Part shown: positions 1 through 64,000 of the stretch, in pieces
How positions within the stretch are numbered: position 1 is the first letter of the stretch
How the letters are laid out: each line of letters opens with the position of its first letter
Assembly: GCA_017302715.1 (NCBI GenBank)
Contig: JAFLCD010000003.1
Coordinates: forward strand, 83,154 to 147,153
DNA length: 64,000 nt
Origin: Deltaproteobacteria bacterium
Lineage (GTDB): Bacteria; Bdellovibrionota; UBA2394
Direction: 5' to 3'
Position numbers and translations under genes: made by a program
Notes under the pieces: generated by a model
Told to the model about the DNA's origin: nothing
Database searches by the model: none
Seen by the model: the letters and a program-made list of their open reading frames with translations, nothing else

Positions 1-507
1 TGCCCCCATTTCAAAGAAAAAAAACAAATCGCTCCAATTTTAGACGCACTGGCAGGTGGTCAGTCGATCGCTTATGTTTCGGACGCAGGGATGCCGGGAC
101 TCTGTGATCCAGGAGAAATTTTGGTGGCAGCTGTACGTGAAGCGAATTTTAAAGTCGAAATCATTGGAGGAGTCAGCTCGCTTACACATTTTATTGCGGG
201 CTTGGGCGAAGAGCTCGAGAGCTTTTCTTTCGTTGGGTTTTTACCTGCACGTGTTATCGATAGAGAGAAAGTTTTCTCTCAAAAGCTGGCAGCACCTATG
301 ATTTTTTTCGAATCCCCTCATCGAATTCAGAGTAGTTTAGAAATCCTAAGAGATAAGTACCCAGACATTCGACTTATTTTAGCTAAGGAGCTTTCAAAAA
401 TTTCTGAAGACTTTTTTTCGGGAACGCCCACGCAACTTTTAGGGAAGATAAAATCATTTAAAGGGGAATGGATCGGATGTTTATTCCCAGCTAGGTTGGA
501 GAGCTAA
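1..507 (+). CDS. rsmI: 16S rRNA (cytidine1402-2'-O)-methyltransferase RsmI, 5'-truncated at window edge
   Basis: Frame 1 is open from nt 1 (CPHFKEKKQIAPILDALAGGQSIAYVSDAGMPGLCDPGE...). This is the tetrapyrrole-methylase fold with the RsmI C-terminal motifs; stop at 505-507. Confidence 0.8.
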   Translation, partial: CPHFKEKKQIAPILDALAGGQSIAYVSDAGMPGLCDPGEILVAAVREANFKVEIIGGVSSLTHFIAGLGEELESFSFVGFLPARVIDREKVFSQKLAAPMIFFESPHRIQSSLEILRDKYPDIRLILAKELSKISEDFFSGTPTQLLGKIKSFKGEWIGCLFPARLES

Positions 508-509
508 TC

Positions 510-1529
510 ATGAGTAATCTTATTTTAGAAACTTTAGCTTTGAATCCCACTCCCCGCAGACCGGTTTGGATTATGCGGCAGGCAGGCCGATATTTAGCCG
601 ACTTTAGAAAGTTGCGTGAGAAACATAGTTTTGAAGAAGTGAATAATACTTTGGAACTAGCCGTTCAAGTCACATTGATGCCCATCAAAAAATATCCGTT
701 AGATGCGGCGATTATTTTTTCAGATATTTTATTTCCCCTAAAGGCTTTAGGTGCTGGTTTAGCGTTTACCGAAAAGGGCCCGAAGTTGGACGCACCGAAA
801 TCTGTCGAGGATTTAAAAAAATTACGTACAAGTTTTAATCCTCAAGAAAGTACTTCTGCGATTTTAAAAACAATTTCGGCGGTGAGAAAAGAATTGCCCA
901 AAGAAAAAGCAGTTTTTGGATTTGCTGGTGCACCCTTTACGATGCTTGCTTATTTACTTGAAGGAGATTTGACGAGAGAGCTTAAAGTCATGAAGCGATG
1001 GATGGCGGAGCATCCAAAGGTTGTTCATGAGTGGTTACAAAATTTAGCTCTTGTAACGGGAGATTATCTCGACGCTCAGGCGAATGCAGGCGCAGATGCA
1101 GTTCAACTCTTTGATACTTGGGCTGGAGTTTTGAGTCCTGAGGATTACGAAACTTTTGCTCTTCCTTACGCAAGACAGGCTTTAAGCGCGGTAACCGTGC
1201 CATCTATTTATTATGTGAATGGAGTGGCTGGAATTTTACAGCAGGTTTCTTCGGTGGGAGCTCAATGTTTAAGTATCGATTGGAAAATTTCTTTAGGCGA
1301 GGCACGAAAAAAACTTTCGCATGTCACAGCACTTCAAGGAAATCTAGATCCCTATTCTCTTTTACTTCCAAATCATCTTATTCGAGAAAAAGTTTTCGCG
1401 ATGTGTGAAAGCTACGGTCGGGGGGCCGGACATATCGTGAACTTGGGTCACGGCATCGTCCCTGAAATTCCTGAAGATGCAGTGAAGGTGTTTATCGATT
1501 CGGTTAGAGAATGGTCCGAAGGTTTATAG
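510..1529 (+). CDS. hemE: uroporphyrinogen decarboxylase
   Basis: 339 aa with the RQAGRY motif near the N-terminus and URO-D family length and layout. It sits directly upstream of the hemY-like gene. Confidence 0.9.
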   Translation: MSNLILETLALNPTPRRPVWIMRQAGRYLADFRKLREKHSFEEVNNTLELAVQVTLMPIKKYPLDAAIIFSDILFPLKALGAGLAFTEKGPKLDAPKSVEDLKKLRTSFNPQESTSAILKTISAVRKELPKEKAVFGFAGAPFTMLAYLLEGDLTRELKVMKRWMAEHPKVVHEWLQNLALVTGDYLDAQANAGADAVQLFDTWAGVLSPEDYETFALPYARQALSAVTVPSIYYVNGVAGILQQVSSVGAQCLSIDWKISLGEARKKLSHVTALQGNLDPYSLLLPNHLIREKVFAMCESYGRGAGHIVNLGHGIVPEIPEDAVKVFIDSVREWSEGL

Positions 1530-2435
1530 AGAAAAAAGCACATGCATCTCTGGCGGCAGCCAGGTGCGATCAAAATTAATTGAAAGAATATTTTTTAATC
1601 GAATATCATTTGTTAAAGTATCTGGAGCGAGTAAGACTCCTTTAAGAATAGGGCTATCTTGCAGCCGCTGTTCTACAATTTTTCTTACGTCTTCTTCAGT
1701 TTCCATTTGAAGTCTCATCGCTCGAACAAATTCTGATGTTTTTTCATGAAGCTTTGTTGAGGCAAGCATTTGCAGGGCTTTCAAAAGTTCCTGGCGATGT
1801 TGAACTTGAAAGGCCAGGTTTCCAAAATATTCGAGTTTGAGTTCGTTTGAAATTTCGGGTCGATTGGCGTACAGCGCATAAGTGGATGCGACTAAAAAAT
1901 ACTGAATTTGGTCTGGAAAGCTGCGGGCGAGTAACTGAAAGTAAGGAATGGATCCGATAAAATCTTTTCGTTCAAGGGCAAAGTTAAATGCGCCTTTTGT
2001 AATCAGTGAGGGTAGATAGCGATTAATCTTAGCTAAATTTTGGATGCCCTTATCTACAAAGTGGATGGATTCTTCGACGGCTTTTGGGGTGACAGGAAGG
2101 CCATTGTAAATAAAAGCGGTGCCTGCCCATTCATAAAAAACTTTGAAATAGGGATCGAGGTTTAATAAGAGATCACAATAATCATCTATGTAAGTGTATT
2201 TTCTATTTTTATTTCCAAGCTCGTAGCCAAAATAATTAATCCCTTGAATCCAAAAAAAATCGGCTAGAGCGGGCTTAAAACCAAAAGCTAAAATTTTGGC
2301 TGTTTCAGGACTAGGCAAAAGTCTGAAATCGCTTTGATCTTCGCGATGTTTTACGCGCTCATCGAGCTTGGATTTGGTAATTCCATATCCAACCAATAAA
2401 AACACGATAAAAAATATGAGCTTATACGTTTTCAT
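1524..2435 (-). CDS. hypothetical secreted protein (N-terminal signal peptide)
   Basis: 303 aa ORF. Hydrophobic N-terminus (MKTYKLIFFIVFLLVGYG); no recognisable catalytic motif. Confidence 0.45.
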   Translation of the reverse strand: MKTYKLIFFIVFLLVGYGITKSKLDERVKHREDQSDFRLLPSPETAKILAFGFKPALADFFWIQGINYFGYELGNKNRKYTYIDDYCDLLLNLDPYFKVFYEWAGTAFIYNGLPVTPKAVEESIHFVDKGIQNLAKINRYLPSLITKGAFNFALERKDFIGSIPYFQLLARSFPDQIQYFLVASTYALYANRPEISNELKLEYFGNLAFQVQHRQELLKALQMLASTKLHEKTSEFVRAMRLQMETEEDVRKIVEQRLQDSPILKGVLLAPDTLTNDIRLKNILSINFDRTWLPPEMHVLFSL

Positions 2436-2488
2436 TCTCTTGTAAGTACTAGTTTACAGACAGATGAAGGCTCAGTGAAAGTGCAATC

Positions 2489-3718
2489 ATGTCTCGACAG
2501 CGAATTGCGATTATCGGAGCGGGTATGAGTGGGCTTTTAGCGGCCTATTTTGCAAAACGTCAGGGACATTCGGTCCAAGTTTTTGAATCTCAGGAGCGCG
2601 CTGGCGGTTGGGTACAATCCGAGCGAATCGAAAATCGACTTTATGAGCGAGGAGCTCAAACCTTATTGGCAGATTCGGATTGGTTAGAACTTTTAAAAGA
2701 ATTGAATTTAGTTCCTATCGAGGCGTCCACACGCCATCGCTCAAGATTTATTTGGAAAAATGAAAAACGCTGCCAAGCTCCATTGGGATTCATTTTATTT
2801 TTAAAGTCCGATCTTTTTTCGTTTAAGGCTAAGGCTCGACTGTTGACGGAAATTTTTAGAACCACGAAAATTTCTGAGACGGATTTAAATTTAGCTAATT
2901 TTTTTGAGAGGATTTTTCATCGAGATATCGTGGATTATGCCCTCGATCCTTTCGTGGGAGGTATTTTTGCAGGCTCTATCCATGATCTCTCTGCGAAATC
3001 TTGTTTTCCAAGAATCTGGGATGGAATTCAGGAAAAAGGATCTGTGTTTAGATCTCTTTTGTTTAAAAGTAGATCGCCTCAAAAAAAACTCATTTCCTTT
3101 AAGAATGGAATTCAAGAAATTACCGAAGCTCTTCAAAAAAATATTGGATCCGTTGATCTTCAGCATTCGATCGGTCATCTACCTCAAGGATTTGATCAAT
3201 ATATTCTCGCTACTCCAGCTGGTGAGGCTGCGAAATTTTTAGACGCAAAAATCTCCGCAGAGTCCTCTCATTTTCTAAAAAGTATTCCTTACAGAAGAGT
3301 AGCGATTTGGCAGACTGTTTTTGATAGGCCTGAAAATTTTAAATCTGGATTTGGTTGTTTGATTCCACGAAAAGAAGGCCAGGCACTTTTAGGCAGCCTT
3401 TGGACTTCCGAAATTTTTGAAGGACGTTGTTCTAAGGATGAGCTTTTAACGACTCAATTTTTTTCTGGAAGTGATATCCCATCTGATCCACTTATTCATC
3501 TTCCTTTTTTGCAAAAAGTTTTAGGCATTCAGTCGCAGCCAAAAGTCTCTTATTTTAAAATTTATGAACGCGCGATTCCGCAGTTTGAAATTTATCACCG
3601 CGATAAGGTTCAGAAATTGCGCAGTGAATTACCTGCTAGTATTTCTCTCGTCGGCAATTACTTGGATGGAGTAGGTTTATCGGACGTCTTAACGACGGCG
3701 AAAAGGCTATTTGAATGA
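2489..3718 (+). CDS. hemY: FAD-dependent protoporphyrinogen oxidase (HemY/PPOX-type)
   Basis: N-terminal dinucleotide-binding motif (IAIIGAGMSGLLAAYFA...ESQERAGGW), about 410 aa, adjacent to hemE. A coproporphyrinogen oxidase (CgoX) paralogue cannot be excluded from sequence alone. Confidence 0.7.
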   Translation: MSRQRIAIIGAGMSGLLAAYFAKRQGHSVQVFESQERAGGWVQSERIENRLYERGAQTLLADSDWLELLKELNLVPIEASTRHRSRFIWKNEKRCQAPLGFILFLKSDLFSFKAKARLLTEIFRTTKISETDLNLANFFERIFHRDIVDYALDPFVGGIFAGSIHDLSAKSCFPRIWDGIQEKGSVFRSLLFKSRSPQKKLISFKNGIQEITEALQKNIGSVDLQHSIGHLPQGFDQYILATPAGEAAKFLDAKISAESSHFLKSIPYRRVAIWQTVFDRPENFKSGFGCLIPRKEGQALLGSLWTSEIFEGRCSKDELLTTQFFSGSDIPSDPLIHLPFLQKVLGIQSQPKVSYFKIYERAIPQFEIYHRDKVQKLRSELPASISLVGNYLDGVGLSDVLTTAKRLFE

Positions 3719-4878
3719 GCGCAAATAAAAATATCGGAATTTTAGGAAGTGGTCAGCTCGCTCGAATGCTTGTCGAAGCTGGAAATAAAATTGGCGTTTC
3801 ACTTAAAGTCTTGGCTGAAAATCAAAATGATCCAGCTGCTCAGGTCGCGAATCAAGTAGAACTCGGATCTTCAAAAAATCCAGAAGTTTTAAAGAAGTTT
3901 TTTTCTAGTTTAGATCTCGCCATTTTTGAAAACGAATTTTTAGATGTGAATATTTTGCGAGAGGCCTCGAAGGGTTCGAGGGTAAATTTTCTTCCATCTC
4001 TTGAGGCGATTGCGCTTACTCAAGATAAATTATTACAAAAAAAATTACTAAACGACTTAAAAATCCCAACTTCTAAATATTTTGTTGTTCATTCGACGGA
4101 CGAAATTGAAAAACACTTTGCTCAGGAAGCCGTTTTGAAATGGTCGAGAGGTGGATACGACGGCAAGGGAACTTTTTTTTGGAAAAAAGAAAATGATTCA
4201 ACGCCTGCCGAAGCTTTTTTAAAGCAATCTTCTTCGGCCATTTATGCTGAAGAAAAAATTGATTTTATAAGAGAGCTCGCCATTCAAGTTTCTTACTCGA
4301 CTTCAGGAGAATTTATTTCATTTCCGTTGGTGATTTCTGAACAAAAGAATGGAATTTGCCATCAAATGAGGGGGCCGGCGAATAGTTTAGGAGTTTCGTC
4401 AAAACTTGAAGATCTCGCAAAATCTTATGCTGAAAAAATAGCAAAAGCGGTTCCGCTCATTGGAACTTTTGCGATTGAATTTTTTGAAACGAAGTCAGGT
4501 GAACTACTTGTGAATGAACTTGCACCTCGAGTTCATAATTCAGGACATTACTCTTTATTGGCCGCCAACTGTAGTCAGTTTGAAAGTCATTTACGTTCTG
4601 TTTTGGGTCTAAAGCTTCCGACGATCACCACTTCGCCTTATTTTGGAATGCTCAATTTAATCGGGCCTGCTCATTTAAAATCCGAAAAGCCTGCGAAAAT
4701 TCCTGATTTAAATTTGAAAGAATTTTCGAATATGCACCTTTATTGGTATGGAAAATCTGAATTGAGAGCGGGAAGAAAAATGGGGCACATCCATTTTTCT
4801 GCTAAATCTCTTGATGAATTCAATACTGCGTTAGAAAATTTAAAGAAAATCGAAGCGAAATGGATTGAATCTCTATGA
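3715..4878 (+). CDS. purK: N5-carboxyaminoimidazole ribonucleotide synthase (ATP-grasp)
   Basis: 387 aa ATP-grasp protein with a PurK-like N-terminus (IGILGSGQLARML). It is translationally coupled to purE downstream (ATGA overlap). Confidence 0.85.
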   Translation: MSANKNIGILGSGQLARMLVEAGNKIGVSLKVLAENQNDPAAQVANQVELGSSKNPEVLKKFFSSLDLAIFENEFLDVNILREASKGSRVNFLPSLEAIALTQDKLLQKKLLNDLKIPTSKYFVVHSTDEIEKHFAQEAVLKWSRGGYDGKGTFFWKKENDSTPAEAFLKQSSSAIYAEEKIDFIRELAIQVSYSTSGEFISFPLVISEQKNGICHQMRGPANSLGVSSKLEDLAKSYAEKIAKAVPLIGTFAIEFFETKSGELLVNELAPRVHNSGHYSLLAANCSQFESHLRSVLGLKLPTITTSPYFGMLNLIGPAHLKSEKPAKIPDLNLKEFSNMHLYWYGKSELRAGRKMGHIHFSAKSLDEFNTALENLKKIEAKWIESL

Positions 4879-5381
4879 AAAAAACTAAATCTCGTTCAAA
4901 AAAAAATTCTAGGCCGATCGTAGCGATTGTGATGGGAAGTGATTCAGACTTGCCCGTCATGAAGGCGGCTACAGAGCCGCTAAAGCTTTTTGGAATTTCC
5001 TATAAATTACAGGTGGTCTCGGCTCATCGAACTCCTAAAGAAATGGTGACCTTTGCAGAGAGGGCCAAATCTGAGGGTTATCAAATTATTATCGCCGGTG
5101 CAGGCGGAGCCGCTCATCTGCCTGGAATGATAGCTTCACTTTCAAGTTTGCCGGTGATTGGCGTGCCCGTTTCAGTTGGCACCATGAAGGGCCTCGATGC
5201 TTTGCTTTCGATTGTTCAAATGCCTAAAGGAGTTCCTGTGGCGACGGTTGCCGTTAATAATTCTTATAATGCTGGGCTACTGGCTGCAAAAATCTTAGGA
5301 GCTTTTGATTCTAAAATTGCTGAACGCATTTCGAAATATAAAGATCAAATGCGAAAACAAGTTTTAAAAAAGAAAATCTAA
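4875..5381 (+). CDS. purE: N5-CAIR mutase
   Basis: 168 aa with the class I PurE motifs (VAIVMGSDSDLPVM, AGGAAHLPGM). Confidence 0.9.
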   Translation: MKKTKSRSKKNSRPIVAIVMGSDSDLPVMKAATEPLKLFGISYKLQVVSAHRTPKEMVTFAERAKSEGYQIIIAGAGGAAHLPGMIASLSSLPVIGVPVSVGTMKGLDALLSIVQMPKGVPVATVAVNNSYNAGLLAAKILGAFDSKIAERISKYKDQMRKQVLKKKI

Positions 5382-5413
5382 GCTCTTTATCGGGTTTTAA
5401 TGATTTAGCTTAT

Positions 5414-6559
5414 TTATTTTGGCTTGATGACTTCTCTCGCGATAATCATGCGTTGAATTTGAGAAGTGCCCTCGTATATCTGATAAATTTTTGCATCTCT
5501 CATTAATTTTTCAACGGGATACTCTGTGGAATATCCATATCCGCCAAAAACCTGTACGGCATCTGTCGTGATTCTCATGGCAGAATCCGCTGCAAAAGCT
5601 TTGGCCATTGCCGCTTCTAAAGTATTTCTTTCGCCTCGGTCAATTTTCCAACAAGCTTTCCAAGTAAGTAATCTGGCAGCTTCAATATCTCGCGCCATTT
5701 CGGCGATCATAAAAGCAATCGCCTGATGATTTGCAATCGGCACACCAAAAGTCTGTCTTTCTAAACTGTAAGCTACCGCATATTCCATAGCGGATCGTGC
5801 GAGTCCCACGGCACCTGCCGCGACAATCGGTCGGGTATGGTCAAAAGCACCCATCGCAATTTTAAATCCGTCCCCTTCATTTCCCAGACGATATTTTGCG
5901 GGCACGACGACCTCTTCAAAAGTGATGCCACGAGTATCACTACATCTTTGGCCAAGATTTTTTTCTTTTTTGCCGACTTTAATTCCAGGTGTATTTGCAG
6001 GAACTACAAATCCGGTGAGTCCTTTATGTTTTGCAGCAGGATCTGTCACGGCCAAAACAAAAAACCACGAGGCCACGGATGCATTCGTGATCCACATTTT
6101 TTCGCCGTTCAAAACGTAGTCATTCCCTTTTTTTTTCGCAGAGGTTTTGATATTGGCAACGTCGCTTCCTGCGGAAGGTTCGGTCACGCAATATGCCGCA
6201 AAGCAGCATTCTGAAGTGAGTTGTCCGAAGAACTGTTTTTTCTGTTCATCATTTCCACCGACGAGCAAAGGGGCCACAGCTAAATTATTGGCTTCCATGG
6301 CAGTAGAGATCCCCGTGCAAGCCCAGCCGAATTCTTCGGCGACGAGTGCTTCTTCAAATACACTCATTCCTGGCCCACCGTATTCCGTGGGAACGTGTGC
6401 GTTTAAAAGGCCCGCCGCAAAAGCTTTTTCAGCTATTGGCCGAGGGTATTCGCCTGTTTCATCGTAGTGCTTGGCATGAGGGTGCATTTCTTTAGCAGCA
6501 AAATCGTGAGCTAATTCACGCAACTGACTTTGTTCAGGGGAAAGTTCGAATGAAACCAT
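5414..6559 (-). CDS. acyl-CoA dehydrogenase (short/medium-chain type)
   Basis: 381 aa. ACAD family signatures throughout, with the C-terminal catalytic region ([16 protein letters not shown]). Confidence 0.85.
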
Positions 6560-6620
6560 AATGAGCCTCCGACTTGAAGTTTGCTTTATTTCGCCTTTTC
6601 TTAAAAGTAATATTCAAAGG

Positions 6621-7013
6621 ATGAGATATGCATTTGGTTTGTTACTTCTTTCGGTGGTTTTGAGCGGATGTGCATTTGATAAAAAAGCTCGGCTAGAAGA
6701 GTCGATTGATACTTATGTTAAAAGTTTAAGGCGAGGGGATGAAGCGACGGCGCTTGCTTTTGTTCATCCCGATAAACAAGATCAGTATTTTCAGAATCAG
6801 CAAAAATTTGGTGATCTCTATATTTCAAATGCAGAAATCAAATCTATTTTTCCGGATGAAAAATTGGAATCCGCCGTGGCGACTGTTCTACTAGAATATT
6901 TTCCGCAGAACGGATCATCTGTGATGACTCAGAAAAGAAAATTTACGTGGAAGTATGAAGCAAAAGCGAAGGCGTGGTTACTCGACGAAACCACGCCTCT
7001 CGGAAGTCGTTAA
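6621..7013 (+). CDS. hypothetical lipoprotein
   Basis: Start moved to the internal ATG preceded by an AAAGG RBS. Lipobox-like signal (LLLSVVLSGCAF). The upstream part of the tracked ORF overlaps the ACAD start and is probably not translated. Confidence 0.5.
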   Translation: MRYAFGLLLLSVVLSGCAFDKKARLEESIDTYVKSLRRGDEATALAFVHPDKQDQYFQNQQKFGDLYISNAEIKSIFPDEKLESAVATVLLEYFPQNGSSVMTQKRKFTWKYEAKAKAWLLDETTPLGSR

Positions 7014-7019
7014 ATTTTC

Positions 7020-7451
7020 TCAAAATGGAATGTCTTCATCAGCAGACATATCTGGTGGAGTGCTCTCAGGCATTGCTGGAATATCACTGCCCATAGCTCG
7101 ATCGGTAGCTCCAGCTCCCGCTCCTTTATCTAAGAATTGAACGGTCGCAGCGACTACTTCAGTAGTGTAACGCTTGCCACCATCCTTATCATCCCACTGA
7201 CGAGTTTGAAGTCGACCTTCTACAAAAACTTGTCGGCCTTTCGCTAAATATTGTGAGCAAGTTTCTGCCATTTTTCCCCAGACAACGATGCGATGCCATT
7301 CGGTGCGTTCTTGTTTTTGTCCGCCCTTATCGATCCAATTTTCTGAAGTTGCGATATTAAAATTTGTTACACCCACTCCCTGCTGCGTATACCGAATTTC
7401 AGGATCATTTCCTAAACGACCTACTAGTATAACTTTATTTACTCCTGACAT
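7020..7451 (-). CDS. ssb: single-stranded DNA-binding protein
   Basis: 143 aa OB-fold ([16 protein letters not shown]), Gly/Pro-rich linker and the canonical acidic C-terminal tail ...DEDIPF. Confidence 0.9.
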
Positions 7452-7585
7452 ATTTTGTTCCTTTCACGCATTCAGGCTTTGATTCCTGAAGAGCGGCTAT
7501 CATTTATATTTTCGATTTGAACGCATACCCATTCAAATGGTTGGCATTGATGTGATTTCGTGTAAACCGTTTTTAGAGGTAAAGC

Positions 7586-8356
7586 TTGAAAATTCGTCCA
7601 TCGATTGCGTATTCGCTGATTGTCACAGTTCCTAGCATTTTATTTTTTAGTTCTTTAGCTGTTATTTTATATCCACTTGACTGGATCTTTCTTCGTAAGC
7701 GCCAACTTCAGGGCAAATGGGGCGCCACCGTCACCGTCGTAAAATTAGGTTGGGGCTATTGGATGCTCTGGGCGCATGGAATAAAAGTAAAAGTTTCTGG
7801 TCCCGCCGCGCAGGATTTAAAAAAAATGAAGGGCGTTATTTTTGTTCTGAATCACCAAAGTGTGACAGACATCATGACCGTCATTAAAATTCTTCCAAAA
7901 GCTTCAAGTTTTATTTCAAAGAAAGAACTTCGTTCTGTGCCTGTGTTTGGTTGGGCGATGAAAGTTGTGGGGACTCTTTTTGTAGATCGATCTCGGCGCA
8001 CGCAGAATCAAGCGCTCTCTGAAGTAAATGATCTGATGAGAGATGGTTTTAATATTATTATTTTTGCTGAAGGAACGCGTTCGCCGGATGGAAAACTTTT
8101 GCCATTTAAAAGAGGTGCATTTGTGATGGCAATCGAGGCGCAAGTTCCCGTAGTTCCGGTTACGATTTTAGATAGCCGTTTGTGCTGTCCAAAAGGGCAG
8201 TTGGCCATAGCGCCGGGGACCATTCACGTTATCGCTGATAATCCTATCTCGACAAAGGGTCTTAAAATCGAAGATCGGCATCAACTTTCAGACCAAGTTC
8301 GTCATATCATGTTGAAACATCTAGAAAAATTCGAAGAAAATCGTGAAACTAGTTAG
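7586..8356 (+). CDS. plsC: 1-acyl-sn-glycerol-3-phosphate acyltransferase
   Basis: N-terminal membrane anchor, HX4D acyltransferase motif (NHQSVTD) and FAEGTRS motif. Confidence 0.8.
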   Translation: MKIRPSIAYSLIVTVPSILFFSSLAVILYPLDWIFLRKRQLQGKWGATVTVVKLGWGYWMLWAHGIKVKVSGPAAQDLKKMKGVIFVLNHQSVTDIMTVIKILPKASSFISKKELRSVPVFGWAMKVVGTLFVDRSRRTQNQALSEVNDLMRDGFNIIIFAEGTRSPDGKLLPFKRGAFVMAIEAQVPVVPVTILDSRLCCPKGQLAIAPGTIHVIADNPISTKGLKIEDRHQLSDQVRHIMLKHLEKFEENRETS

Positions 8357-8358
8357 GA

Positions 8359-9657
8359 GTGTATCGAAGTCTTATTCTTTTTATAGGCCTCTGGCTGGTG
8401 GTCTTTGGATTGTTTTTTCAATCCAAACTTTATGCACAAGCCACAAAACGCCTCGGTGTTGTGGAGATCGAGGCCGACACTATTTCGAATCCAGATAAAC
8501 AAAGAATTCTGCAATCTATTCGAGACAACCTCAAAGAACAGCGCCTTATGGTTGTTGTTTCTGATGAAGAGATCGAATCAAAGCTGGTCCAAAAAAGTAA
8601 GAATCGAAATGAATTTGAAAAACTTCGAGTCGATTCTCAGCGAAGAAAAAATGAGCTCGAGAGAAAAGTCGAAGAAGGTAAAAAGTTTTATTTGGCTTCT
8701 CAGTTTGAAGAAACAATCGGAGCCTTACATTCTGCATTTAAATCTTTAAAGGAAATAGCTGCGCCAGCTTCTCCGCAAGTAACCGATGAGATTTTAAAGT
8801 TAACGGCTGCTAGTCATTATTTTTTGGGGAACGAAGATCAGGCTAAAGTTTATCTCTCGGCGATTTTAGACATTAATCCGAGCGCAGAATTAAGCGCTGA
8901 GCAATTTCCTCCAAATTTTATTCAAGTTTTTGAATTGCTCAGACAAGAGAATCGTTTTGCGTTTAAAACATGGACGTTTGAAGGCGGTGGCAAAGATGTG
9001 AAGGCCACGATCTATGGATATCCTTTAAATTTTGAAGGTGGCGAAAGTTCATCCGTGAAACTTCCATTGGATCATCCCATTTGGGGGAGAGCTTCTATTT
9101 TATTAGAGAAGGAAGGTGCTTTGCCTGAACTTTTTTCTCTTGATCAGTTGCCAAAAGAAGTTCGATTTCAATCGATGAAAGATCGGCGAATAGCGACTAA
9201 AGGCCTGTTTGCGCCGCTTGGTAAAGAGACGCCCCCTGTCGAACTAAAAAAAATTATGGTACTCTTAAATCTGTCGGCGGTATTTCTGGGGTCCGCTGTT
9301 TTAGATCTCAAGAATCAATGGATTATTAAGGGGCAGTGGTTAGAGAGTTCGACGAATCGAGTGTCGCCCGTGATAACAAAAGCGGATGCAAATTATACGC
9401 AAGCTACAAGGGAAGTTGTTCAAGAGCTTCTTACTTTTATTTCTCCTGAAGGAAGAATTTTAAACGATCGAAAAATTTTGCCTTCGGCGGGAGAACTCAA
9501 CGGTGAGGAAGTGGCGATTGAAAGTTCAAAGCCTTTTTATAAAACTTGGTGGTTTTGGTCGTTAGTCGGTGCAGGCGCTTTAGGAGCGGGTGTTGGAACT
9601 TATTTCGCCGTTACTTCGCAGCAAGATAGATTAAAAGTTCAGGTGCAACGAAAATGA
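8359..9657 (+). CDS. secreted protein with conserved C-terminal 'WWFW' Gly-rich transmembrane anchor (paralogue 1)
   Basis: 432 aa with a signal peptide and a coiled-coil-like charged region. C-terminus: ...PFYKTWWFWSLVGAGALGAGVGTYFAVTSQQDRLKVQVQRK. Confidence 0.55.
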   Translation: MYRSLILFIGLWLVVFGLFFQSKLYAQATKRLGVVEIEADTISNPDKQRILQSIRDNLKEQRLMVVVSDEEIESKLVQKSKNRNEFEKLRVDSQRRKNELERKVEEGKKFYLASQFEETIGALHSAFKSLKEIAAPASPQVTDEILKLTAASHYFLGNEDQAKVYLSAILDINPSAELSAEQFPPNFIQVFELLRQENRFAFKTWTFEGGGKDVKATIYGYPLNFEGGESSSVKLPLDHPIWGRASILLEKEGALPELFSLDQLPKEVRFQSMKDRRIATKGLFAPLGKETPPVELKKIMVLLNLSAVFLGSAVLDLKNQWIIKGQWLESSTNRVSPVITKADANYTQATREVVQELLTFISPEGRILNDRKILPSAGELNGEEVAIESSKPFYKTWWFWSLVGAGALGAGVGTYFAVTSQQDRLKVQVQRK

Positions 9658-10478
9658 TTTTTGATATTTCAAAAAAAATACTTTCTTCGGCTTTAATTTT
9701 TTTGTTTTGCATGCCGGTTTATTCGGCTGATCAAAAAGTAAAAGATTTTAGATCGACGAATCAAAAAGTGGCTTTGCTCGGGATGTTTACTGAAGGAATT
9801 GATGAGCCTACGGAGACAAAACTCGTTCAAGATTTTAGAAAATCAATCAATCGCTACTCTAGAAGTTATGGTACATCTTCGATTGCTGTTTTTAGTTTAC
9901 AGAAAAATGATGGAAAGAAATTTTTTCGACCCTCGGAACAGTCGCTTGTAGAGTCTCAAAAGAAATTTCTTATTTCGGCTGCTAAAGATAATTCGGTAGA
10001 TATCATTGTGCTTGGTAGTTTGCGTCGATTAGATAGTGAAATTGAAGCGGAACTTCAGCTCTATGATCAGCGAATTGATACAGCATCTGCCGTAGAAAAA
10101 GCTCATTTTCCTTTGGCTGATTTTCATAAGGCCATCGAGACTTTAGTTTATCGAACGATGAATTATATGGATCGCGATGGATATGTTCATATGAGCGGCC
10201 AAGATTTCTTGGAACCTCCAGCGTCTTCTAATTCTGCACTCGCTCTTGATTCTTTGAAACCCGCAAAAAATGAATTTTCAATTAATCCTTCTGATTTAAG
10301 TTCGGGCGCTTTGGCTGGAGACGTTTCGATTGGTGGAGAGAAAACTCCCTTTTGGGAAACGTGGTGGTTCTGGACAATTCTTGGGGGCTCTTTAATTACC
10401 GCAGGTTCGCTGACGTATTATTTTGCTGTGGTGGACCAGCCGCCTAAACAAGCAAACGTTCATTTTAATCAGCCTTAA
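9654..10478 (+). CDS. secreted protein with conserved C-terminal 'WWFW' Gly-rich transmembrane anchor (paralogue 2)
   Basis: 274 aa with a signal peptide. Start overlaps the preceding stop (ATGA). C-terminus: ...TPFWETWWFWTILGGSLITAGSLTYYFAVVDQPP... Confidence 0.55.
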   Translation: MIFDISKKILSSALIFLFCMPVYSADQKVKDFRSTNQKVALLGMFTEGIDEPTETKLVQDFRKSINRYSRSYGTSSIAVFSLQKNDGKKFFRPSEQSLVESQKKFLISAAKDNSVDIIVLGSLRRLDSEIEAELQLYDQRIDTASAVEKAHFPLADFHKAIETLVYRTMNYMDRDGYVHMSGQDFLEPPASSNSALALDSLKPAKNEFSINPSDLSSGALAGDVSIGGEKTPFWETWWFWTILGGSLITAGSLTYYFAVVDQPPKQANVHFNQP

Positions 10479-12212
10479 TTATTTTAAGTCTTGGCAGTGA
10501 ATAAAAAGCTGTTCATCTGCTTTGATTTCGATGAATCCAGAATATATTTGCGAAGAACTTTCACAGCGAATCGCATGGCTTCCTTCGGCAAGTGGAATAG
10601 CTCGCGCATTTGGTCCAGGAACGGTGCCGCGAGGTTGGCCATCAATATAGAGTTGAGCAAATCCTGTGGGTGGAGCAATCACATCAATTCTTCCCATCCG
10701 TGTCGTTTTTGGAACAGATGGAAAATGTTCTCTCACAGAGTTTTCATTTAACGTTTGAGTGATCGTAGGTTTTTTCTTCGACTTAGGAGCAGGTGCTGCT
10801 ACCGGCGCCTCTATCGCATCTTTATCTGTAGGCTTTAAAATATTTTGTACATGAGCCGATTGTTTTGCAGGCGACTTATCGGGCAATGGAATATTAATTT
10901 CTTTTGAATTTTTTTGAGTAGCTGGAACTTCTTCAAGTTGCTCCATTTGAGTTTCGTGCGTGGAATCTTGCTTCTTAGGCAAAATAAAAAATCCAATCAT
11001 CAGTAATGCGCAAACCGCGGCTGCAATTCTTACCGGCTTTTTTGCAAAAAAATGAGTGATGGCTCGTGGATTCGCGGTAGCCGTTTTTTCTACCTTGCTT
11101 CTCTGAAATGTTTCCATCTCACTCATCGGAGTTGCTTTAAAAGAAATATGCGTTCTTGCATTTTGAATTTGTTGAGTGGGAGTGGCGGGAACATCAGCAA
11201 GTGCACGTAAGAGCTTTTGCTTCTCTTCGACAATCTCGCTAGCAAATAAAGTCTGCATAAAGGCAGCAAGATCTTGAGAGCCAAACGAATATTTTTTCTC
11301 ATAAGCAAGACGGGTAAGATCGGTCAGCATCTCACCGGCAGTTTGATATCGCTTAGAAGTATCTTTTGTTAAAGCTTTTAAAACAATTTGATCGAGTTCT
11401 ACTGGAATCTGTTCATTCTTTTCAGAAGGCGGATAGACTTTTCCTTCCTTTACACGCTCCAAAGTTTCGAGATCTGTCTTCGATCTAAATAATCTTTCAG
11501 AAGTTAAAAGTTCATGCAGAATCACTCCGCAGGCATAGATATCGCTCGTTTGCGAAACGATTTTTCCTGAAGCTTGCTCAGGAGACATATAGCTAAATTT
11601 GCCTTTAAGCACTCCTGCTTCAGTCTTTGAAATTTTTGATGCGGCTTTAGCGATTCCGAAATCTAAAATTTTAACTTCGCCTTCGTAAGAGAGAATGATG
11701 TTTTGTGGGCTCATGTCTCGATGGACAATCGAGAGTGGCGTATCATCGGAATCCGATTTTCGATGCGCGTAATCGAGGCCCTTAAGAACTTCGGTTAAGA
11801 TCATTACGGATTGCTCAACTGTCAAATGCAGAGATTTTCCAGAAGCTGCGCGAGTAATATCTCTTAAATTTTTTCCCTCTATGTATTCCATGGCGATGTA
11901 GAGAGTGCCATCGACTTCGCCGAGCTCATAAATCTGAACGATATTTGCCTGAGTAAGACGAGCAGCGATTTTAGCTTCGTCTTCAAACATTTCTACGAAT
12001 TCAGGATCTTCGCTTAAGTGCTGAAGAATTTTTTTGATAACGATAATTTTTTCAAATCCGCGAACACCGACTTGCTTAGCTTTAAAGATTTCTGCCATTC
12101 CACCGACGGCAATACGTTCCAAAAGGTAATAATGCCCGAAGGAATGAACACGAAATGATGGGGTTTTTTCCATGGCCTTAGTAGACAGAAACTCCTTTTT
12201 TAAGAATAACAT
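10479..12212 (-). CDS. Hanks-type serine/threonine protein kinase with transmembrane segment and C-terminal PEGA-like extracytoplasmic domain
   Basis: GxGxxA loop (GGMAEIFKAK), catalytic loop (HRDMSPQNIIL), DFG motif (DFGIAK). One TM helix (AAAVCALLMIGFFILP), then a C-terminal beta-rich domain. The start may instead be the second ATG at 12173. Confidence 0.85.
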   Translation of the reverse strand: MLFLKKEFLSTKAMEKTPSFRVHSFGHYYLLERIAVGGMAEIFKAKQVGVRGFEKIIVIKKILQHLSEDPEFVEMFEDEAKIAARLTQANIVQIYELGEVDGTLYIAMEYIEGKNLRDITRAASGKSLHLTVEQSVMILTEVLKGLDYAHRKSDSDDTPLSIVHRDMSPQNIILSYEGEVKILDFGIAKAASKISKTEAGVLKGKFSYMSPEQASGKIVSQTSDIYACGVILHELLTSERLFRSKTDLETLERVKEGKVYPPSEKNEQIPVELDQIVLKALTKDTSKRYQTAGEMLTDLTRLAYEKKYSFGSQDLAAFMQTLFASEIVEEKQKLLRALADVPATPTQQIQNARTHISFKATPMSEMETFQRSKVEKTATANPRAITHFFAKKPVRIAAAVCALLMIGFFILPKKQDSTHETQMEQLEEVPATQKNSKEINIPLPDKSPAKQSAHVQNILKPTDKDAIEAPVAAPAPKSKKKPTITQTLNENSVREHFPSVPKTTRMGRIDVIAPPTGFAQLYIDGQPRGTVPGPNARAIPLAEGSHAIRCESSSQIYSGFIEIKADEQLFIHCQDLK

Positions 12213-12216
12213 AAGT

Positions 12217-13146
12217 ATGGCGCAACTTATTGAACGCTATGAAGATTTCGCGTCAACCAACGGCGTGGCGATTTGCTTAGGGAATTTTGATGGCGTGCAT
12301 TTGGGGCATCAAAAGCTTTTGCAAACTTGTCTCGATGTCGCCAAGCGCCAGCGCTTAGCTTCGATGATTTTTACATTTAAGCCTCATCCCATGAAAGTTT
12401 TGCGTCCGGCGTCAGCCCCTAAACTTTTGATGACTTATGAAGAGCGGCGTGAATTTTTAAATCAGATGGGATTCGATTTTATTTTAGAACAAGAGTTCAC
12501 TAAAGAATTTGCGACAATTTCGGCTGAAAAATTTACGAAAGAAATTTTATCTCAAACCTTATGTGCTAAAGAAATTATTGTTGGCGATAATTTTACTTTT
12601 GGACATATGGCAAAAGGCAATATGGCTTTATTAAAAGCAAGTTCAGATTTTCATACGACTCCGGTGGATGTGCTCACAAAAGAAAATGCCCCTATCAACA
12701 GTACGCGCATTCGAAAAGATATCGCGGAAGGCCGCATAGAGAGTGCTAATGTGTTACTTGGTAGAGAATATTTTTTAAGAGGTGAGGTTGTCGAAGGAAA
12801 AAAACTCGGAGCGCAATTAGGATTTCCTACTGCGAATTTAAGGACTGCTCGAGAGGCTTTACCCAAAAATGGAATCTATTTTTGTCGCGCTAAAATTTTT
12901 AGATCCGAAGTTTCTTTTCCAGCAGCTGTAAGTATTGGCACCAATCCCAGCATTTTGGATGCAGACTCTTCTATTAAAATAGAAGCTTATTTATTGGATT
13001 TCTCTGAAAATCTTTACGGTCAGCAGCTGCAACTCGAGTTTTTAAAGCGACATCGAGACGAAATGAAGTTTTCGAATTTAGAAGAATTGAAGACAGCTAT
13101 CGCTGCGGATGTCTTAGAACTACGCAAATTTTTCAAAGCTAACTAG
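12217..13146 (+). CDS. ribF: bifunctional riboflavin kinase / FMN adenylyltransferase
   Basis: FAD-synthetase N-terminal motif (GNFDGVHLGHQKLL) plus a C-terminal riboflavin kinase domain. Start set at the internal ATG (MAQLIERY) to avoid overlap with the divergent kinase start. Confidence 0.85.
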   Translation: MAQLIERYEDFASTNGVAICLGNFDGVHLGHQKLLQTCLDVAKRQRLASMIFTFKPHPMKVLRPASAPKLLMTYEERREFLNQMGFDFILEQEFTKEFATISAEKFTKEILSQTLCAKEIIVGDNFTFGHMAKGNMALLKASSDFHTTPVDVLTKENAPINSTRIRKDIAEGRIESANVLLGREYFLRGEVVEGKKLGAQLGFPTANLRTAREALPKNGIYFCRAKIFRSEVSFPAAVSIGTNPSILDADSSIKIEAYLLDFSENLYGQQLQLEFLKRHRDEMKFSNLEELKTAIAADVLELRKFFKAN

Positions 13147-13375
13147 TCGACTCTGAAAAAACTGCAGTTTATAAACACCGTCAAAAAAAATTAGGTGATA
13201 TTTGTCGAGCTACCTAAATCTCTGAATTTGCTTTTTATTTTTTCCATTTTTTCGGATTCGGCACCGCAGCATCGAAAATCTTCAGCGCCCGAAATTGGCG
13301 CAAGTCGTCACAAATTGTCTAATTCGCGCTAAACTAAGGAGTCGCATGATGACCTAAGAGGGGGGTCTTTTCACA

Positions 13376-15091
13376 ATGGCTGGAGCACCATCAAATAGAC
13401 TTGGCGAGCTGCTGATTAAAGAAAATTTAATTTCAGCTTCTCAACTTATGAAAGCTCAAGAGGCGTCGCGCTCAAACGGCGGTCGCTTGAGTTTCAATTT
13501 AACAAAATTAGGTTTCATTAAAGAAGCCGATCTTACAAATTTTCTCAGTAAGCAATTTGGAGTTCCCTCGATCGATCTCAGCTCCTTTGAAGTAGATGAC
13601 GAGATCATCGCGTTGATTCCTCAAGACGTCGCAGAAAAACATTTAGTAATCCCTGTTAACAAAGTTGGAAGTAATTTGATCGTTGCGATGAGTGATCCCA
13701 GCAATATTTTTGCTATCGACGATATTAAATTTTTAACCGGATACAATATCGAAGTTGTCGTAGCTTCTGAGCAAGCCATCAAAGAGTCCATCGAAAAATA
13801 TTATCAAAGCGATACGATGAAATTTTCTGAAGTCATGGCCGACTTTGAAGATGATGATATGGAGATTGTCGCTGGTGAGTCGGATCTCGATCTTGCCGAG
13901 CTTGAGAAATCCTCTGAAGATGCTCCTGTAGTTAAACTGTGTAATCTTATTTTAATGGAAGCTATCAAAAAAGGTGCTTCTGATATTCATATCGAGCCTT
14001 ACGAAAAGGAATTGCGTGTTCGCTATCGTGTGGACGGCGTTCTTGTTGAGCAGATGAAGCCACCTGTGAAATTGAGAAATGCAATTAGCTCACGTATTAA
14101 GATTATGTCGTCTCTCGACATTGCTGAAAGACGCCTTCCTCAGGACGGTCGTATTAAACTTAAATACGCTAAAGGCAAAGAAATGGACTTTCGGGTTTCT
14201 GTTTTGCCAACCCTCTTCGGCGAAAAAATTGTTTTACGTCTTTTAGATAAAGGAAACTTGCAACTCGATATGACGAAGCTCGGCTTTGAAGAAGCTGCGC
14301 TTAAAGATTTTAAGAAAGCGATTCATCAACCTTTCGGAATGGTGCTTGTAACGGGTCCAACAGGTTCCGGTAAAACAACGACACTTTATTCTGCACTTTC
14401 AGAGCTCAATCAAATTACAGAAAATATTTCGACTGCAGAAGATCCAGTGGAATTTAACTTGCTTGGTATCAATCAAGTGCAGATGCACGAAAGTATCGGA
14501 CTTAATTTCGCGGCTGCTTTGCGATCTTTTCTTCGACAAGATCCCGACATCATCATGGTGGGGGAAATTCGGGACTTTGAAACGGCAGAAATTTCGATTA
14601 AGGCCGCTCTTACAGGTCACTTGGTTCTTTCGACCTTGCACACGAACGATGCTCCAAGCACTGTCAGTCGACTTTTGAATATGGGTATTGAGCCTTTCTT
14701 AGTTGCTTCTGCTCTCAATGCGATTGTTGCTCAACGTTTGGCTCGAAAAATTTGTACGGAGTGCAAAGAAGAATTGAAAGTTCCTGTTCAGACTCTTCTC
14801 GATATCGGAGTGAATCCAGATATTGCAGCTTCGATGAAGGTTCATCACGGCAAAGGTTGCAGCAATTGCTCGAACACCGGATACAAAGGTCGAGTCGCTC
14901 TTTATGAAGTCATGATCATGAAAGATGAGCTTAAAGAATTTATTTTAAACGGAGCGAGTACGGCTGAACTTAAACGCGAAGCTATTCGCTTAGGAATGCA
15001 AACTCTTCGTATGAGTGCCGTTAATAAAATTCGTGATGGGATAACGACGATCGAAGAAACCGTTCGAACAACGGCAAGCGATAATTCTTAA
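13376..15091 (+). CDS. pilB: type IV pilus assembly ATPase PilB (GspE family)
   Basis: 571 aa. N-terminal GSPII domain, Walker A (GPTGSGKTTT), Asp/His boxes, tetracysteine motif (CTEC...CSNC). Confidence 0.9.
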   Translation: MAGAPSNRLGELLIKENLISASQLMKAQEASRSNGGRLSFNLTKLGFIKEADLTNFLSKQFGVPSIDLSSFEVDDEIIALIPQDVAEKHLVIPVNKVGSNLIVAMSDPSNIFAIDDIKFLTGYNIEVVVASEQAIKESIEKYYQSDTMKFSEVMADFEDDDMEIVAGESDLDLAELEKSSEDAPVVKLCNLILMEAIKKGASDIHIEPYEKELRVRYRVDGVLVEQMKPPVKLRNAISSRIKIMSSLDIAERRLPQDGRIKLKYAKGKEMDFRVSVLPTLFGEKIVLRLLDKGNLQLDMTKLGFEEAALKDFKKAIHQPFGMVLVTGPTGSGKTTTLYSALSELNQITENISTAEDPVEFNLLGINQVQMHESIGLNFAAALRSFLRQDPDIIMVGEIRDFETAEISIKAALTGHLVLSTLHTNDAPSTVSRLLNMGIEPFLVASALNAIVAQRLARKICTECKEELKVPVQTLLDIGVNPDIAASMKVHHGKGCSNCSNTGYKGRVALYEVMIMKDELKEFILNGASTAELKREAIRLGMQTLRMSAVNKIRDGITTIEETVRTTASDNS

Positions 15092-15118
15092 GTTTAATTA
15101 AAGGAAAGTGAGAACACT

Positions 15119-16312
15119 GTGGAAAGAGAAGACGAAAAAGCTATTTCACCAGATATGTTGCCTGATAATTCCTCGCTAACTCTTCAGGTGCTTTTAAAAA
15201 CGATGCTTGAAAAAGGTGCGAGCGATTTGCATATAACTGCTGCAACGCCTCCTGTTCTGCGAGTGGATGGAATTTTGATTCCGTTAAAGTTGCCGGCGTT
15301 GAGTCCGACGGATTGTAAGCGTCTTTGTTACAGTATTTTAACCGACTCTCAAAAATCTCGATTTGAAGAAGATAATGAACTCGATCTTTCGTTCGGTATG
15401 AAAGGTCTTGCTCGATTTCGTTGCAATCTTTTCGTGCAAAGAGGTGTGGTGTCTGGTGCATTTCGACAAATTCCATTTAAAATTTCTACACTTCAAGAGC
15501 TTGGAATGCCTCCTATTGTTGGCGAACTTTGTGAGCGTCCCCGGGGGCTCATTCTTGTAACCGGACCAACAGGTTCTGGTAAATCCACAACTCTTGCCGC
15601 AATGATCGATAAAATTAATCGTGAAACTCATCAACATATTTTAACGATTGAAGATCCAATCGAGTTTTTGCATCCTCACAAAAGTTGCATCGTCAATCAG
15701 CGCGAAGTAAATGCAGATACCGAAAGTTTTACGAAAGCACTCAAATACGTTCTTCGACAAGACCCTGATGTGGTGATGGTGGGAGAACTTCGAGATCTCG
15801 AAACGATTGAAGCGGCACTTGCGATCGCAGAAACCGGTCACTTATGTTTTGCGACTTTGCACACAAACTCAGCTCTTCAAACCATTAATCGGTTAGTGGA
15901 TGTTTTTCCTTCACATCAACAGCCACAAATTCGTGCTCAGCTTTCATTCGTTTTAGAGGGAATTATTTCACAAACTTTAATCGAAAAAGCTTCAGGCGTG
16001 GGACGAGTGATGGCCTATGAAGTTTTAATTCCTACGCCTGCGATTCGAAATTTAATTCGCGAAGATAAAGTTCATCAAATTTATTCGCAAATGCAAATTG
16101 GTCAGGGCAAGCATGGAATGAACACGCTCAACCAGTCTCTTGTTCAACTTTATCAACGTCGCATGATCACGATGGATCAAGCACTCTCTTGCAGTAGTGA
16201 TCCTGAAGAAGTTCGTACGATGATTATGAATCAAGGCGGTGGAGTAACTGCCAATGGAATGCCTGGCGGACAAACAGCTAGAGCAAAAGCAGAAGGTACA
16301 AAGAAAGGATAA
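15119..16312 (+). CDS. pilT: twitching-motility retraction ATPase PilT (with N- and C-terminal extensions)
   Basis: Walker A (GPTGSGKSTT), PilT-type motifs and AIRNLIRE. GTG start after an AAGGAAAG RBS. 397 aa is longer than typical PilT. Confidence 0.85.
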   Translation: MEREDEKAISPDMLPDNSSLTLQVLLKTMLEKGASDLHITAATPPVLRVDGILIPLKLPALSPTDCKRLCYSILTDSQKSRFEEDNELDLSFGMKGLARFRCNLFVQRGVVSGAFRQIPFKISTLQELGMPPIVGELCERPRGLILVTGPTGSGKSTTLAAMIDKINRETHQHILTIEDPIEFLHPHKSCIVNQREVNADTESFTKALKYVLRQDPDVVMVGELRDLETIEAALAIAETGHLCFATLHTNSALQTINRLVDVFPSHQQPQIRAQLSFVLEGIISQTLIEKASGVGRVMAYEVLIPTPAIRNLIREDKVHQIYSQMQIGQGKHGMNTLNQSLVQLYQRRMITMDQALSCSSDPEEVRTMIMNQGGGVTANGMPGGQTARAKAEGTKKG

Positions 16313-16315
16313 TCT

Positions 16316-17536
16316 ATGGCGCTTTATAAATGGGAAGGTGTCGCTCGAAATGGACAAATCAAATCGGGAACTAAGGAAGCACCTACAGAAGCAGCGATGC
16401 TTCAGTTTCTTCGCTCGCAACAGATTCGTCCAAAAAAACTTTCAGCTGTAAAAACGGGTGGCTTAGGTGGCTTCAATTTTGCTTTTGGCAGCGGCGTTTC
16501 ACAGAAAGAGCTTGTCGTTTTCTCTCGTCAGTTCGCGACGATGATTGATGCAGGTCTTCCTCTTGTTCAATGTTTAGAAATTTTGGGAAATCAGGCAGAA
16601 AATCCTGCGTTTAAAAAAGTAATCAAAGGAGTTCAGGTCGACGTTGAAGGCGGTAGCACTTTTGCCGATTCACTCAAAAAATATCCGGATGTCTTTGATT
16701 CTCTCTATGTGAACCTTGTGGCCGCTGGAGAAGTGGGCGGTATTCTCGACGTTATTTTACAAAGACTTTCGGCTTATCTTGAAAAAGCTGCGAAATTAAA
16801 AGGCCAAGTAAAATCGGCGATGGTTTATCCTATTGCGATTGCTGGGGTCGCCGTTTTAGTTATTACCGTTCTTCTTGTTTGGGTTATTCCTATTTTTGAA
16901 AATATGTTTAAAGAATTTGGTGGCGCCGCACTCCCAGCCCCGACTCAAATTGTTATCAATTTAAGTAAATGGACTCAGCATAATTTTATTTTTCTCGTTA
17001 TGTTTGGAGTGGGGATGATCTTTTTGTGGAAGTGGATCAGAAAAAATCCACGTACGCTTGAAATCACAGACGACATTTTCTTAAAGCTTCCAATCTTTGG
17101 TCCGCTCATTCGAAAAGTTGCTGTTGCAAGATTTACGCGAACTCTTGGAACGATGATTTCTTCGGGGGTTCCTATTCTCGAAGCTCTTGATATTACCGCG
17201 CGAGCTGCCGGAAATAAAACTGTTGAGAAAGCAATTTATAGAGCTCGACAAAGTATCTCTGAAGGTAAATCGGTTGCGGAACCTATTGCGCAGAGCAAAG
17301 TATTTCCGCCGATGGTTTGTCAGATGATTAACGTCGGAGAACAAACCGGTGCTCTCGATACGATGCTTGGAAAAATCGCGGACTTTTACGATGAGGAAGT
17401 AGATGCCGCGGTAAAAGGCCTAACGAGTTTGATGGAACCTGCGATGATGGTGATTCTTGGGGGAATCATCGGGGGACTCGTTGTGGCGATGTATCTTCCT
17501 ATCTTCGAATTGGCAGGAAATCTTAAAGCGGGTTGA
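16316..17536 (+). CDS. pilC: type IV pilus inner-membrane platform protein PilC (GspF family)
   Basis: 406 aa with two GspF repeats and 3 TM segments, positioned after pilB/pilT as in canonical loci. Confidence 0.9.
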   Translation: MALYKWEGVARNGQIKSGTKEAPTEAAMLQFLRSQQIRPKKLSAVKTGGLGGFNFAFGSGVSQKELVVFSRQFATMIDAGLPLVQCLEILGNQAENPAFKKVIKGVQVDVEGGSTFADSLKKYPDVFDSLYVNLVAAGEVGGILDVILQRLSAYLEKAAKLKGQVKSAMVYPIAIAGVAVLVITVLLVWVIPIFENMFKEFGGAALPAPTQIVINLSKWTQHNFIFLVMFGVGMIFLWKWIRKNPRTLEITDDIFLKLPIFGPLIRKVAVARFTRTLGTMISSGVPILEALDITARAAGNKTVEKAIYRARQSISEGKSVAEPIAQSKVFPPMVCQMINVGEQTGALDTMLGKIADFYDEEVDAAVKGLTSLMEPAMMVILGGIIGGLVVAMYLPIFELAGNLKAG

Positions 17537-19119
17537 TGATGCGAGAACGAATTAAATGGTTGATGACGTTTCGTGTTGCCTTCGTGCTTGTCATGGGGGC
17601 AACAGGTGCTGCCTTGCAATCGGTCTATCATGATCCGATTGCAGCGGAACTCATTTTTCTTTTGAAAGCTGGAATCGGATTTAGTTTAATTGCGATTCCT
17701 AGCTTTTATTTTTTGAAAAATTCTAGGGCCATTTCAATTCATGCCTGGACTCAAATTATTTGGGATATCGGATACACAAGCGCACTTGTTTACGTCACAG
17801 GTGGACTCTATTCGACCTTCATCATGCTCTATGCAATTCATATCTTACTGACGGCTTCAGTTTTTCTTTCAAGGGGTGCTTTGGTGGCTGGCGCTATTTC
17901 AGCTTTAAGTTTGATAAGCGTTGGCATTTTTCAAGTTGGAAAGCAAATTTATTTAGAACCCAATTTATTTTCGAGATCTCTTTTTAGTGCAAGCGCTCTG
18001 CTTTTGTTTGGAGCCTTCGTAGCATTTTTATTTAAAAATAGAGAGCAACTCGCGAAAAATTTAGAGAAAACTTCCGCCGATCTTAAAGGCTTAAATGATT
18101 TACATTCAGCTATTGTGGACCACGTTCCCTCGGGAATTTTATATTCGGATGCCCATGCCAATGTTCAACTGATGAATCAGGCGGCTCTTCAAATTTTAGA
18201 GCGATCTTATGTGGGAGAAAATCTTAAACGTTCAAATATCGAATTCTTAATTAAAAGCGATGGTCGATTTGAATCAGACTTTAAGAGCGAAAAGTCTCAA
18301 AAAATAATCGGACATCATTTAACCAAATTGCCTAACGGCGGTTGGGTCATTGTATTTCAAGATGTAACTCAGATTCGTGAGCTTGAAACAAAAGTTCAAC
18401 TTCAAGATAAACTTGCAAGCGTTGGGCAGCTAGCCGCAGGGATCGCACATGAAATTCGAAATCCTTTGGCGAGTTTGAGTGGATCGATTCAGCTTTTAAA
18501 ATCTGAAATGTCGATTAAAGAATCTTCTGACAAACTTATGAAAATTGTTTTGCGAGAGACAGATCGCTTAGATCACTTACTCCAAAGCTTTTTAAATTAT
18601 GCGAAGCCTTCGCATCTTCAATTAGAGAGAATTAATGTCTCTGAATTCGTGGATGAAATTCTTAGTCTCATTAAAAATCAGCCTGCGATTCAGTCGCATA
18701 AAATTTCAATTAAAACGAGTATAGATAAAAATTTATTTTGCTTTGTCGATCCTCGACATCTTAAGCAAATTTTTTGGAATCTTATAAAAAACTCAATTGA
18801 AGCGATTCGTGAGAGCGGCGAGATTTTGATTAAGGCGAGTGAGCGAGATCACGATGGTGAAGCGATGATTGTGTTTTCTGTTGAAGATACGGGCGCTGGA
18901 ATTAGCAAAGAAATTTTAGACAAAGTTTTTGATCCGTTCTTTTCTACAAAGGATTCAGGAACAGGACTCGGTTTAGCTTTGGTATATCAGTTGGTGAAAT
19001 CTCATTCAGGTCAAATGGGTGTGGAGAGTGAACCAACTCGCGGAACAAAATTTTGGTTTGCTTTATTGAAAGATGGACCTGCTGAAGAACGTTCTCTCTC
19101 AGCAGCGTCAGGAGGGTAA
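17533..19119 (+). CDS. pilS: sensor histidine kinase PilS-like (polytopic N-terminus, HisKA, HATPase)
   Basis: About six N-terminal TM helices, H-box (AAGIAHEIRNPL), and G1/G2 boxes (EDTGAGIS, GTGLGLAL). ATGA overlap with pilC; sits upstream of the sigma-54 regulator. Confidence 0.75.
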   Translation: MMMRERIKWLMTFRVAFVLVMGATGAALQSVYHDPIAAELIFLLKAGIGFSLIAIPSFYFLKNSRAISIHAWTQIIWDIGYTSALVYVTGGLYSTFIMLYAIHILLTASVFLSRGALVAGAISALSLISVGIFQVGKQIYLEPNLFSRSLFSASALLLFGAFVAFLFKNREQLAKNLEKTSADLKGLNDLHSAIVDHVPSGILYSDAHANVQLMNQAALQILERSYVGENLKRSNIEFLIKSDGRFESDFKSEKSQKIIGHHLTKLPNGGWVIVFQDVTQIRELETKVQLQDKLASVGQLAAGIAHEIRNPLASLSGSIQLLKSEMSIKESSDKLMKIVLRETDRLDHLLQSFLNYAKPSHLQLERINVSEFVDEILSLIKNQPAIQSHKISIKTSIDKNLFCFVDPRHLKQIFWNLIKNSIEAIRESGEILIKASERDHDGEAMIVFSVEDTGAGISKEILDKVFDPFFSTKDSGTGLGLALVYQLVKSHSGQMGVESEPTRGTKFWFALLKDGPAEERSLSAASGG

Positions 19120-19122
19120 CAC

Positions 19123-20616
19123 ATGAGTGCAAGAATACTTGTCGTCGACGATGAATTAAGCGTACGAGAATTTTTCGAAATTCTTTTAGCTAAAGAGGGT
19201 TATGAAGTCGTTACGGCTTTAGATGGAAGTGATGCCCTTCGGCTTTTGAGAGAACAAAGTTTCGATCTCATCATCAGTGATCTTCAAATGAAGGGCGGAG
19301 ATGGGATGACGTTACTTCGCGAATCTAAAAAATTTCAGAACGAAGTTCCTGTGATTATGATTACCGCTTTTGCAACTACAGATTCAGCAGTTGAAGCAAT
19401 GAAAGCTGGAGCTTTTGATTACGTCAGCAAGCCTTTTAAGATTGAAGAAATTAAAGTGGTGATTCAACGAGCTCTCAATACAAAAACATTGGTCGTTGAA
19501 AATCGAAATTTAAAATCTGAATTGCGCGATAAATATGATTTTTCTAATTTGCTTGGTGAATCTGAGCCAATGAAAAATGTTTACGATCTCATTCGCAAAA
19601 CTTCTCCTACTCGTACCAATGTTTTGATTTGGGGAGAGTCAGGAACGGGTAAGGAGCTTGTGGCCAAAGCCATTCATTTTAATTCTCCTCGAAAAGAAAA
19701 GCCTTTTATGACGGTGAACTGTGGCGCCATTCCTCAAACGTTGATTGAGAGCGAACTTTTTGGTCATGAGAAAGGCTCTTTTACAGGAGCGAGTGCTTTG
19801 AAGGCTGGACTTTTTGAAGCAGCACATAAGGGCACTATCTTCTTGGATGAAATCGGAGAGCTTCCTTTGCCGATGCAAGTAAAATTACTTCGCGTGATCC
19901 AGGAGAGATGTTTTCATCGTGTGGGCGGAACAGAGAGTATTGAAGTGGACGTTCGTATTATCGCGGCCACTAATAAAAACCTCGAAGAAGAAGTCAAAAA
20001 AGGAAACTTTAGAGAAGATTTATTTTATCGATTGAATGTCATTCAGATTCAACTTCCGCCACTTCGGTTGCGAAAAAAAGATATTCCACTTTTGTCGGAG
20101 CATTTTCTTAGAAAATTTGCCAAAGAGACCGGAAAGGATGTTCGTAAAATCAGTCCAAAGGCCATGGAACTTTTAATGGCCTATGATTATTACGGAAACG
20201 TTCGTGAACTCGAAAATATTATCGAGCGCTCTGTTGCTCTTGAACCAGGAAATGAAGTTCAATCTGAATCTTTGCCCGGCAATGTCATTCATCCCGAGCA
20301 AAATCGCGAAAAATTTTCACTCAAAGAAGCCGAACTTCATTTTGATCAGGGTGGAGTAGCTTTAGACAATTTAGTCGATGCATTTGAAAAGGATTTACTT
20401 TTAAAAGCTCTCGATAAATCTCATGGCTCACGTTCTCGCGCAGCTAAACTTTTAGGCATTTCGAGTCGGTCGATGCGATACCGCCTCAAAAAGCACCTTA
20501 TAGGCGGCTACGACGACGAGGACTCCCTACTAGACGTTTCTGTGGATGGGAGCGAAAATGAAGGTGTACTTCGAACAATGAAGCTGGAAGACTTTTCTAA
20601 GGAAGGAAAAGGCTAA
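19123..20616 (+). CDS. pilR: sigma-54-dependent response regulator PilR (NtrC family)
   Basis: Receiver domain with the phospho-acceptor Asp region, AAA+ sigma54-activation domain (GESGTGKELVAKAIH) carrying a GAFTGA-like loop (GSFTGA), and a C-terminal HTH. Confidence 0.85.
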   Translation: MSARILVVDDELSVREFFEILLAKEGYEVVTALDGSDALRLLREQSFDLIISDLQMKGGDGMTLLRESKKFQNEVPVIMITAFATTDSAVEAMKAGAFDYVSKPFKIEEIKVVIQRALNTKTLVVENRNLKSELRDKYDFSNLLGESEPMKNVYDLIRKTSPTRTNVLIWGESGTGKELVAKAIHFNSPRKEKPFMTVNCGAIPQTLIESELFGHEKGSFTGASALKAGLFEAAHKGTIFLDEIGELPLPMQVKLLRVIQERCFHRVGGTESIEVDVRIIAATNKNLEEEVKKGNFREDLFYRLNVIQIQLPPLRLRKKDIPLLSEHFLRKFAKETGKDVRKISPKAMELLMAYDYYGNVRELENIIERSVALEPGNEVQSESLPGNVIHPEQNREKFSLKEAELHFDQGGVALDNLVDAFEKDLLLKALDKSHGSRSRAAKLLGISSRSMRYRLKKHLIGGYDDEDSLLDVSVDGSENEGVLRTMKLEDFSKEGKG

Positions 20617-21204
20617 TTGAAAAAGTTTCACTCTCTTTATAGCAAAAGTATTATTGGATTTACGTTGATCGAGTTAATGATCACGGTCGCGATCATTGCA
20701 GTTTTATCGGCCATCGCGATTCCCGTTTATACGAGTTATATCCGTCGCTCGTATTTGTCAGAAGCGACAACTTCGATTTCTGCGATCAAATCAGCCGAAG
20801 AAAGTTTTTTCACGATTAACAATTGTTATATCGAGGCGCTTGCTCATCCGGCGACTGTTCCCGCTGGTGTATCGGTTTCTTGGGATTCGTCGACCTTTTC
20901 TACACCCAATTCTTGGGCTCGAAACGCATTGGGAGTTCGACCTGATAAAAATGTTCGATTTCAATATCAAGTTTACGCTTCTAATTCCCTATCGGGCGGT
21001 GGATGCGGCAGTTCTCCAACGGCAGTTCCCGCAACTTTAGGTTGCGTGGCAAATGCCCAAACCGTTTTTGCTAACGCAGCTCTTTTTCCAAGTAATTGGT
21101 ATATTGTCGTCGCTCGAGGTGATTTAAATGGTGACAATACTTCTTCTACCATCATTTCTGGGATAGATGACTCTCAAATTGTCATGTGTAATGAGCTTCA
21201 ATAA
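20617..21204 (+). CDS. pilA: type IV pilin (prepilin, N-methylation site G|FTLIELM)
   Basis: TTG start immediately after the pilR stop, preceded by an AAGGAAGGAAAAGG RBS. Leader ...SIIG then [23 protein letters not shown]-terminal Cys pair. Confidence 0.8.
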   Translation: MKKFHSLYSKSIIGFTLIELMITVAIIAVLSAIAIPVYTSYIRRSYLSEATTSISAIKSAEESFFTINNCYIEALAHPATVPAGVSVSWDSSTFSTPNSWARNALGVRPDKNVRFQYQVYASNSLSGGGCGSSPTAVPATLGCVANAQTVFANAALFPSNWYIVVARGDLNGDNTSSTIISGIDDSQIVMCNELQ

Positions 21205-21216
21205 TCTTCTTATTAA

Positions 21217-23121
21217 ATGGTGAAAAAGAGTTCTCGATTTCTTTATTTTTCTATTATTTTTGCAGGATTTTGTTTGGCCGCGATTTTGCGCATGTCGAAC
21301 TACTCTTTTGTTTTTCAAAATATCACCGGCCATCTTAACTTCATCGACCCGGATTGTTTTTATCAATTGAGACGTCTCGTTTATTTCTTAGCGAATTTTC
21401 CGCAGACCTTGCATTTTGATCCACTCGCCGATTGGCCCGCAGGTTCATTCGTCGACTGGCCAGATGCCTTTATTTATCTCATCGGCGTGCCACTTAAATT
21501 AATGGGGGTTCGAGATTTTAGAAGTCTCGAAATCGGATCCTGCTTCATGATGATTTTTTACGGTCTCGTCTGTTGCTTTGCTATTTTTAGATTGGCCAAG
21601 CGTCTGATTCCGGATTCTTCGATCGCGCTTCTTGTTTTCTTTTTATCGACGATGAATTTTTTACTGATTCGATTTTCTTGCTTAGGACAACTCGATCATC
21701 ATATTTTTGAAGCTATCTATCCGCCGGTGGTTTTGCTTTTAAGTTTAAAAGCTTTTCAGGACTTCTCTAAGGGATCGAGCGTTTTTCTTGGACTTCTTCT
21801 TTCACTCGCCTTGATGACGAGTTCTTCGAGTATTTTTATCGTCGGAGTGTTTTTTGCCATTTATGGATTTATTCTTGGCAAGAAAGAGAATTTTAAACTT
21901 TATTTTTTAACGGTAGGTTTAACTTTCGCAAGTCTTTTGCCGGCGGCCGTTTTGAACTTGATGGCCTTTGGACGATTTCAAATGATGGAACATCCGTCTT
22001 TTTTTCACATCGGCTTGGTTTTGGTTCTCGCTCTCTTCGCATACCTCGTTGCGAGATTTAAGTCGCAGGCTCCCGCAATTCTTTTAGGTTTCTTCGCTCT
22101 TTTTCTTATTGGCTATGCCCTCAATTGGCCGAGCCTCCTTATGCAGCCGCTTGCCCAAGGATTCGAATATGTATTTGGCCGCTCCGGAGTTTTACAAAAT
22201 GTTTCAGAGGCCTCACCTATTTTTCTGAATTACAATCAAGTTCAACTTAATTTTATTCATCTCAATTTTGGATATTTTGTTTACCTACTTCCGTTGGCTT
22301 GGGTTTTTGGCTTGTTCTATAAAAAGTTCTCCGTTCAAGAGAGAGTTTTGTTTTTGTCTCTGACGATGCTTTCGGCGCCTGGAATTTTTCAAAAAAGATT
22401 TGCGCATATTATGCTCGGCCTCTTTTTAGTTTTCGTCGGTTGGTGCCTTTGGAAAACTCTGGAGGCCTTTAAGCGATGGAAATTTCGTATTGGTCCTTTG
22501 CTGATTTTTACTCTTTTTTGTTTGGCGATTTTTCCCACTCTTCAATTTGGTTTTGCTCCTTCGGGAACTCCTCGAGATCTCGTCGATCTTAATGCTACGA
22601 AATTTTTTCTAGAGCGGCTTAAGCCTGAGGAAAAATCAGATCTCATTGTTTGGGATAGATTGGCGCTTAAGAGAAAAGTTACCGAAGGTATTTGGGCCAA
22701 CCCCAATCTCGGCCATATGCTCAATTATATGACTGGCTACGGAGTGCTTACGAATAGCTTTTATCATTGGGATAGCTTTGATAAAGATTTTAAATGGAGG
22801 TCCATTGAATCGGATTATGATTTCGTGCAGGCCTTAAAAGAAAATAAAATTCGATTTTATATTTTAGCGGATGATTTTAGATTTTTTCAGCTTCAATACC
22901 GCTTAAGAAATCTGGATCCAAAATCTTTTGTAGAAAATAAAGTGATCGATGGCCAAATGGCCACCGTCTTTAATATTCCAGAATTAGAAAAAAAGGTTTG
23001 GGTGCGAAGATTGATTCGAGAAGAAACATTTCCGGATTCTGAGAAATTATTTCAGGTGAAATTTAATACGGATCATTTTTATAATTATCTCAAAGCTTAT
23101 CGATTTACGGCGCTACCTTAG
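21217..23121 (+). CDS. polytopic membrane protein, GT-C-fold glycosyltransferase candidate with STT3/AglB-like first-loop motif
   Basis: 634 aa with at least 11 predicted TM helices. The first extracytoplasmic loop carries IDPDCFYQLRR (compare the D-x-D...Y..R loop of STT3/PglB/AglB and acidic loops of ArnT/PMT). C-terminal soluble domain of about 190 aa; no clear WWDYG. Confidence 0.45.
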   Translation: MVKKSSRFLYFSIIFAGFCLAAILRMSNYSFVFQNITGHLNFIDPDCFYQLRRLVYFLANFPQTLHFDPLADWPAGSFVDWPDAFIYLIGVPLKLMGVRDFRSLEIGSCFMMIFYGLVCCFAIFRLAKRLIPDSSIALLVFFLSTMNFLLIRFSCLGQLDHHIFEAIYPPVVLLLSLKAFQDFSKGSSVFLGLLLSLALMTSSSSIFIVGVFFAIYGFILGKKENFKLYFLTVGLTFASLLPAAVLNLMAFGRFQMMEHPSFFHIGLVLVLALFAYLVARFKSQAPAILLGFFALFLIGYALNWPSLLMQPLAQGFEYVFGRSGVLQNVSEASPIFLNYNQVQLNFIHLNFGYFVYLLPLAWVFGLFYKKFSVQERVLFLSLTMLSAPGIFQKRFAHIMLGLFLVFVGWCLWKTLEAFKRWKFRIGPLLIFTLFCLAIFPTLQFGFAPSGTPRDLVDLNATKFFLERLKPEEKSDLIVWDRLALKRKVTEGIWANPNLGHMLNYMTGYGVLTNSFYHWDSFDKDFKWRSIESDYDFVQALKENKIRFYILADDFRFFQLQYRLRNLDPKSFVENKVIDGQMATVFNIPELEKKVWVRRLIREETFPDSEKLFQVKFNTDHFYNYLKAYRFTALP

Positions 23122-24245
23122 GGCGTGCTTACGGACTTAGTTTTCGTAGCATCATAAATAAAATATCCACCCACTCCCGCTAAAACGGCAACACCTGTCC
23201 AAAACCAAGGAGATTCAAAAATAGAACTTTCGCTTCGATCTTCATTTATCTGACTGTCTTTAGAAAAATCTTTAGCCCACGCAGTCGAAGGATCAGAAGG
23301 TTCTTTTAAAATCGAGCCCATTTGAGCCTGAGAGATAATAAGAGGAACAGCTTGGTTGCTTTCATCCCGAATCATAACGGCAATTCCCGCTGCTCGACTG
23401 AGATCTGTCGGCCGCGTGGCAATTAAATTTTCTTGCAGTTTTCGATGCTCGATATTTTTCCAAATAGATCGGTTCCAAATTTTGTCAAAGTGAGTTTCAT
23501 TTTTGCTAACCGTAAGCCAATAAGCTTGAAGTTCATCTCCATCGAGTAGATGAATTAAAAATTTTCCTTCTGTTAATTCAAGAGGCAAAGCTTTCTCTCG
23601 CCCGTTAATGAGAATTCTTTGTGCAAAATGAGAAGTCGTGGGCGATGGTAGTTGAATTTTATATTTGATATTTTGGTTTTGCTTAAGTTCCGACTGCAAT
23701 TTTGTAGAAAGTCGTGCTGCAAATGCTGGCTCTCCAAAAAATCCACGCACCTCTGGTGAAACTTCGTTGAGTCCTTCCTCGGCATCCCCAATCATTCTTT
23801 GCAGGGCTGCAATCTCGACCAAATCCTCAAATGTTTTTGGATAAGGCATGCTTTGACTGATCAATTGTCTCGCTTCGTTGAGTGAGGATTGCGCATCGGC
23901 GTAACGCAATTCTAAATAAAGCTGTGAAGCACGCTTTATTTTGCTCTCGATGGTCTCATCGTTTTCATCCTTTATTTTGGTTCGATCCAAAGATGAAAAG
24001 AGCGGAACTCGGCGATAAAATCCACTTAACCAAAGGTCTTCGTCTTTTTTAGATAGAGGTAGTCCAACCAGCGATGAAGCCTTTTCATCATGGGGGTTGA
24101 TGAGATAAGTTTGTGCATAGAGATTTTGAAGGGACAAAATGCAAAAGATTATGGCGCTGATGAGGCCTCTAAAAAGCTTATTAAATAAAGAACTAAACCC
24201 TATTTTCATGCTGCGGGTTCTCGCCTGGCAACAGAAGGAAGTCAA
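23118..24245 (-). CDS. secreted protein with conserved C-terminal 'WFW' Gly-rich transmembrane anchor (paralogue 3)
   Basis: 375 aa with a signal peptide. C-terminus: ...FESPWFWTGVAVLAGVGGYFIYDATKTKSVSTP. Same tail architecture as 8359..9657 and 9654..10478. Confidence 0.5.
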   Translation of the reverse strand: MTSFCCQARTRSMKIGFSSLFNKLFRGLISAIIFCILSLQNLYAQTYLINPHDEKASSLVGLPLSKKDEDLWLSGFYRRVPLFSSLDRTKIKDENDETIESKIKRASQLYLELRYADAQSSLNEARQLISQSMPYPKTFEDLVEIAALQRMIGDAEEGLNEVSPEVRGFFGEPAFAARLSTKLQSELKQNQNIKYKIQLPSPTTSHFAQRILINGREKALPLELTEGKFLIHLLDGDELQAYWLTVSKNETHFDKIWNRSIWKNIEHRKLQENLIATRPTDLSRAAGIAVMIRDESNQAVPLIISQAQMGSILKEPSDPSTAWAKDFSKDSQINEDRSESSIFESPWFWTGVAVLAGVGGYFIYDATKTKSVSTP

Positions 24246-25259
24246 GTGAGCATGAAGAAACCTTTGGGGCTTATTTTAGCTGGGGGGCAATCTAAACGGC
24301 TGTTTCCGGTAACCGTTCCTAAACCGCTTTTAAAGGTAAATGGAATTAGTTTACTTGAGCAATCCATTCGCAGATTGAAGGGATTCGATGTCTATATCGT
24401 AACGAATGCTCAAATCGCTGAAGAGATTCGCAAGGCTTTTAGAGCCGACAGAATAAAAATTCCCTCCTTTATTATAGAGCCTGAAGGTCGAGATACCGCC
24501 GCGGCCGTGGGTTATGGAATCCGAATGGCTGAAAAAAAACGAAAGCATCCTTGGGTGGCGGTGTTGAGTGCAGATCAATGGATGCCAGACGATAGAAATT
24601 TTTCAAAATTTTTAAAAAATATGCAGTCGGAGATTCAGAAATTTCCTGATGCTCTTTTTGTGGGCGGAAGTTCCGCTTCGACGAAAGCTCCTCATTCGCA
24701 TTCTCAGTTTGGTTGGATTGCGCCACAAAGGACCGAAAAGAATTCCAGTGCGGTGAAAAAATTTGTGGAAAAACCCAAAGGAACTCTGCTTCAAAAAATG
24801 CGAAAGTCTAAAGCACTCATCAATGCCGGAATGTTTTTTGGACGGCCTGAAGTTTTTTTAAAAGCTTATCAGAAGTTTTATCCTGAGATTTTGAGTGCCA
24901 CTCCAAAAAATTATTATCAATTAAAACGCCAACCGATTGATCGCGCGATTTTTGAAAACTACTCAAAGGTGCGAGTCATTGCCTTGCCCATGCGATGGGA
25001 AGATTTGGGAACTTGGGAGGATTGGTTTACGAATGTAGGTACGCAAGTTTCGACTAAGAATTCTGTGAAATCAAAAAAGATGAAGGTCAGCACGGGCGCC
25101 CAGATCCGCTGTAAAAAAGTTTTGATTTCGGCAGATGAAGATTTTGAAATTTTCGGATTTGATTTAGAAGATTTGGCCATTATTCAATCAGGCTCAAAGC
25201 TGCTTGTGATGCCGCTTTCCAAGACTCGAGATTTAAAAAATTATTTGGAGAATTTATAA
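24246..25259 (+). CDS. mannose-1-phosphate guanylyltransferase (NTP-transferase domain)
   Basis: N-terminal nucleotidyltransferase motif (LILAGGQSKRLFPVT..PKPLL). Length and layout match the GMP domain of type II PMI/GMP enzymes. GTG or ATG start. Confidence 0.75.
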   Translation: MSMKKPLGLILAGGQSKRLFPVTVPKPLLKVNGISLLEQSIRRLKGFDVYIVTNAQIAEEIRKAFRADRIKIPSFIIEPEGRDTAAAVGYGIRMAEKKRKHPWVAVLSADQWMPDDRNFSKFLKNMQSEIQKFPDALFVGGSSASTKAPHSHSQFGWIAPQRTEKNSSAVKKFVEKPKGTLLQKMRKSKALINAGMFFGRPEVFLKAYQKFYPEILSATPKNYYQLKRQPIDRAIFENYSKVRVIALPMRWEDLGTWEDWFTNVGTQVSTKNSVKSKKMKVSTGAQIRCKKVLISADEDFEIFGFDLEDLAIIQSGSKLLVMPLSKTRDLKNYLENL

Positions 25260-25600
25260 TGGATTGGACGGAGGAGCGCCCTTGGGGACGATTCAAAAAC
25301 TTATTGGATGTCGATTTTACCAAAGTCAAAATCATCGAAGTCGATGCAGGTAAGCGTTTAAGTTATCAATCTCACACTAAGCGCCGAGAATCGTGGACAG
25401 TCGCAAAGGGTGAAGCCGTCGTTATTTTAAATGACAAAGAAATCTTTTTAAAAGTAGGCGAGCATATCGATATTCCCTTGGGCGCAAAACATCGTCTTGA
25501 AAATCGAAGTTCAGAAAAGTTGAGCATCATCGAAGTTCAAACCGGAACTTATTTTGGAGAGGACGATATCAAGAGATATCAGGATGATTGGGGGCGTTGA
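25259..25600 (+). CDS. cupin domain protein = C-terminal mannose-6-phosphate isomerase (type II) module, separate ORF
   Basis: 113 aa. ERPWG...YQSHTKRRESWTV..GEAVV...IP.GAKHRLEN...IEVQTG.YFGEDDIKRY matches the C-terminal cupin of bifunctional ManC. TAATG junction with the preceding ORF. Confidence 0.7.
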   Translation: MDWTEERPWGRFKNLLDVDFTKVKIIEVDAGKRLSYQSHTKRRESWTVAKGEAVVILNDKEIFLKVGEHIDIPLGAKHRLENRSSEKLSIIEVQTGTYFGEDDIKRYQDDWGR

Positions 25601-26510
25601 GCGCTCGATTTTTAGAATCTCGAAATCCTCTTTTAAATTCTTTTGCCCAAATTAGATTCAATTGAAAAATTTTGAAAAAATTAAACAAGATCTCTTTTAA
25701 GTAAAAAGATTTTAACTTAATACTACGAGACAAAATCGCAGAAAAAAAAGCGAGTCCTAAAAATTTTCCAAAAATTTTAAATCTTTTTTTAGGTGTAATT
25801 TTAAATTCTTTTGGTAGGTCTCCATCGTAAAATCCTCGCCAGTAACCCATGAACCTTGCTTTTTCTAAAATATTTTCTTTTTTGATGAGGTGAGCCGTAT
25901 GCGTGATAGAGAGCTCTGGGATATATCGAATTTCACTACGAAGATTAGGTAAGTCTTCTATTGTCTTTAAAAATCCGATATCTTCGCAGGCCAACCAATC
26001 TGACCGAAAGCCTCCCACTTGTTTAAAAAAACTTCGCCGAATAAGTAAATTGCCACTATGTAAAAATCGGAGAGATTGATTTTGAGAACTTAGAAATTCA
26101 TGAAACTCCATCAAATGAAGCGCAAAAGCCCAAGAAAATTTGAGATCTTCGAAATGTACGCCTCCATTAAATGCAATCCAGTTGGGATATTTTTTTGTAA
26201 GTATTTGAGCTGTTTTCATCCAATCTGCATTCCAAATGCAATCGCTATCTAAAAAAGCAATCCATTGATTAGTCGCTTGAGACGCCCCAAGGTTCCTTGC
26301 TTCTCCGGCAAACATTCTTCGATTGGGAAAGCTAAATTTGACTCGGTCTTTATATTTTAGAAGTTCGCTGTCAAGATTTTTAGATGATGAGTCGACAACT
26401 ATGATTTCAACTATATCCTCCGATTGAATTTGATTTAAGACAGAATCAATGCATCGAGAAAGAATATATGTAGGGGTTTGAAATGAGGGAATGACGACGG
26501 ATAAGTTCAT
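25569..26510 (-). CDS. glycosyltransferase family 2
   Basis: N-terminal GT-A motif (LSVVIPSFQTPTYILSRCIDSVLNQ) and DSD motif (FLDSDCIW). Confidence 0.7.
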   Translation of the reverse strand: MNLSVVIPSFQTPTYILSRCIDSVLNQIQSEDIVEIIVVDSSSKNLDSELLKYKDRVKFSFPNRRMFAGEARNLGASQATNQWIAFLDSDCIWNADWMKTAQILTKKYPNWIAFNGGVHFEDLKFSWAFALHLMEFHEFLSSQNQSLRFLHSGNLLIRRSFFKQVGGFRSDWLACEDIGFLKTIEDLPNLRSEIRYIPELSITHTAHLIKKENILEKARFMGYWRGFYDGDLPKEFKITPKKRFKIFGKFLGLAFFSAILSRSIKLKSFYLKEILFNFFKIFQLNLIWAKEFKRGFRDSKNRALNAPNHPDIS

Positions 26511-26575
26511 AAACTACAATCAAAATCTTAAACGGGTTATCAATTAGAAAACAATCATGAGTTAAGTAGTGAATA

Positions 26576-27424
26576 ATGAAATCATCTCCAAAATTTTCTT
26601 TAGTTTTATGTACGGTTGGTCGAGAGCTAGAGCCGATCAAGCTTTTGAAGTCTCTATCAAATCAGAGCTACAAGGAATTTGAATTGATTATTGTGGATCA
26701 AAACGAAGACGAGCGAATTTCGAATGTTCTTCGTGCCCATTCATTTCCATTCAAAATTATTTATATAAAAAATCAGAGAGGGCTATCTAAATCAAGAAAT
26801 GTTGGCTTGAAGCATATTTCTGGAGATGTCGTAGCTTTTCCAGACGATGATTCTTGGTATCCCGAGAATTTGTTGAAGGAAGTGGAGAAATGTTTTTTAA
26901 ATGATCCCGCTACCGATGGATTTATTGGTCTTACTGTAGACGAAAAAAATATTCCTTCTACAGGATGTCGTGATACCAACTCCTCTTTGGTCACGCGTTT
27001 TAGTCTTCTCAGAATGTCTGTTTCAAATAGTATTTTTTTAGGAAGGCAAATCATTAAGACCGTGGGAGACTTCGATGAGACCTTAGGTATTGGTGCCGGC
27101 ACGCCCTGGGGAGCTTCGGAAGAGACAGATTACTTAATTCGAGTGTTTGATGCAGGATTTGTATTACATTTCAATCCTGATATTAAAATTTTTCACCCTC
27201 AAATATTTCTTAGTTACGATCAAAAATATTTAGAAAAAGCCTTTTCATATGGAGCGGGCTTCGGACGAATCTTAAGGAAGCACCGGTATCCTTTAGGGTT
27301 TATCGCGTGGAAACTTTTTAAAACATTTGGAGGATGTGTTCTTGCGGTATTGAGATTTAAAATCCCACTTGCTAAATATTATCTTTATTCTTTTCGCGGG
27401 CGATTGAAGGGGGTGATTTCATAA
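26576..27424 (+). CDS. glycosyltransferase family 2
   Basis: FSLVLCTVGRE...LLKSLSNQSYKEFELIIVDQN and a DxD region (FPDDDSWY). Confidence 0.7.
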   Translation: MKSSPKFSLVLCTVGRELEPIKLLKSLSNQSYKEFELIIVDQNEDERISNVLRAHSFPFKIIYIKNQRGLSKSRNVGLKHISGDVVAFPDDDSWYPENLLKEVEKCFLNDPATDGFIGLTVDEKNIPSTGCRDTNSSLVTRFSLLRMSVSNSIFLGRQIIKTVGDFDETLGIGAGTPWGASEETDYLIRVFDAGFVLHFNPDIKIFHPQIFLSYDQKYLEKAFSYGAGFGRILRKHRYPLGFIAWKLFKTFGGCVLAVLRFKIPLAKYYLYSFRGRLKGVIS

Positions 27425-28600
27425 TTTTGGGTTATTTAAAAATCCCATGGTCTTAAATGCTAATTGAAATCGTTGCTTCCAGGTATGGTCTCTTAAGCAT
27501 CGTTCCCGGCCCTTCGAGGCAATTCTATTTCTTAGAGAATCATTTTTTAAATAAAAGTTAATTTTATCTACGAGCTCTTCTCTATTTTTATAGCATTCAA
27601 TCTCGCTTCCTATTTTAAAAAATTCTTCAAGTTCTTGCATATACTCTACTAAATAAAAACCTCCTGACATTGGAACTTCAAAATCTCTTAAGCGAATTTG
27701 CAATATTCTTTGATCGCCTTGCAAATCTCCCACACTAGAGAAACCGAGGTTGATTTTCGATTTACTGAAAGTTTTTACTACGTCCGTATCCGAAAGGACC
27801 CCACCTAAATATTGAGCAGGAATATTTTTAAATTTTTCTTGAATGAGATTGCTCTTACTAAAAGTGTAATTTTTTACAAAACGAATTAAATCTTTTGGTA
27901 ACGATAAAACGGAAAATTCTCTTAAAATTTTTTTAAAGTATCGGTTTGTCTTAGTAATAAATCTTGAATCTAAGTTTTTCCAACCGTAGCCAAAAACAAA
28001 TGTCGGAATTCCCTGACTAAATAAATATTTTATTAAATTTGGCCTTTCTCCATAGCATTGACCAACAAAGGACACATCGTATTCTTTTGGCAAATCATAA
28101 GGTTTATAAAAATTTTCGCTTGCAGCTTCTTGGCAGTAAATGGGATTGGCGCCCAAGGCGCGATAGTCGTCCAATCTAAATTTTTCTGGGACTAGGCACC
28201 AATCATAAATGGGGGAGATCTCTGAAACTAAGTCTAATTGATATGAGGCATTGCAATACCAATTCACTGTTTTAATTCTTAGGTGCTTAATCTCTTCAAT
28301 TGTTTCTTTAGTGATGCAAGCATCATAAAAATAGCTGAAAAAGAGATCGATTCTATCTTTTCTGTGATGGTGAGAGATTTGTTTCAAAATTGCTTCACTC
28401 ACAACAGGCCTATTCTTCTTTATAAATTTCATTTGAATTGCATCAGATTTATCTAAGTTAGAAAAAGTTGCTGCAAGGTCGTAGTCGAATTCAATTACTT
28501 CATGCCCCATTTCAACCAGGGAATTAAATAAATTATTTCTCCATATATTGGAATGTATGGCCGAATTAGGAGAACGATCCGAGGCATAAAAAATTCTCAT
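27419..28600 (-). CDS. CgeB-family (DUF3880 / Glyco_trans_1_2-like) glycosyltransferase candidate
   Basis: The C-terminal region (RLRDFEVPMSGGFYLVEY...ECYKNREELVDKINFYLKND..R..IA..GRERCLRDHTW) resembles the CgeB spore-maturation glycosyltransferase family. Confidence 0.45.
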   Translation of the reverse strand: MRIFYASDRSPNSAIHSNIWRNNLFNSLVEMGHEVIEFDYDLAATFSNLDKSDAIQMKFIKKNRPVVSEAILKQISHHHRKDRIDLFFSYFYDACITKETIEEIKHLRIKTVNWYCNASYQLDLVSEISPIYDWCLVPEKFRLDDYRALGANPIYCQEAASENFYKPYDLPKEYDVSFVGQCYGERPNLIKYLFSQGIPTFVFGYGWKNLDSRFITKTNRYFKKILREFSVLSLPKDLIRFVKNYTFSKSNLIQEKFKNIPAQYLGGVLSDTDVVKTFSKSKINLGFSSVGDLQGDQRILQIRLRDFEVPMSGGFYLVEYMQELEEFFKIGSEIECYKNREELVDKINFYLKNDSLRNRIASKGRERCLRDHTWKQRFQLAFKTMGFLNNPKL

Positions 28601-28621
28601 AAGAATTCTCTTGGTGACATG

Positions 28622-30352
28622 CTATAAATTTTCTTCGTTGTGTTCTAAATGGAATTCAATTTTCTCTGAACAAGAATGAATCACTTCTTCTTTATGAGAG
28701 ACGATAATAAGTGTCTTGTGCCCGACAAGCGCTTTTAATTCTGAAAGAATTTCTTTTTCAGTTTTGGTGTCAAGTCCCGCTGTTACTTCATCAAGAATTA
28801 AAATCTTTGGATCGAAATAAAGTGCTCTAGCGAGCCCCAATCGTTGACGTTGACCTCCTGAAAATCGAATGCCTTTATCGCCAACCAAAGAATTTAAGCC
28901 TTCCGGAAGAGATTTGACATAGTCATACAAGCGAGCACCAGCTAAAGCGCTCCAAATTTGCTTATCATCATGCTCTCCACATTCGATGCCAAAAGCTATA
29001 TTTTCTCGAACGGTTCCATCTAGGACAAAAACTGTTTGTGAAACGTAACCGATATTTTTTCTCCAAGAATTAAGATCATCAAAAATATTTAAACCAGCCG
29101 ATAAAATTTTGCCCTCCGAGGGCTCAAGTAGCCCCAAAAGCAAATTAACCATTGTAGACTTTCCGGAGCCAGACGGTCCAAAAAAGGCGACCGCATGATT
29201 TTTTTTTATCGTATGGGATAAATTTTTTAAAATAAATCGGTTGGTGTTTTTATAGCGAAATGAAATATTTTGAATTTCAATTTCGCTATCAAACTTTAAT
29301 TTCAAGTGATCTTCCTTTGGTCGGTCATATGAAATTTTTATTTGATCTAGCTCTCTTTGCAAAAACTCAATTGATGGTTGGAAAAAAGAAACTTGATTTA
29401 CGCAAGAAATGAATCTGCTGATAGATGGCATAATACGATAGGCAGCAGCTATGAAAAGTCCAAGAATAGGAATTGGCGACTCATTACCTCCACTTCTAAT
29501 AAAAATGATTAAAGATATAAAAAGTGCACCACCAATCATAATTATTTCCATCAAAGGCCGCGGCAACTCGCCTAATACACGCATTTTACGTACAGAATCC
29601 GAATGATCATCTACGGCGGCGGAATATCTTTTGAAGAAATATTTTTGGCTACCGAATATCTTTACTTCTTTGATTCCGAGAAAAGTCTGATCAATCCATT
29701 TATAGATTAAAAAACCTTCGCGCTGGGCCCTTGCTCCTGAATTTGCTAGTTTTCTATTCACATAAAAATAATAGACAAAAAGAAAACCGAGAAGAACGAG
29801 GGCCACAATAATAGTGGATGTGCCACTGACTATGAGCAGAAGAGCAAATATCATAATGACGGTAAGTGCTTCATTTATGAGAGAAAGAATTGGCCATAGA
29901 ATGCCATCAAATATATTTGTCACTTCAAGCTCAATAGTTCTGGAAAGTCGATGAGTTTCGCGTTCTAAATGAATCATGTAGGGCGCATGAATATAAGCCT
30001 TCATAAAACGCTTAGAGAGAGAGTTTCGTTCCTCCGAAACCCATCGAGTTTGGCGATCTATGATAAATAATAAAAAAATATTTTTTGTTAAATATAAAAC
30101 TAAAAGCACTAAACTTAAAGTAAGAAGGGCGTGGTGCTGGAAAAAGGGAATAGAAATTCTGTTAACTCGCTCATACCAAGGAGAATTTTGAATATCATTC
30201 ATCTGACTAATGAAACTAATCAGAGGTAATAACAGGCTCATCACTACTATCTCTAAAAATCCAGAGATAGAAAAGAAGAAGAGGAGAAGTAAGATTCTTC
30301 TTTTAGCTCGAGTGTCCAGAATGTGCCAGAGTTGGCTTACTAATTTTGCCAC
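28622..30352 (-). CDS. ABC transporter, fused permease/ATPase (MsbA/PglK-like type I exporter)
   Basis: 576 aa with six N-terminal TM helices. Walker A (GPSGSGKST), signature (LSGGQRQRLGLARAL), Walker B (ILILDE). Confidence 0.85.
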   Translation of the reverse strand: MAKLVSQLWHILDTRAKRRILLLLFFFSISGFLEIVVMSLLLPLISFISQMNDIQNSPWYERVNRISIPFFQHHALLTLSLVLLVLYLTKNIFLLFIIDRQTRWVSEERNSLSKRFMKAYIHAPYMIHLERETHRLSRTIELEVTNIFDGILWPILSLINEALTVIMIFALLLIVSGTSTIIVALVLLGFLFVYYFYVNRKLANSGARAQREGFLIYKWIDQTFLGIKEVKIFGSQKYFFKRYSAAVDDHSDSVRKMRVLGELPRPLMEIIMIGGALFISLIIFIRSGGNESPIPILGLFIAAAYRIMPSISRFISCVNQVSFFQPSIEFLQRELDQIKISYDRPKEDHLKLKFDSEIEIQNISFRYKNTNRFILKNLSHTIKKNHAVAFFGPSGSGKSTMVNLLLGLLEPSEGKILSAGLNIFDDLNSWRKNIGYVSQTVFVLDGTVRENIAFGIECGEHDDKQIWSALAGARLYDYVKSLPEGLNSLVGDKGIRFSGGQRQRLGLARALYFDPKILILDEVTAGLDTKTEKEILSELKALVGHKTLIIVSHKEEVIHSCSEKIEFHLEHNEENL

Positions 30353-30459
30353 TACAATTCATCCCTAAAAAATTTAAAATACCTCTTTCTAAAATTTAAG
30401 CCAAGCTTGTCTATAGTTTGAAACAACTTTGCTAATTCAGCCAAATTCAGTTTACTAAG

Positions 30460-31110
30460 TTGATGAAAGTTCATCTTGGTTGTGGGGACCGTTATTTAGA
30501 TGGATACCTAAATATTGATTTGCCAACTAGTGATCACAGCGTGATGACTCAGTTAAAAATTGATAAGATTGCAAATGTAACTGAGTTATCTTTTCCCAAA
30601 GTTTCGATACAAGAAGTTCGCCTTCATCATTTGTTTGAGCATTTCAATCGCCCGCAATCTTTTGCTTTTATAGCTGCATGGCGGTCATGGCTAGTCCCTT
30701 TTGGCCTTCTTCGAATTGAAGTTCCTGATTTTAGGCGCACTGCTTGGTCAATTCTTTCTCCATTTTCTTCTTCAAAGACTAAAATGACAGGCATTCGACA
30801 TCTATTTGGATCTCACGAGTCTTCATGGGCCATTCATTGTGAGGGTTGGACCGTTGCTTCTCTGACAGATTTGCTAAAAGCTTTTGATTTTAAGATTATC
30901 AAGTGTCAAAAAAACTCTTGGAAGCATACTTACAATTTTGAAATTTTTGCAATTCGTTCTGAAAAAGAAATAAGTCTAGAAATGGCCTGTCAGATAGCAG
31001 AAAAAAATCTTAAAAATTATTTAGTCGACTTCACTGATTCTGAAGTGAAAATGCTGGCGGTATGGAAGAAAAAATTTCAAGAAACAGCAGTAAATTGCTG
31101 GGGAAAATAG
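30460..31110 (+). CDS. hypothetical protein, possible class I SAM-dependent methyltransferase-like
   Basis: N-terminal VHLGCGDRYLDGYLNID and later LHHLFEHF resemble methyltransferase motif I and post-I. Weak. Confidence 0.3.
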   Translation: MMKVHLGCGDRYLDGYLNIDLPTSDHSVMTQLKIDKIANVTELSFPKVSIQEVRLHHLFEHFNRPQSFAFIAAWRSWLVPFGLLRIEVPDFRRTAWSILSPFSSSKTKMTGIRHLFGSHESSWAIHCEGWTVASLTDLLKAFDFKIIKCQKNSWKHTYNFEIFAIRSEKEISLEMACQIAEKNLKNYLVDFTDSEVKMLAVWKKKFQETAVNCWGK

Positions 31111-31113
31111 ATC

Positions 31114-32292
31114 TTGAAAGTTTTACATACTGTTGAATTTTACCATCCAAGCAAAGGCGGAGCTCAGGAGGCTATTCGGCAAATCTCAGAAGCATTGGTG
31201 AGGCTGGGACATGAAGTCACAGTTGCTACCACTTTTGATCCTGATAGAAACTTTTCGGAACTAAATGGAGTAAAAATTAAGGAATTTTCGATAAGTGGAA
31301 ATTGGGTAAGTGGGGTTAAAGGTGACCTCGAGGGTTACAGAAATTTTGTGCGAAATTCTAATTTTGATATTGTATTGAATTATGCCGCTCAACAGTGGAC
31401 GACGGACGCACTTTTAGATGTATTGCCAGAAATTAAATCAAAGAAAATATTGGTGCCCTGTGGTTTTTCTGGCCTTTATAATTCCCATTACAAAAATTAT
31501 TTTCAAAAAATGAGGGAATGGCTTTTGCTCTATGATAGTTGTATTTTTTTATCTCGGAATTATCGCGATTATGAATTTGCAAAAATTGTTGGTATTAAAA
31601 ATATACAGTGTATTCCAAATGGAGCTTCTCGAGCGGAGTTTGAATTGGAATTTGATTGCTCTCTTCGAAGACAATTAGGAATTCCTAATGACGCTTTTCT
31701 TATTTTGCATGTGGGATCATTCACAAAACTTAAGGGTCAGTACGAGGCTTTAAAGATCTTTTCTCTCTCTAAGATTAGAAATTCTTATTTTTTACTTATT
31801 GGAAATACTTCAAATTACTTTGATTTTCTTCGCTGTAAATTTTTGTGCCATTTTATCAATATAAAATCCTTCTTCTCAGGTTCTAAAAAGAAAGTTTTAA
31901 TTCGAAATCTTCCTCGTGAATCTACGGTCGCAGCTTTTCATGAAGCTGATCTTTTTCTTTTTCCTTCTCGAATCGAATGCTCTCCTCTTGTTTTATTTGA
32001 AGCTATGGCATCTAAATGCGCGTTCTTAGTGAGCAGAGTTGGTAATGCTGAAGAAATTATTTCTTTGTCGAATGGCGGTTTTTTGATTGAGGGAGATCTT
32101 GACCCATTGGGGTATTCTGTCCCGAATCTAAAAAATGGAGCAAAAAAATTATCTGATCTTTGGCAAAATCCTACTTTAAGAAATGAGAGTGCTCAGAATG
32201 GCTTTTTGACTTGGCAAGAGTCGTTTACATGGGAGTCAATAGCTGTGCGTTATGAGCATTTATACAAAAAGCTCATTAGTGAAAAAATATGA
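31114..32292 (+). CDS. glycosyltransferase family 1 (GT4-type)
   Basis: GT-B architecture: N-terminal KVLHTVEFYHPSKGGAQE and a C-terminal EX7E-like region (FPSRIECSPLVLFEAMA). TTG start. Confidence 0.75.
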   Translation: MKVLHTVEFYHPSKGGAQEAIRQISEALVRLGHEVTVATTFDPDRNFSELNGVKIKEFSISGNWVSGVKGDLEGYRNFVRNSNFDIVLNYAAQQWTTDALLDVLPEIKSKKILVPCGFSGLYNSHYKNYFQKMREWLLLYDSCIFLSRNYRDYEFAKIVGIKNIQCIPNGASRAEFELEFDCSLRRQLGIPNDAFLILHVGSFTKLKGQYEALKIFSLSKIRNSYFLLIGNTSNYFDFLRCKFLCHFINIKSFFSGSKKKVLIRNLPRESTVAAFHEADLFLFPSRIECSPLVLFEAMASKCAFLVSRVGNAEEIISLSNGGFLIEGDLDPLGYSVPNLKNGAKKLSDLWQNPTLRNESAQNGFLTWQESFTWESIAVRYEHLYKKLISEKI

Positions 32293-33401
32293 GTTATAAA
32301 ACCCCACCTTTGATTTCAGTTTTGATGCCCGTCTTCAACGGAGAGAAATATCTTGATGCTGCTATTAGAAGTGTTTTGCGACAAAGTTATTCTCATTTTG
32401 AGCTTATCATTTTAAATGACGGTTCTACTGATGGGAGCGCAAAAATAATTCAATCCTTTAAAGATCCTCGAATTATCTATATCAAAAATGATCAAAACTT
32501 AGGGCTCGTCAAAACTCCAAATCTTGGAATTGAAAGGGCTAGAGGTCAGTATATTGCTCGAATAGACAGTGATGACATTCTCTTTTCTGATCGCTTCATG
32601 AAGCAGGTGGATTTTTTAGAATCTCACCCGGACGCCGTAGCGTGTGGAAGCTGGTATTTTACTATGAAGTTTTTACCAAATACCTTAGTAAAAGTGCCAA
32701 CCCGGCCTGAAGACATTGCTTCGGAGCTTATCTTCAAGAATGTAATGGCTCATTCGAGTATGATGATGCGAGCTGATAGCCTTCGGCAGTATAAAATTTT
32801 CTATTCGGATAAATACCCATTTATCGAAGACTGGGAATTATGGTTAAGACTTTCTAAAGTAGGGCGACTCTATAATATTCCGGAGCCATTGTTTCTTTAT
32901 CGGCTGCATTCTCAAAGCGTAAGCTTTAAAAACTTCGATGTTCAAAATCAAAGTATTCAAAAAATTATCGCCTCCTCCTTTGAAAGTTTTGGAATCGATT
33001 TGTCGGTCGAAGAGAGTCAGGCATTGTACGACTTGGTAAATTCTGATCGTAATCTTCAGTTCGATTTATTAAAAAAAGTTGAAAGTTTGCTTCTGAAAAT
33101 AAAACAAAGAAATGAAATTCAAAAAGTGATTGCCACTCAAAGCTTTGAAATGACTTTAGCTCGTCTGTGGTTTCGTATTGTGCTCAAATTTTCTAAGCGA
33201 GGTTTAGATACTTGGAAAACTTATTATCAATCGCCGTTAAGAAGGCAGGATATAGTCTCTTCATTTTCTTTATTCGTTTTTTTTATGCTTTGTTTTTTCA
33301 AGCAGAGATTAAGACTTCATTCTATAAAACAATGGATGGAGTCTTGGACTTCTAAAGCTTTTTATAGAGCTCTATTTGAGATTGTCGCCGTGAGAAAATA
33401 A
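32289..33401 (+). CDS. glycosyltransferase family 2
   Basis: ISVLMPVFNGEKYLDAAIRSVLRQSY..FELIILNDGSTDGS and a DxD motif (IDSDDIL). ATGA overlap with the upstream GT4. Confidence 0.75.
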   Translation: MSYKTPPLISVLMPVFNGEKYLDAAIRSVLRQSYSHFELIILNDGSTDGSAKIIQSFKDPRIIYIKNDQNLGLVKTPNLGIERARGQYIARIDSDDILFSDRFMKQVDFLESHPDAVACGSWYFTMKFLPNTLVKVPTRPEDIASELIFKNVMAHSSMMMRADSLRQYKIFYSDKYPFIEDWELWLRLSKVGRLYNIPEPLFLYRLHSQSVSFKNFDVQNQSIQKIIASSFESFGIDLSVEESQALYDLVNSDRNLQFDLLKKVESLLLKIKQRNEIQKVIATQSFEMTLARLWFRIVLKFSKRGLDTWKTYYQSPLRRQDIVSSFSLFVFFMLCFFKQRLRLHSIKQWMESWTSKAFYRALFEIVAVRK

Positions 33402-33436
33402 AAAACCCCCGAAGATTTCTCTGCGGGGGTTTTGAA
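33402..33436. terminator. bidirectional rho-independent terminator hairpin between convergent GT2 gene and pilin gene
   Basis: AAAAACCCCCGAAGATTTCTCTGCGGGGGTTTTG: a 6-bp GC stem (CCCCCG/CGGGGG) flanked by an A-run and a T-run. Confidence 0.7.
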
Positions 33437-33458
33437 AATACTTTTGCTAACTTGATTA

Positions 33459-34058
33459 TTAGTTAAGTTCGCCGAAGATCTGAATTCCACCAGCATTTGG
33501 TGTGCCATTAGTAACGGATATATCTCTCCAAAATGCAGAGTAAGGAGCTGATCCATCAAGATCTCCTTGAGCAATCGCGGATACGGATTGTGTGCTGCTG
33601 CTACCATCGGTAATAGCTCCAGCTGCTGATGCAGTAGCTAAGTTAGTACTTGCCGCTGTAACTAAAGCTGTACCAGCAGGAGTGCCGCTCAGTACGCCAG
33701 CGTTATAAGCGAACAAAACAGGAGACGAACTTGCGAATCCAAGTACGTTAAAGGCTCCAGCGTCTACGCCGCTTTCCCAGGCTACTTTAGCACCAGTAGG
33801 AGTTGTTCTTGGAACAGAAACTGTTTGAGCCATAAAAGTTGGGACAGCTTCACCACCGCCCGAAGAGGCAGCTCTTGGACGTGTGAAGAAAGTTACTTCA
33901 GCATCAACCAAGTTTTTCAAAAGCAAAGGTGCTTCTGCAGTTTTCGATCGTTTGATGTAATTTAAGAACGCTGGGATCGCCACAGCGGCCAAGATTCCGA
34001 TGATCGCCACAACGATCATAAGCTCGATAAGGGTGAAACCCTTTTTTGTCATTTTCAT
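33459..34058 (-). CDS. type IV pilin, second copy (short 6-aa leader, G|FTLIELM)
   Basis: MKMTKKG then [24 protein letters not shown]..., a classic type IVa prepilin N-terminus. Ala/Gly/Ser/Thr-rich C-terminal domain. Confidence 0.8.
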
Positions 34059-34353
34059 AAAGTCCTCCTAAAAAAATTTATTTTCATCCCTTCTCGAGCG
34101 CGGCTTTGAGATCGCACCGAGAAATTCCTCTACCGACCATCATCTCCTAAAGCATAAGTCATGCCAAAGAATTTCAAGCGAAAATCCATGACGCGCTGCG
34201 GCTCTAAGTTATGAAAATCTCTAGGTAAGTTTAATGTTTTCGTTTCTCTGAACCAAGCTAAATTATCGGCACAAAATGTAACGAAAAATGTCGCTTTTGA
34301 CGTGCTTTAGTCTTTTGTGACAAATTTTGTCGCCCTCTATAAGATCTAGTTTC

Positions 34354-35415
34354 ATGTCGGTTTCGGTAATTATTCCCTGCTTAAACGAAGAAGGCTCCAT
34401 CGAGGAATGTATTCGTTTGGTGAAAGCGGCGTTTGCGGGCGAGGGCAAACTCGAAATTATAGTCGCTGACAACGGTTCTACGGATCGTTCGAGTGAACTC
34501 GCCAAAAAAGCTGGTGCCCGGGTGGTCGAAGAGCGCCGCCAAGGATATGGTTCAGCCATTTTATGTGGAATCCGCGAAGCGACAGGCGAGTTCTTGGTCA
34601 TAGGAGACGCCGACAATACTTATGACTTTAGGGACGCTGCCATTCTTGTTGAAAAATTAAAAGAAGGTGCCGAGTTTGCAATCGGCGATCGGATTCACGG
34701 TGAAGTCGATAAAGGTGCGATGCCTTGGTTGCATATGCATTTAGGTACGCCGGTGTTGACCTGGGTGCTCAATCAATTTTTTGGATGCCGTGTTCACGAT
34801 ATTAACTGCGGACTTCGTGCGATTCGTCGCGAGGCCGTTGAACGTTTGCGCTTACGATCTCCCGGAATGGAATTCGCGAGCGAGATGGTGATTCATGCGC
34901 AAAAAGCCGGACTTAAATTTGCAGAGACTCCGATTCGCTATTACAGACGTCATCACGGTCAAGCGAAGCTCAGAACATTTCGCGATGGCTGGCGACATTT
35001 GCGTTTCATTTTGCTCTGCGCTCCTTTTCCTCTTTATTTTTTGCCGGCGGCGGCGAGTGCTATTTTGAGTGCATATTTTTATACGCAGCCTCGGTTAGGG
35101 TTTTTGGTGCTTGCAAGTTTATTTAGCTTGGCGGCGTTTCAGTTTTTTATTTTCGGCGTTTTAGCCAAAACTTATTTATGGGTCGCCGATTCTTTTTTGG
35201 TCGATAGGGGATTTGGAAGTTTGATAGATAAATTCAAACTCGAATATGGAATTCTCACTTCGCTTTTATTTTTATTGGGCGGAATCGTTTTAGTGAGAGA
35301 ATTCGACATTTCAAATTTGATTCGCGGTGCATCACTGATTGCTCTTTCGCTTCAAATTTTCTTCTCCTCGTTTTTACTCTCTACGATCATGTTTAAAAAA
35401 CGAGACACGATTTAA
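34354..35415 (+). CDS. GT2 polyprenyl-phosphate glycosyltransferase (DPM1/GtrB/ArnC-like) with C-terminal TM helices
   Basis: VSVIIPCLNEEGSIEECI...IIVADNGSTDRS...GYGSAIL.G...GEFLVIGDADNTYD followed by hydrophobic helices. Start set to the internal ATG (MSVSVII). Locally higher GC than neighbouring genes. Confidence 0.7.
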   Translation: MSVSVIIPCLNEEGSIEECIRLVKAAFAGEGKLEIIVADNGSTDRSSELAKKAGARVVEERRQGYGSAILCGIREATGEFLVIGDADNTYDFRDAAILVEKLKEGAEFAIGDRIHGEVDKGAMPWLHMHLGTPVLTWVLNQFFGCRVHDINCGLRAIRREAVERLRLRSPGMEFASEMVIHAQKAGLKFAETPIRYYRRHHGQAKLRTFRDGWRHLRFILLCAPFPLYFLPAAASAILSAYFYTQPRLGFLVLASLFSLAAFQFFIFGVLAKTYLWVADSFLVDRGFGSLIDKFKLEYGILTSLLFLLGGIVLVREFDISNLIRGASLIALSLQIFFSSFLLSTIMFKKRDTI

Positions 35416-35436
35416 TCTCTGCCTTATTCTTAAGGG

Positions 35437-35754
35437 ATGAGTGCGCAGCTTGAATGTGTCGGTGTTGATATTTTTGTTTGGTCGAATGGCGGAATTCCAA
35501 AAGTTCCTGCTGAAATAGCAGGTCTCAAAATGGATTGTATTTCTCAGCGTGGACTAAAATGTTCTCCGGGACCTACGCCCGAAGGTTTGATCGTCGATTG
35601 GTATGTGTGTCGCTACACAAGTAAATCGGATGTAGGTGACGATGCGATTCAAAAATTGTTGAGCGAAATTTCTAAGCAGATGAAGTGGGAAAAAGTTCAA
35701 AAACTTTTTCGCCAAAACAATATCGATTTATTTTCAAAGGTGTACGAAGCATGA
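35437..35754 (+). CDS. hypothetical small protein
   Basis: 105 aa ORF between the GT2 gene and the dehydrogenase; no motifs. May be non-coding. Confidence 0.3.
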   Translation: MSAQLECVGVDIFVWSNGGIPKVPAEIAGLKMDCISQRGLKCSPGPTPEGLIVDWYVCRYTSKSDVGDDAIQKLLSEISKQMKWEKVQKLFRQNNIDLFSKVYEA

Positions 35755-36752
35755 GCATCAAAGTCGCTCTTCTTAAAGGTGATGGCATCGGTCCTGAAAT
35801 TTGTCAGGCGATGATGGAAATTTTTACTCAGCTAAAGGCCCCCATCGAATGGATCGATGTTCCCTGCGGTGAAGATACATTTGAAAAAATGGGTTCATCG
35901 ATGCCGATCTCATCGATCGATGCGATTAAAGAACTCAAGGTTGCCATTAAAGGCCCGACGGCCACTCCCATTGGAGGAGGAAGAAAATCAGCGAACGTAG
36001 TTTTAAGAAAATCTCTCGATCTTTATTCGAATGTGCGACCTGCTCAAAGTATTCCTGGAGTGGAAACTCCGTTTAAAAATGTAGATTTGATTATTATTCG
36101 CGAGAATACCGAAGATGTTTATGCAGCGATTGAACACACGTTGCATCCAGATGTTTGGCAGTGTTTAAAGATTATCACTCGACCGGGAAGCGAGCGCATC
36201 TGTCGTTATGCTTTTGAAATGGCGAGAAACTTAAAACGAAAAAAAGTCACCTGCGTGCACAAAGCTAACATCATGAAACTCACTGACGGAAAATTTTTAG
36301 AAATTTTTCGAGAGGTTGCCAAAGATTTTCCTGAAATCGAAGCGAATGATGTGATTGTCGATAATGTGTGCATGCAATTGGTTTCAAAGCCTCAACAATA
36401 CGATGTGATGGTAACTCAGAATTTATATGGCGATATTATTTCGGATCTTTGTGCGGGTCTGATTGGAGGCCTCGGAGTCGCCGGAGGTGCCAACATCGGA
36501 AAGAAGGCCGCTGTTTTTGAAGCGGTACACGGAACGGCTCCAGACATCGCCGGAAAAAATATGGCGAATCCAACGGCTTTATTGTTATCGAGCGCGATGA
36601 TGCTCGAGCATTTAAAATTATTTGAGGAAGCCAAGCGTTTGCGAAATTCTTTGTTCAAAGTGATTCAAGAAGGCAAGTCCACGACGAAAGATCTTAAAGG
36701 TTCAGGCACAACCAAAGAATTTACCGAAGCGATTTGCAGAAATTTTACTTAA
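35751..36752 (+). CDS. isocitrate/isopropylmalate dehydrogenase family protein, probably NAD-dependent isocitrate dehydrogenase
   Basis: Start at the ATG giving [17 protein letters not shown]. The [19 protein letters not shown] motif is typical of IDH/IMDH. Confidence 0.75.
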
Positions 36753-38739
36753 AAAATTCTTGAAAGCGCTCTTCGACGATTGAGCGCGTTAGCAATTCTG
36801 GAAAAACAGAAGTTTTGTTTTTAGAAATCAGCATCGCAAACGGAATTCCAGCTCGATCATATTTTTTTAAGAATGCTCCGATCGCCTCATCTCGCTGAGT
36901 CCAATCAGCTTTTAAAAAAACGACGTTTTCTTTTTTTAGTAATTTTTGAAACCATTCGTTTTCAATAACTGTTTTTTCGTTAAATTTACAAGTTAAGCAC
37001 CAGTCGGCAGTGATTTCGACAAAAACGGTTCTTCCGTTTTCTAAATATTGTTTAAGTTGGCTCTCCGAAAAAATTTCTGCATTTTCTTTAGCTGCACGTT
37101 CGGCCATTAATACGCGTTTCGAAAATTGCGCAGTATAAACACCAAAAAATCCGATCGCTGCGACTAAAATCCAGCGGAAGGTTCGTCGAAACTCGCGAAC
37201 GGCCACAAATAAAAGCGCGAGAAGCGAAAGCAGCATGAACAAAAATAAATTTTCAGTCTGTTGATGAACCACATAGAGAAGCCAAAGAACAGTGGCTAAA
37301 AGAGAATAGCCTAGAATTCTTTTAAAAGTGTGCATCCAATGTCCTGGCTTCGGCATAAAATGCAAAAGGCGCGGAGAGATTGTAAACAAAATAAACGGAG
37401 TCGAAAGTCCGAGCCCCATCACGATAAAAAATAAAAATAATACGCTCGGTGGTTTTGAAAGAGCAAAGCTAAGCGCAGTTCCTAAAAAAGGTGCACTGCA
37501 AGGAGTGGCGAGAAGAGTGGCGAACACGCCCTCGAAAAAAGGTCCTTGAAATGAAGTAAGTTTTGTTGCGTGAGTAGAGGAAATATGAAATTCAAAAAGT
37601 TCAAATAAATTGAGAGCGAATAAAAAAATCACGACGATCAAAAAAGTGACGAACATCGGGCTTTGAAATTGAAATCCCCAGCCGACTTGATGTCCTAAGC
37701 TTTGAAATAAAATGGTGATCCCTGCGAGAGCTGAGAAGCTCGCTAAAATTCCAGCGATGCTCAAGAGCAAAGAAGATCGAATGTTGGTTGCCTTCTCGCG
37801 CCACTTAAGAAGTGAAAGTGTTTTTAGCATTACAACAGGTAAAACGCAGGGCATGAGATTTAAAATCATTCCACCGACGAATGCAAAAAATAGCGCCCAA
37901 TAAAAATTAATACTCTCTGTTGCCGCTTCGTAAGGATTCTCGACAACACTTCCAGAAATTCCCGTGCGTCCTTCAGGTGTAGACCAAACCGCAGTCCATT
38001 CTAAATTTTTGATGGGTTTAGTAGGGCTGCTAATGATCCAGGCACCATCAGAATTTTGCTGAGGCTTCTTTAGAGAAAATTTTATGTCAGGTGCATAATA
38101 AAAAATATCTTCAACTTTTAAATCGCCAAAATGAAGTTGAAGTTCCGTTTCTGATTTCCAATTGGGCAAAAATTTTGTGGTCGACTGCGGAATCAGACGA
38201 ACTGCATTTTCAATTGTTGAAGCGAGGGGTGAGCTTTTTTCTTCTCCGATGGGCAGCTTAATTTTAAATTTTGCAGATTCAGGAACACATTGAATTTCAC
38301 AGATCAGATAATCCACAAAAATTTCTGCCTCAAATTTTTCTAAAGACTTCGAGTGATTGATAAGAATAAGTGGATAAAGCGCCTGTTTTTCGAAGCCAAA
38401 AGAAAAGTTTTCTGGCGAATTTGGAATCGCCATTCTTATGGGCGCTGGAAATAATAAATTCGAGCTCCACTCGTCTCCCGCGCTGACCACTCGAACCTTG
38501 GGCGGATATCCTATATATCCTGGATTTTTCCAATAGATATGCCAGCGAGGTTTTAGCTTAAACTCGACTGCGAACTTTACTTCTGAAGTCTTTGACGAAA
38601 TTTCATCAAATTCGCCGATGATGCGAACCGAGGAACCTTTGGCTTTGCCGTCGACCCATGGCGATTCATAAGCTTTGGCGTTCGTACAAAAAATAACGCT
38701 GACGAGCGCAATGAAAAAAAATCGCTTAAGAAGGCTCAC
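36745..38739 (-). CDS. dsbD: thiol:disulfide interchange protein DsbD
   Basis: 664 aa with a signal peptide and N-terminal periplasmic domain. Central multi-TM core carries a Cys pair (MPCVLP...CSAP), followed by a C-terminal thioredoxin domain (ADWCLTCK). Confidence 0.8.
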   Translation of the reverse strand: MSLLKRFFFIALVSVIFCTNAKAYESPWVDGKAKGSSVRIIGEFDEISSKTSEVKFAVEFKLKPRWHIYWKNPGYIGYPPKVRVVSAGDEWSSNLLFPAPIRMAIPNSPENFSFGFEKQALYPLILINHSKSLEKFEAEIFVDYLICEIQCVPESAKFKIKLPIGEEKSSPLASTIENAVRLIPQSTTKFLPNWKSETELQLHFGDLKVEDIFYYAPDIKFSLKKPQQNSDGAWIISSPTKPIKNLEWTAVWSTPEGRTGISGSVVENPYEAATESINFYWALFFAFVGGMILNLMPCVLPVVMLKTLSLLKWREKATNIRSSLLLSIAGILASFSALAGITILFQSLGHQVGWGFQFQSPMFVTFLIVVIFLFALNLFELFEFHISSTHATKLTSFQGPFFEGVFATLLATPCSAPFLGTALSFALSKPPSVLFLFFIVMGLGLSTPFILFTISPRLLHFMPKPGHWMHTFKRILGYSLLATVLWLLYVVHQQTENLFLFMLLSLLALLFVAVREFRRTFRWILVAAIGFFGVYTAQFSKRVLMAERAAKENAEIFSESQLKQYLENGRTVFVEITADWCLTCKFNEKTVIENEWFQKLLKKENVVFLKADWTQRDEAIGAFLKKYDRAGIPFAMLISKNKTSVFPELLTRSIVEERFQEFFK

Positions 38740-39241
38740 TCGTCTTAGGATTACAGAGCTTTAGGATTTCATCCACCGATTTTAACTGTTTAGAAGTTTC
38801 GGCATCCGGCGCGTCCGAAATTGCGACCAGATATTGCTGCTCACCGCATTTTCGATAAATATCGTTGATCTCAAACGGAAGTATAAAAAAGAAAAGTCCA
38901 GCGACACGATCTAAGCGCAGATCTGAGCTGATGTCGTAGGCATTATGTGTGCTCATCACCATAAGTGAAGTAAGTAACATGACAGCGACGTCCGCAATTT
39001 TTTCGGCTTCGGTTGGCTCTCGTTTAATAATTTTATCTTTTTTGATCGAGGCGGGATCAGCGGAATATTTTTCTAAGACTTCAGGATTCTGAAGTGTGAG
39101 AGAGAGGTCGTCATTTAAATGAAAATTAATTTTTATTTTTGCGATGCTACCATCGGAATTTTTAGTATAAAACTCCTGCGAGAATGCCGCGCCTGAAAAT
39201 AAAAAGAGCCCAAGAAAAACAGATAGTGAAATAGATTTCAT
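38726..39241 (-). CDS. hypothetical secreted protein
   Basis: 171 aa with a signal peptide (MKSISLSVFLGLFLFSGAAFSQ). No motifs. Confidence 0.45.
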   Translation of the reverse strand: MKSISLSVFLGLFLFSGAAFSQEFYTKNSDGSIAKIKINFHLNDDLSLTLQNPEVLEKYSADPASIKKDKIIKREPTEAEKIADVAVMLLTSLMVMSTHNAYDISSDLRLDRVAGLFFFILPFEINDIYRKCGEQQYLVAISDAPDAETSKQLKSVDEILKLCNPKTSEPS

Positions 39242-39327
39242 AAATAGCCCCCCTCAAAGCTAAAAATATTGGCGTGCATTTCTGCTAAATCTGCACACCG
39301 TCGGTCCACTAAATAGCCTGACCATGA

Positions 39328-40350
39328 TCATCCTAGTCGCAGCGGTGGAGAAGTGGAAAGCAAAGTCTGATGACGCAGCGTGTAAAAATGATCATGCCAT
39401 TGTCTGTGATGGTTTGTGCAGAGTAAGACGAGATTCGCTGGTGAATTCGTACCTCCCTGACTGACCGGAACTCGATGATGAATATCTATATAATGAGAGC
39501 TTTCGCATTTAAGTCCGTTAGCTTTCCTAAACTGACACTGGCTTTTGTCCCTTTGAAAGACAAAGACTCTCGTAACAGGCGAAATCGGAATTCTAACCTT
39601 CAATTTATTTAAGTTCTTCACAAGTGGTCCCGGGACCACTTGTGAAAGCTCTTGTGAGAGCGATTCGGGCTCATTTTTATTCGGGAGAATCTCTGCACTC
39701 TTGGCGCTAATTGATTTTAATTCCTTCTCCCGAGTCGTTTTTGAGACGTCCTTTAAATTTTTCATCAGCGGATCATTTTTTTTCAAAAATTCATCCACAG
39801 TTTTTTCTAACGTCTGTTCAAGATTAAAATTAGTCCGTGATTTATTCGCACACAAAGTTTGAGCTCTCTTTATTTTCTTAAGCAATGAATCCGAAATTTC
39901 AATTCGAAATAGATTTCGATTTTCTGAGACCGGCCGAATAAATTCTCTTTGAATACTTTCTGGAAACTTCTTAGCTACTTCTTTTTCAAGTTCTACTCTT
40001 GTCATCGCAGTCGCCTTTGCAATCCATTCGCTTTGATTTTCTTTGGTTAAAATTGGAACAATTCGCCGCGCCTTTGAGACCGAAATATTTCCAGAAATAA
40101 TTTCTTTCTTGAGCTCAGGGATCTCTTTCACTTTTCGAGATATTTTTGAAAAAGTATAGGCATTCGCTTCAGAGAATTGCAGGGCCTCAACACAATAAGA
40201 AAATAAACTCGAATACCCTAAAGTTAAATAAATTTTCTCTTCGCTTACTTTTTCCAGGGTTTCTATAAGTTCGCCCTCGGTTTTTCGATAACATTGCGAG
40301 AGTGAAATAGCTTTTTCATGAATCTTATTTTGATCAGAATTTAATTTCAT
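39328..40350 (-). CDS. HNH endonuclease domain protein (N-terminal DUF222-like region + C-terminal HNH)
   Basis: C-terminal CQFR.ANGLKCESSHYIDIHHRVPVSQGGTNSPANLVLLCTNHHRQWH (HNH with zinc-ligand cysteines). Start set to MKLNSDQ, which has an AAGGAG RBS 7 nt upstream on the minus strand. Confidence 0.65.
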   Translation of the reverse strand: MKLNSDQNKIHEKAISLSQCYRKTEGELIETLEKVSEEKIYLTLGYSSLFSYCVEALQFSEANAYTFSKISRKVKEIPELKKEIISGNISVSKARRIVPILTKENQSEWIAKATAMTRVELEKEVAKKFPESIQREFIRPVSENRNLFRIEISDSLLKKIKRAQTLCANKSRTNFNLEQTLEKTVDEFLKKNDPLMKNLKDVSKTTREKELKSISAKSAEILPNKNEPESLSQELSQVVPGPLVKNLNKLKVRIPISPVTRVFVFQRDKSQCQFRKANGLKCESSHYIDIHHRVPVSQGGTNSPANLVLLCTNHHRQWHDHFYTLRHQTLLSTSPPLRLG

Positions 40351-40473
40351 TTTCCGCTCCTTACTTTCTCTATTTTTGCTCTCGCGAATTAAAATTTTTT
40401 TCAAAATTTTCTTTCTGGCGCATGGATAAAGCAGCGGTGAGATTTAGCAAGGGAAAAATATTTAATTGAGCGA

Positions 40474-40521
40474 CCAAAAAACAAGAAAAAGATCTTCAGG
40501 AATCTTTTTCTTGTTTTTTGG
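40474..40521 (+). promoter_or_regulatory. perfect 20-bp inverted repeat hairpin followed by T-run in prfC 5' leader (attenuator/terminator-like)
   Basis: CCAAAAAACAAGAAAAAGAT-cttcaggaa-TCTTTTTCTTGTTTTTTGG, then TTTTGG. It lies between the divergent HNH and prfC starts. Confidence 0.5.
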
Positions 40522-40549
40522 TTTTGGAGCCGATAATTCATAAAAAATT

Positions 40550-42151
40550 GTGAGTTCGAATTATCAAACACGCAGAACCTTCTGCATCATCTCTCACCCC
40601 GACGCCGGTAAGACCACGCTCACTGAAAAGCTGCTCCTCTTTGGAGGTGCCATTCAGATTGCTGGAACCGTAAAGGCGAGAAAAGCGGCACGCTATGCCA
40701 CAAGTGACTGGATGGAGATTGAGAAGCAGCGGGGAATTTCGGTAACTTCGAGTGTTCTTCAATTTGAATACGGCGGATGTCATTTAAATTTGCTCGATAC
40801 TCCAGGCCATAAAGATTTTAGTGAAGACACTTATCGCGTGATCACAGCGGTCGATTCGGCGCTTATGGTGGTCGATGGAGCGAAGGGTATCGAAGAGCAA
40901 ACGAAAAAACTCATGGAAATTTGCTCGCAGCGAAAAATTCCTGTCATCACTTTTATCAATAAACTCGATCGCGAATGCAAGTCTCCGATTGAGTTACTCG
41001 ATGAAATTGAATCTGTTTTAAAAATCAAAACTTCTCCGATCACATGGCCGCTTCGGTCAGGAAAAAGTTTTCAGGGTGTTTATGATTTTTATAAAAAAGT
41101 TTTTGCTAAATTTGACCCGGATAAAGAGCGACCTGAAGAAATTTCTGTAGAGGGTCTAAAAGATAAACGCTGGCAGGATTGGCTCGCTCCCGATTTGTTC
41201 GAAGAGTTTCAAGAACAGACCGAACTCGTTCAAGGAGTTTACGATAAGTTTGATGCTCAGAAATTTTTGAATGGTCAAATCACTCCCGTATTTTTTGGAT
41301 CAGCGATTAACAATTTCGGTGTCGAGATGCTGCTTCGAAAATTTTGCGAAGTTGCGCCGGCTCCAAGTGAGCGACTCGCACTCGAGAGAATTGTTGAACC
41401 AGGTGAAAAAGATTTTTCGGGATTCATTTTTAAGATTCAAGCCAATATGGATGCTCGTCACCGAGATCGTATCGCGTTTTTACGCGTCTGCTCCGGAAAT
41501 TTTGAAAAATCCATGGAAGCTTATCATGTGCGCCTTAAGAAAAAATTTCGCGTAGGTAATACCTTTCAGTTTATGGCTTCTCAGCGCACTCAGGTTGAAG
41601 AGGCGACGGCGGGAGATATTCTCGGTCTCTATGATACTGGCGATTTTAAAATAGGGGATACAATTACGCAGAAAGAAAATCTTTCTTATTTAGGTATTCC
41701 AAGTTTTGCGCCTGAGCTTTTTCGAAAAGTAATTTTAACCAGCCCTCTTAAATCGAAGCAACTTCATCGTGGACTTCAACAGCTTTGTGAAGAGGGTGCG
41801 TCTCAAGTTTTTTATCCGGTAAATACAAATGACATTGTTGTCGGAGTGGTCGGCCAACTTCAATTTGAAGTCATTCAATTTCGTTTAGAGAAAGAATACG
41901 GAGCAGGGGCTAAATTTGAAACTTGTGCTTACAAACTTGCGCGCTGGGTTTTGCCTAAACCTGAACATAAAGATAAATTTCAATCGACACTCGATGCGCT
42001 CGCTCGATCATACGACACTCTTCTTTCTAAAGACGCTGAAGAGCGCTGGGCCATTTTGTGTTCATCTGAATATGCACTCAACAAAGCTCAAGAGAGATTT
42101 CCTGAAGTTACTTTTGCGAGAACGTCGGAGCTGGTAAGCCGCGAGGGCTAA
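40550..42151 (+). CDS. prfC: peptide chain release factor 3
   Basis: 533 aa translational GTPase (G1 HPDAGKTT, DTPGH, NKLD) with RF3-specific domains. GTG start. Confidence 0.9.
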   Translation: MSSNYQTRRTFCIISHPDAGKTTLTEKLLLFGGAIQIAGTVKARKAARYATSDWMEIEKQRGISVTSSVLQFEYGGCHLNLLDTPGHKDFSEDTYRVITAVDSALMVVDGAKGIEEQTKKLMEICSQRKIPVITFINKLDRECKSPIELLDEIESVLKIKTSPITWPLRSGKSFQGVYDFYKKVFAKFDPDKERPEEISVEGLKDKRWQDWLAPDLFEEFQEQTELVQGVYDKFDAQKFLNGQITPVFFGSAINNFGVEMLLRKFCEVAPAPSERLALERIVEPGEKDFSGFIFKIQANMDARHRDRIAFLRVCSGNFEKSMEAYHVRLKKKFRVGNTFQFMASQRTQVEEATAGDILGLYDTGDFKIGDTITQKENLSYLGIPSFAPELFRKVILTSPLKSKQLHRGLQQLCEEGASQVFYPVNTNDIVVGVVGQLQFEVIQFRLEKEYGAGAKFETCAYKLARWVLPKPEHKDKFQSTLDALARSYDTLLSKDAEERWAILCSSEYALNKAQERFPEVTFARTSELVSREG

Positions 42152-43047
42152 TCAGCCCCAGTCATTAAATTTTCTTTGTAAGATTTATTTAGTTTTTGTA
42201 GATGAATGAGAACTTCTTTAAGTTCTGCATATTTACTTTCGCTGAATTTTTTTTCAAATACATTAAACAGTTCTGATTGAGCGTATTGTCCTAATAAATT
42301 CAAGACGGCTTCATTTTTATTTTTCACGGCAAGTGCCATTGTCTGTTCGCCCTGAGCCGAAATGCTTTCATAGGCTGCCGCTAAATTAACAGCACAAGAT
42401 TCTTTTAGTTTTTGATTTTCAGTGGTTGCATAGACTCGCTCAATAATTTCTCGGCTCGAAATATTTTCATATGCGGTAGCTTTTAAAAAATCGGCAACAG
42501 GCATTTCAGCATAAAAATTATCTATTTTTACTTCGGTAATGCGAAACTGAGCTTCGGCTGTCGAAATATCTAGACCTTGTTTTCCAAGAGCGAGGAGCCC
42601 TTGCTTCAGTGCCCACGGAGTTGGGATATAATGACCTGACAAATTTGAAATTAATTTTATTTTACCATTCTCGATTGTGATTCTGCCTGCAAGTGCGACG
42701 GCTTCTCCTCGTAGCAAACTGGAATGACGTAAATTTTGATTAGAAATAGAATCAGGTAAAATAATAACGGAGCCGCTAGAATCCATTACAAAAATAGAAG
42801 TTTGATTAAGTAATTCTCCTTGGCTGTTTAATGCCAACCCATTTTTAAATTGAACTCTCCCTTCTTCCGTTTGCTTTTCGTTTAAATAGTAAACATTTTT
42901 TCTATCTGACTCGGAATAGTGGGAGAGCATAGCAGTGGTTCTGAGACAGATATCTGGAACTCGACGAGCTTCAACTTCAAATGGACTGATAGCTCCAAAT
43001 GATAAGAATAAAATGCCAATGGCAAATTTAGCCCACGACTTAACCAC
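42148..43047 (-). CDS. hypothetical secreted protein
   Basis: 299 aa with a signal peptide (MVKSWAKFAIGILFLSFGAIS). No motifs. Confidence 0.45.
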   Translation of the reverse strand: MVKSWAKFAIGILFLSFGAISPFEVEARRVPDICLRTTAMLSHYSESDRKNVYYLNEKQTEEGRVQFKNGLALNSQGELLNQTSIFVMDSSGSVIILPDSISNQNLRHSSLLRGEAVALAGRITIENGKIKLISNLSGHYIPTPWALKQGLLALGKQGLDISTAEAQFRITEVKIDNFYAEMPVADFLKATAYENISSREIIERVYATTENQKLKESCAVNLAAAYESISAQGEQTMALAVKNKNEAVLNLLGQYAQSELFNVFEKKFSESKYAELKEVLIHLQKLNKSYKENLMTGAD

Positions 43048-43148
43048 GAGCTTCTATTTTGCAATTCCGATGCCAGTAAAATCCACACAAACTAGGGTTT
43101 TAACGTCTTTTATCCGTTCATCTTAAATAGCTATGAAAACTTTTCTAA

Positions 43149-43223
43149 GGGGTCGGGTTAAAAAGGTGCCAGGTCGGCACTGAAGATTTAATAGCTGACC
43201 TGGCACCTTTTTAACCCGACCCC
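43149..43223. repeat. 75-nt palindromic repeat element, copy 1 (27-bp perfect arms, 21-nt loop)
   Basis: GGGGTCGGGTTAAAAAGGTGCCAGGTC...GACCTGGCACCTTTTTAACCCGACCCC. A second, imperfect copy lies at 45601..45688. It is GC-rich in an AT-rich background. Confidence 0.75.
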
Positions 43224-43393
43224 TAAAAATTATTGCGGCGCCCAAAGCTGATCGTCATATTATTATATAGTTATACAGATTCTTGCAGATCAACGGGGCC
43301 AAGCAATTCGCACCAGAGATTTTCAAGAGTTTGAAACCGAAAATTTTTAAAAAGGTTCAAGTGATTGAGCTTTTAAAAGATGAAAGGAAAATT

Positions 43394-45595
43394 ATGTCTG
43401 CACGCCAATCGGCTATTGCTACTGCTATTTCACGTCAAATTAGAAAAATCGAAAGACCAAAAGATTTAACCGGCAAGATTCTTGCGGTGAACGAATATTT
43501 TGGTGAGGCCACATTTGGTCTCGATCAAATCAAAGAGCGTCTCGCCAAAGATTCTTATGAATCTTTGATGGCCATGGTTCATAAGGGCGCTCGTCTTCCT
43601 AAAAATGTTTCGGACGAAATCGCCAACGTCATCAAAGATTGGGCGATCAGCCAAGGTGTCACTCACTTTTGTCACTGGTTTCAACCGATGACCGGTTTGA
43701 CGGCCGAAAAACACGATGCGTTTATTTCAACTCGAACTTCTGAAACCGGCCAAACGATGGTGCTCGAAAAATTTTCTGGCGCGGCACTCATTCAGTCAGA
43801 ACCGGATGCGAGTTCTTTTCCCAGTGGTGGAATGAGATCCACTTTCGAAGCTCGCGGATATACGGCATGGGATCCAACGAGTCCACTTTTTGTGATGGAA
43901 ACGACGAACGGAAAAACGCTCTGCATTCCGTCTGCGTTTTTAAGTTATCACGGTCATGCGCTCGATACAAAAACCCCACTGCTTCGATCGACCGAAGCGC
44001 TTTCAAAACACGCTGTAAAATTTTTGAAGATGCTTGGCGATGTGGATATCAACGGAGTGACTACAACTCTCGGTGTTGAACAAGAATATTTTTTAGTCGA
44101 TCGTGCGATGTTTTCGTTGCGACCTGATTTAATAATGACGGGCCGAACTTTGCTTGGTCGAGCTTCGACTCGTGGTCAGCAATTCGAAGATCATTATTTT
44201 GGTTCCATTCCTGCGCGCGTTTTAGCGTTCATGCATGAAATCGAACAAGAGCTCTATAAACTTGGCGTACCGATCAAGACTCGTCACAACGAAGTTGCAC
44301 CTGCGCAATTTGAACTCGCTCCGATTTTTGAAGATTCAAATTTAGCGGTCGACCACAACTCGTTGACGATGGATGTGCTTTGTCGCGTGGCTCTTCGACA
44401 TGATCTCGTTTGTTTGCTTCACGAGAAACCTTTTGCAGGAATCAACGGAAGCGGAAAACATAACAACTGGAGTCTCTCCACTCAAAGAGGCGAAAATCTT
44501 TTGGAGCCCGGAAAAACTCCTCACCAAAATTTGCGATTTTTAGCCGTGCTAGCGACGGTGCTTAAAGGAGTTTATGAACATTCCGATGCGCTTCGAGTGG
44601 GCATTGCCGCTGCAGGAAATGATCATCGTTTAGGGGCGAACGAAGCTCCTCCCGCCATCATCAGTGCGTTTCTTGGCGACAGCTTAAGCAAAATTTTAGA
44701 TCGAATCGAAAGTGGCGCTATCGTTGAAGATTCTGCTGAAGAAGCCATCATCAATCTCGGCGTTTCAAAACTTCCTGTGGTCGCTCGCGATAATACTGAT
44801 CGAAATCGAACTTCGCCGTTTGCTTTCACCGGAAATAAATTTGAATTTCGCGCTGTTGGATCTTCAGCGAATTGCGCTGTTCCCACTTCGATTTTAAATA
44901 CGGCAGTTGCAGATGCATTCGCGCAGATGTCAGAGCGGCTTGAGAAAAAACTTTCGCAGACCAAATCAAGAGATGAGGCCGTGCTTGCTTTGATTAAAGA
45001 AGTGATCAAAGAAACGAAAGCGATTCGTTTTGAGGGAAATAATTATTCAGACGAATGGAAAGCCGAAGCAAAAAAGCGCGGGCTACCAAATCTGACGACC
45101 ACTCCAGAAGCTTTAAGTGTTTTCGAAAATCCAAAGGCCATGAGTTTTTTAACTAAATACAATGTGCTTTCGGAAGATGAAATCAAAGCTCGCCACAATA
45201 TTATGCTTGAGCGTTACATCAAGCAGATCGAGATGGAAGCGGCGACCGTGATGGAGCTTACGCATACTCATGTGCTTCCTGCGGTTGAGGCTGAAGTCGA
45301 GCGATTGGGAAATATGGCGAAGACGATAAAAGAAGCCGGTGAATCGATTTCGCTCGATCGATTAGAAAATATAAAATCGATTTATGAAAATCTTTTAAAA
45401 GCTGAAAGCTCTCTTCAAAAAGAATTTGAATCAGCTGTTCAAATTCATGACGAATCTAAAAAAGCGAGCGCGCTTAGTACAAAAGTTTTACCGCTGATGC
45501 AAAATTTGCGAGATATCGCCGACGACGCTGAAGGCCGCATCTCAGACTCTGCTTGGAGCTTACCTAAATATCGAGAAATTTTGTTCGTGAAGTAA
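43394..45595 (+). CDS. glnN: glutamine synthetase type III
   Basis: About 733 aa from the MSARQSA start. GSIII-like N-terminus (HFCHWFQPMTG) and a GS catalytic core; length matches GlnN-type enzymes. Confidence 0.8.
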   Translation: MSARQSAIATAISRQIRKIERPKDLTGKILAVNEYFGEATFGLDQIKERLAKDSYESLMAMVHKGARLPKNVSDEIANVIKDWAISQGVTHFCHWFQPMTGLTAEKHDAFISTRTSETGQTMVLEKFSGAALIQSEPDASSFPSGGMRSTFEARGYTAWDPTSPLFVMETTNGKTLCIPSAFLSYHGHALDTKTPLLRSTEALSKHAVKFLKMLGDVDINGVTTTLGVEQEYFLVDRAMFSLRPDLIMTGRTLLGRASTRGQQFEDHYFGSIPARVLAFMHEIEQELYKLGVPIKTRHNEVAPAQFELAPIFEDSNLAVDHNSLTMDVLCRVALRHDLVCLLHEKPFAGINGSGKHNNWSLSTQRGENLLEPGKTPHQNLRFLAVLATVLKGVYEHSDALRVGIAAAGNDHRLGANEAPPAIISAFLGDSLSKILDRIESGAIVEDSAEEAIINLGVSKLPVVARDNTDRNRTSPFAFTGNKFEFRAVGSSANCAVPTSILNTAVADAFAQMSERLEKKLSQTKSRDEAVLALIKEVIKETKAIRFEGNNYSDEWKAEAKKRGLPNLTTTPEALSVFENPKAMSFLTKYNVLSEDEIKARHNIMLERYIKQIEMEAATVMELTHTHVLPAVEAEVERLGNMAKTIKEAGESISLDRLENIKSIYENLLKAESSLQKEFESAVQIHDESKKASALSTKVLPLMQNLRDIADDAEGRISDSAWSLPKYREILFVK

Positions 45596-45600
45596 AATTG

Positions 45601-45688
45601 GGGGTCGGGTTAAAAAGGTGCCAGGTCAGCCAATTTGTTTTTCGGTGCTGACCTGGCACCTTTTCTGGTTCCTTTTCCGGCCGACCCC
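45601..45688. repeat. palindromic repeat element, copy 2 (imperfect; right arm carries ~14-nt insertion)
   Basis: GGGGTCGGGTTAAAAAGGTGCCAGGTCAGC...GCTGACCTGGCACCTTTT-ctggttccttttcc-GGCCGACCCC. It fills the gap between the convergent glnN stop and the YiiX-like gene stop, so it probably acts as a terminator. Confidence 0.7.
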
Positions 45689-46396
45689 TTATTCAAAATA
45701 TTTTTCTTTGCCTTGCAAATAAATCCCCAGTGGAGAAATCCCGAGCTTGCCCTCAGGAGTTTTCATTCCGATTTTTTTAAAATAATCGTCCCATGCTTTT
45801 CTGGCGATACTGCCAGGTTTTCCAAAAGTCATCGGGGTTAACGCAAAAAATCCACTGCCTACGCTCGAGCCACTCACGCCAGAAAAAAAAGATTCGTAGA
45901 CCAAACTCGAGCAATAATATTTTCCTCCACCCATTAAAAATTCTGAATCATAAGGCTTTCCCAATAATCTTCTCGCTCGTTGAACTGCCGCTAAAACCTG
46001 TGGGCGAAATTCTCGTTTAAACCGGCCGATATAAAATCCATCTTTTTCATTTTCGCCTCCCTTCACTCGTTCTAAAACTTCTGCCAAAGGTGTACGAATC
46101 ACTCCGCCATTTGGCCAAGCCTCAAACACAAAAGTGCCGTGCTTTCCATTGGACTCTAAAATTCCAACATGACTTAAATCTGGGCCTGTTACTTTGAATT
46201 GGCGTTTTGTCGCGTCGGCGATCGCTGAGCAAAGCCCGCGGCATTTCATATCGAGAAAAATCAGATCGCCCGTGTGGATATTGGCGATCTTTACCGCATT
46301 TGCACTGGCTCTAGAGCCCGCCGGATAAACAACCGGATAAAGAATGAGAGCTAAGAAAACTCTAACCAGAAGGAGTTGGACATACCTGCGATTCAT
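45689..46396 (-). CDS. secreted YiiX/YaeF-like permuted papain-fold protein (peptidase C92 family candidate)
   Basis: Signal peptide, then TGDLIFLDMKCRGLCSAIADATKRQFKVTGPDLSHVGIL, which resembles the GDLIF...SH(V/A)GI core of the DUF830/YiiX family. Start set at MNRRYVQ. Confidence 0.5.
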   Translation of the reverse strand: MNRRYVQLLLVRVFLALILYPVVYPAGSRASANAVKIANIHTGDLIFLDMKCRGLCSAIADATKRQFKVTGPDLSHVGILESNGKHGTFVFEAWPNGGVIRTPLAEVLERVKGGENEKDGFYIGRFKREFRPQVLAAVQRARRLLGKPYDSEFLMGGGKYYCSSLVYESFFSGVSGSSVGSGFFALTPMTFGKPGSIARKAWDDYFKKIGMKTPEGKLGISPLGIYLQGKEKYFE

Positions 46397-46414
46397 GTTA
46401 GTTTTCCGTTCTAC

Positions 46415-46636
46415 ATGGCTAGAGATGATCTCGTAAAGGTAGAAGGAGTTGTAACCGATGTCGCGGCTGGCGGCATTTACAGGGTAAAACTCGATATGAA
46501 CCAGCAAGAACTCAATGCAAAACTCTGCGGAAAAATGCGCCGATTCAGTATTAAAGTTTTACCTGGAGATAAAGTGACCATTGGTCTTTCGCCCTACGAT
46601 CTTACTCACGGGCTGATTCTCTATCGAAACGAATAA
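46415..46636 (+). CDS. infA: translation initiation factor IF-1
   Basis: MARDDLVKVEGVVTDVAAGGIYRVKLDMNQQELNAKLCGKMRRFSIKVLPGDKVTIGLSPYDLTHGLILYRNE aligns along its whole length with the bacterial IF-1 S1-like fold. Confidence 0.9.
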   Translation: MARDDLVKVEGVVTDVAAGGIYRVKLDMNQQELNAKLCGKMRRFSIKVLPGDKVTIGLSPYDLTHGLILYRNE

Positions 46637-46642
46637 AAATCT

Positions 46643-47599
46643 TCACGAATGCAAATCTTCTAGCTTCTCTAAACTTTCAAGCGCCACGCATTTTGCATCT
46701 GGCAAAGTTTTCTTAAGAATACCCGTGAGAACTTTTCCGGAGCCGACCTCAACAAAATTTTTGCAGCCTTGAGCTTCTGCAAATTTTAAACAACTTTCAA
46801 ATCGAACCGTTTGATAAACTTGCTTCACCAGATTATCTACAATCTCGGCAGATTCTGTTTCTGGCTTCGCTGTGACATTCGACAAAACATTTACTTCGGG
46901 CTTATGCCATTTCGTTTCAAAAAGTGCGGGCTTCAAAGCTTCGCCCGCAGATTTTAAAAGCGAGCAATGAAACGGACCTGAAACTTCAAGCGGCATCACC
47001 ATTCGAAGTCCAAATTCTTTTCCTCGCTTCACGGCTTCTTCGATAGCGCGAGCATGACCTGACACCACAACCTGGCCAGGATTATTTAAAACTGATGGCT
47101 CAAGAACTGCGCCCAATGATTTTGAAATCTCCAAACAAATTTTTTCTGCAGTTTCTAAATTGGCGCCGATCAAAGCAGCCATTCCACCTTCGCCAAGTGG
47201 AACTGCATTTTGCATTAAGCGTCCTCGCAACTGAACGAGCTTCACTGCATCTTGAAAAGAAAGTGCGCCTGAAAAAACAAGTGCAGAATATTCTCCGAGC
47301 GAATGACCGATCGCGAGTGTGGCGCGAATGCCTTTTCCTTTGAGCCATCTCGCCATTGCCGTGCTGACGGTAAGTAGAGCCGGCTGAGTGATTTCGGTTT
47401 CTTTTAATTTTTCGGCGGGACCGGTTTCGATGATCTGAGAAAGAGAAAAGCCGATGCTGGCATCGGCTTCTCGTAAAGTTTCTTTAAATATAGCTTCGAA
47501 TTCTGGAAATCGCTGACTTAAGGCGTGTCCCATACCCACAGACTGGGATCCTTGTCCTGGAAAAAGGAACGTGAGCTGCTTTGATTGGTCAGCTGCCAT
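46643..47599 (-). CDS. fabD: malonyl CoA-ACP transacylase
   Basis: FLFPGQGSQSVGMG, active-site GHSLGEYSALV, 318 aa. Confidence 0.9.
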   Translation of the reverse strand: MAADQSKQLTFLFPGQGSQSVGMGHALSQRFPEFEAIFKETLREADASIGFSLSQIIETGPAEKLKETEITQPALLTVSTAMARWLKGKGIRATLAIGHSLGEYSALVFSGALSFQDAVKLVQLRGRLMQNAVPLGEGGMAALIGANLETAEKICLEISKSLGAVLEPSVLNNPGQVVVSGHARAIEEAVKRGKEFGLRMVMPLEVSGPFHCSLLKSAGEALKPALFETKWHKPEVNVLSNVTAKPETESAEIVDNLVKQVYQTVRFESCLKFAEAQGCKNFVEVGSGKVLTGILKKTLPDAKCVALESLEKLEDLHS

Positions 47600-49041
47600 G
47601 TTTTTGCTTTCTCGATAACTTGATCAACCTGAACAATTCCATTTCCGAACTTATTATTCATACCTTTTCCGCGTTGATCAAGAGCTGTCGAGTTGAGAAT
47701 TGTTGCTAAATCCTCAACGCTTAGCTTTGGATTGGCTTGAAGTGCGAGTGCAGCGACCGCTGAAACGTGTGGAGTCGCCATACTTGTTCCCGAAATTCTC
47801 GCCCAATGTCCGCCATTTTTCTCAGGTGTATGCTCAATCACTTCTTTACCCATTCGCTTAAGCGCTTCGACGATTGTAGAATTTTCTGGAAGCGCGGAGA
47901 GCACGTCTAAACCAGGAGCCGAGATATTCGGCTTCGTATAGAAAACAGGATAAAATTTATTCCACCAAATCGTAGGTCCTCGACTGCTAAACGATGTGAG
48001 TTCTAAATTTTCATCCACTGCGCCGATTGTAAAACTAAATGGATAAGATCCTGGAGCATTGACAGAAAAATAAGAGCTTCCTGAATTTCCAGCTGCAAAT
48101 GCAGGAAGAATTCCAAAACGTCTCCATGTTTTTACGATATTACGAAATCCATACATGAATTGAGTTGATCCACCCCAAGAATTACTAATAATTTTTGGAG
48201 CATCATTTTTATTCGCATCACCACTTGGATTAAGCATCCATTCCATTGCACTTAATAAAGTGGCCAAGCTTGCGCTGCCATTACAATCGAGAACTTTTGC
48301 CATGATGATCTTAGCGCCTGGAGCAACTCCAATGGTTGTTCCACTTGCGTTACCGCCGACGATGGTTCCTGAGACATGTGTTCCATGTCCGTTACAATCT
48401 TTGTTGTCGTTATCTCTCGTAAAATCTTTTTTCAATAAGATTTTTCCGACGAGATCAGGATGTGTTTCATCAACACCTGTATCAATCACACCCACTACAA
48501 CACCTGTTCCGTCGATGCCTTTTTCCCACGCGCTTTTGGCATGAATCACTTGCAAACCATAGGTCATCGATGACTCATCCGTTTTTAAATTGTTGTTCAC
48601 AAAGATAGGTTGATCGAGTGTGACAGTTTTGTTTTCAACAATTCCATCTACATCAGAGTTTTTAGAAAGTTGTTTCAAAGAATTTTTATCTATAGAAATA
48701 ACAATCGCATTTGAACTCCACAGAAACTTTGCTTTCTGTTGTCCGATGATCGCAGAAAATTCTGTCGTTTTGTCTTTGAGAAAATTTGTAGAATAATTTT
48801 TCTCTTGAAACAAAGCCATCTGCTGACTGAGTCCCGAGCGATTTTGGTAGCGAGGTGATTTCAGAAAGACAATCACCTCGCGTTTTTCTACTCCAGCAAA
48901 ATGGTTGACAGTTGGCTGTGCCGACCAATCTTGCAAACTCGGATCAATAAAACTTTGAGCTGCAAAAACATTTGAAATTTCTAATAATAAAAGTACGACG
49001 ATACAGATAGGCAGAGTAAATCTGCCCCAATTAATTTTCAT
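47518..49041 (-). CDS. secreted subtilisin-like serine protease (peptidase S8)
   Basis: Signal peptide. Catalytic triad motifs: Asp (VGVIDTGVDETHPDL), His (HGTHVSGTI), Ser (GTSMATPHVS). The 3' end overlaps the fabD start by 82 nt. Confidence 0.85.
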   Translation of the reverse strand: MKINWGRFTLPICIVVLLLLEISNVFAAQSFIDPSLQDWSAQPTVNHFAGVEKREVIVFLKSPRYQNRSGLSQQMALFQEKNYSTNFLKDKTTEFSAIIGQQKAKFLWSSNAIVISIDKNSLKQLSKNSDVDGIVENKTVTLDQPIFVNNNLKTDESSMTYGLQVIHAKSAWEKGIDGTGVVVGVIDTGVDETHPDLVGKILLKKDFTRDNDNKDCNGHGTHVSGTIVGGNASGTTIGVAPGAKIIMAKVLDCNGSASLATLLSAMEWMLNPSGDANKNDAPKIISNSWGGSTQFMYGFRNIVKTWRRFGILPAFAAGNSGSSYFSVNAPGSYPFSFTIGAVDENLELTSFSSRGPTIWWNKFYPVFYTKPNISAPGLDVLSALPENSTIVEALKRMGKEVIEHTPEKNGGHWARISGTSMATPHVSAVAALALQANPKLSVEDLATILNSTALDQRGKGMNNKFGNGIVQVDQVIEKAKTWQLTNQSSSRSFFQDKDPSLWVWDTP

Positions 49042-49256
49042 GAATCCTCCCCCAGATTTGATTCTAAGCGATGCAGAGCTCCATAGGCGAGTAAGTCTTC
49101 ATGACGCACCAAGAGAACTTGTGCGATTTTTGTGACACAAAAAGATAGTGCATTGAGCTAACGAGCGATTGGCCGAAAAATTAAAAAGGGATTAATCTTA
49201 ATTCTTAGGGTGCAAACTGGCTCCAATCCAGATTTGCGAAATGAAGGAATTTTTGA

Positions 49257-50423
49257 ATGTCAAAAAATGCCAATCAAATTCTCGCCAACCAAATTTTGCA
49301 GCAACTTGCCGATGGACGGTTTAAGGCTGAAGGCCCTTTTGTTGGAATCGATCAATTTTTAGATTCGATTATCGAAAATATTCCCGACATGATTTTTGTA
49401 AAAGATGCCGCTGAGCTTCGTTTTGTTCGGTTTAATAAGGCAGGTGAAGATTTGCTTGGTTACAGTCGCGATCAACTCATCGGAAAAAATGACTATGATT
49501 TTTTTCCTGCCCGAGAAGCTGAGTTTTTTATTCAGAAAGATCGCGAAGTTTTGCATGGAAGAAAATTGGTAGAAATTGCAGAAGAGCCTATTCACACACG
49601 CCTTAAGGGAGCAAGGATTCTGCATACAAAAAAAATTCCTATTTACGATGCCAATGGGGAGCCCGCATATCTTTTAGGAATTTCAGAAGATATCACCGAT
49701 CGAAAGCAAGCCGAGGTAAAGGAGCAACGAAATCGAGAGCTCGAACGATCAAATGCCGAACTCGATCAATTTGCTTCTATTATTGCACATGATCTTCGTG
49801 AACCGATGAGAATGATCTCTATTTATATGAGTCTTTTGCAAAATGAATTTCGCGAAATTATTTCGCCGGTAGCGAAAGAGTATGTAGATTTTGCAATTAA
49901 AGGTACGGCACGAATGAATTCTCTCTTGAAGGATTTACTCGAGTATTCTCAGGCGGGGATTACGAGAGAGCCCATAAAGCCAGTCAACACGATAAAGGTT
50001 TTAAATGATGTCGTTCAAAATTTGACGGCATCGATTGAATCTAAAAACCCTGAAATTGAAATTTCGAATTTACCTAATGTACGCGGAAATTACGGACAAC
50101 TCATTCGCTTGTTTCAAAATCTCATCGAAAATTCTTTAAAGTATTCTGGCCCGCAACCCATCAAAATTCGTGTTTATGCTGAAGAAAGCGATCAAGAATG
50201 GAAATTTTTTGTTCAAGATAACGGCCTTGGCATCGAACCTCGCTACCACGAAAAAATATTTCAGATTTTTCAGCGCTTAAACCCCTCTGATGAAGTTGAA
50301 GGAACAGGTATCGGTCTTTCTATCTGTCGTCGCATTGTCGAAAATCACGGCGGAAAAATCGGCTTATTCTCCGAACTCGGAAAAGGCGCCACTTTCTTTT
50401 TTACGCTACCGAAAGAGATTTAA
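49257..50423 (+). CDS. cytoplasmic PAS-domain sensor histidine kinase
   Basis: PAS region, H-box (ASIIAHDLREPMR), and N/G1/G2 boxes (NLIENSLKYS, DNGLGIEP, GTGIGLSI). Confidence 0.8.
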   Translation: MSKNANQILANQILQQLADGRFKAEGPFVGIDQFLDSIIENIPDMIFVKDAAELRFVRFNKAGEDLLGYSRDQLIGKNDYDFFPAREAEFFIQKDREVLHGRKLVEIAEEPIHTRLKGARILHTKKIPIYDANGEPAYLLGISEDITDRKQAEVKEQRNRELERSNAELDQFASIIAHDLREPMRMISIYMSLLQNEFREIISPVAKEYVDFAIKGTARMNSLLKDLLEYSQAGITREPIKPVNTIKVLNDVVQNLTASIESKNPEIEISNLPNVRGNYGQLIRLFQNLIENSLKYSGPQPIKIRVYAEESDQEWKFFVQDNGLGIEPRYHEKIFQIFQRLNPSDEVEGTGIGLSICRRIVENHGGKIGLFSELGKGATFFFTLPKEI

Positions 50424-50445
50424 TGCTCGTGCCCGGAATCGAACC
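50424..50445 (-). other. 22-nt duplicate of the tRNA-Leu 3' end (T-arm + acceptor), att-like direct repeat / tRNA remnant
   Basis: tgctcgtgcccggaatcgaacc is identical to 50592..50613 of the tRNA gene. Further into the 146-nt spacer the similarity is weaker (GACGCCC...GCGGACC echoing the variable arm). Confidence 0.6.
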
Positions 50446-50590
50446 CTGAAGCCGAGTGATTAACGAGGGTTCAGCCATCCAAGTAATTCATCTCGCGGAG
50501 CGAGATAAGATAAATAAGGTGACGCCCGTAGGGCGGACCGGGTCATGAATTAAAAAGTTTTGCAGAATTTTAGAAATTGGTTTTGTTAGT

Positions 50591-50677
50591 TGGTGCTCGT
50601 GCCCGGAATCGAACCGGGACGCCCTTGCGGACCCAGGATTTTAAGTCCTGTGCGTCTACCAATTCCGCCACACGAGC
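50591..50677 (-). tRNA. tRNA-Leu (anticodon UAA), type II tRNA with long variable arm, CCA encoded
   Basis: Reverse complement GCTCGTGTGGCGGAATTGGTAGACGCACAGGACTTAAAATCCTGGGTCCGCAAGGGCGTCCCGGTTCGATTCCGGGCACGAGCACCA folds as a cloverleaf: 7-bp acceptor, 3-bp D stem, CAGGA/TCCTG anticodon stem with loop CTTAAAA, and a TTCGATT T-loop. Confidence 0.85.
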
Positions 50678-50732
50678 TCAAAACATAGACAAGAAAATAA
50701 ACCTTAAAGTCCGGCCGAACTCAAATGAAATT

Positions 50733-53201
50733 CTATTTAAACTTACCCATCAATCTTAAGGTCACGGGCAGCAAGATCAGCGCTGAAGCCAAGCAGGTGA
50801 ATTCACCGATGATGGCCAACGTAGCAAAGCTTACGAGGGCCTGATTAGAGGCGCCGAGGAGGGTGTAGTAGCCGATGATGGTAGTCAAAGAACAAAGAAA
50901 AACTGCGGCTCCCGAAGTTGATAGAATTTTTCCAAAATTTTTGTAGTTATCTTGTCGACATCTCAAAAAAACATTAATCGGATAATCCACGCCGATTCCA
51001 AAAGTGAGCGGCAGCGCAATGAAATTGAAAAAATTATATTTCAAATCCATAAATCCCTGAATGCCGAGCATCCACCAGGTTGCGACGCAAAGTAAAAATC
51101 CCATCATGATGCCGCTGCCTAAACTGCCCGCTAAAAAAATCGCCGTGATGATGACGCCTAAAAAAGCGATCGCAGAAATAACAGGAGCATCTCTTTTTAA
51201 ACCACGCAAAAGATCCGCCAGAATAAAACTTTCACCCGATGCCTGCACCACCGTCTTTGTTTTTGGCAGTTCGATGCGTTGCAAGCTCGCCGTGTAATTT
51301 AAAAGATTAATTCCATCGTTTAAAGGTTTGTCAGAATCTGGATTTACAAAAGCAATGTATCCTGTTCGCCCATCTTTTTCTGAAAATCTTCGCGCAAGTT
51401 GAGGCGGCAATTCTTTAATCTGTGGCGGATCAAGCTTCATATTCTCACGAATATTTTTAGCCATTTCTTTTTGTTCCGAATGTTTGAGTGCCGGATCGCT
51501 TAAAAGTTTTTTCACTTTTAGCATCTCAGTCTGTCGATCTTTTAAGTCAGGAGTATTTTTGGGAAGTAAATCATAAAGACTCGCGCAAGATTTGATGACA
51601 TTTTTTTCAGGAGATAGTGAAGCCGAAAGTTTTGTGATCGCTGGGCAGAATTCTTCAGCCTGTTCGAGTGAATCAAGCATCACCACAGAAGGAGTCATGC
51701 TGGATGAAAAAACTTTATGAATTCTTCTTTCTACGGCCTCCGTTCCTTCGGTGAGGGCGACTTTGTTTCGTAAATTGTCAAAATTATATTCGATGGGATC
51801 TTTAATGAGGCGAAAAAAACCTATACCAGCGATGAGAGAAGCTAGAATTAACAAACTAGCTATGAATTGAGGGTGTTTGGTTAAATAATTTCCAAAAGCT
51901 CTCACAGATTTAGAAAAATATTTCTCAAGTGGATTGGCATAATTTTTAACCGGCCATCGAAGCTCAAGTTGATAGAGCCAAAGTGGAAGAAGTGAATAAG
52001 CAGCTATCCAACAAAGCGCAATTCCTAAACATCCAATAAAACCAAATTGAGAAAGTCCTTTGTTGTCGGCAAAGAGCAAACTTAAAAAAGCGACCACCGT
52101 TGTAATTGAAGCGATTAAAGTTGCTGTGCACGTTGCACCAATCGATTGTTCAATAGCCTCGCGCGCCGAAACTTTTTCTTTTCTCAGCTCGAGATAGCGA
52201 GAAATCAGAATCACTCCGTAGTTGATACCGGTTCCGACGACCAGGCTTCCTAAAAAAGCAGTTTGTGTATTTAAATAGCCGATATGTAATTTGGTTATTC
52301 CAAAAGTCCAAGCCACTGCGAACATAAGATTCACAATTAAAAGCGCGATCGTTCTAAACGACCAAAAAAATAAAAAGACAACTGAAAGAATCAGCGCGAC
52401 TAACAAAAGTGCGGTGTCGATGATGTCACTTCGAATTGTATTAAATTCATAAATCGCGCTTTGCACGCTTCCGGCTAAGTTGACCTTCATCTCTGGATGA
52501 AAAGATTTTGGATCGAGCTCATCGATCATGTTCTGAATTTGCTTTGTAAGTTCAACGCTTCCGCTGAATCCTAAGCTGCTTCCGAGGGGTCGTAGCGAAA
52601 GAACCATTATTTTTCCTTCGTCTGCACTTAAGTAGGCATCTCGGTATTTTAAAAACATTTGCAATCGCGGATCGACTCGCTCAATGGGGCTCAATTTTTT
52701 TTCTGAAGATTCATTTTTGTCGCCCTCATCTAAGCCAAGACCAATCGCAGAATCTTTTGCTGTCGCAATTTCATCCTCGATTTCAGCTTCAAATTTCTTT
52801 AATTCTTCGAGCCCGAGATAATGCAATCCATACTTATGAATAAAATCTTGAACGTCTTGGTAGCGATATTCAAAAAATCGGAGAGATTTTCCAACGAGAG
52901 GTTGAAGTTTTGTCGCTAAAGCTTCTGTGAACTTACGATTGCTTTCGTATTCAGGGCCTTCGATTCCTACAAGAAGCAATCCCGTTCCACCGATTCGCTC
53001 GCCAGCTTTTTTTAATGAAACAACACTCGAAAGTTTTTCGGGTAGAAGTTCTGCGAAATCTGTTCGAAGTTGCAGTCCTGTAGCAACCCAAACGCTAAGT
53101 GCAGTGATTATAAAAATAAATAAGTTGAGCGCTATTCGATGACGATAGAGCCAATCAAAATAAACTTTAGCCGATCGAATTTTCGAATTCTTAAACAGCA
53201 T
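50733..53201 (-). CDS. MMPL/RND-superfamily membrane transporter (two 6-TM bundles with large periplasmic loops)
   Basis: 822 aa with an N-terminal TM helix, a large loop, a 5-6-TM cluster, a second large loop and a second TM cluster. This is the MMPL/HpnN-like sterol-sensing-domain architecture. Confidence 0.7.
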   Translation of the reverse strand: MLFKNSKIRSAKVYFDWLYRHRIALNLFIFIITALSVWVATGLQLRTDFAELLPEKLSSVVSLKKAGERIGGTGLLLVGIEGPEYESNRKFTEALATKLQPLVGKSLRFFEYRYQDVQDFIHKYGLHYLGLEELKKFEAEIEDEIATAKDSAIGLGLDEGDKNESSEKKLSPIERVDPRLQMFLKYRDAYLSADEGKIMVLSLRPLGSSLGFSGSVELTKQIQNMIDELDPKSFHPEMKVNLAGSVQSAIYEFNTIRSDIIDTALLLVALILSVVFLFFWSFRTIALLIVNLMFAVAWTFGITKLHIGYLNTQTAFLGSLVVGTGINYGVILISRYLELRKEKVSAREAIEQSIGATCTATLIASITTVVAFLSLLFADNKGLSQFGFIGCLGIALCWIAAYSLLPLWLYQLELRWPVKNYANPLEKYFSKSVRAFGNYLTKHPQFIASLLILASLIAGIGFFRLIKDPIEYNFDNLRNKVALTEGTEAVERRIHKVFSSSMTPSVVMLDSLEQAEEFCPAITKLSASLSPEKNVIKSCASLYDLLPKNTPDLKDRQTEMLKVKKLLSDPALKHSEQKEMAKNIRENMKLDPPQIKELPPQLARRFSEKDGRTGYIAFVNPDSDKPLNDGINLLNYTASLQRIELPKTKTVVQASGESFILADLLRGLKRDAPVISAIAFLGVIITAIFLAGSLGSGIMMGFLLCVATWWMLGIQGFMDLKYNFFNFIALPLTFGIGVDYPINVFLRCRQDNYKNFGKILSTSGAAVFLCSLTTIIGYYTLLGASNQALVSFATLAIIGEFTCLASALILLPVTLRLMGKFK

Positions 53202-53396
53202 AAGATAAGGCTATTTTAGGCCTCTGAATGAAGAAGACAAAACTCAAAAAACATGAATTGTGAAACTTTTCTCATAATTTAGCTCACTTTTTCATGAAAT
53301 CTGTCTCTGTGCTTGGCTGGCGAAAATACTTGCTCGCGATTTCCTCATATTCCTGCTAGCTGAAAATTCGTTAAGGCTAGAAATGCGTCTAAAAAA

Positions 53397-55670
53397 ATGA
53401 GTAAAGAGATGAATATTATAGAATTTGAACTTCCTGCCTTTGGTCGAATGGCTGCATCTAAATTGCGTGAAACTCCGCAAGTTTCAGACATTATCAATTC
53501 TTTATCTCAACCCATTATTGCTCTCGATAGGCGCTTACATGTGACTGCGATTAATAAAGCTTTTCACGAAGCTTTTTTTCTGTGGACAGGTGTTCGTCTT
53601 TATCTCGGCATGAATTATTTAGAAGTTCTTCCTAAAGAAGTTGTTCCTGAGCGTTTAACTTTTTATCGCCGCGCATTTTCAGGCGAAGGATTTTCTTTAG
53701 AACAGGATTATAATTTGGCCGGAGAAATTCATACATTTCTCGTAACTTATGATCCTATTTATTCTGGCGGCGAGGTCATCGGAATCATTGGAAGCGCAAA
53801 AGACATTACCGAACAAAAGTTAATCGAAAAAAGTTTAAGAGAAGCTAATTTAAAATTTGAAAATTCTTTTAGGTTTAATTCAGTAGGGATGGCGTTGATC
53901 GAACCCACTGGCCAATTTTTAAAAGCAAATGCGACGCTTTGTAAAATGCTCGGCTATTCAGAAGAAGAAATGAAAACAAAATCATTTCCGATGATTACTC
54001 ATCCAGAAGATTTAGAAAAAAGTTTTGATATTTTTCAGAGACTTGTAAAGGGCGAGCTTGAATGGGCTCACATCGAAAAAAGATATCTTCATAAGTCGGG
54101 CAAAGTTATTCAGGCAATTTTAAGTTCTTCATTCGTTCGTGAAGAAGATGGAACGCCTCTTTATTTTATCTCAGTCGTTCAGGATATTTCGGAACGTAAA
54201 CGTGCCGAAGATGAATTGTTAAATAGCGAGCGACGCGTCGTCAATATGATGAAAGTAGCTCCAGTTGGAATTTATCAAACGGATGTCGAGCGAGATTGTA
54301 TCTATGTCAATGATCGATGGTGTGAGTTGACGGGACTTTCTTCTCAAGAGGTGACCGGAAACTCTTGGATTAAATCTGTTTATCAAGAAGATGTCCGAGA
54401 TGTAGAGCAAGAGCTCAAGCGATGCCAAGAATCGAAAGATGTATTTTCTTTAGAATATCGACTGCGCAAATCGACAGGTGAAATTACTTGGGTGCACGGA
54501 CGAGAAATTCCGCTCCGAGATGAAAAGGGAGCTTTGGTTGGCTATATGGGAGCCATTCAAGATATTTCTAAAATTAAAGAGGCTGAAAAAGTTCGCGAAA
54601 GACTTATCTATATATTAGATGCCACGCCTGACATCGTAGGCATCTTTGATATTCATGGAAAAAGTATTTATCTCAATGAAGCTGCGCGAGAGGTTTTGGG
54701 ATTAGATGCAGATGATTTAGATGTTGGACAAACAAGTTGGGAGATGTATCCGACTTGGGCCGAAGAACTTATTCGCAATCAAGGAATTCCCGCTGCTTCT
54801 CGCGATGGTTTTTGGAAAGGCGAAACTTCAATTATTCATCACGATGGACGTGAGATTCCGCTCTCTCAAATTATTTTAGCTCACAAAAATAAAGATGGAG
54901 TTGTTGAATATTTTTCAACCATTGGTCGAGATATGTCGCGACAAAAAGAATTTATGGCAGAGCTTGCAAGATCAAATACTGAGCTCGAGCAATTTGCTTA
55001 CGTTGCTTCTCATGATTTGCAAGAACCTCTGCGGATGATTGTCAGTTATTTGCAGTTTTTAGATTTGGAATATCGCGAGCAATTAAGTCCTGAAGCAGAT
55101 GAATATTTGCACTTCGCGGTCAACGGCGCGAAGAGAATGAGCAGACTGATTAAAGATCTTTTAACTTATTCCAAAGTAGGCCGTAGCGAATTTAAAACGA
55201 AAAGTGTCGATTGCGGAGCTATTTTAGATGTCGTTCAAGAGCAACTTCGCACCATGATTCAACAGGCTGAAGGATTGGTTGAAGTCGGACCATTGCCAAC
55301 AGTGAATGCAGATGAATCTCAGTTGATGAGACTTTTTCAAAACTTAATGGAGAATGCGATTAAATATAGAGGAAAAATTTCTCCCAAAGTCAAAGTGAGC
55401 GCTCATCAACAATCTGGAAAATGGGTTTTCTGTGTTTCAGATAATGGTCGCGGTTTTGAAATGAAAGATGTGAATAGAATTTTTAGACTCTTTCAGCGTT
55501 TGCATGATCGAGAAGAATATCCTGGTAGTGGAATTGGTCTGGCCATCGCGAAGTCTATTGTAGAACGCCACGGTGGAAAAATTTGGGCGGAATCTAAAGT
55601 AAATGAAGGCTCGAATTTTTATTTTACACTTTCTGATTGTATGGCAGCCGAGAAGGAACTTGTGAGATGA
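53397..55670 (+). CDS. multi-PAS sensor histidine kinase (cytoplasmic)
   Basis: 757 aa with several PAS/PAC repeats, H-box (ASHDLQEPLRM), and N/G1/G2 boxes (NLMENAIKYR, DNGRGFE, GSGIGLAIA). Confidence 0.85.
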   Translation: MSKEMNIIEFELPAFGRMAASKLRETPQVSDIINSLSQPIIALDRRLHVTAINKAFHEAFFLWTGVRLYLGMNYLEVLPKEVVPERLTFYRRAFSGEGFSLEQDYNLAGEIHTFLVTYDPIYSGGEVIGIIGSAKDITEQKLIEKSLREANLKFENSFRFNSVGMALIEPTGQFLKANATLCKMLGYSEEEMKTKSFPMITHPEDLEKSFDIFQRLVKGELEWAHIEKRYLHKSGKVIQAILSSSFVREEDGTPLYFISVVQDISERKRAEDELLNSERRVVNMMKVAPVGIYQTDVERDCIYVNDRWCELTGLSSQEVTGNSWIKSVYQEDVRDVEQELKRCQESKDVFSLEYRLRKSTGEITWVHGREIPLRDEKGALVGYMGAIQDISKIKEAEKVRERLIYILDATPDIVGIFDIHGKSIYLNEAAREVLGLDADDLDVGQTSWEMYPTWAEELIRNQGIPAASRDGFWKGETSIIHHDGREIPLSQIILAHKNKDGVVEYFSTIGRDMSRQKEFMAELARSNTELEQFAYVASHDLQEPLRMIVSYLQFLDLEYREQLSPEADEYLHFAVNGAKRMSRLIKDLLTYSKVGRSEFKTKSVDCGAILDVVQEQLRTMIQQAEGLVEVGPLPTVNADESQLMRLFQNLMENAIKYRGKISPKVKVSAHQQSGKWVFCVSDNGRGFEMKDVNRIFRLFQRLHDREEYPGSGIGLAIAKSIVERHGGKIWAESKVNEGSNFYFTLSDCMAAEKELVR

Positions 55671-56110
55671 CCCCATCTGGAAGGCATATTTTACTAGTCG
55701 AAGACAATTTGGCAGATGCCAAATTGGCTATGAAAATTTTAAATCAATCGGCAGAAATTGAGCGCGTTCATCATGTAACGGATGGTGATCAAGCGATGAA
55801 TTTTCTCAATCGAGTGGACGCATTTGTAGAAGCCCCGATTCCAGATTTGATAATTTTAGATTTAAATTTGCCGCGCCGAGGTGGTCGGGAAATTTTAAAA
55901 GAAATAAAAGAGAATCCAAGGTTTCAACAGATTCCAGTCGTCATTTTGACGTCTTCAGATTCCGAAAGCGATGTGATGGCTTGCTTGCGTTTGCATGCAA
56001 ATGCCTATGTCACAAAGGCTTTAGATCTTTTTCAATTTGTTGAAGTTTTACATTCTTTAGAAAAATTTTGGCTAGTGTCTGCAAAACTGCCAATGAAATC
56101 GAGTCAATGA
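55667..56110 (+). CDS. single-domain response regulator (CheY/Rcp1-like receiver)
   Basis: ILLVEDNLADAKL...DLIILDLNLP...T..IPVVILTSS...K: a receiver fold with no output domain. ATGA overlap with the kinase stop. Confidence 0.8.
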   Translation: MTPSGRHILLVEDNLADAKLAMKILNQSAEIERVHHVTDGDQAMNFLNRVDAFVEAPIPDLIILDLNLPRRGGREILKEIKENPRFQQIPVVILTSSDSESDVMACLRLHANAYVTKALDLFQFVEVLHSLEKFWLVSAKLPMKSSQ

Positions 56111-56865
56111 TGAGCGATCAAATTTACACACAACAACTTCTCTTGGTTGAAGATAATCCTGGCGATGCTTTTTTAGTGAAAAAATATTTGTCAGCGCAAA
56201 ATACGAATCGTTTTGAGATTACGCATGTGACTCATCTCGCAGCTGCGATAGATGCTCTCCAATCAAAAGCTTTCTATGCCATTCTTTTAGATCTCTCCCT
56301 CCCTGATTCGCAGGGACTTGAAACTATCCGTCAGATCGCCAAACTTTTTCCTAAAGTTCCTGTCGTCGTTATGACAGGCCTTGATGATGAAGCTACAAGC
56401 ATGAATGCACTCAAAGAAGGTGCACAAGATTATCTATTTAAGTCTGAGAGAGATTTGGTAAATCTTGAGCGCTCCATTAAATATGCGGTGGAGAGAAATC
56501 GTATTCAAGAATCTAAAATTGAAGCAGGCATTCGAAATCGTGAAGGTAGTGCCGAAACCATGACGTCTGTTCAGAGTGGTAACCTTAAATTAAATCTTAT
56601 CAATCAAACGGTAAGCATTACTCATAATGAGCAATCGCAAACATTTGATTTGCCACCTCGGGAATTTAAACTTTTATTTTTTCTTATTAAAAATGAAGGA
56701 AAATCAGTTACTCGTTCCGAAATTTTAAATCATGTATGGAGTGATGAGGGCTCTAAGCCAAATCCTCGATGTATCGATACACTTATTAGCTCTCTTAAGA
56801 AGAAGTCAGACTTTTTTGGAAAACGAATCGAGTCCATTTACGGTACTGGTTATAAATTTATTTAA
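56107..56865 (+). CDS. response regulator, receiver + long linker + OmpR/PhoB-type winged-helix DNA-binding domain
   Basis: Receiver (LLLVEDNPGDAFL...ILLDLSLPDSQG...VPVVVMTG), then a linker of about 60 aa, then trans_reg_C-like TFDLPPREFKLLFFLIKNEGKSVTRSEILNHVW...RCIDTLISSLKKK...IYGTGYKF. Confidence 0.7.
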   Translation: MMSDQIYTQQLLLVEDNPGDAFLVKKYLSAQNTNRFEITHVTHLAAAIDALQSKAFYAILLDLSLPDSQGLETIRQIAKLFPKVPVVVMTGLDDEATSMNALKEGAQDYLFKSERDLVNLERSIKYAVERNRIQESKIEAGIRNREGSAETMTSVQSGNLKLNLINQTVSITHNEQSQTFDLPPREFKLLFFLIKNEGKSVTRSEILNHVWSDEGSKPNPRCIDTLISSLKKKSDFFGKRIESIYGTGYKFI

Positions 56866-57029
56866 TTTATTAACATTTAATAAAATTTAAATTGCGAGTG
56901 ATTTTAAGTACATAAACTTTAGTTAGATGAGCCAATTTCTGGGCGATTTCACTCGACAAGATTTCTAATTTTGCGATCTTAAATTAAACATAGGGTTAGT
57001 TCGTTCGTATCATCGAGAAGGGATAAATT

Positions 57030-58892
57030 ATGGCTGCAGAATATTCAAAAGAAGTTTCCAGCGTAATGGGATTGCATGTTGAGGGTTCTTCTACAAAATC
57101 GGCGAGACCGATTTTGATTTTACTTATCGAAGACCGATTACCTGACGCAAAATTATTTCAGAAAATTTTATCTCAAGCAGGAGACGCAGATCGTTACTGG
57201 TTGATTCATGTAAAAAGATTATCGGTTGCTCTTCGAATGCTTGAGCGCGAGAGAGTCGATGTCGTCATGCTCGATTTAACTTTGCCTGACAGTCATGGCC
57301 TTGGCGCAATCGAATCGATTCGCAGTGTTACACCTGGTTTGCCGATTGTTGTTCTTACCGGTTTAGAGGATGATTCGGTTGGAGTGGATGCGCTCAAAAA
57401 AGGTGCGCAGGATTATCTTTTAAAAGATTCTATTACGGCAGAAAGTTTATCTGCCTCGATCAAGCATGCAATTGAAAGACAAAAACTTTGGTCTAATCTC
57501 GAAGACGAACTTCAAAAAGAACGCTATGTTTCTGATTTTGATGAGCTTACAAAATTAGCAAGCCGCCAACTTTATGAAACGAGATTAGAGTACGCACTTG
57601 AGCAAGCTCACAGAGAGTCCAAGGTGGTTGGCATCTTTTTTATGGATGTGAATGGTTTTCGTAAAGTGAACGAAGACTTTGGTTCTCAGGCGGGGGACTA
57701 TGTTCTTAAAACAGTTTCGGATCGTTTGAGTAAGCTCGTTCGAAAAAACGATACAGTGTCTCGATACGGAGATGATAAATTCGCTCTGACTTTATACGAT
57801 ATTCGCGATGCGGATTCTGCCGCAAAGGTTGCAAAAAAGATTTTGCAATTATTTTCTGAGCCAGTCTTGTGGCAAGATCAAATCATTTCATTAACAGCAA
57901 GCCTCGGGATATCCGTATATCCTGCAGATGATCTTCGAATGAATCGGCTCCTAGGGGCTGCAGAGGCTTCACTCTATCAAGCAAAAGCTCAGGGAAAAAA
58001 TACATATGCCTTTTTTTCAAGACTTTTAAATTTAAAAATTAATGAGTCCAATTTGCTCGAAATAAAACTGAAAGAGGCAATAGAGACAAAAAATTTAAAA
58101 GTTTCTTATTCACCTCTTTTCAATTTGAGTTCTAGGACGGTGAGAGGTTTTGCAGCAAAAATTGAATTTTTAGATTTAGAATTAGAAAACGCTTCAAAAT
58201 CTCAATTGATTTCCTTGGCCGATCAGGCCGCATTAATTCCTGAAATGAATCGATGGTTGTTAAGATCTGTTTGTGGACAAATTGTGGAACTTTATAAATC
58301 TGGCTTTCCAAAAACGATGATGTCTTTGCGGTTATATCCTGAGCAACTTCATCATCCAGATTTCATCGAGAGTGTTAGATCCGCTTTGGCAGAATTTTCT
58401 TTAGAGCCTAGTTTGTTACACTTTGATTTTTCTGAGAGTGTAATTCCAGAGCGCGGAAGTGAGAGAGCCCCTGAAAGAATGGATGAAATTTTAGAACGTT
58501 TAAGTGAAATTGGGGTTCGTTTAAATCTGTGTGATTATGGAGTAGGTCACTCATCATTAACCTATCTGACTCACCTTCGAAAATTTGCGTTGGATGCTAT
58601 TAAGATCCCGCCAACACTTATCCACAAACTCAATCGCTCTAAAGAAGCGCGTGATTTAGTGGAATCCGCGATCGCGATTGCTCACCAAATGAGATTGAAA
58701 GTGATGGCAGAAGGTGTTGATCAGCAAGATTTATTAAGAAAGCTTGAAGAGCTTGGTTGTGATGAGGCTCATGGATCAGAACTCGGAGAAAATCTTCACT
58801 CCGAGTCTATTCCAGAGTTTCTTCAAAGAGAGATTGCAAAACTTTCTGATCAAATTCCTGAGAAATATACTCATCCCGGTCTTTCGACTTGA
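57030..58892 (+). CDS. response-regulator receiver - GGDEF - EAL protein with degenerate GGDEF (RYGDDKF) and degenerate EAL motifs
   Basis: Receiver (ILLIEDRLPDAKLF..VVMLDLTLPDSHG), GGDEF domain with RYGDDKF in place of RxGGDEF, and an EAL domain where the EAL triad position reads AAK and DDFGTGYSS reads CDYGVGHSS. The C-terminal EGVDQQDLLRKLEELGCDEAHG region is retained. Confidence 0.8.
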   Translation: MAAEYSKEVSSVMGLHVEGSSTKSARPILILLIEDRLPDAKLFQKILSQAGDADRYWLIHVKRLSVALRMLERERVDVVMLDLTLPDSHGLGAIESIRSVTPGLPIVVLTGLEDDSVGVDALKKGAQDYLLKDSITAESLSASIKHAIERQKLWSNLEDELQKERYVSDFDELTKLASRQLYETRLEYALEQAHRESKVVGIFFMDVNGFRKVNEDFGSQAGDYVLKTVSDRLSKLVRKNDTVSRYGDDKFALTLYDIRDADSAAKVAKKILQLFSEPVLWQDQIISLTASLGISVYPADDLRMNRLLGAAEASLYQAKAQGKNTYAFFSRLLNLKINESNLLEIKLKEAIETKNLKVSYSPLFNLSSRTVRGFAAKIEFLDLELENASKSQLISLADQAALIPEMNRWLLRSVCGQIVELYKSGFPKTMMSLRLYPEQLHHPDFIESVRSALAEFSLEPSLLHFDFSESVIPERGSERAPERMDEILERLSEIGVRLNLCDYGVGHSSLTYLTHLRKFALDAIKIPPTLIHKLNRSKEARDLVESAIAIAHQMRLKVMAEGVDQQDLLRKLEELGCDEAHGSELGENLHSESIPEFLQREIAKLSDQIPEKYTHPGLST

Positions 58893-58923
58893 GTCTGTAG
58901 CTTAAAGCTGTCAAATTTTTGGG

Positions 58924-60078
58924 ATGAGGGTTGGCGTTTTAAGTGATAGCAGTGATCGTTCGTCTCAAATTTCTGAAACTAGAGTCGCGGCAACGCCCGA
59001 TTCGGTAAAAAAATTAAAAAAATTGGGTTTGGATGTAGCGATTGAAAGTGGAGCTGGTCTTAAGGCTGGTTTTTCGGATGACTTATATAAAGCTCAAGGA
59101 GCTGAAATTTTATCGGCTTCTGATATTTTTAAATCAGATATTCTTTTAAAAGTTCATCGACCGAATGATTCTGAAATTTCTCAGATTAAATCCAAATCCA
59201 CGCTCATTTGTTTGAGCGATCCTTATTCAGGCGCTGAAAATTTTTTTGATAAGTTAGCTAAGCAAAATATCAACGCGTTTGCGATGGAGTTGATTCCGCG
59301 TACAACACGCGCGCAATCGATGGATGTGCTTTCTTCTCAAGCAAACATCGCTGGTTATCGCGCGGTGATCGAAGCTTGCTCTCATTACGGAAGATTTTCT
59401 TCGATGATGATGACGTCAGCGGGGATGGCAAAGCCCGCAAAAGTTTTAGTATTGGGTGTAGGCGTAGCAGGATTGCAAGCCATTGCAACGGCCAAGAGAC
59501 TCGGTGGCGTTGTAGAAGCTTTTGATGTGCGAGCTGCCGTGAAGGAGCAAGTTCTCTCGCTTGGCGCAAAATTTTTAGAACTTAATTTGGGTGAAGAAGG
59601 TTCGGGAACGGGTGGTTATGCCAAAGAACTTTCTGAAGCAGGTAAGAAGAAACAAATGGAATTGCTCACTCAAGAAATAAAAAGATTTGATTGGGTGATT
59701 TCGACAGCGAATATTCCCGGAAGAAAAGCTCCTGTTTTAATTACAGAAGAAGCACTTAAAGGAATGCGACCTGGCTCGGTGATCGTTGATATGGCTGCGC
59801 AAAACGGGGGCAATTGCCCTCTGACCGAAGCCAATAAAACAGTGACGAAATATGGTGTGACTCTCATCGGAGTGACCAATTTTCCTGCGTTAGTTCCTAC
59901 GGATTCGAGTGCGTTTTATTCTAATAATTTAGTGAATCTTTTATCTCTGATGGTGAAGCCAAAAGATGGCAAAGCCGAATTTAATATAGATATGAAGGAC
60001 GATATTTTAGAAGCCTCGTTGGTAGTTCAGGCAGGAGAAAATTCTGGAAGCATTCGATTTGGAAAGAAGGTGAGTTGA
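58924..60078 (+). CDS. pntAA: NAD(P) transhydrogenase subunit alpha part 1 (dI, NAD(H)-binding)
   Basis: AlaDH/PNT N- and C-domains with a Rossmann motif ([13 protein letters not shown]). Followed by pntAB and pntB. Confidence 0.85.
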
Positions 60079-60368
60079 TGTCAGATACGATGGTCGGAGT
60101 TTATGTTTTTATTCTTTCTTGCTTCGTAGGATATCACGTGATTTGGGGAGTAACGCCTGCACTTCACACTCCTTTGATGGCGGTTACGAATGCAATCAGT
60201 GCGATCGTTATTGTAGGCGCCATTTTAGTTTCTGGTGCAAATTCTTCTTCATTTGGAGTTTTTGAAGTTGTTGGTTTTTTTGCAGTAGTTTTAGCGGCCA
60301 TTAATATTTTTGGTGGCTTTGTCGTTACAAATCGAATGCTCAGCATGTTTAAGAAGAAGAAATCCTAA
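60075..60368 (+). CDS. pntAB: NAD(P) transhydrogenase subunit alpha part 2 (membrane)
   Basis: 97 aa with three TM helices. ATGA overlap with pntAA. Confidence 0.8.
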
Positions 60369-60369
60369 A

Positions 60370-61752
60370 ATGAATCCTGATATTTTTTCTCTCATTTATT
60401 TAGTCGCAACTATTCTTTTTATTTTTGGCTTGAAGGGGCTGAGTTCTCCAAAGACAGCTCTTCAAGGAAATTTTTCTGCGATGCTTGGTATGGCGATCGC
60501 TGTTGTCGCTACACTTTGTCAGCCCGAAGTAAAAAATTATGAATGGATTATCGCAGGAATCGTAGTGGGCGGCGTGATCGGAATTGTCGTCGCACAGAAA
60601 ATTAGCATGACGGCCATGCCTCAATTGGTTGCTGCGCTTCACAGTTTCGTTGGGCTTTCTGCAGTGCTTGTTGCGGTGGGAACTTTTCAAACGCATTTAA
60701 ATGGATCGCATATGAATGGGGTTTTAGCTTTGGAGCTAGGGCTCGGAGCGGTGATCGGCGCGATTACATTTTCGGGATCTGTTATAGCGTTTGGAAAACT
60801 ACAGGCGATTTTTACATCTAATCCACTCGTCTTTAAAGGACAGCATTTTTTAAATTTAGTTTTGGGAATTTTTATTCTCGTTGGACTCGTTCAGTTTATT
60901 TATGAGCCATCGTGGATGCCTTTTTTGGTGATCACAGGAGTTTCTTTCTTATTGGGATTTTTGTTGGTTCTGCCAATCGGTGGTGCCGATATGCCCGTGA
61001 TTGTTTCGATGTTGAATTCTTATTCGGGTTGGGCTGCTTCGGCGACGGGATTTACTTTAAATAATCAACTTTTGATCGCGACAGGCGCGCTTGTCGGAAG
61101 CTCCGGCGCGATTCTTTCTTATATTATGTGTCATGCGATGAATCGCTCTTTCATTTCTGTGATTCTCGGTGGTTTTGGTGGAGATGCAGCTGCGGCGGCT
61201 GTAACTTCTTCGGCAGGAAAAAATGTAAAATCAGCTGCGTCTGAAGACGTCGCTTTTGTTTTAGAAAATTCTTCGAAGGTAATTATTATTCCTGGTTACG
61301 GAATGGCTGTAGCTCAGGCTCAGCACGTGATTCGCGAAATTTATGATTTGCTTCACGAAAAGGGAGTCGATGTTCGTTTTGCGATTCATCCTGTGGCGGG
61401 GCGTATGCCCGGGCATATGAATGTGCTTTTAGCTGAAGCTGAAATTCCTTATGATTGCGTTTTTGAAATGGATGAAATCAATTCTGAATTTTCGACAACC
61501 GATGTCGCGTATGTGATTGGAGCGAATGATGTCGTTAATCCGGATGCAAAAAATAATAAGACAAGTCCGCTCTATGGAATGCCGATCTTGGATGTTTTTA
61601 AAGCAAAACAAATTTTTGTCTCTAAGCGATCCATGGGTGTGGGTTACGCGGGCGTAGATAATTCGCTTTTCTATTATGACAATTGTTCGTTGGTGTTTGG
61701 TGATGCCAAGGTAACTTGCGAAAAAATTCTTACCGCTTTGAAGAGCTCTTAA
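60370..61752 (+). CDS. pntB: NAD(P) transhydrogenase subunit beta
   Basis: Start at MNPDIFSLIY two nucleotides after the pntAB stop. Multi-TM N-terminus and a C-terminal dIII NADP(H)-binding domain (GYGMAVAQAQH, ...GANDVVNP). Confidence 0.9.
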   Translation: MNPDIFSLIYLVATILFIFGLKGLSSPKTALQGNFSAMLGMAIAVVATLCQPEVKNYEWIIAGIVVGGVIGIVVAQKISMTAMPQLVAALHSFVGLSAVLVAVGTFQTHLNGSHMNGVLALELGLGAVIGAITFSGSVIAFGKLQAIFTSNPLVFKGQHFLNLVLGIFILVGLVQFIYEPSWMPFLVITGVSFLLGFLLVLPIGGADMPVIVSMLNSYSGWAASATGFTLNNQLLIATGALVGSSGAILSYIMCHAMNRSFISVILGGFGGDAAAAAVTSSAGKNVKSAASEDVAFVLENSSKVIIIPGYGMAVAQAQHVIREIYDLLHEKGVDVRFAIHPVAGRMPGHMNVLLAEAEIPYDCVFEMDEINSEFSTTDVAYVIGANDVVNPDAKNNKTSPLYGMPILDVFKAKQIFVSKRSMGVGYAGVDNSLFYYDNCSLVFGDAKVTCEKILTALKSS

Positions 61753-62692
61753 AAAATTCGTAAGCACCTAAGACAGTCAGCCCCGTAAACAGAGGCAAAA
61801 TATAATAGATTAATCTGAAGACTAGTAAGCTTCCTAAAATTTCTGGTCTCGAAATATTTTCAGATAAAAATCTAACAATCAAAGCTTCAAAAATTCCTAA
61901 GCCTCCTGGGACGTGGCTAATTAAACCTACAATCTGCGCTAAAATAAAAATCTGTAGGATTTGAAGAAAATCCATTCCGTGTCCGGCGGGTAAAAGCACA
62001 AAAAAAACAGATGCCGCCAATATCCAATCCACAGAAGATGCGGCGATTTGTCCCGCGGCCATCTGAGGTGTTGGGATTGGAATATTCCACGAGCCCAAAG
62101 GAACAGGCTTTTTTCTATAAAAAACAAAGACTAAAAAAAGTAGAGTGACGGCGAGTGAAATAAATCCAAGAGGAAGTGTGGTGTGGCCTTCTAAAAATCC
62201 GATCCCGGCCAAACTGACAGGCTCATAGAAAAAAATAATTGCTCCAATAAAAGCAATTCCTGTCCAGCAGGTGACATTGGTGAAAGCGACTACTTTGGCG
62301 GCGTTGAGAGCAGAAATTTTCCAGCGCGAATAAAAGCGGTAACGCATGGAAGTCCCTGTAATAATGGGCCAACCCAAATTATTACTGAACGAATAACCCA
62401 AAAAAGAAGAGATCACGAGACGGCCAAACGAAAGTTTTTGTTTGATATAGTGAAGTGCGAGTGCGTCGTAAGCGGTGAGAGCAAAATAACAAAGATAGGT
62501 AAGAGCAATCGCTAAAAAAATTTGAGTCGAAGTAAAATCATTCAAATGAGCGAGTAGCGTGTCGAGAGTATAGTGATGAAGCTCTCGATAAAGCACGAAC
62601 ATGGCCGCGAAGAAAAAAACAATGGGCAAAATACGCGGCGTCCACTTGCTGATCCATTCCTTCATTCGCGTTAGATTAGCCTTAAACGCCAA
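61730..62692 (-). CDS. UPF0104 / lysylphosphatidylglycerol-synthase-TM-like (flippase-like) membrane protein
   Basis: 320 aa with about 8 TM helices. Resembles the LPG_synthase_TM/UPF0104 family (e.g. YRELHHYT, FLGYSFSNNLG). Confidence 0.5.
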   Translation of the reverse strand: MAFKANLTRMKEWISKWTPRILPIVFFFAAMFVLYRELHHYTLDTLLAHLNDFTSTQIFLAIALTYLCYFALTAYDALALHYIKQKLSFGRLVISSFLGYSFSNNLGWPIITGTSMRYRFYSRWKISALNAAKVVAFTNVTCWTGIAFIGAIIFFYEPVSLAGIGFLEGHTTLPLGFISLAVTLLFLVFVFYRKKPVPLGSWNIPIPTPQMAAGQIAASSVDWILAASVFFVLLPAGHGMDFLQILQIFILAQIVGLISHVPGGLGIFEALIVRFLSENISRPEILGSLLVFRLIYYILPLFTGLTVLGAYEFFKSSSKR

Positions 62693-62780
62693 AAAATAGC
62701 GAGTTATCGAAAGTGATTTCCCATCACGGCCGATGAATTGCTAGGAAAAACTTTAGAATCAGTTAAATTAGAATACAGAT

Positions 62781-63908
62781 ATGAAAAAAACCTATTTCAG
62801 AGCTGGTGGAGATAAGGCAGAGCCTTTCTCACCGAATTGGTTAAATATTTCTTTTGTCGTTCCTATTCACTTAGCAGGTTTATTAGCTTGGCCCATTTAT
62901 GTGGCGATGGGCGGCGGAATCCAGTGGCAAGAATGTGCAGCTTTCGTTTTCATGTTTGCCCTCGGCGCGATTGGCGTTGATGTCGGCTATCATCGCGGTT
63001 TTTCTCATTTAAGTTTTAAGATGTCGACGCCACTTAAAATTCTCGCGCTATTTGGCGGCGCTTCTGTGGCTGAAGGTTCTGTTTTAACTTGGTGTTCGGA
63101 TCATCGTAGACATCATAAATTTCAAGATACAGATCAAGACCCTTACAATATTAAACGCGGTTTTTGGTGGGCGCATATCGGTTGGATTTTTGGAAACGCT
63201 ACCACTACCAATTTTGCAAACTGCCCCGATCTTGAAAGAGACCCTTGGATTAGAAATCAGCACAAATATTATATTTGGTGGTTACTCGTTTCGAGTTTTT
63301 TACTTCCGTTAGGAATTGGATTTTTACTCGGCCGACCACTCGCAACTTTTTTATTCGCAGGTCTTACGCGATTGATGTTCATCGATCATTGTACATTCTT
63401 GATTAATTCTTATGCTCATTATTTTGGTCGCCGACCTTACTCGACTGAAATCACAGCGAGAGATTCTTTAATTTGTGCTCTGCTTGCTCAAGGTGAGGGC
63501 TGGCATAATTTTCATCATCGTTTTCCTTGGGATTACAGAAATGGTCATCGCTTCTATCATTATGATCCAACCAAATGGTTTATTTATTTTGGACAGTTCT
63601 TGGGACTTACAAGAAATTTAAAAGTAACTCCGGCTCCAGAAATTTATCGAGCTAGAATTCAGACCTTAAAGGGAAAGGTTCAAAGCGATTGCCCGAAATT
63701 TTCAAAGGTTTCTGAATCTTTAGATGCAGCACTTTTAAAATGGCATCATCTTTCGATGGAATGGCAGTCATTTAAAAATGGCATCGGACATGCTGGTTCA
63801 GAGCAGATGCAGCAGATTGCCAAAAATCTTGAAGAGGCGAAGCAAGATTTTAAAGAAAAGTTTAACGAGTGGCGAGTCGCTCACCGTTCTCAGCCTTCGA
63901 TCGCTTAA
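62781..63908 (+). CDS. acyl-CoA (delta-9-type) fatty-acid desaturase with C-terminal extension
   Basis: His boxes HRGFSH, HRRHHKF and HNFHHRFPWDY in membrane-desaturase spacing; about 100-aa hydrophilic C-terminal tail. Confidence 0.8.
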   Translation: MKKTYFRAGGDKAEPFSPNWLNISFVVPIHLAGLLAWPIYVAMGGGIQWQECAAFVFMFALGAIGVDVGYHRGFSHLSFKMSTPLKILALFGGASVAEGSVLTWCSDHRRHHKFQDTDQDPYNIKRGFWWAHIGWIFGNATTTNFANCPDLERDPWIRNQHKYYIWWLLVSSFLLPLGIGFLLGRPLATFLFAGLTRLMFIDHCTFLINSYAHYFGRRPYSTEITARDSLICALLAQGEGWHNFHHRFPWDYRNGHRFYHYDPTKWFIYFGQFLGLTRNLKVTPAPEIYRARIQTLKGKVQSDCPKFSKVSESLDAALLKWHHLSMEWQSFKNGIGHAGSEQMQQIAKNLEEAKQDFKEKFNEWRVAHRSQPSIA

Positions 63909-64000
63909 TTTTACTCTAAGTGAATGGGTGGAGACTCTTGATTGTAGAGTTCATCCACCAACGATTTTAATTTCGCGCTAATAGAAACTTTATAAGGCGT

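Follow-up and report, generated by a model that had tools for sequence, protein, structure and literature searches.

A widespread, uncatalogued C-terminal module of secreted scaffold proteins in Myxococcota- and Bdellovibrio-like bacteria, interpreted as a candidate membrane anchor

Three secreted proteins encoded in the 64,000-nucleotide stretch of DNA analyzed here (the window) end in a common C-terminal module: P1 (8359–9657, + strand), P2 (9654–10478, +), and P3 (23118–24245, –). The module begins with the sequence P-[FIV]-Y-K-x-W-W-F-W-T-x-x-G-x-x-x-x-G, runs into a helix of ~23 residues rich in Val, Ala, Gly, and Thr, and closes with a non-basic tail of 10–49 residues. Although uncatalogued, it is very widespread as the tail of periplasmic scaffold proteins from Myxococcota- and Bdellovibrio-like bacteria, and is often encoded beside receptor Ser/Thr kinases. 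With moderate confidence, we interpret the shared tail as a single-pass membrane anchor that is retained, and not as a tag that is cleaved.

Two analyses confirm that the module shared within the window is genuine. First, in a six-frame scan of all stop-to-stop segments of at least 60 aa, motifs of the WFW, WWF, or WWW type were confined to P1, P2, and P3, where they lay 29–38 residues before the stop. Second, an HMM built from 136 external modules and zero window sequences, run with filters off against 618 six-frame segments of the window, selected only P1 (52 bits, E 1e-15), P2 (28 bits, E 2.7e-8), and P3 (13 bits, E 1.4e-3); the best segment after these three had an E of 4.5. Based upon its score, P3 is a divergent and marginal member. 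Each protein also has a hydrophobic N-terminal segment followed by a cleavage-type site of the A-x-A class (...YAQA in P1, VYSA in P2, LYAQ in P3), the two features by which signal peptides were judged. A Tyr-Phe pair marks the far end of the helix in all three proteins, and the polar tails that follow it (14, 14, and 11 residues in P1, P2, and P3) contain no Cys. A sequence-only reading of this DNA had described such a module on several secreted proteins, with signal peptides and a short polar tail after each helix; these features are borne out, and its ORF coordinates and peptide strings were exact.

P1 (432 aa; identical to NCBI MAG protein J0L93_04640) has five orthologs with 36–56% identity. 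In order, it consists of a signal peptide, a TolB-N/LpoB-like alpha/beta domain, TPR-like helices, a beta-sandwich, a second alpha/beta domain, and the module. An AlphaFold2 model from a 6-sequence alignment (mean pLDDT 72.7) placed a helix at residues 2–23 and modeled the ectodomain moderately well; residues 372–432 had pLDDT values of ~27, and the model is thus uninformative about the C-terminal helix and tail. Foldseek gave domain-level matches of this model to TPR and to three periplasmic folds, the TolB N-domain, PelC, and LpoB, and no match in the PDB at E ≤ 1e-3. In the juxtamembrane motif P392-F-Y-K-T-W-W-F-W400 (9532–9558, +), the P392, Y394, T396, W398, F399, and W400 residues are invariant across the six orthologs. 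The Gly/Ala-rich hydrophobic helix WWFWSLVGAGALGAGVGTYFAV (9547–9612, +), with a Trp belt at its N-end and a Tyr-Phe belt at its C-end, has invariant G409, G411, G413, and Y415 residues in the same alignment, and its 19-residue Kyte-Doolittle maximum is 1.30, compared to 2.32 for the membrane helix of the neighboring kinase. The post-helix tail TSQQDRLKVQVQRK (9613–9654, +) alternates in a strand-like manner, a pattern retained across the P1 family (LKVQVQ, LRVQVQ, VRVRVS, LQFQMT, LKVRIQ, and LQLSIQ).

The P2 gene starts 4 nt before the P1 gene stops (9654–9657) and encodes 274 aa comprising a signal peptide, an alpha/beta domain, and the module (10347–10475, +), which consists of P232-F-W-E-T-W-W-F-W, the helix TILGGSLITAGSLTYYFAVV, and the tail DQPPKQANVHFNQP. 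Within it, P232, F233, W234, E235, W237–W240, G245, T249, Y255–F257, V259, A267, and F271 are invariant in the 3–4 sequences aligned. BLASTP among the window module proteins aligned only the tails, in keeping with the earlier claim of unrelated ectodomains, but profile-profile comparison with hhalign matched residues 276–415 of P1 to residues 89–271 of P2 (probability 97.5%, E 8e-12). P2 therefore resembles the C-terminal half of P1, alpha/beta domain and tail together, and the claim is only partly right.

The adjacency of P1 and P2 and the distant homology of their C-terminal halves would suit a recent local duplication, and a likeness of ordinary hydrophobic tails might arise by chance, but these explanations are refuted and keep almost no probability. 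P1 and P2 each have orthologs of their own, arranged alike, in relatives with just 37–44% protein identity, with the P2 orthologs in the equivalent position at loci L121 and L123; P3 is unlinked to P1–P2 and has its own ortholog; the external HMM picks out the three window proteins and nothing else; and thousands of members exist elsewhere. An absence of further members, or a recent duplication with ectodomains aligning along their full length, had been named beforehand as grounds for abandoning the idea of a protein family with a possible sorting signal, and neither was found.

P3 spans 375 aa from the first TTG and has a signal peptide, an unassigned ectodomain, and the divergent module, although its true start is likely M13 (nt 24209). 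The NCBI start (339 aa; P0190) cuts off the signal peptide, which is present in full in an ortholog with 55% identity (P0191). In the P3 module, IFESPWFWTGVAVLAGVGGYFIYDATKTKSVSTP (23121–23225, –), Pro replaces the first Trp and the helix is shorter; the ortholog shares 29 of its 35 residues, compared with 55% identity for the proteins overall.

Beyond the window, a profile of the tail matched 7004 protein clusters at E ≤ 1e-3 and 200 at E ≤ 1e-10 among 1.84 billion representative proteins, answering the earlier proposal to search elsewhere for further members. In nearly all top matches the module lay about 34–52 residues from the C-terminus, and 90 of 104 tested had a signal-peptide-like N-terminus by a hydrophobicity heuristic. 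TPR domains were found in 54 and PEGA domains in 36 of 105 members scanned, and lipoproteins were few (3 weak candidates among 104 members). Across 193 examples, the consensus was P(–5) 93%, Y(–3) 99%, K(–2) 85%, WWFW, T(+4) 91%, G(+7) 91%, and G(+12) 80%, with a median helix length of 23 residues. Among the matches listed, the C-terminal form of the module occurred only in Myxococcota-type and Bdellovibrio-like genomes, and at least seven assemblies had two matches each among the 120 loci listed; the 64-kb window has three copies. A search of a word-indexed protein database with the tail profile returned only fragments of at most 91 aa, an apparent length bias of the tool that makes this result silent on architecture. 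The single PDB match to the module profile, photosystem I PsaA, was a chance hit.

Neither Pfam nor NCBIfam (release 20) gave a real match to full-length P1–P3 or to their isolated tails, known sorting-signal models included, in scans reported down to E ≤ 10; matches to bPH_10, VIT1, TssQ, and FloR were noise, all far below cut-offs. The claim that the motif fits none of PEP-CTERM, GlyGly-CTERM, MYXO-CTERM, PGF-CTERM, or LPXTG therefore stands. The three window tails lack an LPXTG-type pentapeptide (no match to the LPXTG anchor model in NCBIfam at E ≤ 10), a PEP motif and terminal Arg-rich cluster (no match to the PEP-CTERM model), and the G-G, invariant-Cys, and P-G-F signatures of GlyGly-CTERM, MYXO-CTERM, and PGF-CTERM. 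Sorting-signal models likewise matched none of eight Myxococcota examples and were not among the 25 families most matched by the 105 members. NCBI regards NF058595 ("invert_tail", lipo-invert) as a putative domain for C-terminal anchoring, which the module resembles in that respect, and profile positions 50–89 matched a metagenomic fragment containing K-K-W-W-F-W (P0019) at 19.1 bits against a cut-off of 37. Unlike lipo-invert proteins, however, most module proteins are not lipoproteins, and NF058595 did not match the window proteins, the eight full-length Myxococcota examples, or the 25 commonest families of the 105 members. The motif string was not found in any searchable paper, nor was anything relevant on "lipo-invert".

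The sequence-only reading took the module for a possible C-terminal sorting signal. On this view, a dedicated membrane enzyme akin to sortase, exosortase, rhombosortase, or myxosortase would read the Trp motif and cut off the helix and tail, and the mature protein would be attached or released. The module does share features with the LPXTG/sortase, PEP-CTERM/exosortase, GlyGly-CTERM/rhombosortase, MYXO-CTERM/myxosortase, and PGF-CTERM/archaeosortase systems: diverse secreted proteins end in a short motif, a hydrophobic helix just after it, and a short tail, each genome has several copies, and the distribution of the C-terminal form is lineage-restricted. The lack of any Pfam or NCBIfam model for the module also counts for this interpretation, and Gly/Ala-rich, helix-destabilizing segments are typical substrates of intramembrane proteases. 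Multiple observations nevertheless make cleavage by such an enzyme very unlikely. First, unlike these sorting domains, the module has no terminal Arg/Lys cluster; the region after its helix is slightly acidic, and its tail is longer and has a family-specific pattern. Second, orthologs in each family share helix residues and a common tail pattern. Third, no candidate enzyme emerged: sortase, exosortase, rhomboid, and CPBP-type domains were absent from the ORFs scanned between 13.4 and 55.7 kb of the window, and no protease or sortase-like gene, whose co-occurrence the earlier reading had proposed to look for, was a recurrent neighbor at 56 module loci.

Finally, the same nine-residue motif occurs at helices where C-terminal sorting is impossible. 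The identical string P-x-Y-K-K-W-W-F-W directly precedes N-terminal signal-anchor helices in Firmicutes/CPR (51 loci among the matches listed). These anchors differ from the module in being N-terminal and N-in/C-out, in having more Ile and Leu in the helix, and in continuing into a low-complexity linker and extracellular domains; either common descent or convergence could account for the shared motif. In Bacteroidota, the identical string precedes an internal membrane helix that joins a Y_Y_Y or propeller sensor to a histidine kinase (L035, L063), and there the motif marks the periplasmic face of a helix that is necessarily N-out/C-in in the cytoplasmic membrane. A related variant, W-W-x-W-F, begins the membrane helix of some of the kinases encoded beside module genes. 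Because the motif flanks N-terminal and internal helices in other phyla, it is a helix-flanking motif and not a C-terminus-specific tag, and its presence at a sensor-kinase helix and at N-in anchors makes it a general interfacial element of cytoplasmic-membrane proteins.

A retained anchor is thus more likely than a cleaved sorting signal. Conservation of the motif plus helix exceeds that of the ectodomain in both the P1 family (0.55 versus 0.41) and the P2 family (0.61 versus 0.47), and orthologs preserve a family-specific pattern in the post-helix tail, neither of which is expected of a discarded propeptide. As judged from these alignments, conservation of the helix and tail argues for their retention in the mature protein. 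Module proteins share the layout of ordinary type I bitopic proteins: a signal peptide, an ectodomain in the periplasm, a single near-C-terminal helix of ~23 residues with Trp/Tyr where it meets the membrane interfaces, and a short tail. Unlike ordinary type I anchors, they have a juxtamembrane motif that varies unusually little over thousands of unrelated ectodomains, a reversed charge bias, a marginal, Leu-poor helix rich in Gly, Ala, Val, and Thr, and in some cases a tail with paired Cys residues.

Three oddities accompany the interpretation as a retained anchor: an inverted charge bias, marginal hydrophobicity, and paired Cys residues in some tails. Charge averages +1.65 in the N-side flank and –0.5 in the ten residues after the helix, contrary to what the positive-inside rule predicts for an N-out/C-in topology. 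In favor of the anchor, Arg or Lys comes first among the polar residues beyond the helix in 42% of cases; the net charges of the window tails are +2, 0, and +1. At ~23 residues the helix is long enough to stop transfer. Kyte-Doolittle values for the three window helices are 1.19–1.49, under the usual 1.6, and their summed biological-scale free energy is positive. Family-wide, Leu makes up only 2–5% of the helix core. Exactly two Cys residues, mostly spaced C-x5-6-C, occur in 20 of 193 tails (~3.6 expected under independence), and a single Cys in 1 of 193 (~33 expected). This excess of pairs looks like disulfide pairing, which would place those tails outside the cytoplasm and speaks against a cytoplasmic-membrane anchor.

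These properties raise the alternative that the helix is not a stop-transfer sequence for the cytoplasmic membrane but inserts into or associates with the outer membrane, with the tail in an oxidizing compartment; being weakly hydrophobic, the helix would let the whole protein cross the Sec channel. In SlyB and other outer-membrane lipoproteins, glycine-zipper segments provide a model, and the module shares with the SlyB/Pcp-type segments in Pfam marginal hydrophobicity and a stretch of small Gly/Ala residues suited to tight packing. In addition to the Leu-poor, Gly-rich composition, the positive N-side and neutral-to-acidic C-side flanks, and the Cys pairs, this alternative could rationalize the frequent aromatic C-terminal residue (Phe, Trp, or Tyr is the last residue of 28% of proteins, a further point against the retained anchor) and the strand-like alternation of tail ends (1.46, compared to 1.11 ± 0.07 in shuffled tails). 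We nevertheless consider it quite unlikely. The helices of 85% of members reach the classical Kyte-Doolittle membrane-helix threshold (≥1.6), the motif occurs in both orientations at helices that are unambiguously in the cytoplasmic membrane, few members are lipoproteins, and the window tails are Cys-free. Pfam Gly-zipper models matched none of the window proteins, tails, or 105 members scanned, and the module differs from a glycine zipper in being a single helix, not a hairpin, with an invariant Trp-rich collar that glycine-zipper domains lack. To our knowledge, there is no machinery for inserting a single helix into the outer membrane. A broader proposal, which we regard as somewhat less improbable but still unlikely, is an undescribed targeting system, lineage-wide in Myxococcota and Bdellovibrio-like bacteria, with the module as its recognition element; the weakly hydrophobic, Leu-poor helix, with its inverted charge bias, would escape Sec stop-transfer, and dedicated machinery would then cleave it or insert it elsewhere, for example in the outer membrane with the Cys-paired tail exposed.

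The genes around the modules suggest a possible partner for the anchor. P2 abuts a convergent gene (10479–12212, –; boundary 10478/10479) for a receptor-type Ser/Thr protein kinase (Pkinase E 2.7e-40), so that the tandem P1–P2 pair is convergent with a kinase, as had been noted. This enzyme has a kinase domain, one membrane helix, and an extracytoplasmic C-terminal domain without an assigned family; a PEGA fold there is plausible by eye, had no Pfam match, and is not claimed. The gene directly upstream of P1 (7586–8356, +; 2-nt gap) provides context only, and its syntenic counterpart in L121 and L123 is an acyltransferase (PF01553). The order acyltransferase-P1-P2-kinase-ribF is kept at both loci, where the kinase gene is also convergent. 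At 56 Myxococcota-type loci, Ser/Thr kinases were the sole recurrent neighbor family, and a kinase gene lay immediately upstream on the same strand of 16 of 57 module genes, several with 4-bp overlaps, although a single TPR family makes up 31 of the 56 loci and is the source of most of this linkage. One other neighbor "family" at these loci was spurious and probably stems from an ORF antisense to the kinase genes in GC-rich DNA. The linked Myxococcota-type kinases combine a kinase domain with a single membrane helix and a periplasmic region, with PEGA matches in 4 of 6 periplasmic regions tested (2 above the gathering score); a literature search combining PEGA domain, Myxococcus, and kinase found nothing relevant. 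Kinase linkage does not extend to P3, which is convergent with a gene for a 634-aa polytopic membrane protein (21217–23121, +; context only). This neighbor had been called a GT-C gene; the adjacency is correct, but the protein matched no Pfam family at E ≤ 1e-3, and that identity is therefore unconfirmed.

The module itself, its conservation and distribution, its domain partners, and its genetic linkage to kinases are observed directly; for the retained anchor, we infer a cytoplasmic-membrane location, an N-out/C-in topology, persistence after maturation, and an association with the kinase. The N-terminal signal peptide would direct Sec export, after which the C-terminal helix would tether the periplasmic ectodomain, with its TolB-N/LpoB-like, TPR, and beta-sandwich/PEGA-type scaffold domains, to the cytoplasmic membrane. 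P-x-Y-K-x-W-W-F-W would form an aromatic/lysine collar at the periplasmic interface, the Tyr-Phe pair of the three window proteins may mark the opposite interface, and the short tail, presumably cytoplasmic, would carry a family-specific strand-like segment. The small-residue helix (T-x-x-G-x-x-x-x-G; Gly/Ala/Val/Thr-rich and Leu-poor) appears suited to tight helix-helix packing, either with itself or with a partner. The most likely partner would be the single-pass receptor Ser/Thr kinase, whose gene is convergent with and adjacent to P1–P2 here and lies immediately upstream in the same operon in many Myxococcota; the module would then keep a periplasmic adaptor beside the kinase.

At least 7000 protein clusters carry the module, yet no Pfam or NCBIfam model covers it and its motif string is absent from searchable papers. 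With a model, the membrane-attachment end could be annotated at once in a large share of the TPR and PEGA proteins now labeled "hypothetical" in Myxococcota and Bdellovibrio-like predators. Its operon-level association with Ser/Thr kinases of the receptor type suggests that a unit of kinase and anchored adaptor recurs within the very large kinase repertoires of these bacteria, and this unit is experimentally tractable in Myxococcus xanthus. With reversed charge, a Leu-poor helix, and paired Cys residues in a supposedly cytoplasmic tail, the module also lends itself to testing how diderms retain or sort marginal helices. If these oddities reflect a real alternative route, the module would represent a new sorting system, and such a targeting system, if true, would extend to thousands of scaffold proteins with TPR or PEGA domains, many of which partner receptor Ser/Thr kinases.

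Three ORFs in the window end in a Trp-rich module, which consists of a P-[FIV]-Y-K-x-W-W-F-W motif, a ~23-residue helix of small residues, and a short post-helix tail. P1 (8359-9657, + strand, 432 aa) ends in ...KPFYKTWWFWSLVGAGALGAGVGTYFAVTSQQDRLKVQVQRK, P2 (9654-10478, + strand, 274 aa) in ...TPFWETWWFWTILGGSLITAGSLTYYFAVVDQPPKQANVHFNQP, and P3 (23118-24245, – strand, 375 aa counted from the first TTG) in ...IFESPWFWTGVAVLAGVGGYFIYDATKTKSVSTP; the coordinates and C-terminal ends agree with the sequence-only reading, as do the signal-peptide-like N-termini of all three proteins. In a six-frame scan of stop-to-stop segments of at least 60 aa, WFW/WWF-type motifs were confined to P1, P2, and P3, where they lie 29-38 residues from the stop. 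We also searched the window's 618 six-frame segments, with filters off, using an external HMM of 136 modules from unrelated database proteins from which window sequences were excluded. Only P1 (52 bits, E 1e-15), P2 (28 bits, E 2.7e-8), and P3 (13 bits, E 1.4e-3) matched, and because the next segment had an E-value of 4.5, P3 is a divergent but real member. The window sequence belongs to a metagenome-derived genome (MAG) labelled 'Deltaproteobacteria bacterium' (locus tags J0L93_04640 and J0L93_04695), whose closest named relative is a Bacteriovoracaceae MAG. In the public annotation, the P3 start is set at an internal Met (P0190, 339 aa), which removes the signal peptide (24137-24245, – strand); the signal peptide is complete in the ortholog P0191, and P3 would regain one if translation began at the in-frame Met at nt 24209. 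A 114-aa ORF in another frame (8405-8749, + strand) lies wholly within P1 and is very likely spurious.

To look for further members, as proposed in the sequence-only reading, we searched 1.84 billion representative proteins with a profile built from 28 tails; 7004 clusters matched at E≤1e-3, of which 200 reached E≤1e-10. Almost all of the 150 best of these 7004 matches carry the module ~34-52 residues before the C-terminus. Among 193 examples, the Trps are preceded by Pro at –5 (93%), [FIV] at –4, Tyr at –3 (99%), Lys at –2 (85%), and [KTR] at –1, with the Tyr and Lys frequencies partly inflated because 56 of the 193 were retrieved with a Y-K-[KT]-W-W-F-W DNA pattern; W-W-F-W is followed by Thr at +4 (91%), Gly at +7 (91%), and Gly at +12 (80%). 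The first polar residue comes a median of 23 residues after the first Trp, and the post-helix tail is 10-49 residues long (median 18). By the simple heuristics used throughout for signal peptides and hydrophobicity, 90 of 104 top matches have a signal-peptide-like N-terminus and only 3 a doubtful lipobox. A Pfam scan of 105 members found TPR repeats in 54 and PEGA domains in 36, with no family model covering the module itself. Curated models of sorting signals, glycine zippers, and other families likewise gave no match, which upholds the earlier statement that the module fits none of the known C-terminal sorting-signal models. The nearest named item, NCBIfam NF058595 ('lipo-invert putative C-terminal anchoring domain'), matched a single fragment, at 19 bits where its cut-off is 37. 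We found no solved structure containing the module and no paper in the searchable literature containing the motif string.

Within ortholog families, mean pairwise identity was 0.55 for motif plus helix versus 0.41 for the ectodomain in the P1 family and 0.61 versus 0.47 in the P2 family; it was lower in the post-helix tail (0.27 and 0.38, respectively), where an alternating hydrophobic pattern is still present. Residues invariant across six P1 orthologs include P392, Y394, T396, W398, F399, W400, G409, G411, G413, and Y415, P2 orthologs retain GGEKTPFWExWWFW...YYFLV...AxVxF, and P3 shares 29 of 35 module residues with its single ortholog (55% identity over the whole protein). The ectodomains had been described as unrelated-looking, and BLASTP among the three proteins indeed aligned the tails alone (P1/P2 E 2e-9 across 48 residues, P3 more weakly). 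When the ortholog alignments of P1 and P2 were compared profile to profile, however, P1 276-415 matched P2 89-271 (probability 97.5%, E 8e-12), and on this alignment P2 appears to be distantly paralogous to the C-terminal half of P1 (alpha/beta domain plus tail). We rejected a recent local duplication: the P1-P2 kinship is old, and the gene order acyltransferase–P1–P2–convergent Ser/Thr kinase–ribF is preserved in contigs L121 and L123, whose orthologs are 37-38% (P1) and 43-44% (P2) identical to the window proteins. An AlphaFold2 model of P1 (mean pLDDT 72.7), in which the tail was left unmodelled, resembled the TolB N-terminal domain, PelC, LpoB, and TPR folds at the level of single domains; these folds are all of periplasmic scaffold type.

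The P1 and P2 genes overlap by 4 nt and abut a receptor-type Ser/Thr kinase (10479-12212, – strand; Pkinase E 2.7e-40), bearing out the earlier description of a tandem pair convergent with a membrane kinase. When all ORFs were clustered, Ser/Thr kinases were the sole recurrent neighbour family, present in 25 of the 56 Myxococcota-type loci listed. In these 56 loci, 16 of 57 module genes directly follow a kinase gene on their own strand, and in several of these pairs the two genes overlap by 4 bp. Myxococcus has about 100 receptor-type Ser/Thr kinases among ~7400 genes, so chance adjacency would be a few percent and the ~28% found is a clear enrichment, albeit one drawn mostly from a single small-TPR family (31 of the 56 loci listed). 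Two-gene units of a receptor kinase followed by a small TPR protein with the module occur in L085, L088, L094, L109, and 12 further Myxococcota-type loci. The upstream kinases have a kinase domain, one membrane helix, which in some starts TPWWVWFVGG, and a periplasmic region that matched PEGA in 4 of 6 tested (2 of these above the gathering score).

Scanning one genome per species with the DNA pattern for Y-K-[KT]-W-W-F-W gave at least 120 loci, a result shaped by the pattern chosen. The motif was C-terminal in 56 of those listed; going by record titles, 40 of these belong to named Myxococcota lineages, 6 are labelled 'Deltaproteobacteria', 6 come from unplaced Proteobacteria MAGs and 2 from 'Spirochaetales' MAGs (GC ~0.62), and 2 are unclassified. 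At 51 loci (within L011-L118, e.g. L077, L093, and L104), it lay >100 residues from the stop. Nearly all of these 51, as listed, come from Firmicutes and CPR bacteria and are N-terminal signal anchors, in which (K)KP[FIV]YKKWWFW directly precedes a hydrophobic helix with a higher Ile and Leu content, with extracellular domains beyond the helix and, in some, a zinc ribbon ahead of the motif; we found no curated family or paper describing the cross-phylum P-[FIV]-Y-K-K-W-W-F-W motif. The 51 also include two Bacteroidota sensor histidine kinases (L035:4631-7552, + strand; L063:3448-6621, – strand) with Y-K-T-W-W-F-W precisely between the propeller/Y_Y_Y sensor in the periplasm and the histidine-kinase domains in the cytoplasm; the motif is thereby located on the periplasmic side of an inner-membrane helix. 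Its use at C-terminal, N-terminal, and internal helices indicates that the motif is a general flank of cytoplasmic-membrane helices in both orientations. Only the complete module (motif, Gly/Ala/Val/Thr helix, and non-basic tail, C-terminal on secreted TPR/PEGA proteins) appears lineage-typical.

P3 lies between a 634-aa polytopic membrane protein (21217-23121, + strand), whose gene overlaps the end of the convergent P3 gene by its last four bases, and a glycosyltransferase-rich locus. The polytopic gene had been called GT-C; its adjacency to P3 stands, but the protein matched no Pfam family at E≤1e-3. P3 itself is some 2 kb downstream of a type IV pilus cluster with Myxococcus-like gene order (13376-21204), which encodes a PilB-type ATPase (T2SSE+MshEN), a PilT-type ATPase, PilC (T2SSF), a PilS-like histidine kinase, a sigma-54 response regulator, and a pilin with an N-terminal methylation motif. 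The glycan-synthesis locus (24246-35415) encodes a nucleotidyl transferase, at least 5 GT2-family and two GT1/GT4-type glycosyltransferases, and an ABC exporter; a second pilin-like gene with an N_methyl motif (33459-34058, – strand) lies inside it. A DsbD-type thiol:disulfide interchange protein (36745-38739, – strand; DsbD_N, DsbD_TM, thioredoxin-like) showed no link to the module. ORFs scanned from 13.4 to 55.7 kb of the window contained no sortase, exosortase, rhomboid, or CPBP-type domain. This lack of an enzyme candidate, there and among neighbours in the 56 loci listed, weakens the earlier proposal that the module is a sorting signal, which would be cleaved, as do use of the motif at non-C-terminal helices, conservation of helix and tail inside ortholog families, and a tail end without a basic cluster. 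We regard a cleaved sorting signal as improbable, and a sorting-signal function is putative.

Several features left unexplained by a plain anchor keep alive another reading, in which a weakly hydrophobic segment escapes stop-transfer and leaves the tail in a non-cytoplasmic location such as the outer membrane; we consider it unlikely. First, the flanking charges (+1.65 before, –0.5 after) are reversed for an N-out/C-in helix. Second, Leu makes up only 2-5% of the helix core. Third, the window helices are marginal on the Hessa biological and Kyte-Doolittle scales; their Kyte-Doolittle values of 1.19-1.49 compare with 2.32 in the helix of the adjacent kinase and 1.86 as the family mean. Fourth, exactly two cysteines, mostly spaced C-x5-6-C, occur in 20 tails and a single cysteine in 1, against ~3.6 and ~33 expected from independence. 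These two-Cys tails (~10% of module tails; P0059, P0073, P0091, P0105, P0121, P0188, L009, L032, L042, and others) often end ...CQ or ...CM, and the paired cysteines look disulfide-like, which is odd for a supposedly cytoplasmic tail. Finally, the C-terminal residue is aromatic in 28% of proteins.

As judged from its sequence, this C-terminal anchor module is real, very widespread, and uncatalogued, and the reading we favour, at somewhat better than an even chance, is that of a retained single-pass membrane anchor. The signal peptide would direct export of a scaffold ectodomain, the P-x-Y-K-x-W-W-F-W collar would sit at the membrane interface on the periplasmic side, the position it necessarily has in both Bacteroidota sensor kinases, and in the window proteins a Tyr-Phe pair would mark the opposite membrane interface, leaving the short post-helix tail in the cytoplasm. 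The small-residue helix may then pack with itself or with a partner helix, for which the linked kinase is the most plausible source.

Follow-up and report, generated by a model that had tools for sequence, protein, structure and literature searches.

In this study, we analysed a 64 kb window of DNA, with a locus assigned to a Bacteriovoracaceae (Bdellovibrionota) bacterium. Its forward strand carries pilB (13376-15091; Pfam T2SSE/MshEN), pilT (15119-16312; T2SSE), pilC (16316-17536; T2SSF), pilS (17533-19119; HisKA/HATPase/6TM_PilS), and pilR (19123-20616; Response_reg/Sigma54_activat/HTH_8). This block (13376..20616) corresponds to the motor and platform of a type IVa pilus with a sigma54-dependent two-component regulator. 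Compared with loci from Bacteriovoracaceae MAGs, pilB, pilT, pilC, and pilR were 73-89% identical, and pilS was 40-52% identical. A sequence-only reading of this DNA had described the region that follows as a single 14 kb glycan-synthesis island bracketed by two pilins. The genes that it listed were all found in place with strong family matches in profile searches, with the sole exception of a methyltransferase call.

Prepilin 1 (20617-21204, forward strand; N_methyl 2.3e-6) has the leader MKKFHSLYSKSIIG followed by FTLIELM. Its Pfam ComP_DUS match was slightly under the cutoff, and its top NCBIfam match was the Myxococcus-type PilA. The TTG start lies immediately after the pilR stop codon, in agreement with the zero spacing claimed earlier, and the Shine-Dalgarno sequence AAGGAAGGAAAAGG is located within the pilR 3' end. 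From this arrangement, prepilin 1 is predicted to be translationally coupled to pilR. No sigma54-type promoter of its own was found for prepilin 1, and 10 loci have an orthologue (50-60% identity) at the equivalent position. Prepilin 2 (33459-34058, reverse strand; N_methyl 2.6e-9) is Myxococcus PilA-like, has the leader MKMTKKG, and matched NCBIfam typeIV_PilA_Myxo at 2e-17. Its orthologues (41-49% identity) were found in the related loci L005 (three copies), L010, L011, L013, L014, L017, and L018. A sigma54-type -24/-12 element, TGGCATGACTTATGC, lies on the reverse strand at 34152..34166, 126 nt upstream of the prepilin 2 Gly-1 codon. As a lone site it is not above chance, the window holding 48 sigma54-type matches against 41 expected. 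The element TGGCAY-N5-xTGCT was present 126-157 nt upstream of four of eight pilin2-type genes and of none of 10 pilin1 genes. These results suggest that prepilin 2 is probably the sigma54/PilR-driven major pilin.

The gene 3' of prepilin 1 (21217-23121, forward strand) encodes a polytopic protein of 634 aa, a short STT3/AglB-family GT-C glycosyltransferase that we designated STT3L. It is predicted to span the membrane with 13 TM helices and to end in a periplasmic domain of ~185 aa. STT3L matched NCBIfam archaeo_STT3 at 2.7e-28 and did not reach the curated family cutoffs in Pfam or NCBIfam. In a sequence search of the PDB, A. fulgidus AglB gave the only matches of note, with the motifs DHHI(F/W)EA, (S/A)E, and (K/N)RF paired in the alignment. 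The AF2 model was confident (pLDDT 91.3), and Foldseek ranked AglB (3e-18) before STT3 (~1e-12 to 1e-13), PglB (4e-9), DPY19 (1.6e-7), and ArnT (3e-4). According to this model, STT3L has the STT3 fold. The protein is not of the ArnT/lipid A-modifying type, which the sequence-only reading had named as counting against its proposal; AglB and STT3 are its best structural matches. That reading had also likened the protein to TfpW, TfpO/PilO, and PglL. The pilin-linked GT-C protein 3' of pilA is real, but it is not of that kind: profile and model place it in the STT3 family, and a Wzy_C domain was absent in Pfam searches. The C-terminal domain is TPR in TfpW, whereas it is mixed helix/strand and AglB-S-like in the STT3L model.

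STT3L shares fold and catalytic residues with AglB and STT3, but differs in the WWDYG motif. This motif reads N-X-S/T. In hhalign (probability 99.9, E 1.7e-32), WWDYG was paired with N-P-N-L-G. The position is N-P-N497-L-G-H in STT3L and an invariant x-P-N-x-G-H family-wide, and both Trp residues of WWD are gone throughout the family. D46, D160, H162, and E331, which align with metal-binding/catalytic residues, were invariant, as was R394, which aligns with the lipid-phosphate-binding Arg. The motifs were conserved over ~45 cluster representatives, and the invariant positions hold for sequences with just 26-52% identity; the residue equivalence is that of sequence and profile alignment, not of a checked 3D superposition. 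By these positions, STT3L appears catalytically intact. It represents an undescribed short (~630 aa) clade of the STT3/AglB/PglB family that is divergent and has lost WWDYG.

Next to STT3L lies orf375 (23118-24209, reverse strand), a conserved gene for a protein of 363-375 aa that is missing from the earlier gene list. The ORF extends to a TTG at its limit, 24245, and Met at 24209 is the likelier start. The product carries a signal peptide and an invariant SPWFW motif; ~300 of its residues are periplasmic, and it has a single TM helix at the C-terminus and ends in TP. Searches of Pfam, NCBIfam, and the PDB gave no match, and AF2 gave no usable model (pLDDT 43.8). As claimed earlier, a GDP-mannose pyrophosphorylase and a separate PMI cupin are present, both on the forward strand. 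The mannose-1-phosphate guanylyltransferase, or ManC N-terminal part (24246-25259; NTP_transferase 1.1e-25), matched GMP_PMI TIGR01479 over positions 4-344 at 7e-31; it is conserved across 10 loci, and L004 has it as a fusion with the cupin. The cupin, or ManC C-terminal part (25259-25600; MannoseP_isomer 3e-27), matched GMP_PMI positions 361-466 at 8.7e-29 and is 65-84% identical to its relatives. Beyond prepilin 2 lies a GT2 gene (34327-35415, forward strand; Glycos_transf_2 1.7e-28) whose product has a catalytic domain and, C-terminal to it, four TM helices (segments at 228-355). Its best PDB match was the P. furiosus Dol-P-Man synthase 5MLZ (3.4e-18), followed by ArnC, and its best NCBIfam matches were AglJ (5.4e-40) and a Dol-P-hexose transferase (1.6e-27). 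The earlier call of a GtrB/DPM1-like enzyme is borne out by these matches, and the protein is a DPMS/AglJ-like polyprenyl-phosphate hexosyltransferase, a label that is putative as to sugar and substrate because the matches are under the curated equivalog cutoffs. Orthologues are 59-74% identical, and the gene abuts the STT3L start in L010 and L017.

Between the cupin and prepilin 2, the three GT2 enzymes, one GT4, and CgeB-like transferase proposed earlier were all matched by Pfam. GT2a (25569-26510, reverse strand; Glycos_transf_2 1.8e-21) is soluble, without a TM segment, and opens the block; similar genes occur in L010, L011, L015, and L017 (36-42% identical). It is followed by the soluble GT2b (26576-27424, forward strand; Glycos_transf_2 2.2e-17), with a 31% identical counterpart in L015, and by the CgeB-like Glyco_trans_1_2 gene (27419-28600, reverse strand; PF13524 6.5e-25), for which no counterpart was found among the related loci. 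The fused TMD-NBD ABC exporter (28622-30352, reverse strand; ABC_membrane and ABC_tran) is of the PglK/MsbA type, as previously noted. PglK was its best match in NCBIfam (5e-84, under the equivalog cutoff, so that the substrate label is putative) and among full-length PDB matches (~1e-67 versus 3e-52 for MsbA), and it is a candidate flippase for a lipid-linked glycan. It is absent from the related loci, and Wzm/Wzt takes its place in L015. The product of orf216 (30460-31110, forward strand) is soluble and has no family assignment. Its proposed methyltransferase identity is unsupported: Methyltransf_25 at E=0.21 was the sole match, and a PDB search gave no meaningful one. The GT4 gene (31114-32292, forward strand; Glycos_transf_1 2.4e-16, Glyco_transf_4 8.7e-8) and GT2c (32289-33401, forward strand; Glycos_transf_2 2.9e-34; top NCBIfam match EpsE/TuaG-like) complete the block.

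The related loci, all from MAGs or metagenome contigs, were then compared. Among those with enough flank, 14 of 15 have a prepilin gene within about 1.1 kb of STT3L, in at least three gene arrangements, which extends the pilA/GT-C adjacency to relatives. The synteny is largely inherited within one family, and only about three or four arrangements are independent. The order pilR-pilin1-(epimerase)-STT3L-orf375 recurs in L001-L005, L007, L011, and L013-L015. The genes are rearranged to DPMS-like-STT3L-pilin2 in L010 and L017 and to orf375-STT3L-pilin2-DPMS-like in L018; in these three, the prepilin 2 orthologues directly adjoin STT3L with gaps of less than 100 bp. The DPMS/AglJ-like GT2 and orf375 usually accompany STT3L, orf375 adjoining it in L001-L006, L011, L013-L015, L017, L018, and L019. 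Since the core order recurs in many related contigs, the gene arrangement is more than chance. The block 25569-33401 has a lower GC (0.34-0.37 versus about 0.40-0.42). L004 and L005 lack it, and its gene content differs in L011, L013, and L015. AAA_14/DUF4143 and HNH mobile-type genes are inserted at this site in L003, L014, and L015, and the L015 cassette contains Wzm/Wzt (Wzt_C domain) and a large methyltransferase. Such a combination is typical of O-polysaccharide export, whose product usually ends up on lipid A-core. Because the block differs in GC and relatives lack it or carry other genes in its place, the 14 kb region is not one uniform island. Its genes are present, but they form a composite: judged by this comparison, the two pilins, STT3L, orf375, GDP-mannose synthesis, and the DPMS-like GT2 are the conserved core, and the GT/ABC block, which accounts for most of the 14 kb, is a variable cassette outside it. 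Likewise, the two pilins exist but do not bracket the whole system, the DPM1-like gene being outside the second.

No primer of the WecA/PglC/WbaP type, and no Wzx, Wzy, or WaaL, was found in a scan of ORFs of about 110 aa or longer across the 64 kb window, in agreement with the earlier statements that a priming phosphoglycosyltransferase and a Wzx/Wzy pair are lacking. Haloferax AglJ, Dol-P-Man synthase, and GtrB form a monophosphate linkage to the lipid. Because the linkage made by the DPMS/AglJ-like GT2 would likewise be a monophosphate, no WecA/PglC-type primer would be needed, and priming on polyprenyl monophosphate by this GT2 is the simplest explanation for the missing primer. In L002, a second STT3L paralogue directly follows homologues of the HAD-UbiA phosphoribosyltransferase (1.8e-31 to Rv3806c), DprE1 (1.5e-69), and DprE2 (2.4e-58), a set that by homology is predicted to make a polyprenyl-monophosphate pentofuranose donor. 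As for the acceptor, each window pilin carries one N-X-S/T near the C-terminus. The pilin alignment contained no conserved sequon column, five of 20 pilins had no N-X-S/T (including ones in L001, L004, L005, and L010), and sequons were depleted in the 20 (28 observed versus 40.8 +/- 5.6 expected from shuffles).

On balance, we lean towards reading the locus as a conserved, pilin-linked system for protein glycosylation in Bacteriovoracaceae, in which STT3L transfers a polyprenyl-monophosphate-primed glycan to pilin at a non-canonical site. GDP-mannose would be made by the split ManC, and at the cytoplasmic face the DPMS/AglJ-like GT2 would load a hexose onto polyprenyl phosphate. For minimal relatives, the resulting lipid-linked monosaccharide is the probable donor; in the window, it would probably be lengthened by the soluble GT2, GT4, and CgeB-like enzymes and the product flipped by the PglK-like ABC exporter. 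In the periplasm, STT3L would then transfer the glycan to one pilin or to both, most likely to Ser/Thr or another non-sequon residue rather than a canonical N-X-S/T sequon, with orf375 as a probable accessory subunit. A monophosphate donor is suggested by the matches of the GT2 to PfDPMS, AglJ, and ArnC, its four C-terminal TM helices, the GDP-mannose genes in the core, the lack of a phosphoglycosyltransferase among the scanned ORFs, and the neighbours of the L002 paralogue. The non-canonical site is suggested by the loss of WWD and the sequon counts above. Against this pathway count the lack of a dedicated flippase in the conserved core, the L015 cassette, which resembles an ordinary O-polysaccharide pathway, and L008, where STT3L has NeuB/Maf genes near it and no pilin nearby.

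The block 25569..33401 may instead be a separate polysaccharide or glycolipid locus of the ABC-transporter type, inserted at a manC/pilin2 recombination hot spot and not supplying STT3L. STT3L would then transfer only the core-made polyprenyl-P-hexose; this does not conflict with the core of the favoured explanation. We regard this as a possible but less probable origin. It accounts for the low GC, the absence or replacement in relatives, the mobile-type genes, and the export genes of L015. However, a variable glycan cassette lying exactly between transferase and presumed substrate is what protein-glycosylation and O-antigen diversity loci typically show, GT2a-like genes accompany the DPMS-like-STT3L-pilin trio even where the locus is rearranged (L010 and L017), and the scanned ORFs include no primer for a separate polysaccharide.

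The remaining alternatives concern STT3L itself. With its synthase, it could form a Gtr/ArnT-like system acting on a non-protein periplasmic acceptor (LPS, exopolysaccharide, or another envelope glycan), with pilin adjacency reflecting co-regulation or shared history. Three-component systems of polyprenyl-P-sugar synthase, flippase, and GT-C usually modify glycans (PMC11127046), and the pilin-free L008 and the O-polysaccharide-type genes of L015 fit this view. We consider it improbable, as the characterised STT3-fold enzymes matched (AglB, STT3, PglB, and DPY19) all act on protein and are much stronger matches than GT-Cs that modify lipids or glycans, pilin adjacency is kept through at least three rearrangements, and no wzx, wzy, or waaL is linked among the scanned ORFs. 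Slightly harder to support is the view that STT3L is a divergent PglB/AglB, an ordinary Asn-linking oligosaccharyltransferase acting on pilins or many periplasmic proteins, with the PNxGH Asn replacing the WWD Asp. Family membership, the intact catalytic core, the C-terminal sequons of both window pilins, and the glycosylation of type IV pilins by archaeal AglB (PMC5131992 and PMC4390842) argue for it; the family-wide Trp loss and the absent, depleted, and unconserved sequons argue against it. Finally, the loss of WWDYG and the missed curated cutoffs could mark a catalytically dead STT3 relic with a structural or assembly role in the pilus. This is very unlikely, given that the metal-binding, catalytic, and phosphate-binding positions are invariant over such divergent sequences and that a donor-synthesising enzyme co-occurs with STT3L throughout.

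These results suggest that the module most likely decorates pilus subunits, and in an unusual way. The locus places an undescribed bacterial relative of the archaeal and eukaryotic protein N-glycosylation enzyme beside pilus genes in predatory bacteria.

The gene content of the window was determined by ORF listing together with Pfam and NCBIfam scans, and the gene map of the sequence-only reading was reproduced at its coordinates. The pilB, pilT, pilC, pilS and pilR genes (13376-20616) are followed by a first prepilin gene, pilin1 (20617-21204), which is translationally coupled to pilR; its TTG start comes straight after the pilR stop, and its Shine-Dalgarno sequence lies within pilR. Next are the gene for a polytopic protein of 634 aa, here called STT3L (21217-23121, plus strand), and a split ManC consisting of an NTP_transferase ORF (24246-25259) and a PMI cupin ORF (25259-25600). 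The glycosyltransferase genes comprise three GT2 genes (GT2a, GT2b and GT2c), one Glyco_trans_1_2 (CgeB-like) gene and one GT4 gene, and none of the encoded enzymes has a TM segment. A fused ABC exporter (28622-30352) matched PglK best (NCBIfam, 5e-84; full-length PDB match, about 1e-67 compared to 3e-52 for MsbA). The second prepilin gene, pilin2 (33459-34058), is on the minus strand, and beyond it lies the gene for a DPMS/AglJ-like GT2 with four C-terminal TM helices (34327-35415, plus strand). Housekeeping genes flank the glycan region. A priming phosphoglycosyltransferase, Wzx and Wzy had been described as absent, and none was found on ORFs of at least about 110 aa across the 64-kb window; WaaL was not found on these ORFs either. 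The listed genes were present, with one exception. The "possible methyltransferase" (orf216, 30460-31110) was unsupported, its sole match being Methyltransf_25 at E = 0.21. A conserved ORF on the minus strand beside STT3L, orf375 (23118-24245), had been overlooked. Scans of the island for sigma70 promoters and terminators gave chance-level results only.

The only family match of STT3L was NCBIfam TIGR04154 (archaeal STT3; E = 2.7e-28, residues 14-408), with 98.8 bits against a curated cutoff of 450. Pfam gave nothing for the window protein even at E ≤ 10, and the PF02516 gathering score was not reached; it was passed by some relatives, namely an STT3L paralogue in the related locus L002 (28.9 versus 24.5) and, in precomputed matches, the representatives P0002 and P0043. 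In a sequence search of the PDB, A. fulgidus AglB (AfAglB) gave the only matches of note. A structure model built from 18 family members (pLDDT 91.3, pTM 0.90) showed the GT66 fold, with 13 TM helices plus a periplasmic domain of some 185 aa at the C-terminus. Foldseek ranked AfAglB first (E 3e-18, TM 0.76), followed by eukaryotic STT3, PglB, the C-mannosyltransferase DPY19 (which depends on Dol-P-Man), AftA and ArnT. Profile-profile comparison of the family with bona fide AglB gave a probability of 99.9% and an E of 1.7e-32 over 528 columns, and the C-terminal domain resembled the AglB-S domains 3VU0 and 3VGP.

The earlier reading had placed a GT-C protein directly 3' of pilA, where TfpW, TfpO/PilO and PglL are found. 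The position was confirmed, but family and fold searches gave no kinship with these enzymes. The PglL/TfpO(PilO)/PglS/TfpM class was rejected on the absence of a Wzy_C domain, the lack of any Pfam match on 21217-23121 and the STT3 fold. TfpW, which was compared by its description, was rejected on a C-terminal domain of mixed helix/strand AglB-S type rather than TPR and on weak matches to Emb and AftA. An ArnT identity, which would have counted against a protein-glycosylation system, was also ruled out, with ArnT ranking below all the other Foldseek families named.

An alignment of 18 homologues (26-52% identity) showed that D46, D160-H161-H162, E165, E331 and R394 are invariant. D46 lies in the EL1 motif F-I-D44-P-D46, a DxD-type motif of GT66; in the alignment it falls on the (N/x)D-x-YYH-RR motif that AglB-like proteins carry, and it is kept in all but a few of 150 deep matches. 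The second metal-binding motif, L-D160-H-H162-I-F-E165-A, aligns to N-D-H-H-I-W-E-A of 3WAJ. At the TIXE/SVSE position of EL5, N-V-S-E331-A aligns to T-I-A-E, and Q-K-R394-F, with the lipid-phosphate Arg, aligns to Q-N-R-F of the same structure. We take DHHIWEA, TIAE and QNRF of AfAglB to be the metal-binding, catalytic and lipid-phosphate-binding positions, as in AglB/PglB structures. The Trp-Trp-Asp of WWDYG binds the +2 Ser/Thr of the sequon. In the profile alignment, WWDYG is aligned with N-P-N497-L-G499-H of STT3L. Every member of the family proper carries the consensus (W/F)x(N/T/H)-P-N-x-G-H, and none has the Trp pair. The C-terminal domain has an invariant D524-x-x-x-R528, which is a possible counterpart of the DK/MI motif. 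From these alignments, the catalytic core of STT3L is predicted to be intact and its acceptor-reading motif to be changed.

A deep HMM search of 1.84 billion representatives returned 2,706 STT3-like proteins. About 30 full-length representatives, all of 600-650 aa, scored above 400 bits, and the next scored about 180 bits. More distant STT3-like proteins of 720-790 aa had WWDYG or single-Trp variants. Because of this score gap and the sorting of the motifs, the window protein was assigned to a discrete, undescribed clade of short STT3 proteins. It is 100% identical to a hypothetical protein of a MAG labelled 'Deltaproteobacteria bacterium', and all genome matches of the family were Bacteriovoracaceae or Bdellovibrionota MAGs. 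The genome-collection scan that found the family in MAGs only was pattern-based, and cultured species may have escaped it. A sister clade of about 600 aa has P-P-N-x-G-(N/S)-A in place of WWDYG (P0052, P0054-P0056, P0058, P0060, P0063-P0065, P0067 and P0130), and at least one of its members is from a high-GC genome (locus L016, GC 0.70). A pilin-like 'GDLDGDG' tail downstream in L016 lacked a prepilin motif and was discarded as a pilin lead. Degenerate single-Trp variants of WWDYG were common among the 2,706 representatives.

The window proteins were compared with the ORFs of 15 related loci on MAG or metagenome contigs, and three arrangements were found. In arrangement A (window, L001-L005, L011 and L013-L015), the order is pilBTCSR, pilin1, a GalE-like epimerase gene in some loci, STT3L, orf375 (minus strand), manC, a variable cassette, pilin2 (minus strand), the DPMS-like GT2 gene, isocitrate dehydrogenase and DsbD. 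Arrangement B (L010 and L017) consists of GT2, amine oxidase, GT2a-like, DPMS-like, STT3L and pilin2 (minus strand) genes; here STT3L is 26-29% identical, and the DPMS-like stop abuts the STT3L start. Arrangement C (L018) has orf375 (minus strand), STT3L, pilin2 (minus strand), the DPMS-like gene and isocitrate dehydrogenase. The proposed adjacency of pilin and GT-C genes held in relatives: of the 15 loci with enough flank, 14 had a prepilin gene no more than about 1.1 kb from STT3L, L008 being the sole exception. The best-conserved partner of STT3L was the DPMS-like GT2 (59-74% identity). The block at 25569-33401, which has a lower GC in the window, is missing from L004 and L005. Its counterparts are two GT2 genes in L011, other glycosyltransferase genes in L013, and GT2s, a 2-epimerase, a large methyltransferase and Wzm/Wzt in L015. 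Because this block is lost or substituted in relatives, the region was divided into a conserved core and a variable cassette. The conserved system consists of the pilin(s), STT3L, orf375 and the DPMS-like GT2, with GDP-mannose synthesis added in arrangement A; the glycosyltransferase/ABC block forms a variable cassette, and its site is a hot spot. The genes of the glycan island were therefore present as first read, but not as a single uniform unit.

Several further differences were observed between the loci. AAA_14/DUF4143 ATPase genes and HNH-endonuclease ORFs occur at dispersed places within the island and near it, depending on the MAG, and some fall between STT3L/orf375 and manC (window 39328-40404, minus strand; L015 12045-12947; L003 7527-8729; L014 11648-12718 and 14380-15684); this pattern fits a hot spot for recombination or insertion. 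A GalE-like NAD-dependent epimerase gene lies between pilin1 and STT3L in L002 (9026-9976; GalE match 1.7e-48), L005 (9044-9994), L007 (618-1559), L011 (9087-10034) and L014 (7631-8566). Its insertion in these five relatives and absence from the window suggest that the transferred sugar differs between lineages. L005 has three tandem pilin2-type genes (16051-18082, minus strand), and L018 has a partial second STT3L (3-845) just upstream of orf375-STT3L; in some lineages, therefore, both the pilins and the transferase have undergone duplication.

The product of orf375 has a signal peptide and a periplasmic region, shows an invariant SPWFW motif and carries a TM helix at the C-terminus. It had no match in Pfam, NCBIfam or the PDB, its homology search returned only 3 proteins, and its AF2 model was unusable (pLDDT 43.8). 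It is a likely accessory subunit. Two observations were made beyond the DPMS-like gene. A 105-aa ORF (35437-35754) matching Isocitrate_DH_C_bact (2.9e-11) lies just upstream of the Iso_dh gene (35685-36752), and the same two-ORF layout is seen in L004, L011 and L018. Since the listed GTG start of Iso_dh overlaps the 105-aa ORF, the true start of the dehydrogenase is probably an internal Met near 35751. In addition, a palindromic element of about 90 nt occurs twice (43143-43229 and 45598-45691), flanking a type III glutamine synthetase gene (43283-45595). Its 36-nt arms are 92% complementary, and its core reads GGGTCGGGTTAAAAAGGTGCCAGGTC; the arm occurs in three exact copies where chance would give none. 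A REP/MITE-like element and a regulatory hairpin are both possible identities.

The closest matches of the DPMS-like GT2 were P. furiosus Dol-P-Man synthase (PDB 5MLZ, 3.4e-18), ArnC and, with comparable similarity, AglJ, its best NCBIfam match (5.4e-40, 137.6 bits versus a cutoff of 325). Haloarchaeal Dol-P-hexose transferases also matched (1.6e-27), all matches being below the equivalog cutoffs. It shares its four C-terminal TM helices with the archaeal DPMS type. No ORF of at least about 110 aa in the 64-kb window matched the PGT family of PglC-type primers, although one may be encoded in another part of the genome. The DPMS-like matches, the conserved ManC and the lack of a phosphoglycosyltransferase on these ORFs together suggest that the donor or primer is a hexose, probably mannose, linked to polyprenyl monophosphate. 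Euryarchaeal AglBs, the nearest relatives of STT3L, also take monophosphate-linked donors. In L002 (14315-19729), the second STT3L paralogue (601 aa) has H-P-D-L-A-H where others have P-N-x-G-H. Its gene is directly 3' of homologues of the HAD-UbiA phosphoribosyltransferase Rv3806c (1.8e-31), DprE1 (1.5e-69) and DprE2 (2.4e-58). By homology these genes make up the whole of a polyprenyl-phospho-arabinofuranose pathway, again with a monophosphate donor, and their position beside the paralogue gives independent support for such a donor. TfpW of P. aeruginosa receives its donor from this pathway too (bioRxiv 10.1101/2020.04.19.049825), and the three-component systems of Kelly et al. share this donor logic (PMC11127046).

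We infer from gene order that pilin is the substrate of STT3L, an order that is unusually persistent. When ten pilin1-type and, separately, eight pilin2-type proteins were aligned, no N-X-S/T column was conserved. Five of the 20 pilins had no sequon at all, and sequons were rarer than in shuffles (28 observed versus 40.8 ± 5.6). Several Ser/Thr columns were conserved but singled out no site, and a WxxW motif was not conserved in these alignments. Judged indirectly on these candidate acceptors, the Asn of N-X-S/T is probably not the acceptor. Fold and catalytic motifs place STT3L in the STT3 superfamily, yet it lacks WWDYG, its candidate acceptors lack a conserved sequon and its scores fall below the curated cutoffs; we therefore file it as a new STT3-like clade and not as PglB or AglB. 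A sigma54-type -24/-12 element, TGGCAY-N5-xTGCT, was found upstream of pilin2 (34152-34166, minus strand) and of pilin2-type genes in L011, L013 and L014. It lies 126-157 nt upstream of four of the eight pilin2-type genes and of none of the ten pilin1-type genes; the single site in the window is not significant alone and has meaning only through this recurrence. Because of the recurrence, pilin2, which is Myxococcus PilA-like, is probably a major pilin driven by PilR/sigma54.

A pathway can be proposed from these components. ManC would make GDP-mannose, and the DPMS/AglJ-like GT2 would load the sugar onto polyprenyl phosphate. In minimal loci, the lipid-linked monosaccharide may itself serve as the donor. 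In the window, the soluble GT2a, GT2b, GT2c, GT4 and CgeB-like enzymes would probably extend it, and the PglK-like exporter would flip the extended product. STT3L, with orf375 as a likely accessory subunit, would then act in the periplasm and attach the sugar to a non-sequon site of pilin.

Other explanations can be set beside this pathway. STT3L may be a conventional N-oligosaccharyltransferase, as its AglB-like fold and catalytic positions would allow; this reading, and with it canonical N-glycosylation of pilin, is disfavoured because the WWD is lost, no sequon column is conserved and sequons are depleted in the pilins. STT3L could instead be a dead enzyme, having lost WWDYG; its metal-binding, catalytic and lipid-phosphate positions are invariant. 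A glycan rather than a protein may be the acceptor, as in the O-antigen-modifying three-component systems; the candidate acceptor linked to STT3L is a protein. The variable cassette may also be independent of the STT3L pathway.

Archaeal AglB (A. fulgidus AglB-S and the H. volcanii AglJ pathway) is nearest to STT3L by sequence and fold. STT3L is short with a minimal C-terminal domain, as in AglB-S, and, as in Haloferax, priming would fall to an AglJ/DPMS-like GT2, for which there is no other candidate, and soluble GT2s could extend a monophosphate-linked glycan. Archaeal AglB is likewise reported to modify type IV pilins. In contrast to the archaeal system, that of STT3L is bacterial, has x-P-N-x-G-H for WWDYG and an extra conserved bitopic partner, orf375, and scores far below the AglB/AglJ equivalog cutoffs; the expected lipid carrier is a polyprenol of bacterial type, presumably undecaprenol. 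The C. jejuni Pgl system (PglC, PglA-J, PglK and PglB) shares an STT3-family transferase, a PglK-like exporter and several cytoplasmic glycosyltransferases with the window, but the window has no PglC-type enzyme or bacillosamine genes, and relatives do not keep the exporter. PglB is more distant from STT3L than AglB or STT3, and STT3L does not follow its D/E-X-N-X-S/T acceptor logic. PglL, TfpO/PilO, PglS and TfpM are Wzy_C/WaaL-family proteins that use undecaprenyl-pyrophosphate donors; they resemble STT3L as pilin-adjacent transferases for a lipid-linked glycan in the periplasm. The PMT O-mannosyltransferases and the C-mannosyltransferase DPY19 fit the conserved core in passing mannose from GDP-mannose through polyprenyl-P-mannose and a GT-C enzyme to protein, but have no detectable sequence kinship with STT3L, which keeps the STT3 catalytic motifs.

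TfpW of P. aeruginosa group IV pilins shares with STT3L a GT-C gene straight 3' of the pilin and, as predicted for STT3L, a polyprenyl-monophosphate sugar donor; the shared DPA genes (Rv3806c-, DprE1- and DprE2-like) occur only with the L002 paralogue. TfpW is an Emb/arabinosyltransferase-like GT-C protein that has 11 TM helices and carries a TPR domain at its C-terminus (bioRxiv 10.1101/2020.04.19.049825), unlike the 13-TM STT3 fold and AglB-type domain of STT3L. The two are analogous enzymes of different lineages, and the genomic niche of STT3L is that of TfpW or TfpO. Three-component systems (GtrA/GtrB/GtrC; C. youngae GT136) also combine a polyprenyl-P-sugar synthase with a periplasmic GT-C enzyme, which in STT3L is of the STT3 family, and the HAD-UbiA fusion of L002 resembles C. 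youngae ORF15 (PMC11127046). No GtrA-, SMR- or MATE-type flippase was found in the window or the conserved core, the PglK-like exporter of the variable cassette being the only candidate. Overall, the STT3L system appears most like a hybrid of archaeal AglJ/AglB with polyprenyl-P-sugar protein glycosylation of the three-component or PMT/DPY19 type.

Bacterial pilin glycosylation is known from Wzy_C-type O-oligosaccharyltransferases and TfpW, and to our knowledge bacterial STT3 homologues are essentially PglB-type N-glycosylating enzymes. No description of the STT3L family or of pilin glycosylation in Bdellovibrionota was found in the full-text literature searched. The evidence on STT3L is computational throughout; fold, motif conservation, motif switch, synteny and cassette variability were computed directly, and the donor chemistry, the part played by the cassette, the acceptor and the linkage were inferred from them. 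We tentatively propose, with somewhat less than even confidence, that STT3L is a new functional class: a bacterial STT3-fold enzyme that has abandoned Asn-X-Ser/Thr recognition and glycosylates type IV pilins at a non-sequon residue (O-linked or other), using mono- or oligosaccharides that are linked to polyprenyl monophosphate, with a DPMS/AglJ-like synthase as primer. If true, STT3L would add one more class of pilin glycosyltransferase, of independent evolutionary origin, and would be a bacterial counterpart of archaeal AglJ/AglB logic with swappable glycan cassettes; its paralogues would be adapted to separate donors, namely mannose or another hexose on the one hand and arabinofuranose on the other. 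The module of pilin, DPMS-like gene, STT3L, orf375 and manC is small, compact and conserved, and STT3L could bring different acceptor and donor rules for glycoconjugates as a possible glycoengineering tool. A pilin-dedicated STT3 clade without WWDYG would show that bacteria have turned the OST scaffold towards a new acceptor logic, and would tie bacterial pilin glycosylation to AglB-dependent pilin/archaellin glycosylation in archaea. In Bdellovibrio-like predators, type IV pili have a central role in attacking prey. Since the hypervariable glycan cassette adjoins the pilins, these results suggest a diversification of surface glycans for prey recognition or phage evasion.

Follow-up and report, generated by a model that had tools for sequence, protein, structure and literature searches.

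The conserved pairing of a GT2 glycosyltransferase with an STT3/AglB-like transferase at the pilin genes of Bdellovibrionota points to an undescribed way of glycosylating pili in an uncultured lineage of predatory bacteria. By itself the GT2 enzyme is an ordinary member of a large, well understood class, and its interest lies in its conserved company: a pilA-adjacent STT3/AglB homologue, its acceptor-binding motif rewritten, found throughout one lineage of Bdellovibrionota, and GDP-mannose synthesis that is kept, together with this DPMS/AglJ-like lipid-sugar synthase, in the same pilin locus. Our best explanation, held at a probability of roughly 0.6, is that the GT2 gene, a core gene passed on by vertical descent, would code for an inner-membrane undecaprenyl-phosphate (Und-P) glycosyltransferase, feeding the STT3/AglB-like enzyme (a GT-C transferase) for the glycosylation of pilins. 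All of the related genomes that were compared are metagenome assemblies.

Within the window, i.e., the whole stretch of 64,000 nucleotides that was analysed, the gene and its two predicted parts are as follows.

34354 to 35415, plus strand: GT2 polyprenyl-phosphate glycosyltransferase gene, an open reading frame of 353 aa with PF00535, HMM, PDB and fold matches
34354 to 34968, plus strand: predicted cytoplasmic GT-A catalytic domain, residues 1-205, the GC-rich part, recognized by invariant residues and GC
34975 to 35412, plus strand: predicted membrane domain, residues 208-353, an amphipathic interface helix and four transmembrane (TM) helices, from hydropathy and an AF2 model

The reading frame runs from an ATG at 34354 to a stop at 35415, and an in-frame TTG lies upstream at 34327, but orthologues begin at the MSVSV... 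position instead. The same protein (100% identity) is present in an NCBI metagenome-assembled genome (P0001, on a contig of 268,989 bp). The preliminary description had recognized a GtrB/DPM1-like GT2 enzyme with C-terminal TM helices, and this was borne out by the PF00535 match (E 1.6e-28, residues 4-165), the motifs, the predicted fold and four hydrophobic segments in the hydropathy profile (residues 219-237, 251-269, 296-314 and 328-346). The AF2 model (mean pLDDT 90.9) places helices at residues 208-222, 226-243, 248-278, 296-315 and 319-352. By sequence, the closest solved relatives in the PDB are the dolichyl-phosphate mannose synthase of Pyrococcus furiosus (PfDPMS, 5mlz, E 1.1e-17) and ArnC, and the top Foldseek matches of the model are PfDPMS, ArnC and GtrB. 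Only PfDPMS is aligned over the full length of the fold (374 columns), the GtrB and ArnC matches (E 1e-14 to 1e-11, GtrB structures being the weaker at 2e-11) covering some 300 columns and leaving the second helix pair outside. Since sequence, motifs and predicted fold agree, the protein was assigned to the polyprenyl-phosphate glycosyltransferases, as a predicted GtrB/DPM1/ArnC-type enzyme with the architecture of PfDPMS.

PfDPMS is a type III DPMS (PMC5526996, PMC12992685), and the GT2 protein resembles it in being of nearly the same size and in its order of GT-A domain, interface helices and four TM helices. The residues invariant among 40 GT2 homologues (E12, D39, D85-A-D87, R113, R199 and K205) correspond in a HMMER alignment to E12, D39, D89-A-D91, R117, R202 and K208 of PfDPMS, which have roles in the binding of donor, metal and Dol-P (PMC5526996). 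The two differ in that their identity is only 23%, the metal ligand Gln93 of PfDPMS is Thr89 in the GT2 protein, and the lipid of the latter, in a bacterium, would be undecaprenyl phosphate in place of dolichyl phosphate; their global TM-score is only 0.56 because the domains are oriented differently. D39 contacts guanine in PfDPMS and is conserved here, but in our judgement it does not discriminate between donors.

Among NCBIfam models the best match is that of archaeal AglJ (TIGR04182; 137.7 bits, E 4.9e-40), a score so far under the equivalog cutoff of 325 that the GT2 protein is no AglJ orthologue. The next matches (Dol-P-hexose transferase at 1.5e-27, PpgS and ArnC), which like AglJ transfer sugars to lipid phosphates, also lie under their own cutoffs, the ArnC equivalog NF007986 reaching 49.8 bits against a cutoff of 529. 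That the protein might be a membrane-anchored GT2 with an acceptor other than a lipid phosphate, such as a processive polysaccharide synthase or an enzyme of the glucosyl-3-phosphoglycerate synthase type, is very improbable. Foldseek does return GpgS structures, with a TM of about 0.5 for the catalytic domain, and there are weak HMM matches to PgaC and NodC, but in all of these cases only the GT-A core is matched (some 235 columns, or residues 2-108), whereas the matches counted as full-length are DPMS, ArnC and GtrB. The Arg that positions Dol-P in PfDPMS and the Arg and Lys of its acceptor loop (R117, R202, K208) have counterparts in R113, R199 and K205, invariant in the GT2 homologues; a QxxRW-type processive-synthase motif was not noticed in the protein, and four helices would seem too few for a synthase channel.

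The pilin locus around the GT2 gene contains the following features.

20617 to 21204, plus strand: pilA1, a gene of major-pilin type after pilB/T/C/S/R, assigned by HMM matches and position
21217 to 23121, plus strand: predicted STT3/AglB-homologous GT-C membrane transferase, 634 aa, from NCBIfam, AF2/Foldseek, profile and hhalign comparisons
23118 to 24245, minus strand: conserved gene, 375 aa, convergent with the GT-C gene
24246 to 25600, plus strand: split ManC (GDP-mannose pyrophosphorylase), 24246 to 25259 and a cupin part at 25259 to 25600, from TIGR01479 and Pfam
25569 to 33401, unstranded: variable low-GC glycan gene cluster between ManC and the second pilin gene, from Pfam and NCBIfam
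28622 to 30352, minus strand: PglK/MsbA-like ABC exporter in the glycan cluster, from Pfam and NCBIfam
33459 to 34058, minus strand: second type IV pilin gene (pilin 2), 199 aa, a candidate glycosylation target, from its N_methyl motif and the Myxococcus-type PilA model

The product of 21217 to 23121 can be named more specifically than as a GT-C: it is an STT3/AglB homologue. It matches the NCBIfam model archaeo_STT3 (2.7e-28), a profile comparison with AglB of A. fulgidus (AfAglB) gave 1.8e-20, and hhalign against archaeal AglB-like proteins a probability of 100% (E 2.7e-42). The top Foldseek match of its AF2 model (pLDDT 91.3) is 7e9s, the complex of AfAglB and a dolichol-linked ligand (E 4e-19, TMq 0.76); eukaryotic STT3, PglB and DPY19 come next. 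Invariant in the family are D45, D159-H-H, E164, E330, Q391/R393 and P495-N496-x-G498, and K392 and H499 are shared by 90% of the sequences or more; D43/D45, D159-H-H...E164, V-S-E330 and Q391-K-R393 align to GNDPWYY, NDHHIWEA, TIAE and QNRF of AfAglB. The residues for metal and lipid phosphate are retained, i.e., the DxD, the DHH..E, the Glu of xxSE/TIXE and a Q-K-R equivalent to QNRF. The acceptor side is different: WWDYG, the motif that binds the +2 Ser/Thr of the sequon, is found in none of 20 aligned family members, all 20 of which have (P/T)N-x-G-(H/S). The window protein reads N-P-N-L-G-H at this position, and hhalign pairs its N-l-G-H with D-Y-G-n.

Classical N-glycosylation of the pilins was considered and rejected: the GT-C lacks WWDYG, and the N-x-S/T sequons, one per window pilin and near the C-terminus, are not conserved in position among 10 orthologous pilins. 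A Ser after the GDLDGD loop of the pilins is nearly invariant.

The donor of AfAglB is monophosphate-linked, the product type of GT2 enzymes in the polyprenyl-phosphate class, and the GT-C is a probable user of the lipid-linked sugar made by the GT2 enzyme. Pfam scans of the remaining window ORFs of at least 150 aa found no other GT-C partner. The gene lies directly 3' of pilA1 in six of the seven loci from the genome collection (the seventh, L014, begins inside the GT-C gene) and also in the metagenome loci L019, L021, L022 and L026. The 375-aa gene, whose product had no match in Pfam or NCBIfam, is right behind it in L001/L013, L005, L009-L012, L014, L021 and L022. Second-tier relatives of the GT-C (about 600 aa, with PNxGS, in Myxococcota-like metagenome assemblies) are suggestive only, one (L017) being 3 kb from two pilin genes and another (L016) not.

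The preliminary description proposed that the GT2 enzyme pairs functionally with this GT-C, and the comparison of relatives strengthened the proposal. The two genes share one pilin locus in at least nine related Bacteriovoracaceae-type genomes, and they do so in every relative with a contig long enough. They are found together in the window, L001/L013/L019, L003 with L010 on the same contig, L005, L012/L026, L021, L022 and the contig of P0043, and at the equivalent place the relatives have one to three copies of pilin 2. In L006, GT2 and GT-C are adjacent and co-directional with a gap of 69 nt and a pilin gene beside them, and in L021 a GT-C paralogue lies 92 nt 5' of the GT2 gene in the same direction. 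More distant relatives of GT2 (about 45% identity, PF26629 GT2_TM_C) are found directly 5' of DUF2142 or PMT_2 membrane proteins, and a large polytopic membrane protein is within 5 kb in 19 of 38 loci of distant relatives, a crude count without a proper background to which little weight was given. ManC, too, is part of the conserved core: its split, with halves covering positions 4-344 and 361-466 of TIGR01479, is kept in relatives, and the cupin half directly precedes the GT2 gene in L022 and L024. Counted against our explanation are the distance in the window, where GT2 and GT-C are 11.2 kb apart in different transcription units, and two loci (L020, L023) that have no GT-C within the readable 10 kb.

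Since the order GT2, icd, DsbD is conserved as well, the linkage could in part be mere synteny. This bears on an alternative, namely that the polyprenyl-phosphate glycosyltransferase feeds another envelope glycoconjugate (an LPS/O-antigen side branch, as GtrB does; lipid A, as ArnC does; an exopolysaccharide; or general protein glycosylation) and the pilin neighbourhood is synteny without functional meaning. The evidence for the enzyme class fits it equally, it is helped by the tight synteny of GT2 with the housekeeping genes icd and DsbD and by the separate transcription of GT2 and GT-C in the window, a PMT_2-type protein lies near GT2 in L003, and relatives at about 40-45% identity occur in polysaccharide clusters with other membrane proteins. 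We nonetheless regard the alternative as unlikely. The region of L006 is rearranged and lacks icd, yet GT2 is still with GT-C and a pilin gene there, while in L021 the immediate 5' neighbour of GT2 is the GT-C paralogue. No arnT, arnE/F or other arn gene, GtrC or further GT-C-type protein was found in the window, nor was a GtrA-type flippase in a tblastn search with the GtrA of L003.

[quoted passage not shown] The donor would most likely be GDP-mannose from the conserved neighbour ManC; the product is most likely an undecaprenyl-phosphate hexose for periplasmic pilin glycosylation, and the hexose probably mannose. AglJ, the best HMM, is a hexose-adding enzyme and not mannose-specific, and NCBI labels one GT2 homologue a "dolichol-P-glucose synthetase", both of which count against this choice of sugar. 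The lipid-monophosphate-linked sugar would then be flipped to the periplasmic face; that no flippase was found, GtrA being missing from the window, is a further point against our explanation. (L003 does have a GtrA homologue two genes from GT2.) The flipped lipid-sugar would be the donor for the GT-C, which may glycosylate the type IV pilins of the locus, here again with the unconserved sequons and missing WWDYG counting against it.

In the window genome only, the glycosyltransferases of the glycan cluster and its PglK-like ABC exporter may extend the sugar to an oligosaccharide prior to transfer. The cluster comprises three GT2s, a GT4, a Glyco_trans_1_2 protein, a 216-aa ORF and the exporter, and its genes have GC contents of 0.33-0.37. 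No priming phosphoglycosyltransferase is among the Pfam matches of window ORFs of at least 150 aa. In L001, L005, L022 and the contig of P0043 the cluster is missing or has a different make-up. So variable a low-GC cassette between pilin genes suggests that the pilus surface diversifies at the level of strains, which in predatory bacteria has a bearing on the recognition of prey and the evasion of phages.

Known bacterial pilin glycosylation relies on PglL/TfpO-type O-oligosaccharyltransferases or on the Emb-like TfpW, and the STT3-family enzymes known from bacteria are PglB N-oligosaccharyltransferases, with diphosphate-linked donors and a sequon. The pathway outlined above, if true, would bring the mechanistic types of pilin glycosylation to three, show how much re-tooling the acceptor site of STT3 allows, and supply a bacterial counterpart to the AglB-dependent glycosylation of archaeal type IV filaments. 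As it has few parts (pilin, GT-C, GT2 and ManC), the system should be reconstitutable in E. coli. The partner GT-C is homologous to STT3, AglB and PglB, with the DxD, the DHH-E, the EL5 Glu and the Arg conserved, and differs from them in its short C-terminal domain (634 aa in all versus about 750-870) and in being adjacent to pilA in bacteria.

A bolder reading, possible although we doubt it, takes GT2 and GT-C as the two ends of an archaeal-style lipid-monophosphate glycosylation pathway in bacteria. An AglJ-like enzyme would prime undecaprenyl phosphate, glycosyltransferases of the window would extend the glycan, the PglK-like ABC exporter would flip it, and the AglB homologue, its WWDYG replaced by NPNxG, would transfer it to type IV pilin at a non-classical site. 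Were this so, no pilin glycosyltransferase of the STT3 family would precede the GT-C in Bacteria, and it would also be the first bacterial STT3 relative to use a GT2-made monophosphate donor, in parallel to the AglB-dependent glycosylation of archaeal pilins and archaellins. In Haloferax volcanii, AglJ (TIGR04182) puts the first hexose onto dolichyl phosphate in AglB-dependent N-glycosylation (PMC3871713). The GT2 enzyme shares with AglJ its linkage to an AglB-type transferase and, in the window, to further glycosyltransferases and a possible flippase as well; unlike AglJ, it has a bacterial host, a partner without WWDYG and a target that would be a bacterial pilin.

In bacteria, the nearest analogue that full-text literature searches produced is TfpW; the searches yielded no description of an STT3-like gene beside a bacterial pilA. 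Pilins of Pseudomonas aeruginosa group IV are arabinosylated by a system of pilA-tfpW and genes for a D-Araf lipid donor, which in some species are clustered with pilA-tfpW; the tfpW gene, which codes for a GT-C transferase, is directly 3' of pilA, and the pilin is modified in the periplasm from a lipid-carrier-linked precursor made in the cytoplasm (bioRxiv 10.1101/2020.04.19.049825). The position of the GT-C gene directly 3' of pilA and the proposed lipid-carried sugar make this a system-level analogue. The enzymes are different, however: TfpW is no STT3 homologue but resembles the arabinosyltransferases Emb/Aft, has a proline-rich motif and ends in a TPR C-terminus, and its donor comes from a DprE1/DprE2-type pathway and not from a GT2, whereas the sugar in the window system is probably a hexose. 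GtrB (with GtrA/GtrC) and ArnC (with ArnT/ArnEF) are of the same catalytic class as the GT2 enzyme, and each is a cytoplasmic Und-P-sugar synthase feeding a periplasmic GT-C; these partners are lacking near GT2, and the targets are O-antigen and lipid A rather than a protein.

From an estimated GC content of about 50% in the N-terminal two-thirds of the gene, against a background of about 40%, the preliminary description had suspected horizontal acquisition. The compositional estimate was accurate: the first 660 nt have a GC content of 0.495 and the rest 0.39, while the window as a whole is at 0.404 and its genes are at 0.405 +/- 0.029. GC3 over the 220 N-terminal codons is 0.468, versus 0.347 expected from the codon usage of the window, and that of the whole gene (0.441) is the highest among the 50 genes of the window. 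The rise is real and the most extreme in the window: when 220-codon windows were slid along the other 49 genes, not one of the 924 attained a GC content of 0.495 or a GC3 of 0.468. These values would suit an origin of the gene, or of its GC-rich catalytic part, from a donor richer in GC, and at a much deeper level so would the fact that the best named matches of both GT2 and GT-C are archaeal Agl proteins. Yet the suspicion of transfer did not hold up, the nearest homologues being from close relatives with conserved synteny, and we consider such an origin highly unlikely, a recent transfer being already contradicted.

The gene order pilin 2, GT2 (divergent), icd, DsbD is kept in at least six relatives, and GT2 has diverged much as housekeeping genes have: its identities (73.7% in L005, 70.9% in L003, 67.6% in L001) rank as do those of RF3 (79.7, 78.2 and 74.9%) and GSIII, and for DsbD L005 is again first. 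The amino-acid composition of the catalytic domain alone predicts a GC content of 0.454, so that about half of the excess stems from the composition of a soluble as opposed to a membrane domain. The rest is present in the sister contig of the closest relative (L098), where GT2 is likewise raised (GC 0.454, GC3 0.416) and is followed in the same order by a 105-aa ORF and icd (identities of 86.6, 85.7 and 95.4%). The gradient from N- to C-terminus is seen in L001, L003, L005 and L098 but not L006, and GC3 of the orthologues in L001, L003, L005 and L006 tracks that of each genome. No tRNA, integrase or flanking repeats were found near the gene. As a core gene of the Bacteriovoracaceae-type lineage, GT2 was inherited vertically and is no recent import. 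It is the low-GC cluster at 25569 to 33401 that stands out in the locus by an odd composition.

The divergence of GT2 from pilin 2 across 295 nt, described previously as a shared promoter region, was confirmed, and conserved elements were recognized in it.

34059 to 34353, unstranded: divergent intergenic region of 295 nt between pilin 2 and GT2
34151 to 34166, minus strand: putative sigma-54-type -24/-12 element, TGGCATGACTTATGCT, 5' of pilin 2, from a pattern match and conservation
34282 to 34332, unstranded: two GACAAA-N-TTTGTC-type palindromes (34282 to 34302, and an exact copy at 34318 to 34332), from conservation
19123 to 20616: gene for a PilR-type sigma-54 activator

The equivalent spacers of L001, L003 and L005 are 288, 299 and 357 nt long, and Rfam at the gathering threshold gave no match to an RNA element in that of the window. 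A TGGCA-N..-TGCT element occurs at the equivalent place in all three relatives (TGGCAC, where the window has TGGCAT), the remainder of the spacer having diverged, and its conservation suggests that it serves as the promoter of pilin 2. Both palindromes are conserved in an alignment of four genomes, and the exact copy is the only match without mismatches in the window. They end 22 nt 5' of the GT2 start codon and overlap a weak sigma-70-like -35 box of the GT2 gene, and we infer that they may be binding sites for a PilR-type activator.

The gene that runs from an ATG at 34354 to a stop ending at 35415 (GT2) had been described, on preliminary reading, as a GT2 catalytic domain followed by C-terminal transmembrane helices, and that architecture held. 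Residues 4-165 match Pfam Glycos_transf_2 (E 1.6e-28), and the C-terminal third contains four hydrophobic segments (219-237, 251-269, 296-314 and 328-346) that form long helices in the AlphaFold model (mean pLDDT 90.9). An in-frame TTG lies upstream at 34327, and the consensus of 40 homologues starts at MSVSV. The best curated-family matches were all lipid-phosphate sugar transferases, namely AglJ (137.7 bits), a haloarchaeal Dol-P-hexose transferase, PpgS and ArnC, with the equivalog cutoff reached for none of them. By sequence, the closest solved structures were the Pyrococcus furiosus dolichyl-phosphate mannose synthase (PfDPMS, 1.1e-17) and ArnC; by fold, the top matches were PfDPMS, ArnC and GtrB, and the alignment was full-length with PfDPMS only. 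The residues invariant in the 40 homologues (E12, D39, D85-A-D87, R113, R199 and K205) align with PfDPMS E12, D39, 89-DAD-91, R117, R202 and K208, which act in donor and metal binding, Dol-P positioning and acceptor-loop closure (PMC5526996), while PfDPMS Gln93 is replaced by Thr89. Since HMM, sequence and fold matches and the invariant residues all agree, GT2 is assigned, on sequence and model, as a polyprenyl-phosphate glycosyltransferase with a predicted DPMS-type four-helix membrane domain. It belongs to a distinct subfamily, is not an orthologue of AglJ, ArnC or GtrB, and as an enzyme is a new subfamily member within a known class.

Features of the GT2 locus
21217..23121 (+), GT-C, a membrane transferase of 634 aa, directly after pilB, pilT, pilC, pilS, pilR and pilA1
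23118..24245 (-), X375, 375 aa, with hydrophobic N- and C-terminal segments
24246..25259 and 25259..25600 (+), split ManC, overlapping ORFs covering TIGR01479 positions 4-344 and 361-466
25569..33401, glycan cassette between the two pilin genes, GC 0.33-0.37, strain-variable
28622..30352 (-), PglK/MsbA-like ABC exporter, 282.7 bits to PglK, below the cutoff
34151..34166 (-), sigma-54-type -24/-12 element, TGGCATGACTTATGCT, 93 nt upstream of the pilin 2 start
34282..34302 and exact copy 34318..34332, conserved GACAAA-N-TTTGTC palindromes
34354..35415 (+), GT2, 353 aa

All of the evidence is computational, and the related genomes are metagenome assemblies throughout. Across them a conserved module could be recognized: pilA1, GT-C, the convergent X375, split ManC, variable genes, a second pilin gene (pilin 2, in one to three copies), and, divergent from it, GT2 and icd. 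GT2 and GT-C occur in one locus in the window (11.2 kb apart), L001/L013/L019, L005, L012/L026, L021, L022, the contig of P0043, and L003+L010 (one contig, ~21 kb apart); in two related loci, no GT-C was found within the readable 10 kb. L006 is rearranged here and has no icd; its GT2 is separated by 69 nt from GT-C downstream, and a pilin gene comes next. In L021, 92 nt separate the end of a second GT-C paralogue from GT2. The cupin half of ManC (mannose-1-phosphate guanylyltransferase) directly precedes GT2 in L022 and L024, and the ManC split is kept in relatives and is therefore not a sequencing frameshift. Distant GT2 relatives (~45% identity, PF26629 GT2_TM_C) have a DUF2142 or PMT_2 membrane protein encoded immediately after them. 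Together, these linkages support the pairing of GT2 with 21217..23121 in the manner of GtrB and GtrC that had been suggested, and point to GDP-mannose as its probable donor. X375 has no Pfam or NCBIfam match, overlaps the end of GT-C, and keeps this place across almost all of the related loci; it may serve GT-C as an accessory factor.

GT-C is annotated by NCBI as hypothetical and has no Pfam match, and its relationships emerged from profiles and structure. It matches NCBIfam archaeo_STT3 (2.7e-28), and a model built from a 20-member family alignment (pLDDT 91.3) has as its best structural match Archaeoglobus fulgidus AglB (7e9s; E 4e-19, TMq 0.76), followed in order by eukaryotic STT3, PglB and the C-mannosyltransferase DPY19. 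AfAglB is also matched by the family profile (1.8e-20), and hhalign against seven archaeal-type AglB-like proteins gave a probability of 100% (E 2.7e-42, 544 columns). The motifs align in turn (GT-C/AfAglB: FiDtDcYY/GNDPWYY, LGqvDHHilEa/LGFNDHHIWEA, nvsEA/TIAE and QkRF/QNRF). At the position of WWDYG, every family member instead has (P/T)N-x-G-(H/S), with the downstream Y..V..N.F in register; P-N-x-G is invariant in the 20 aligned members, followed by H in 19 and S in one, and T-N-x-G-H is found in some representatives beyond these. On the strength of profile, hhalign, fold and motif alignments, GT-C is a true STT3/AglB homologue that has kept the metal and lipid-phosphate site and in which the acceptor-binding motif has been rewritten.

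A HMMER scan across all 1.84 billion representatives gave a core family of ~30 clusters (50% identity) above roughly 350 bits, below which scores drop to ~180 bits, first to ~600-aa "PNxGS" proteins of Myxococcota-like MAGs and then to archaeal-type AglB. The core is confined to Bacteriovoracaceae/Bdellovibrionota-type MAGs, as were all seven matches in the genome collection. GT-C was the only protein of the GT-C type found in the window; several relatives have a second, diverged paralogue with ~33% identity to the window protein (L010 17975..19606; L021 8053..9909; L014 and L015, from one MAG). Among these second-tier, WWDYG-less STT3-like proteins of Myxococcota-like MAGs, one has two pilin genes and a sigma-54 activator 3 kb away (L017, 4107..5294 and 8001..9794), and another lies away from pilins (L016, 10001..11806).

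In the scheme we propose, ManC would make GDP-mannose, and GT2 would move a hexose, presumably onto undecaprenyl phosphate, at the cytoplasmic face. The lipid-linked sugar would then be flipped, for which the window's candidate is the ABC exporter at 28622..30352 (the window has no GtrA; in L003 one is encoded next to icd), and GT-C would hand it to pilin in the periplasm. In this genome, GT2 may act as AglJ does and prime a monophosphate-linked oligosaccharide, whose extension, flipping and en bloc transfer would follow the AglJ/AglB scheme (PMC3871713), since five more glycosyltransferases and the exporter lie in the cassette and no priming phosphoglycosyltransferase is among the window's Pfam hits. 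Relatives without the cassette (L022, L001) would make a monosaccharide or short glycan. No N-x-S/T sequon is conserved across the pilins, which fits the loss of WWD in GT-C.

The closest analogue, the pilin-modifying transferase TfpW of Pseudomonas aeruginosa, is Emb-like, unlike the STT3-homologous GT-C, and its donor pathway is unrelated. STT3 relatives so far known from bacteria are N-oligosaccharyltransferases of the PglB type, which use diphosphate donors. For the PglB of Campylobacter jejuni, sequons with a negative charge at position -2 are preferred (PMC4894442). A full-text literature search found no description of an STT3 homologue adjoining a bacterial pilA.

Pilin 2 (33459..34058, -) and GT2 diverge across 34059..34353, exactly the 295 nt first reported. 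Most of this spacer has diverged in L001, L003 and L005, and the sigma-54-type element is kept at the equivalent place in all three, although matches to its pattern are not above chance window-wide. The palindromes stop 22 nt short of the GT2 start codon, where a weak sigma-70-like -35 box overlaps them, and the copy at 34318..34332 is the sole perfect match in the window. Because Pseudomonas aeruginosa PilR binds TGTC-containing repeats, the palindromes may, by analogy, be putative enhancer sites for the PilR-type activator encoded at 19123..20616. The suggestion of a shared promoter region is supported by these conserved elements, and pilin 2 and GT2 would have a regulatory region in common if the PilR reading is correct.

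A local rise in GC had been noticed in the N-terminal part of GT2 and was confirmed, the first 660 nt having 49.5% against 39% for the remainder and 40.4% for the window. The whole gene has a GC of 0.456 and the highest GC3 (0.441) among 50 window ORFs (mean GC 0.405 +/- 0.029, GC3 0.345 +/- 0.038), and none of 924 sliding 220-codon windows in other genes reached the 0.495 GC or 0.468 GC3 of its catalytic part. Amino-acid composition accounts for roughly half of the nine-point excess, since the protein sequence and window codon usage already predict 0.454; Gly, Ala, Arg, Asp and Glu abound in the soluble domain, and Phe, Leu and Ile in the membrane domain. What is left is a genuine excess at synonymous sites (GC3 0.468 vs 0.347 expected), common to the sister lineage and the adjoining icd (GC3 0.406), a small lineage-level feature. 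In L001, L003, L005 and L006, GC3 of the orthologue tracks its own genome, and the N-to-C gradient is present in all but L006.

The horizontal acquisition that this GC rise had hinted at was not borne out. Close relatives with a 61-74% identical GT2 keep the order pilin(-), GT2(+), icd, DsbD(-) and, further on, RF3 and GSIII (L001, L003, L005, the contig of P0043, L012/L026, L020, L022 and L023); homologues from near kin in conserved synteny were the very outcome named beforehand as refuting an import. Identities to L005, L003 and L001 rank alike for GT2 (73.7, 70.9 and 67.6%), RF3 (79.7, 78.2 and 74.9%) and GSIII (78.2, 75.1 and 73.4%). In L098, an activated-sludge contig and the closest relative, GT2, a 105-aa ORF and icd follow in the same order (86.6, 85.7 and 95.4% identity), with GT2 likewise GC-raised (0.454, GC3 0.416). 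The window search found no integrase or meaningful flanking repeat, and the sole tRNA is at 50591. Conserved order, identity ranking, the sister contig and the lack of integrase or repeats together rule out import. The GT2 enzyme is ordinary; it is the conserved, pilin-linked pair of GT2 and an STT3-like protein that merits experiment.

The 105-aa ORF (35437..35754, +) is free-standing, overlaps the beginning of icd, and matches the C-terminal domain of bacterial isocitrate dehydrogenase (PF18324, E 2.9e-11). L001, L003 and the P0003 contig lack it, and there icd comes directly after GT2. Between the DsbD region and RF3, an HNH-endonuclease-domain ORF (39328..40404, -; 358 aa, GC 0.378) may be a small mobile insertion, as L001, L003 and L005 have no counterpart there.

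What deviates in composition at this locus is not GT2 but the low-GC cassette, which encodes three further GT2-family enzymes, a GT4, a Glyco_trans_1_2 protein, a 216-aa ORF without family and the exporter, and is absent or different in relatives; on composition, it is the locus's best candidate for horizontal transfer. A GC-rich hairpin (AAAACCCCCGAAGA / TCTGCGGGGGTTTT) at 33402..33433, between the convergent ends of its last GT2-family gene and pilin 2, is probably a bidirectional terminator. Elsewhere, a membrane protein at 61730..62692 (-) has a borderline LPG_synthase_TM match (33.1 bits vs a cutoff of 33.4), and the L008 contig, which carries a distant GT2 relative, has two ORFs matching LPG_synthase_TM ~7 kb downstream of it.
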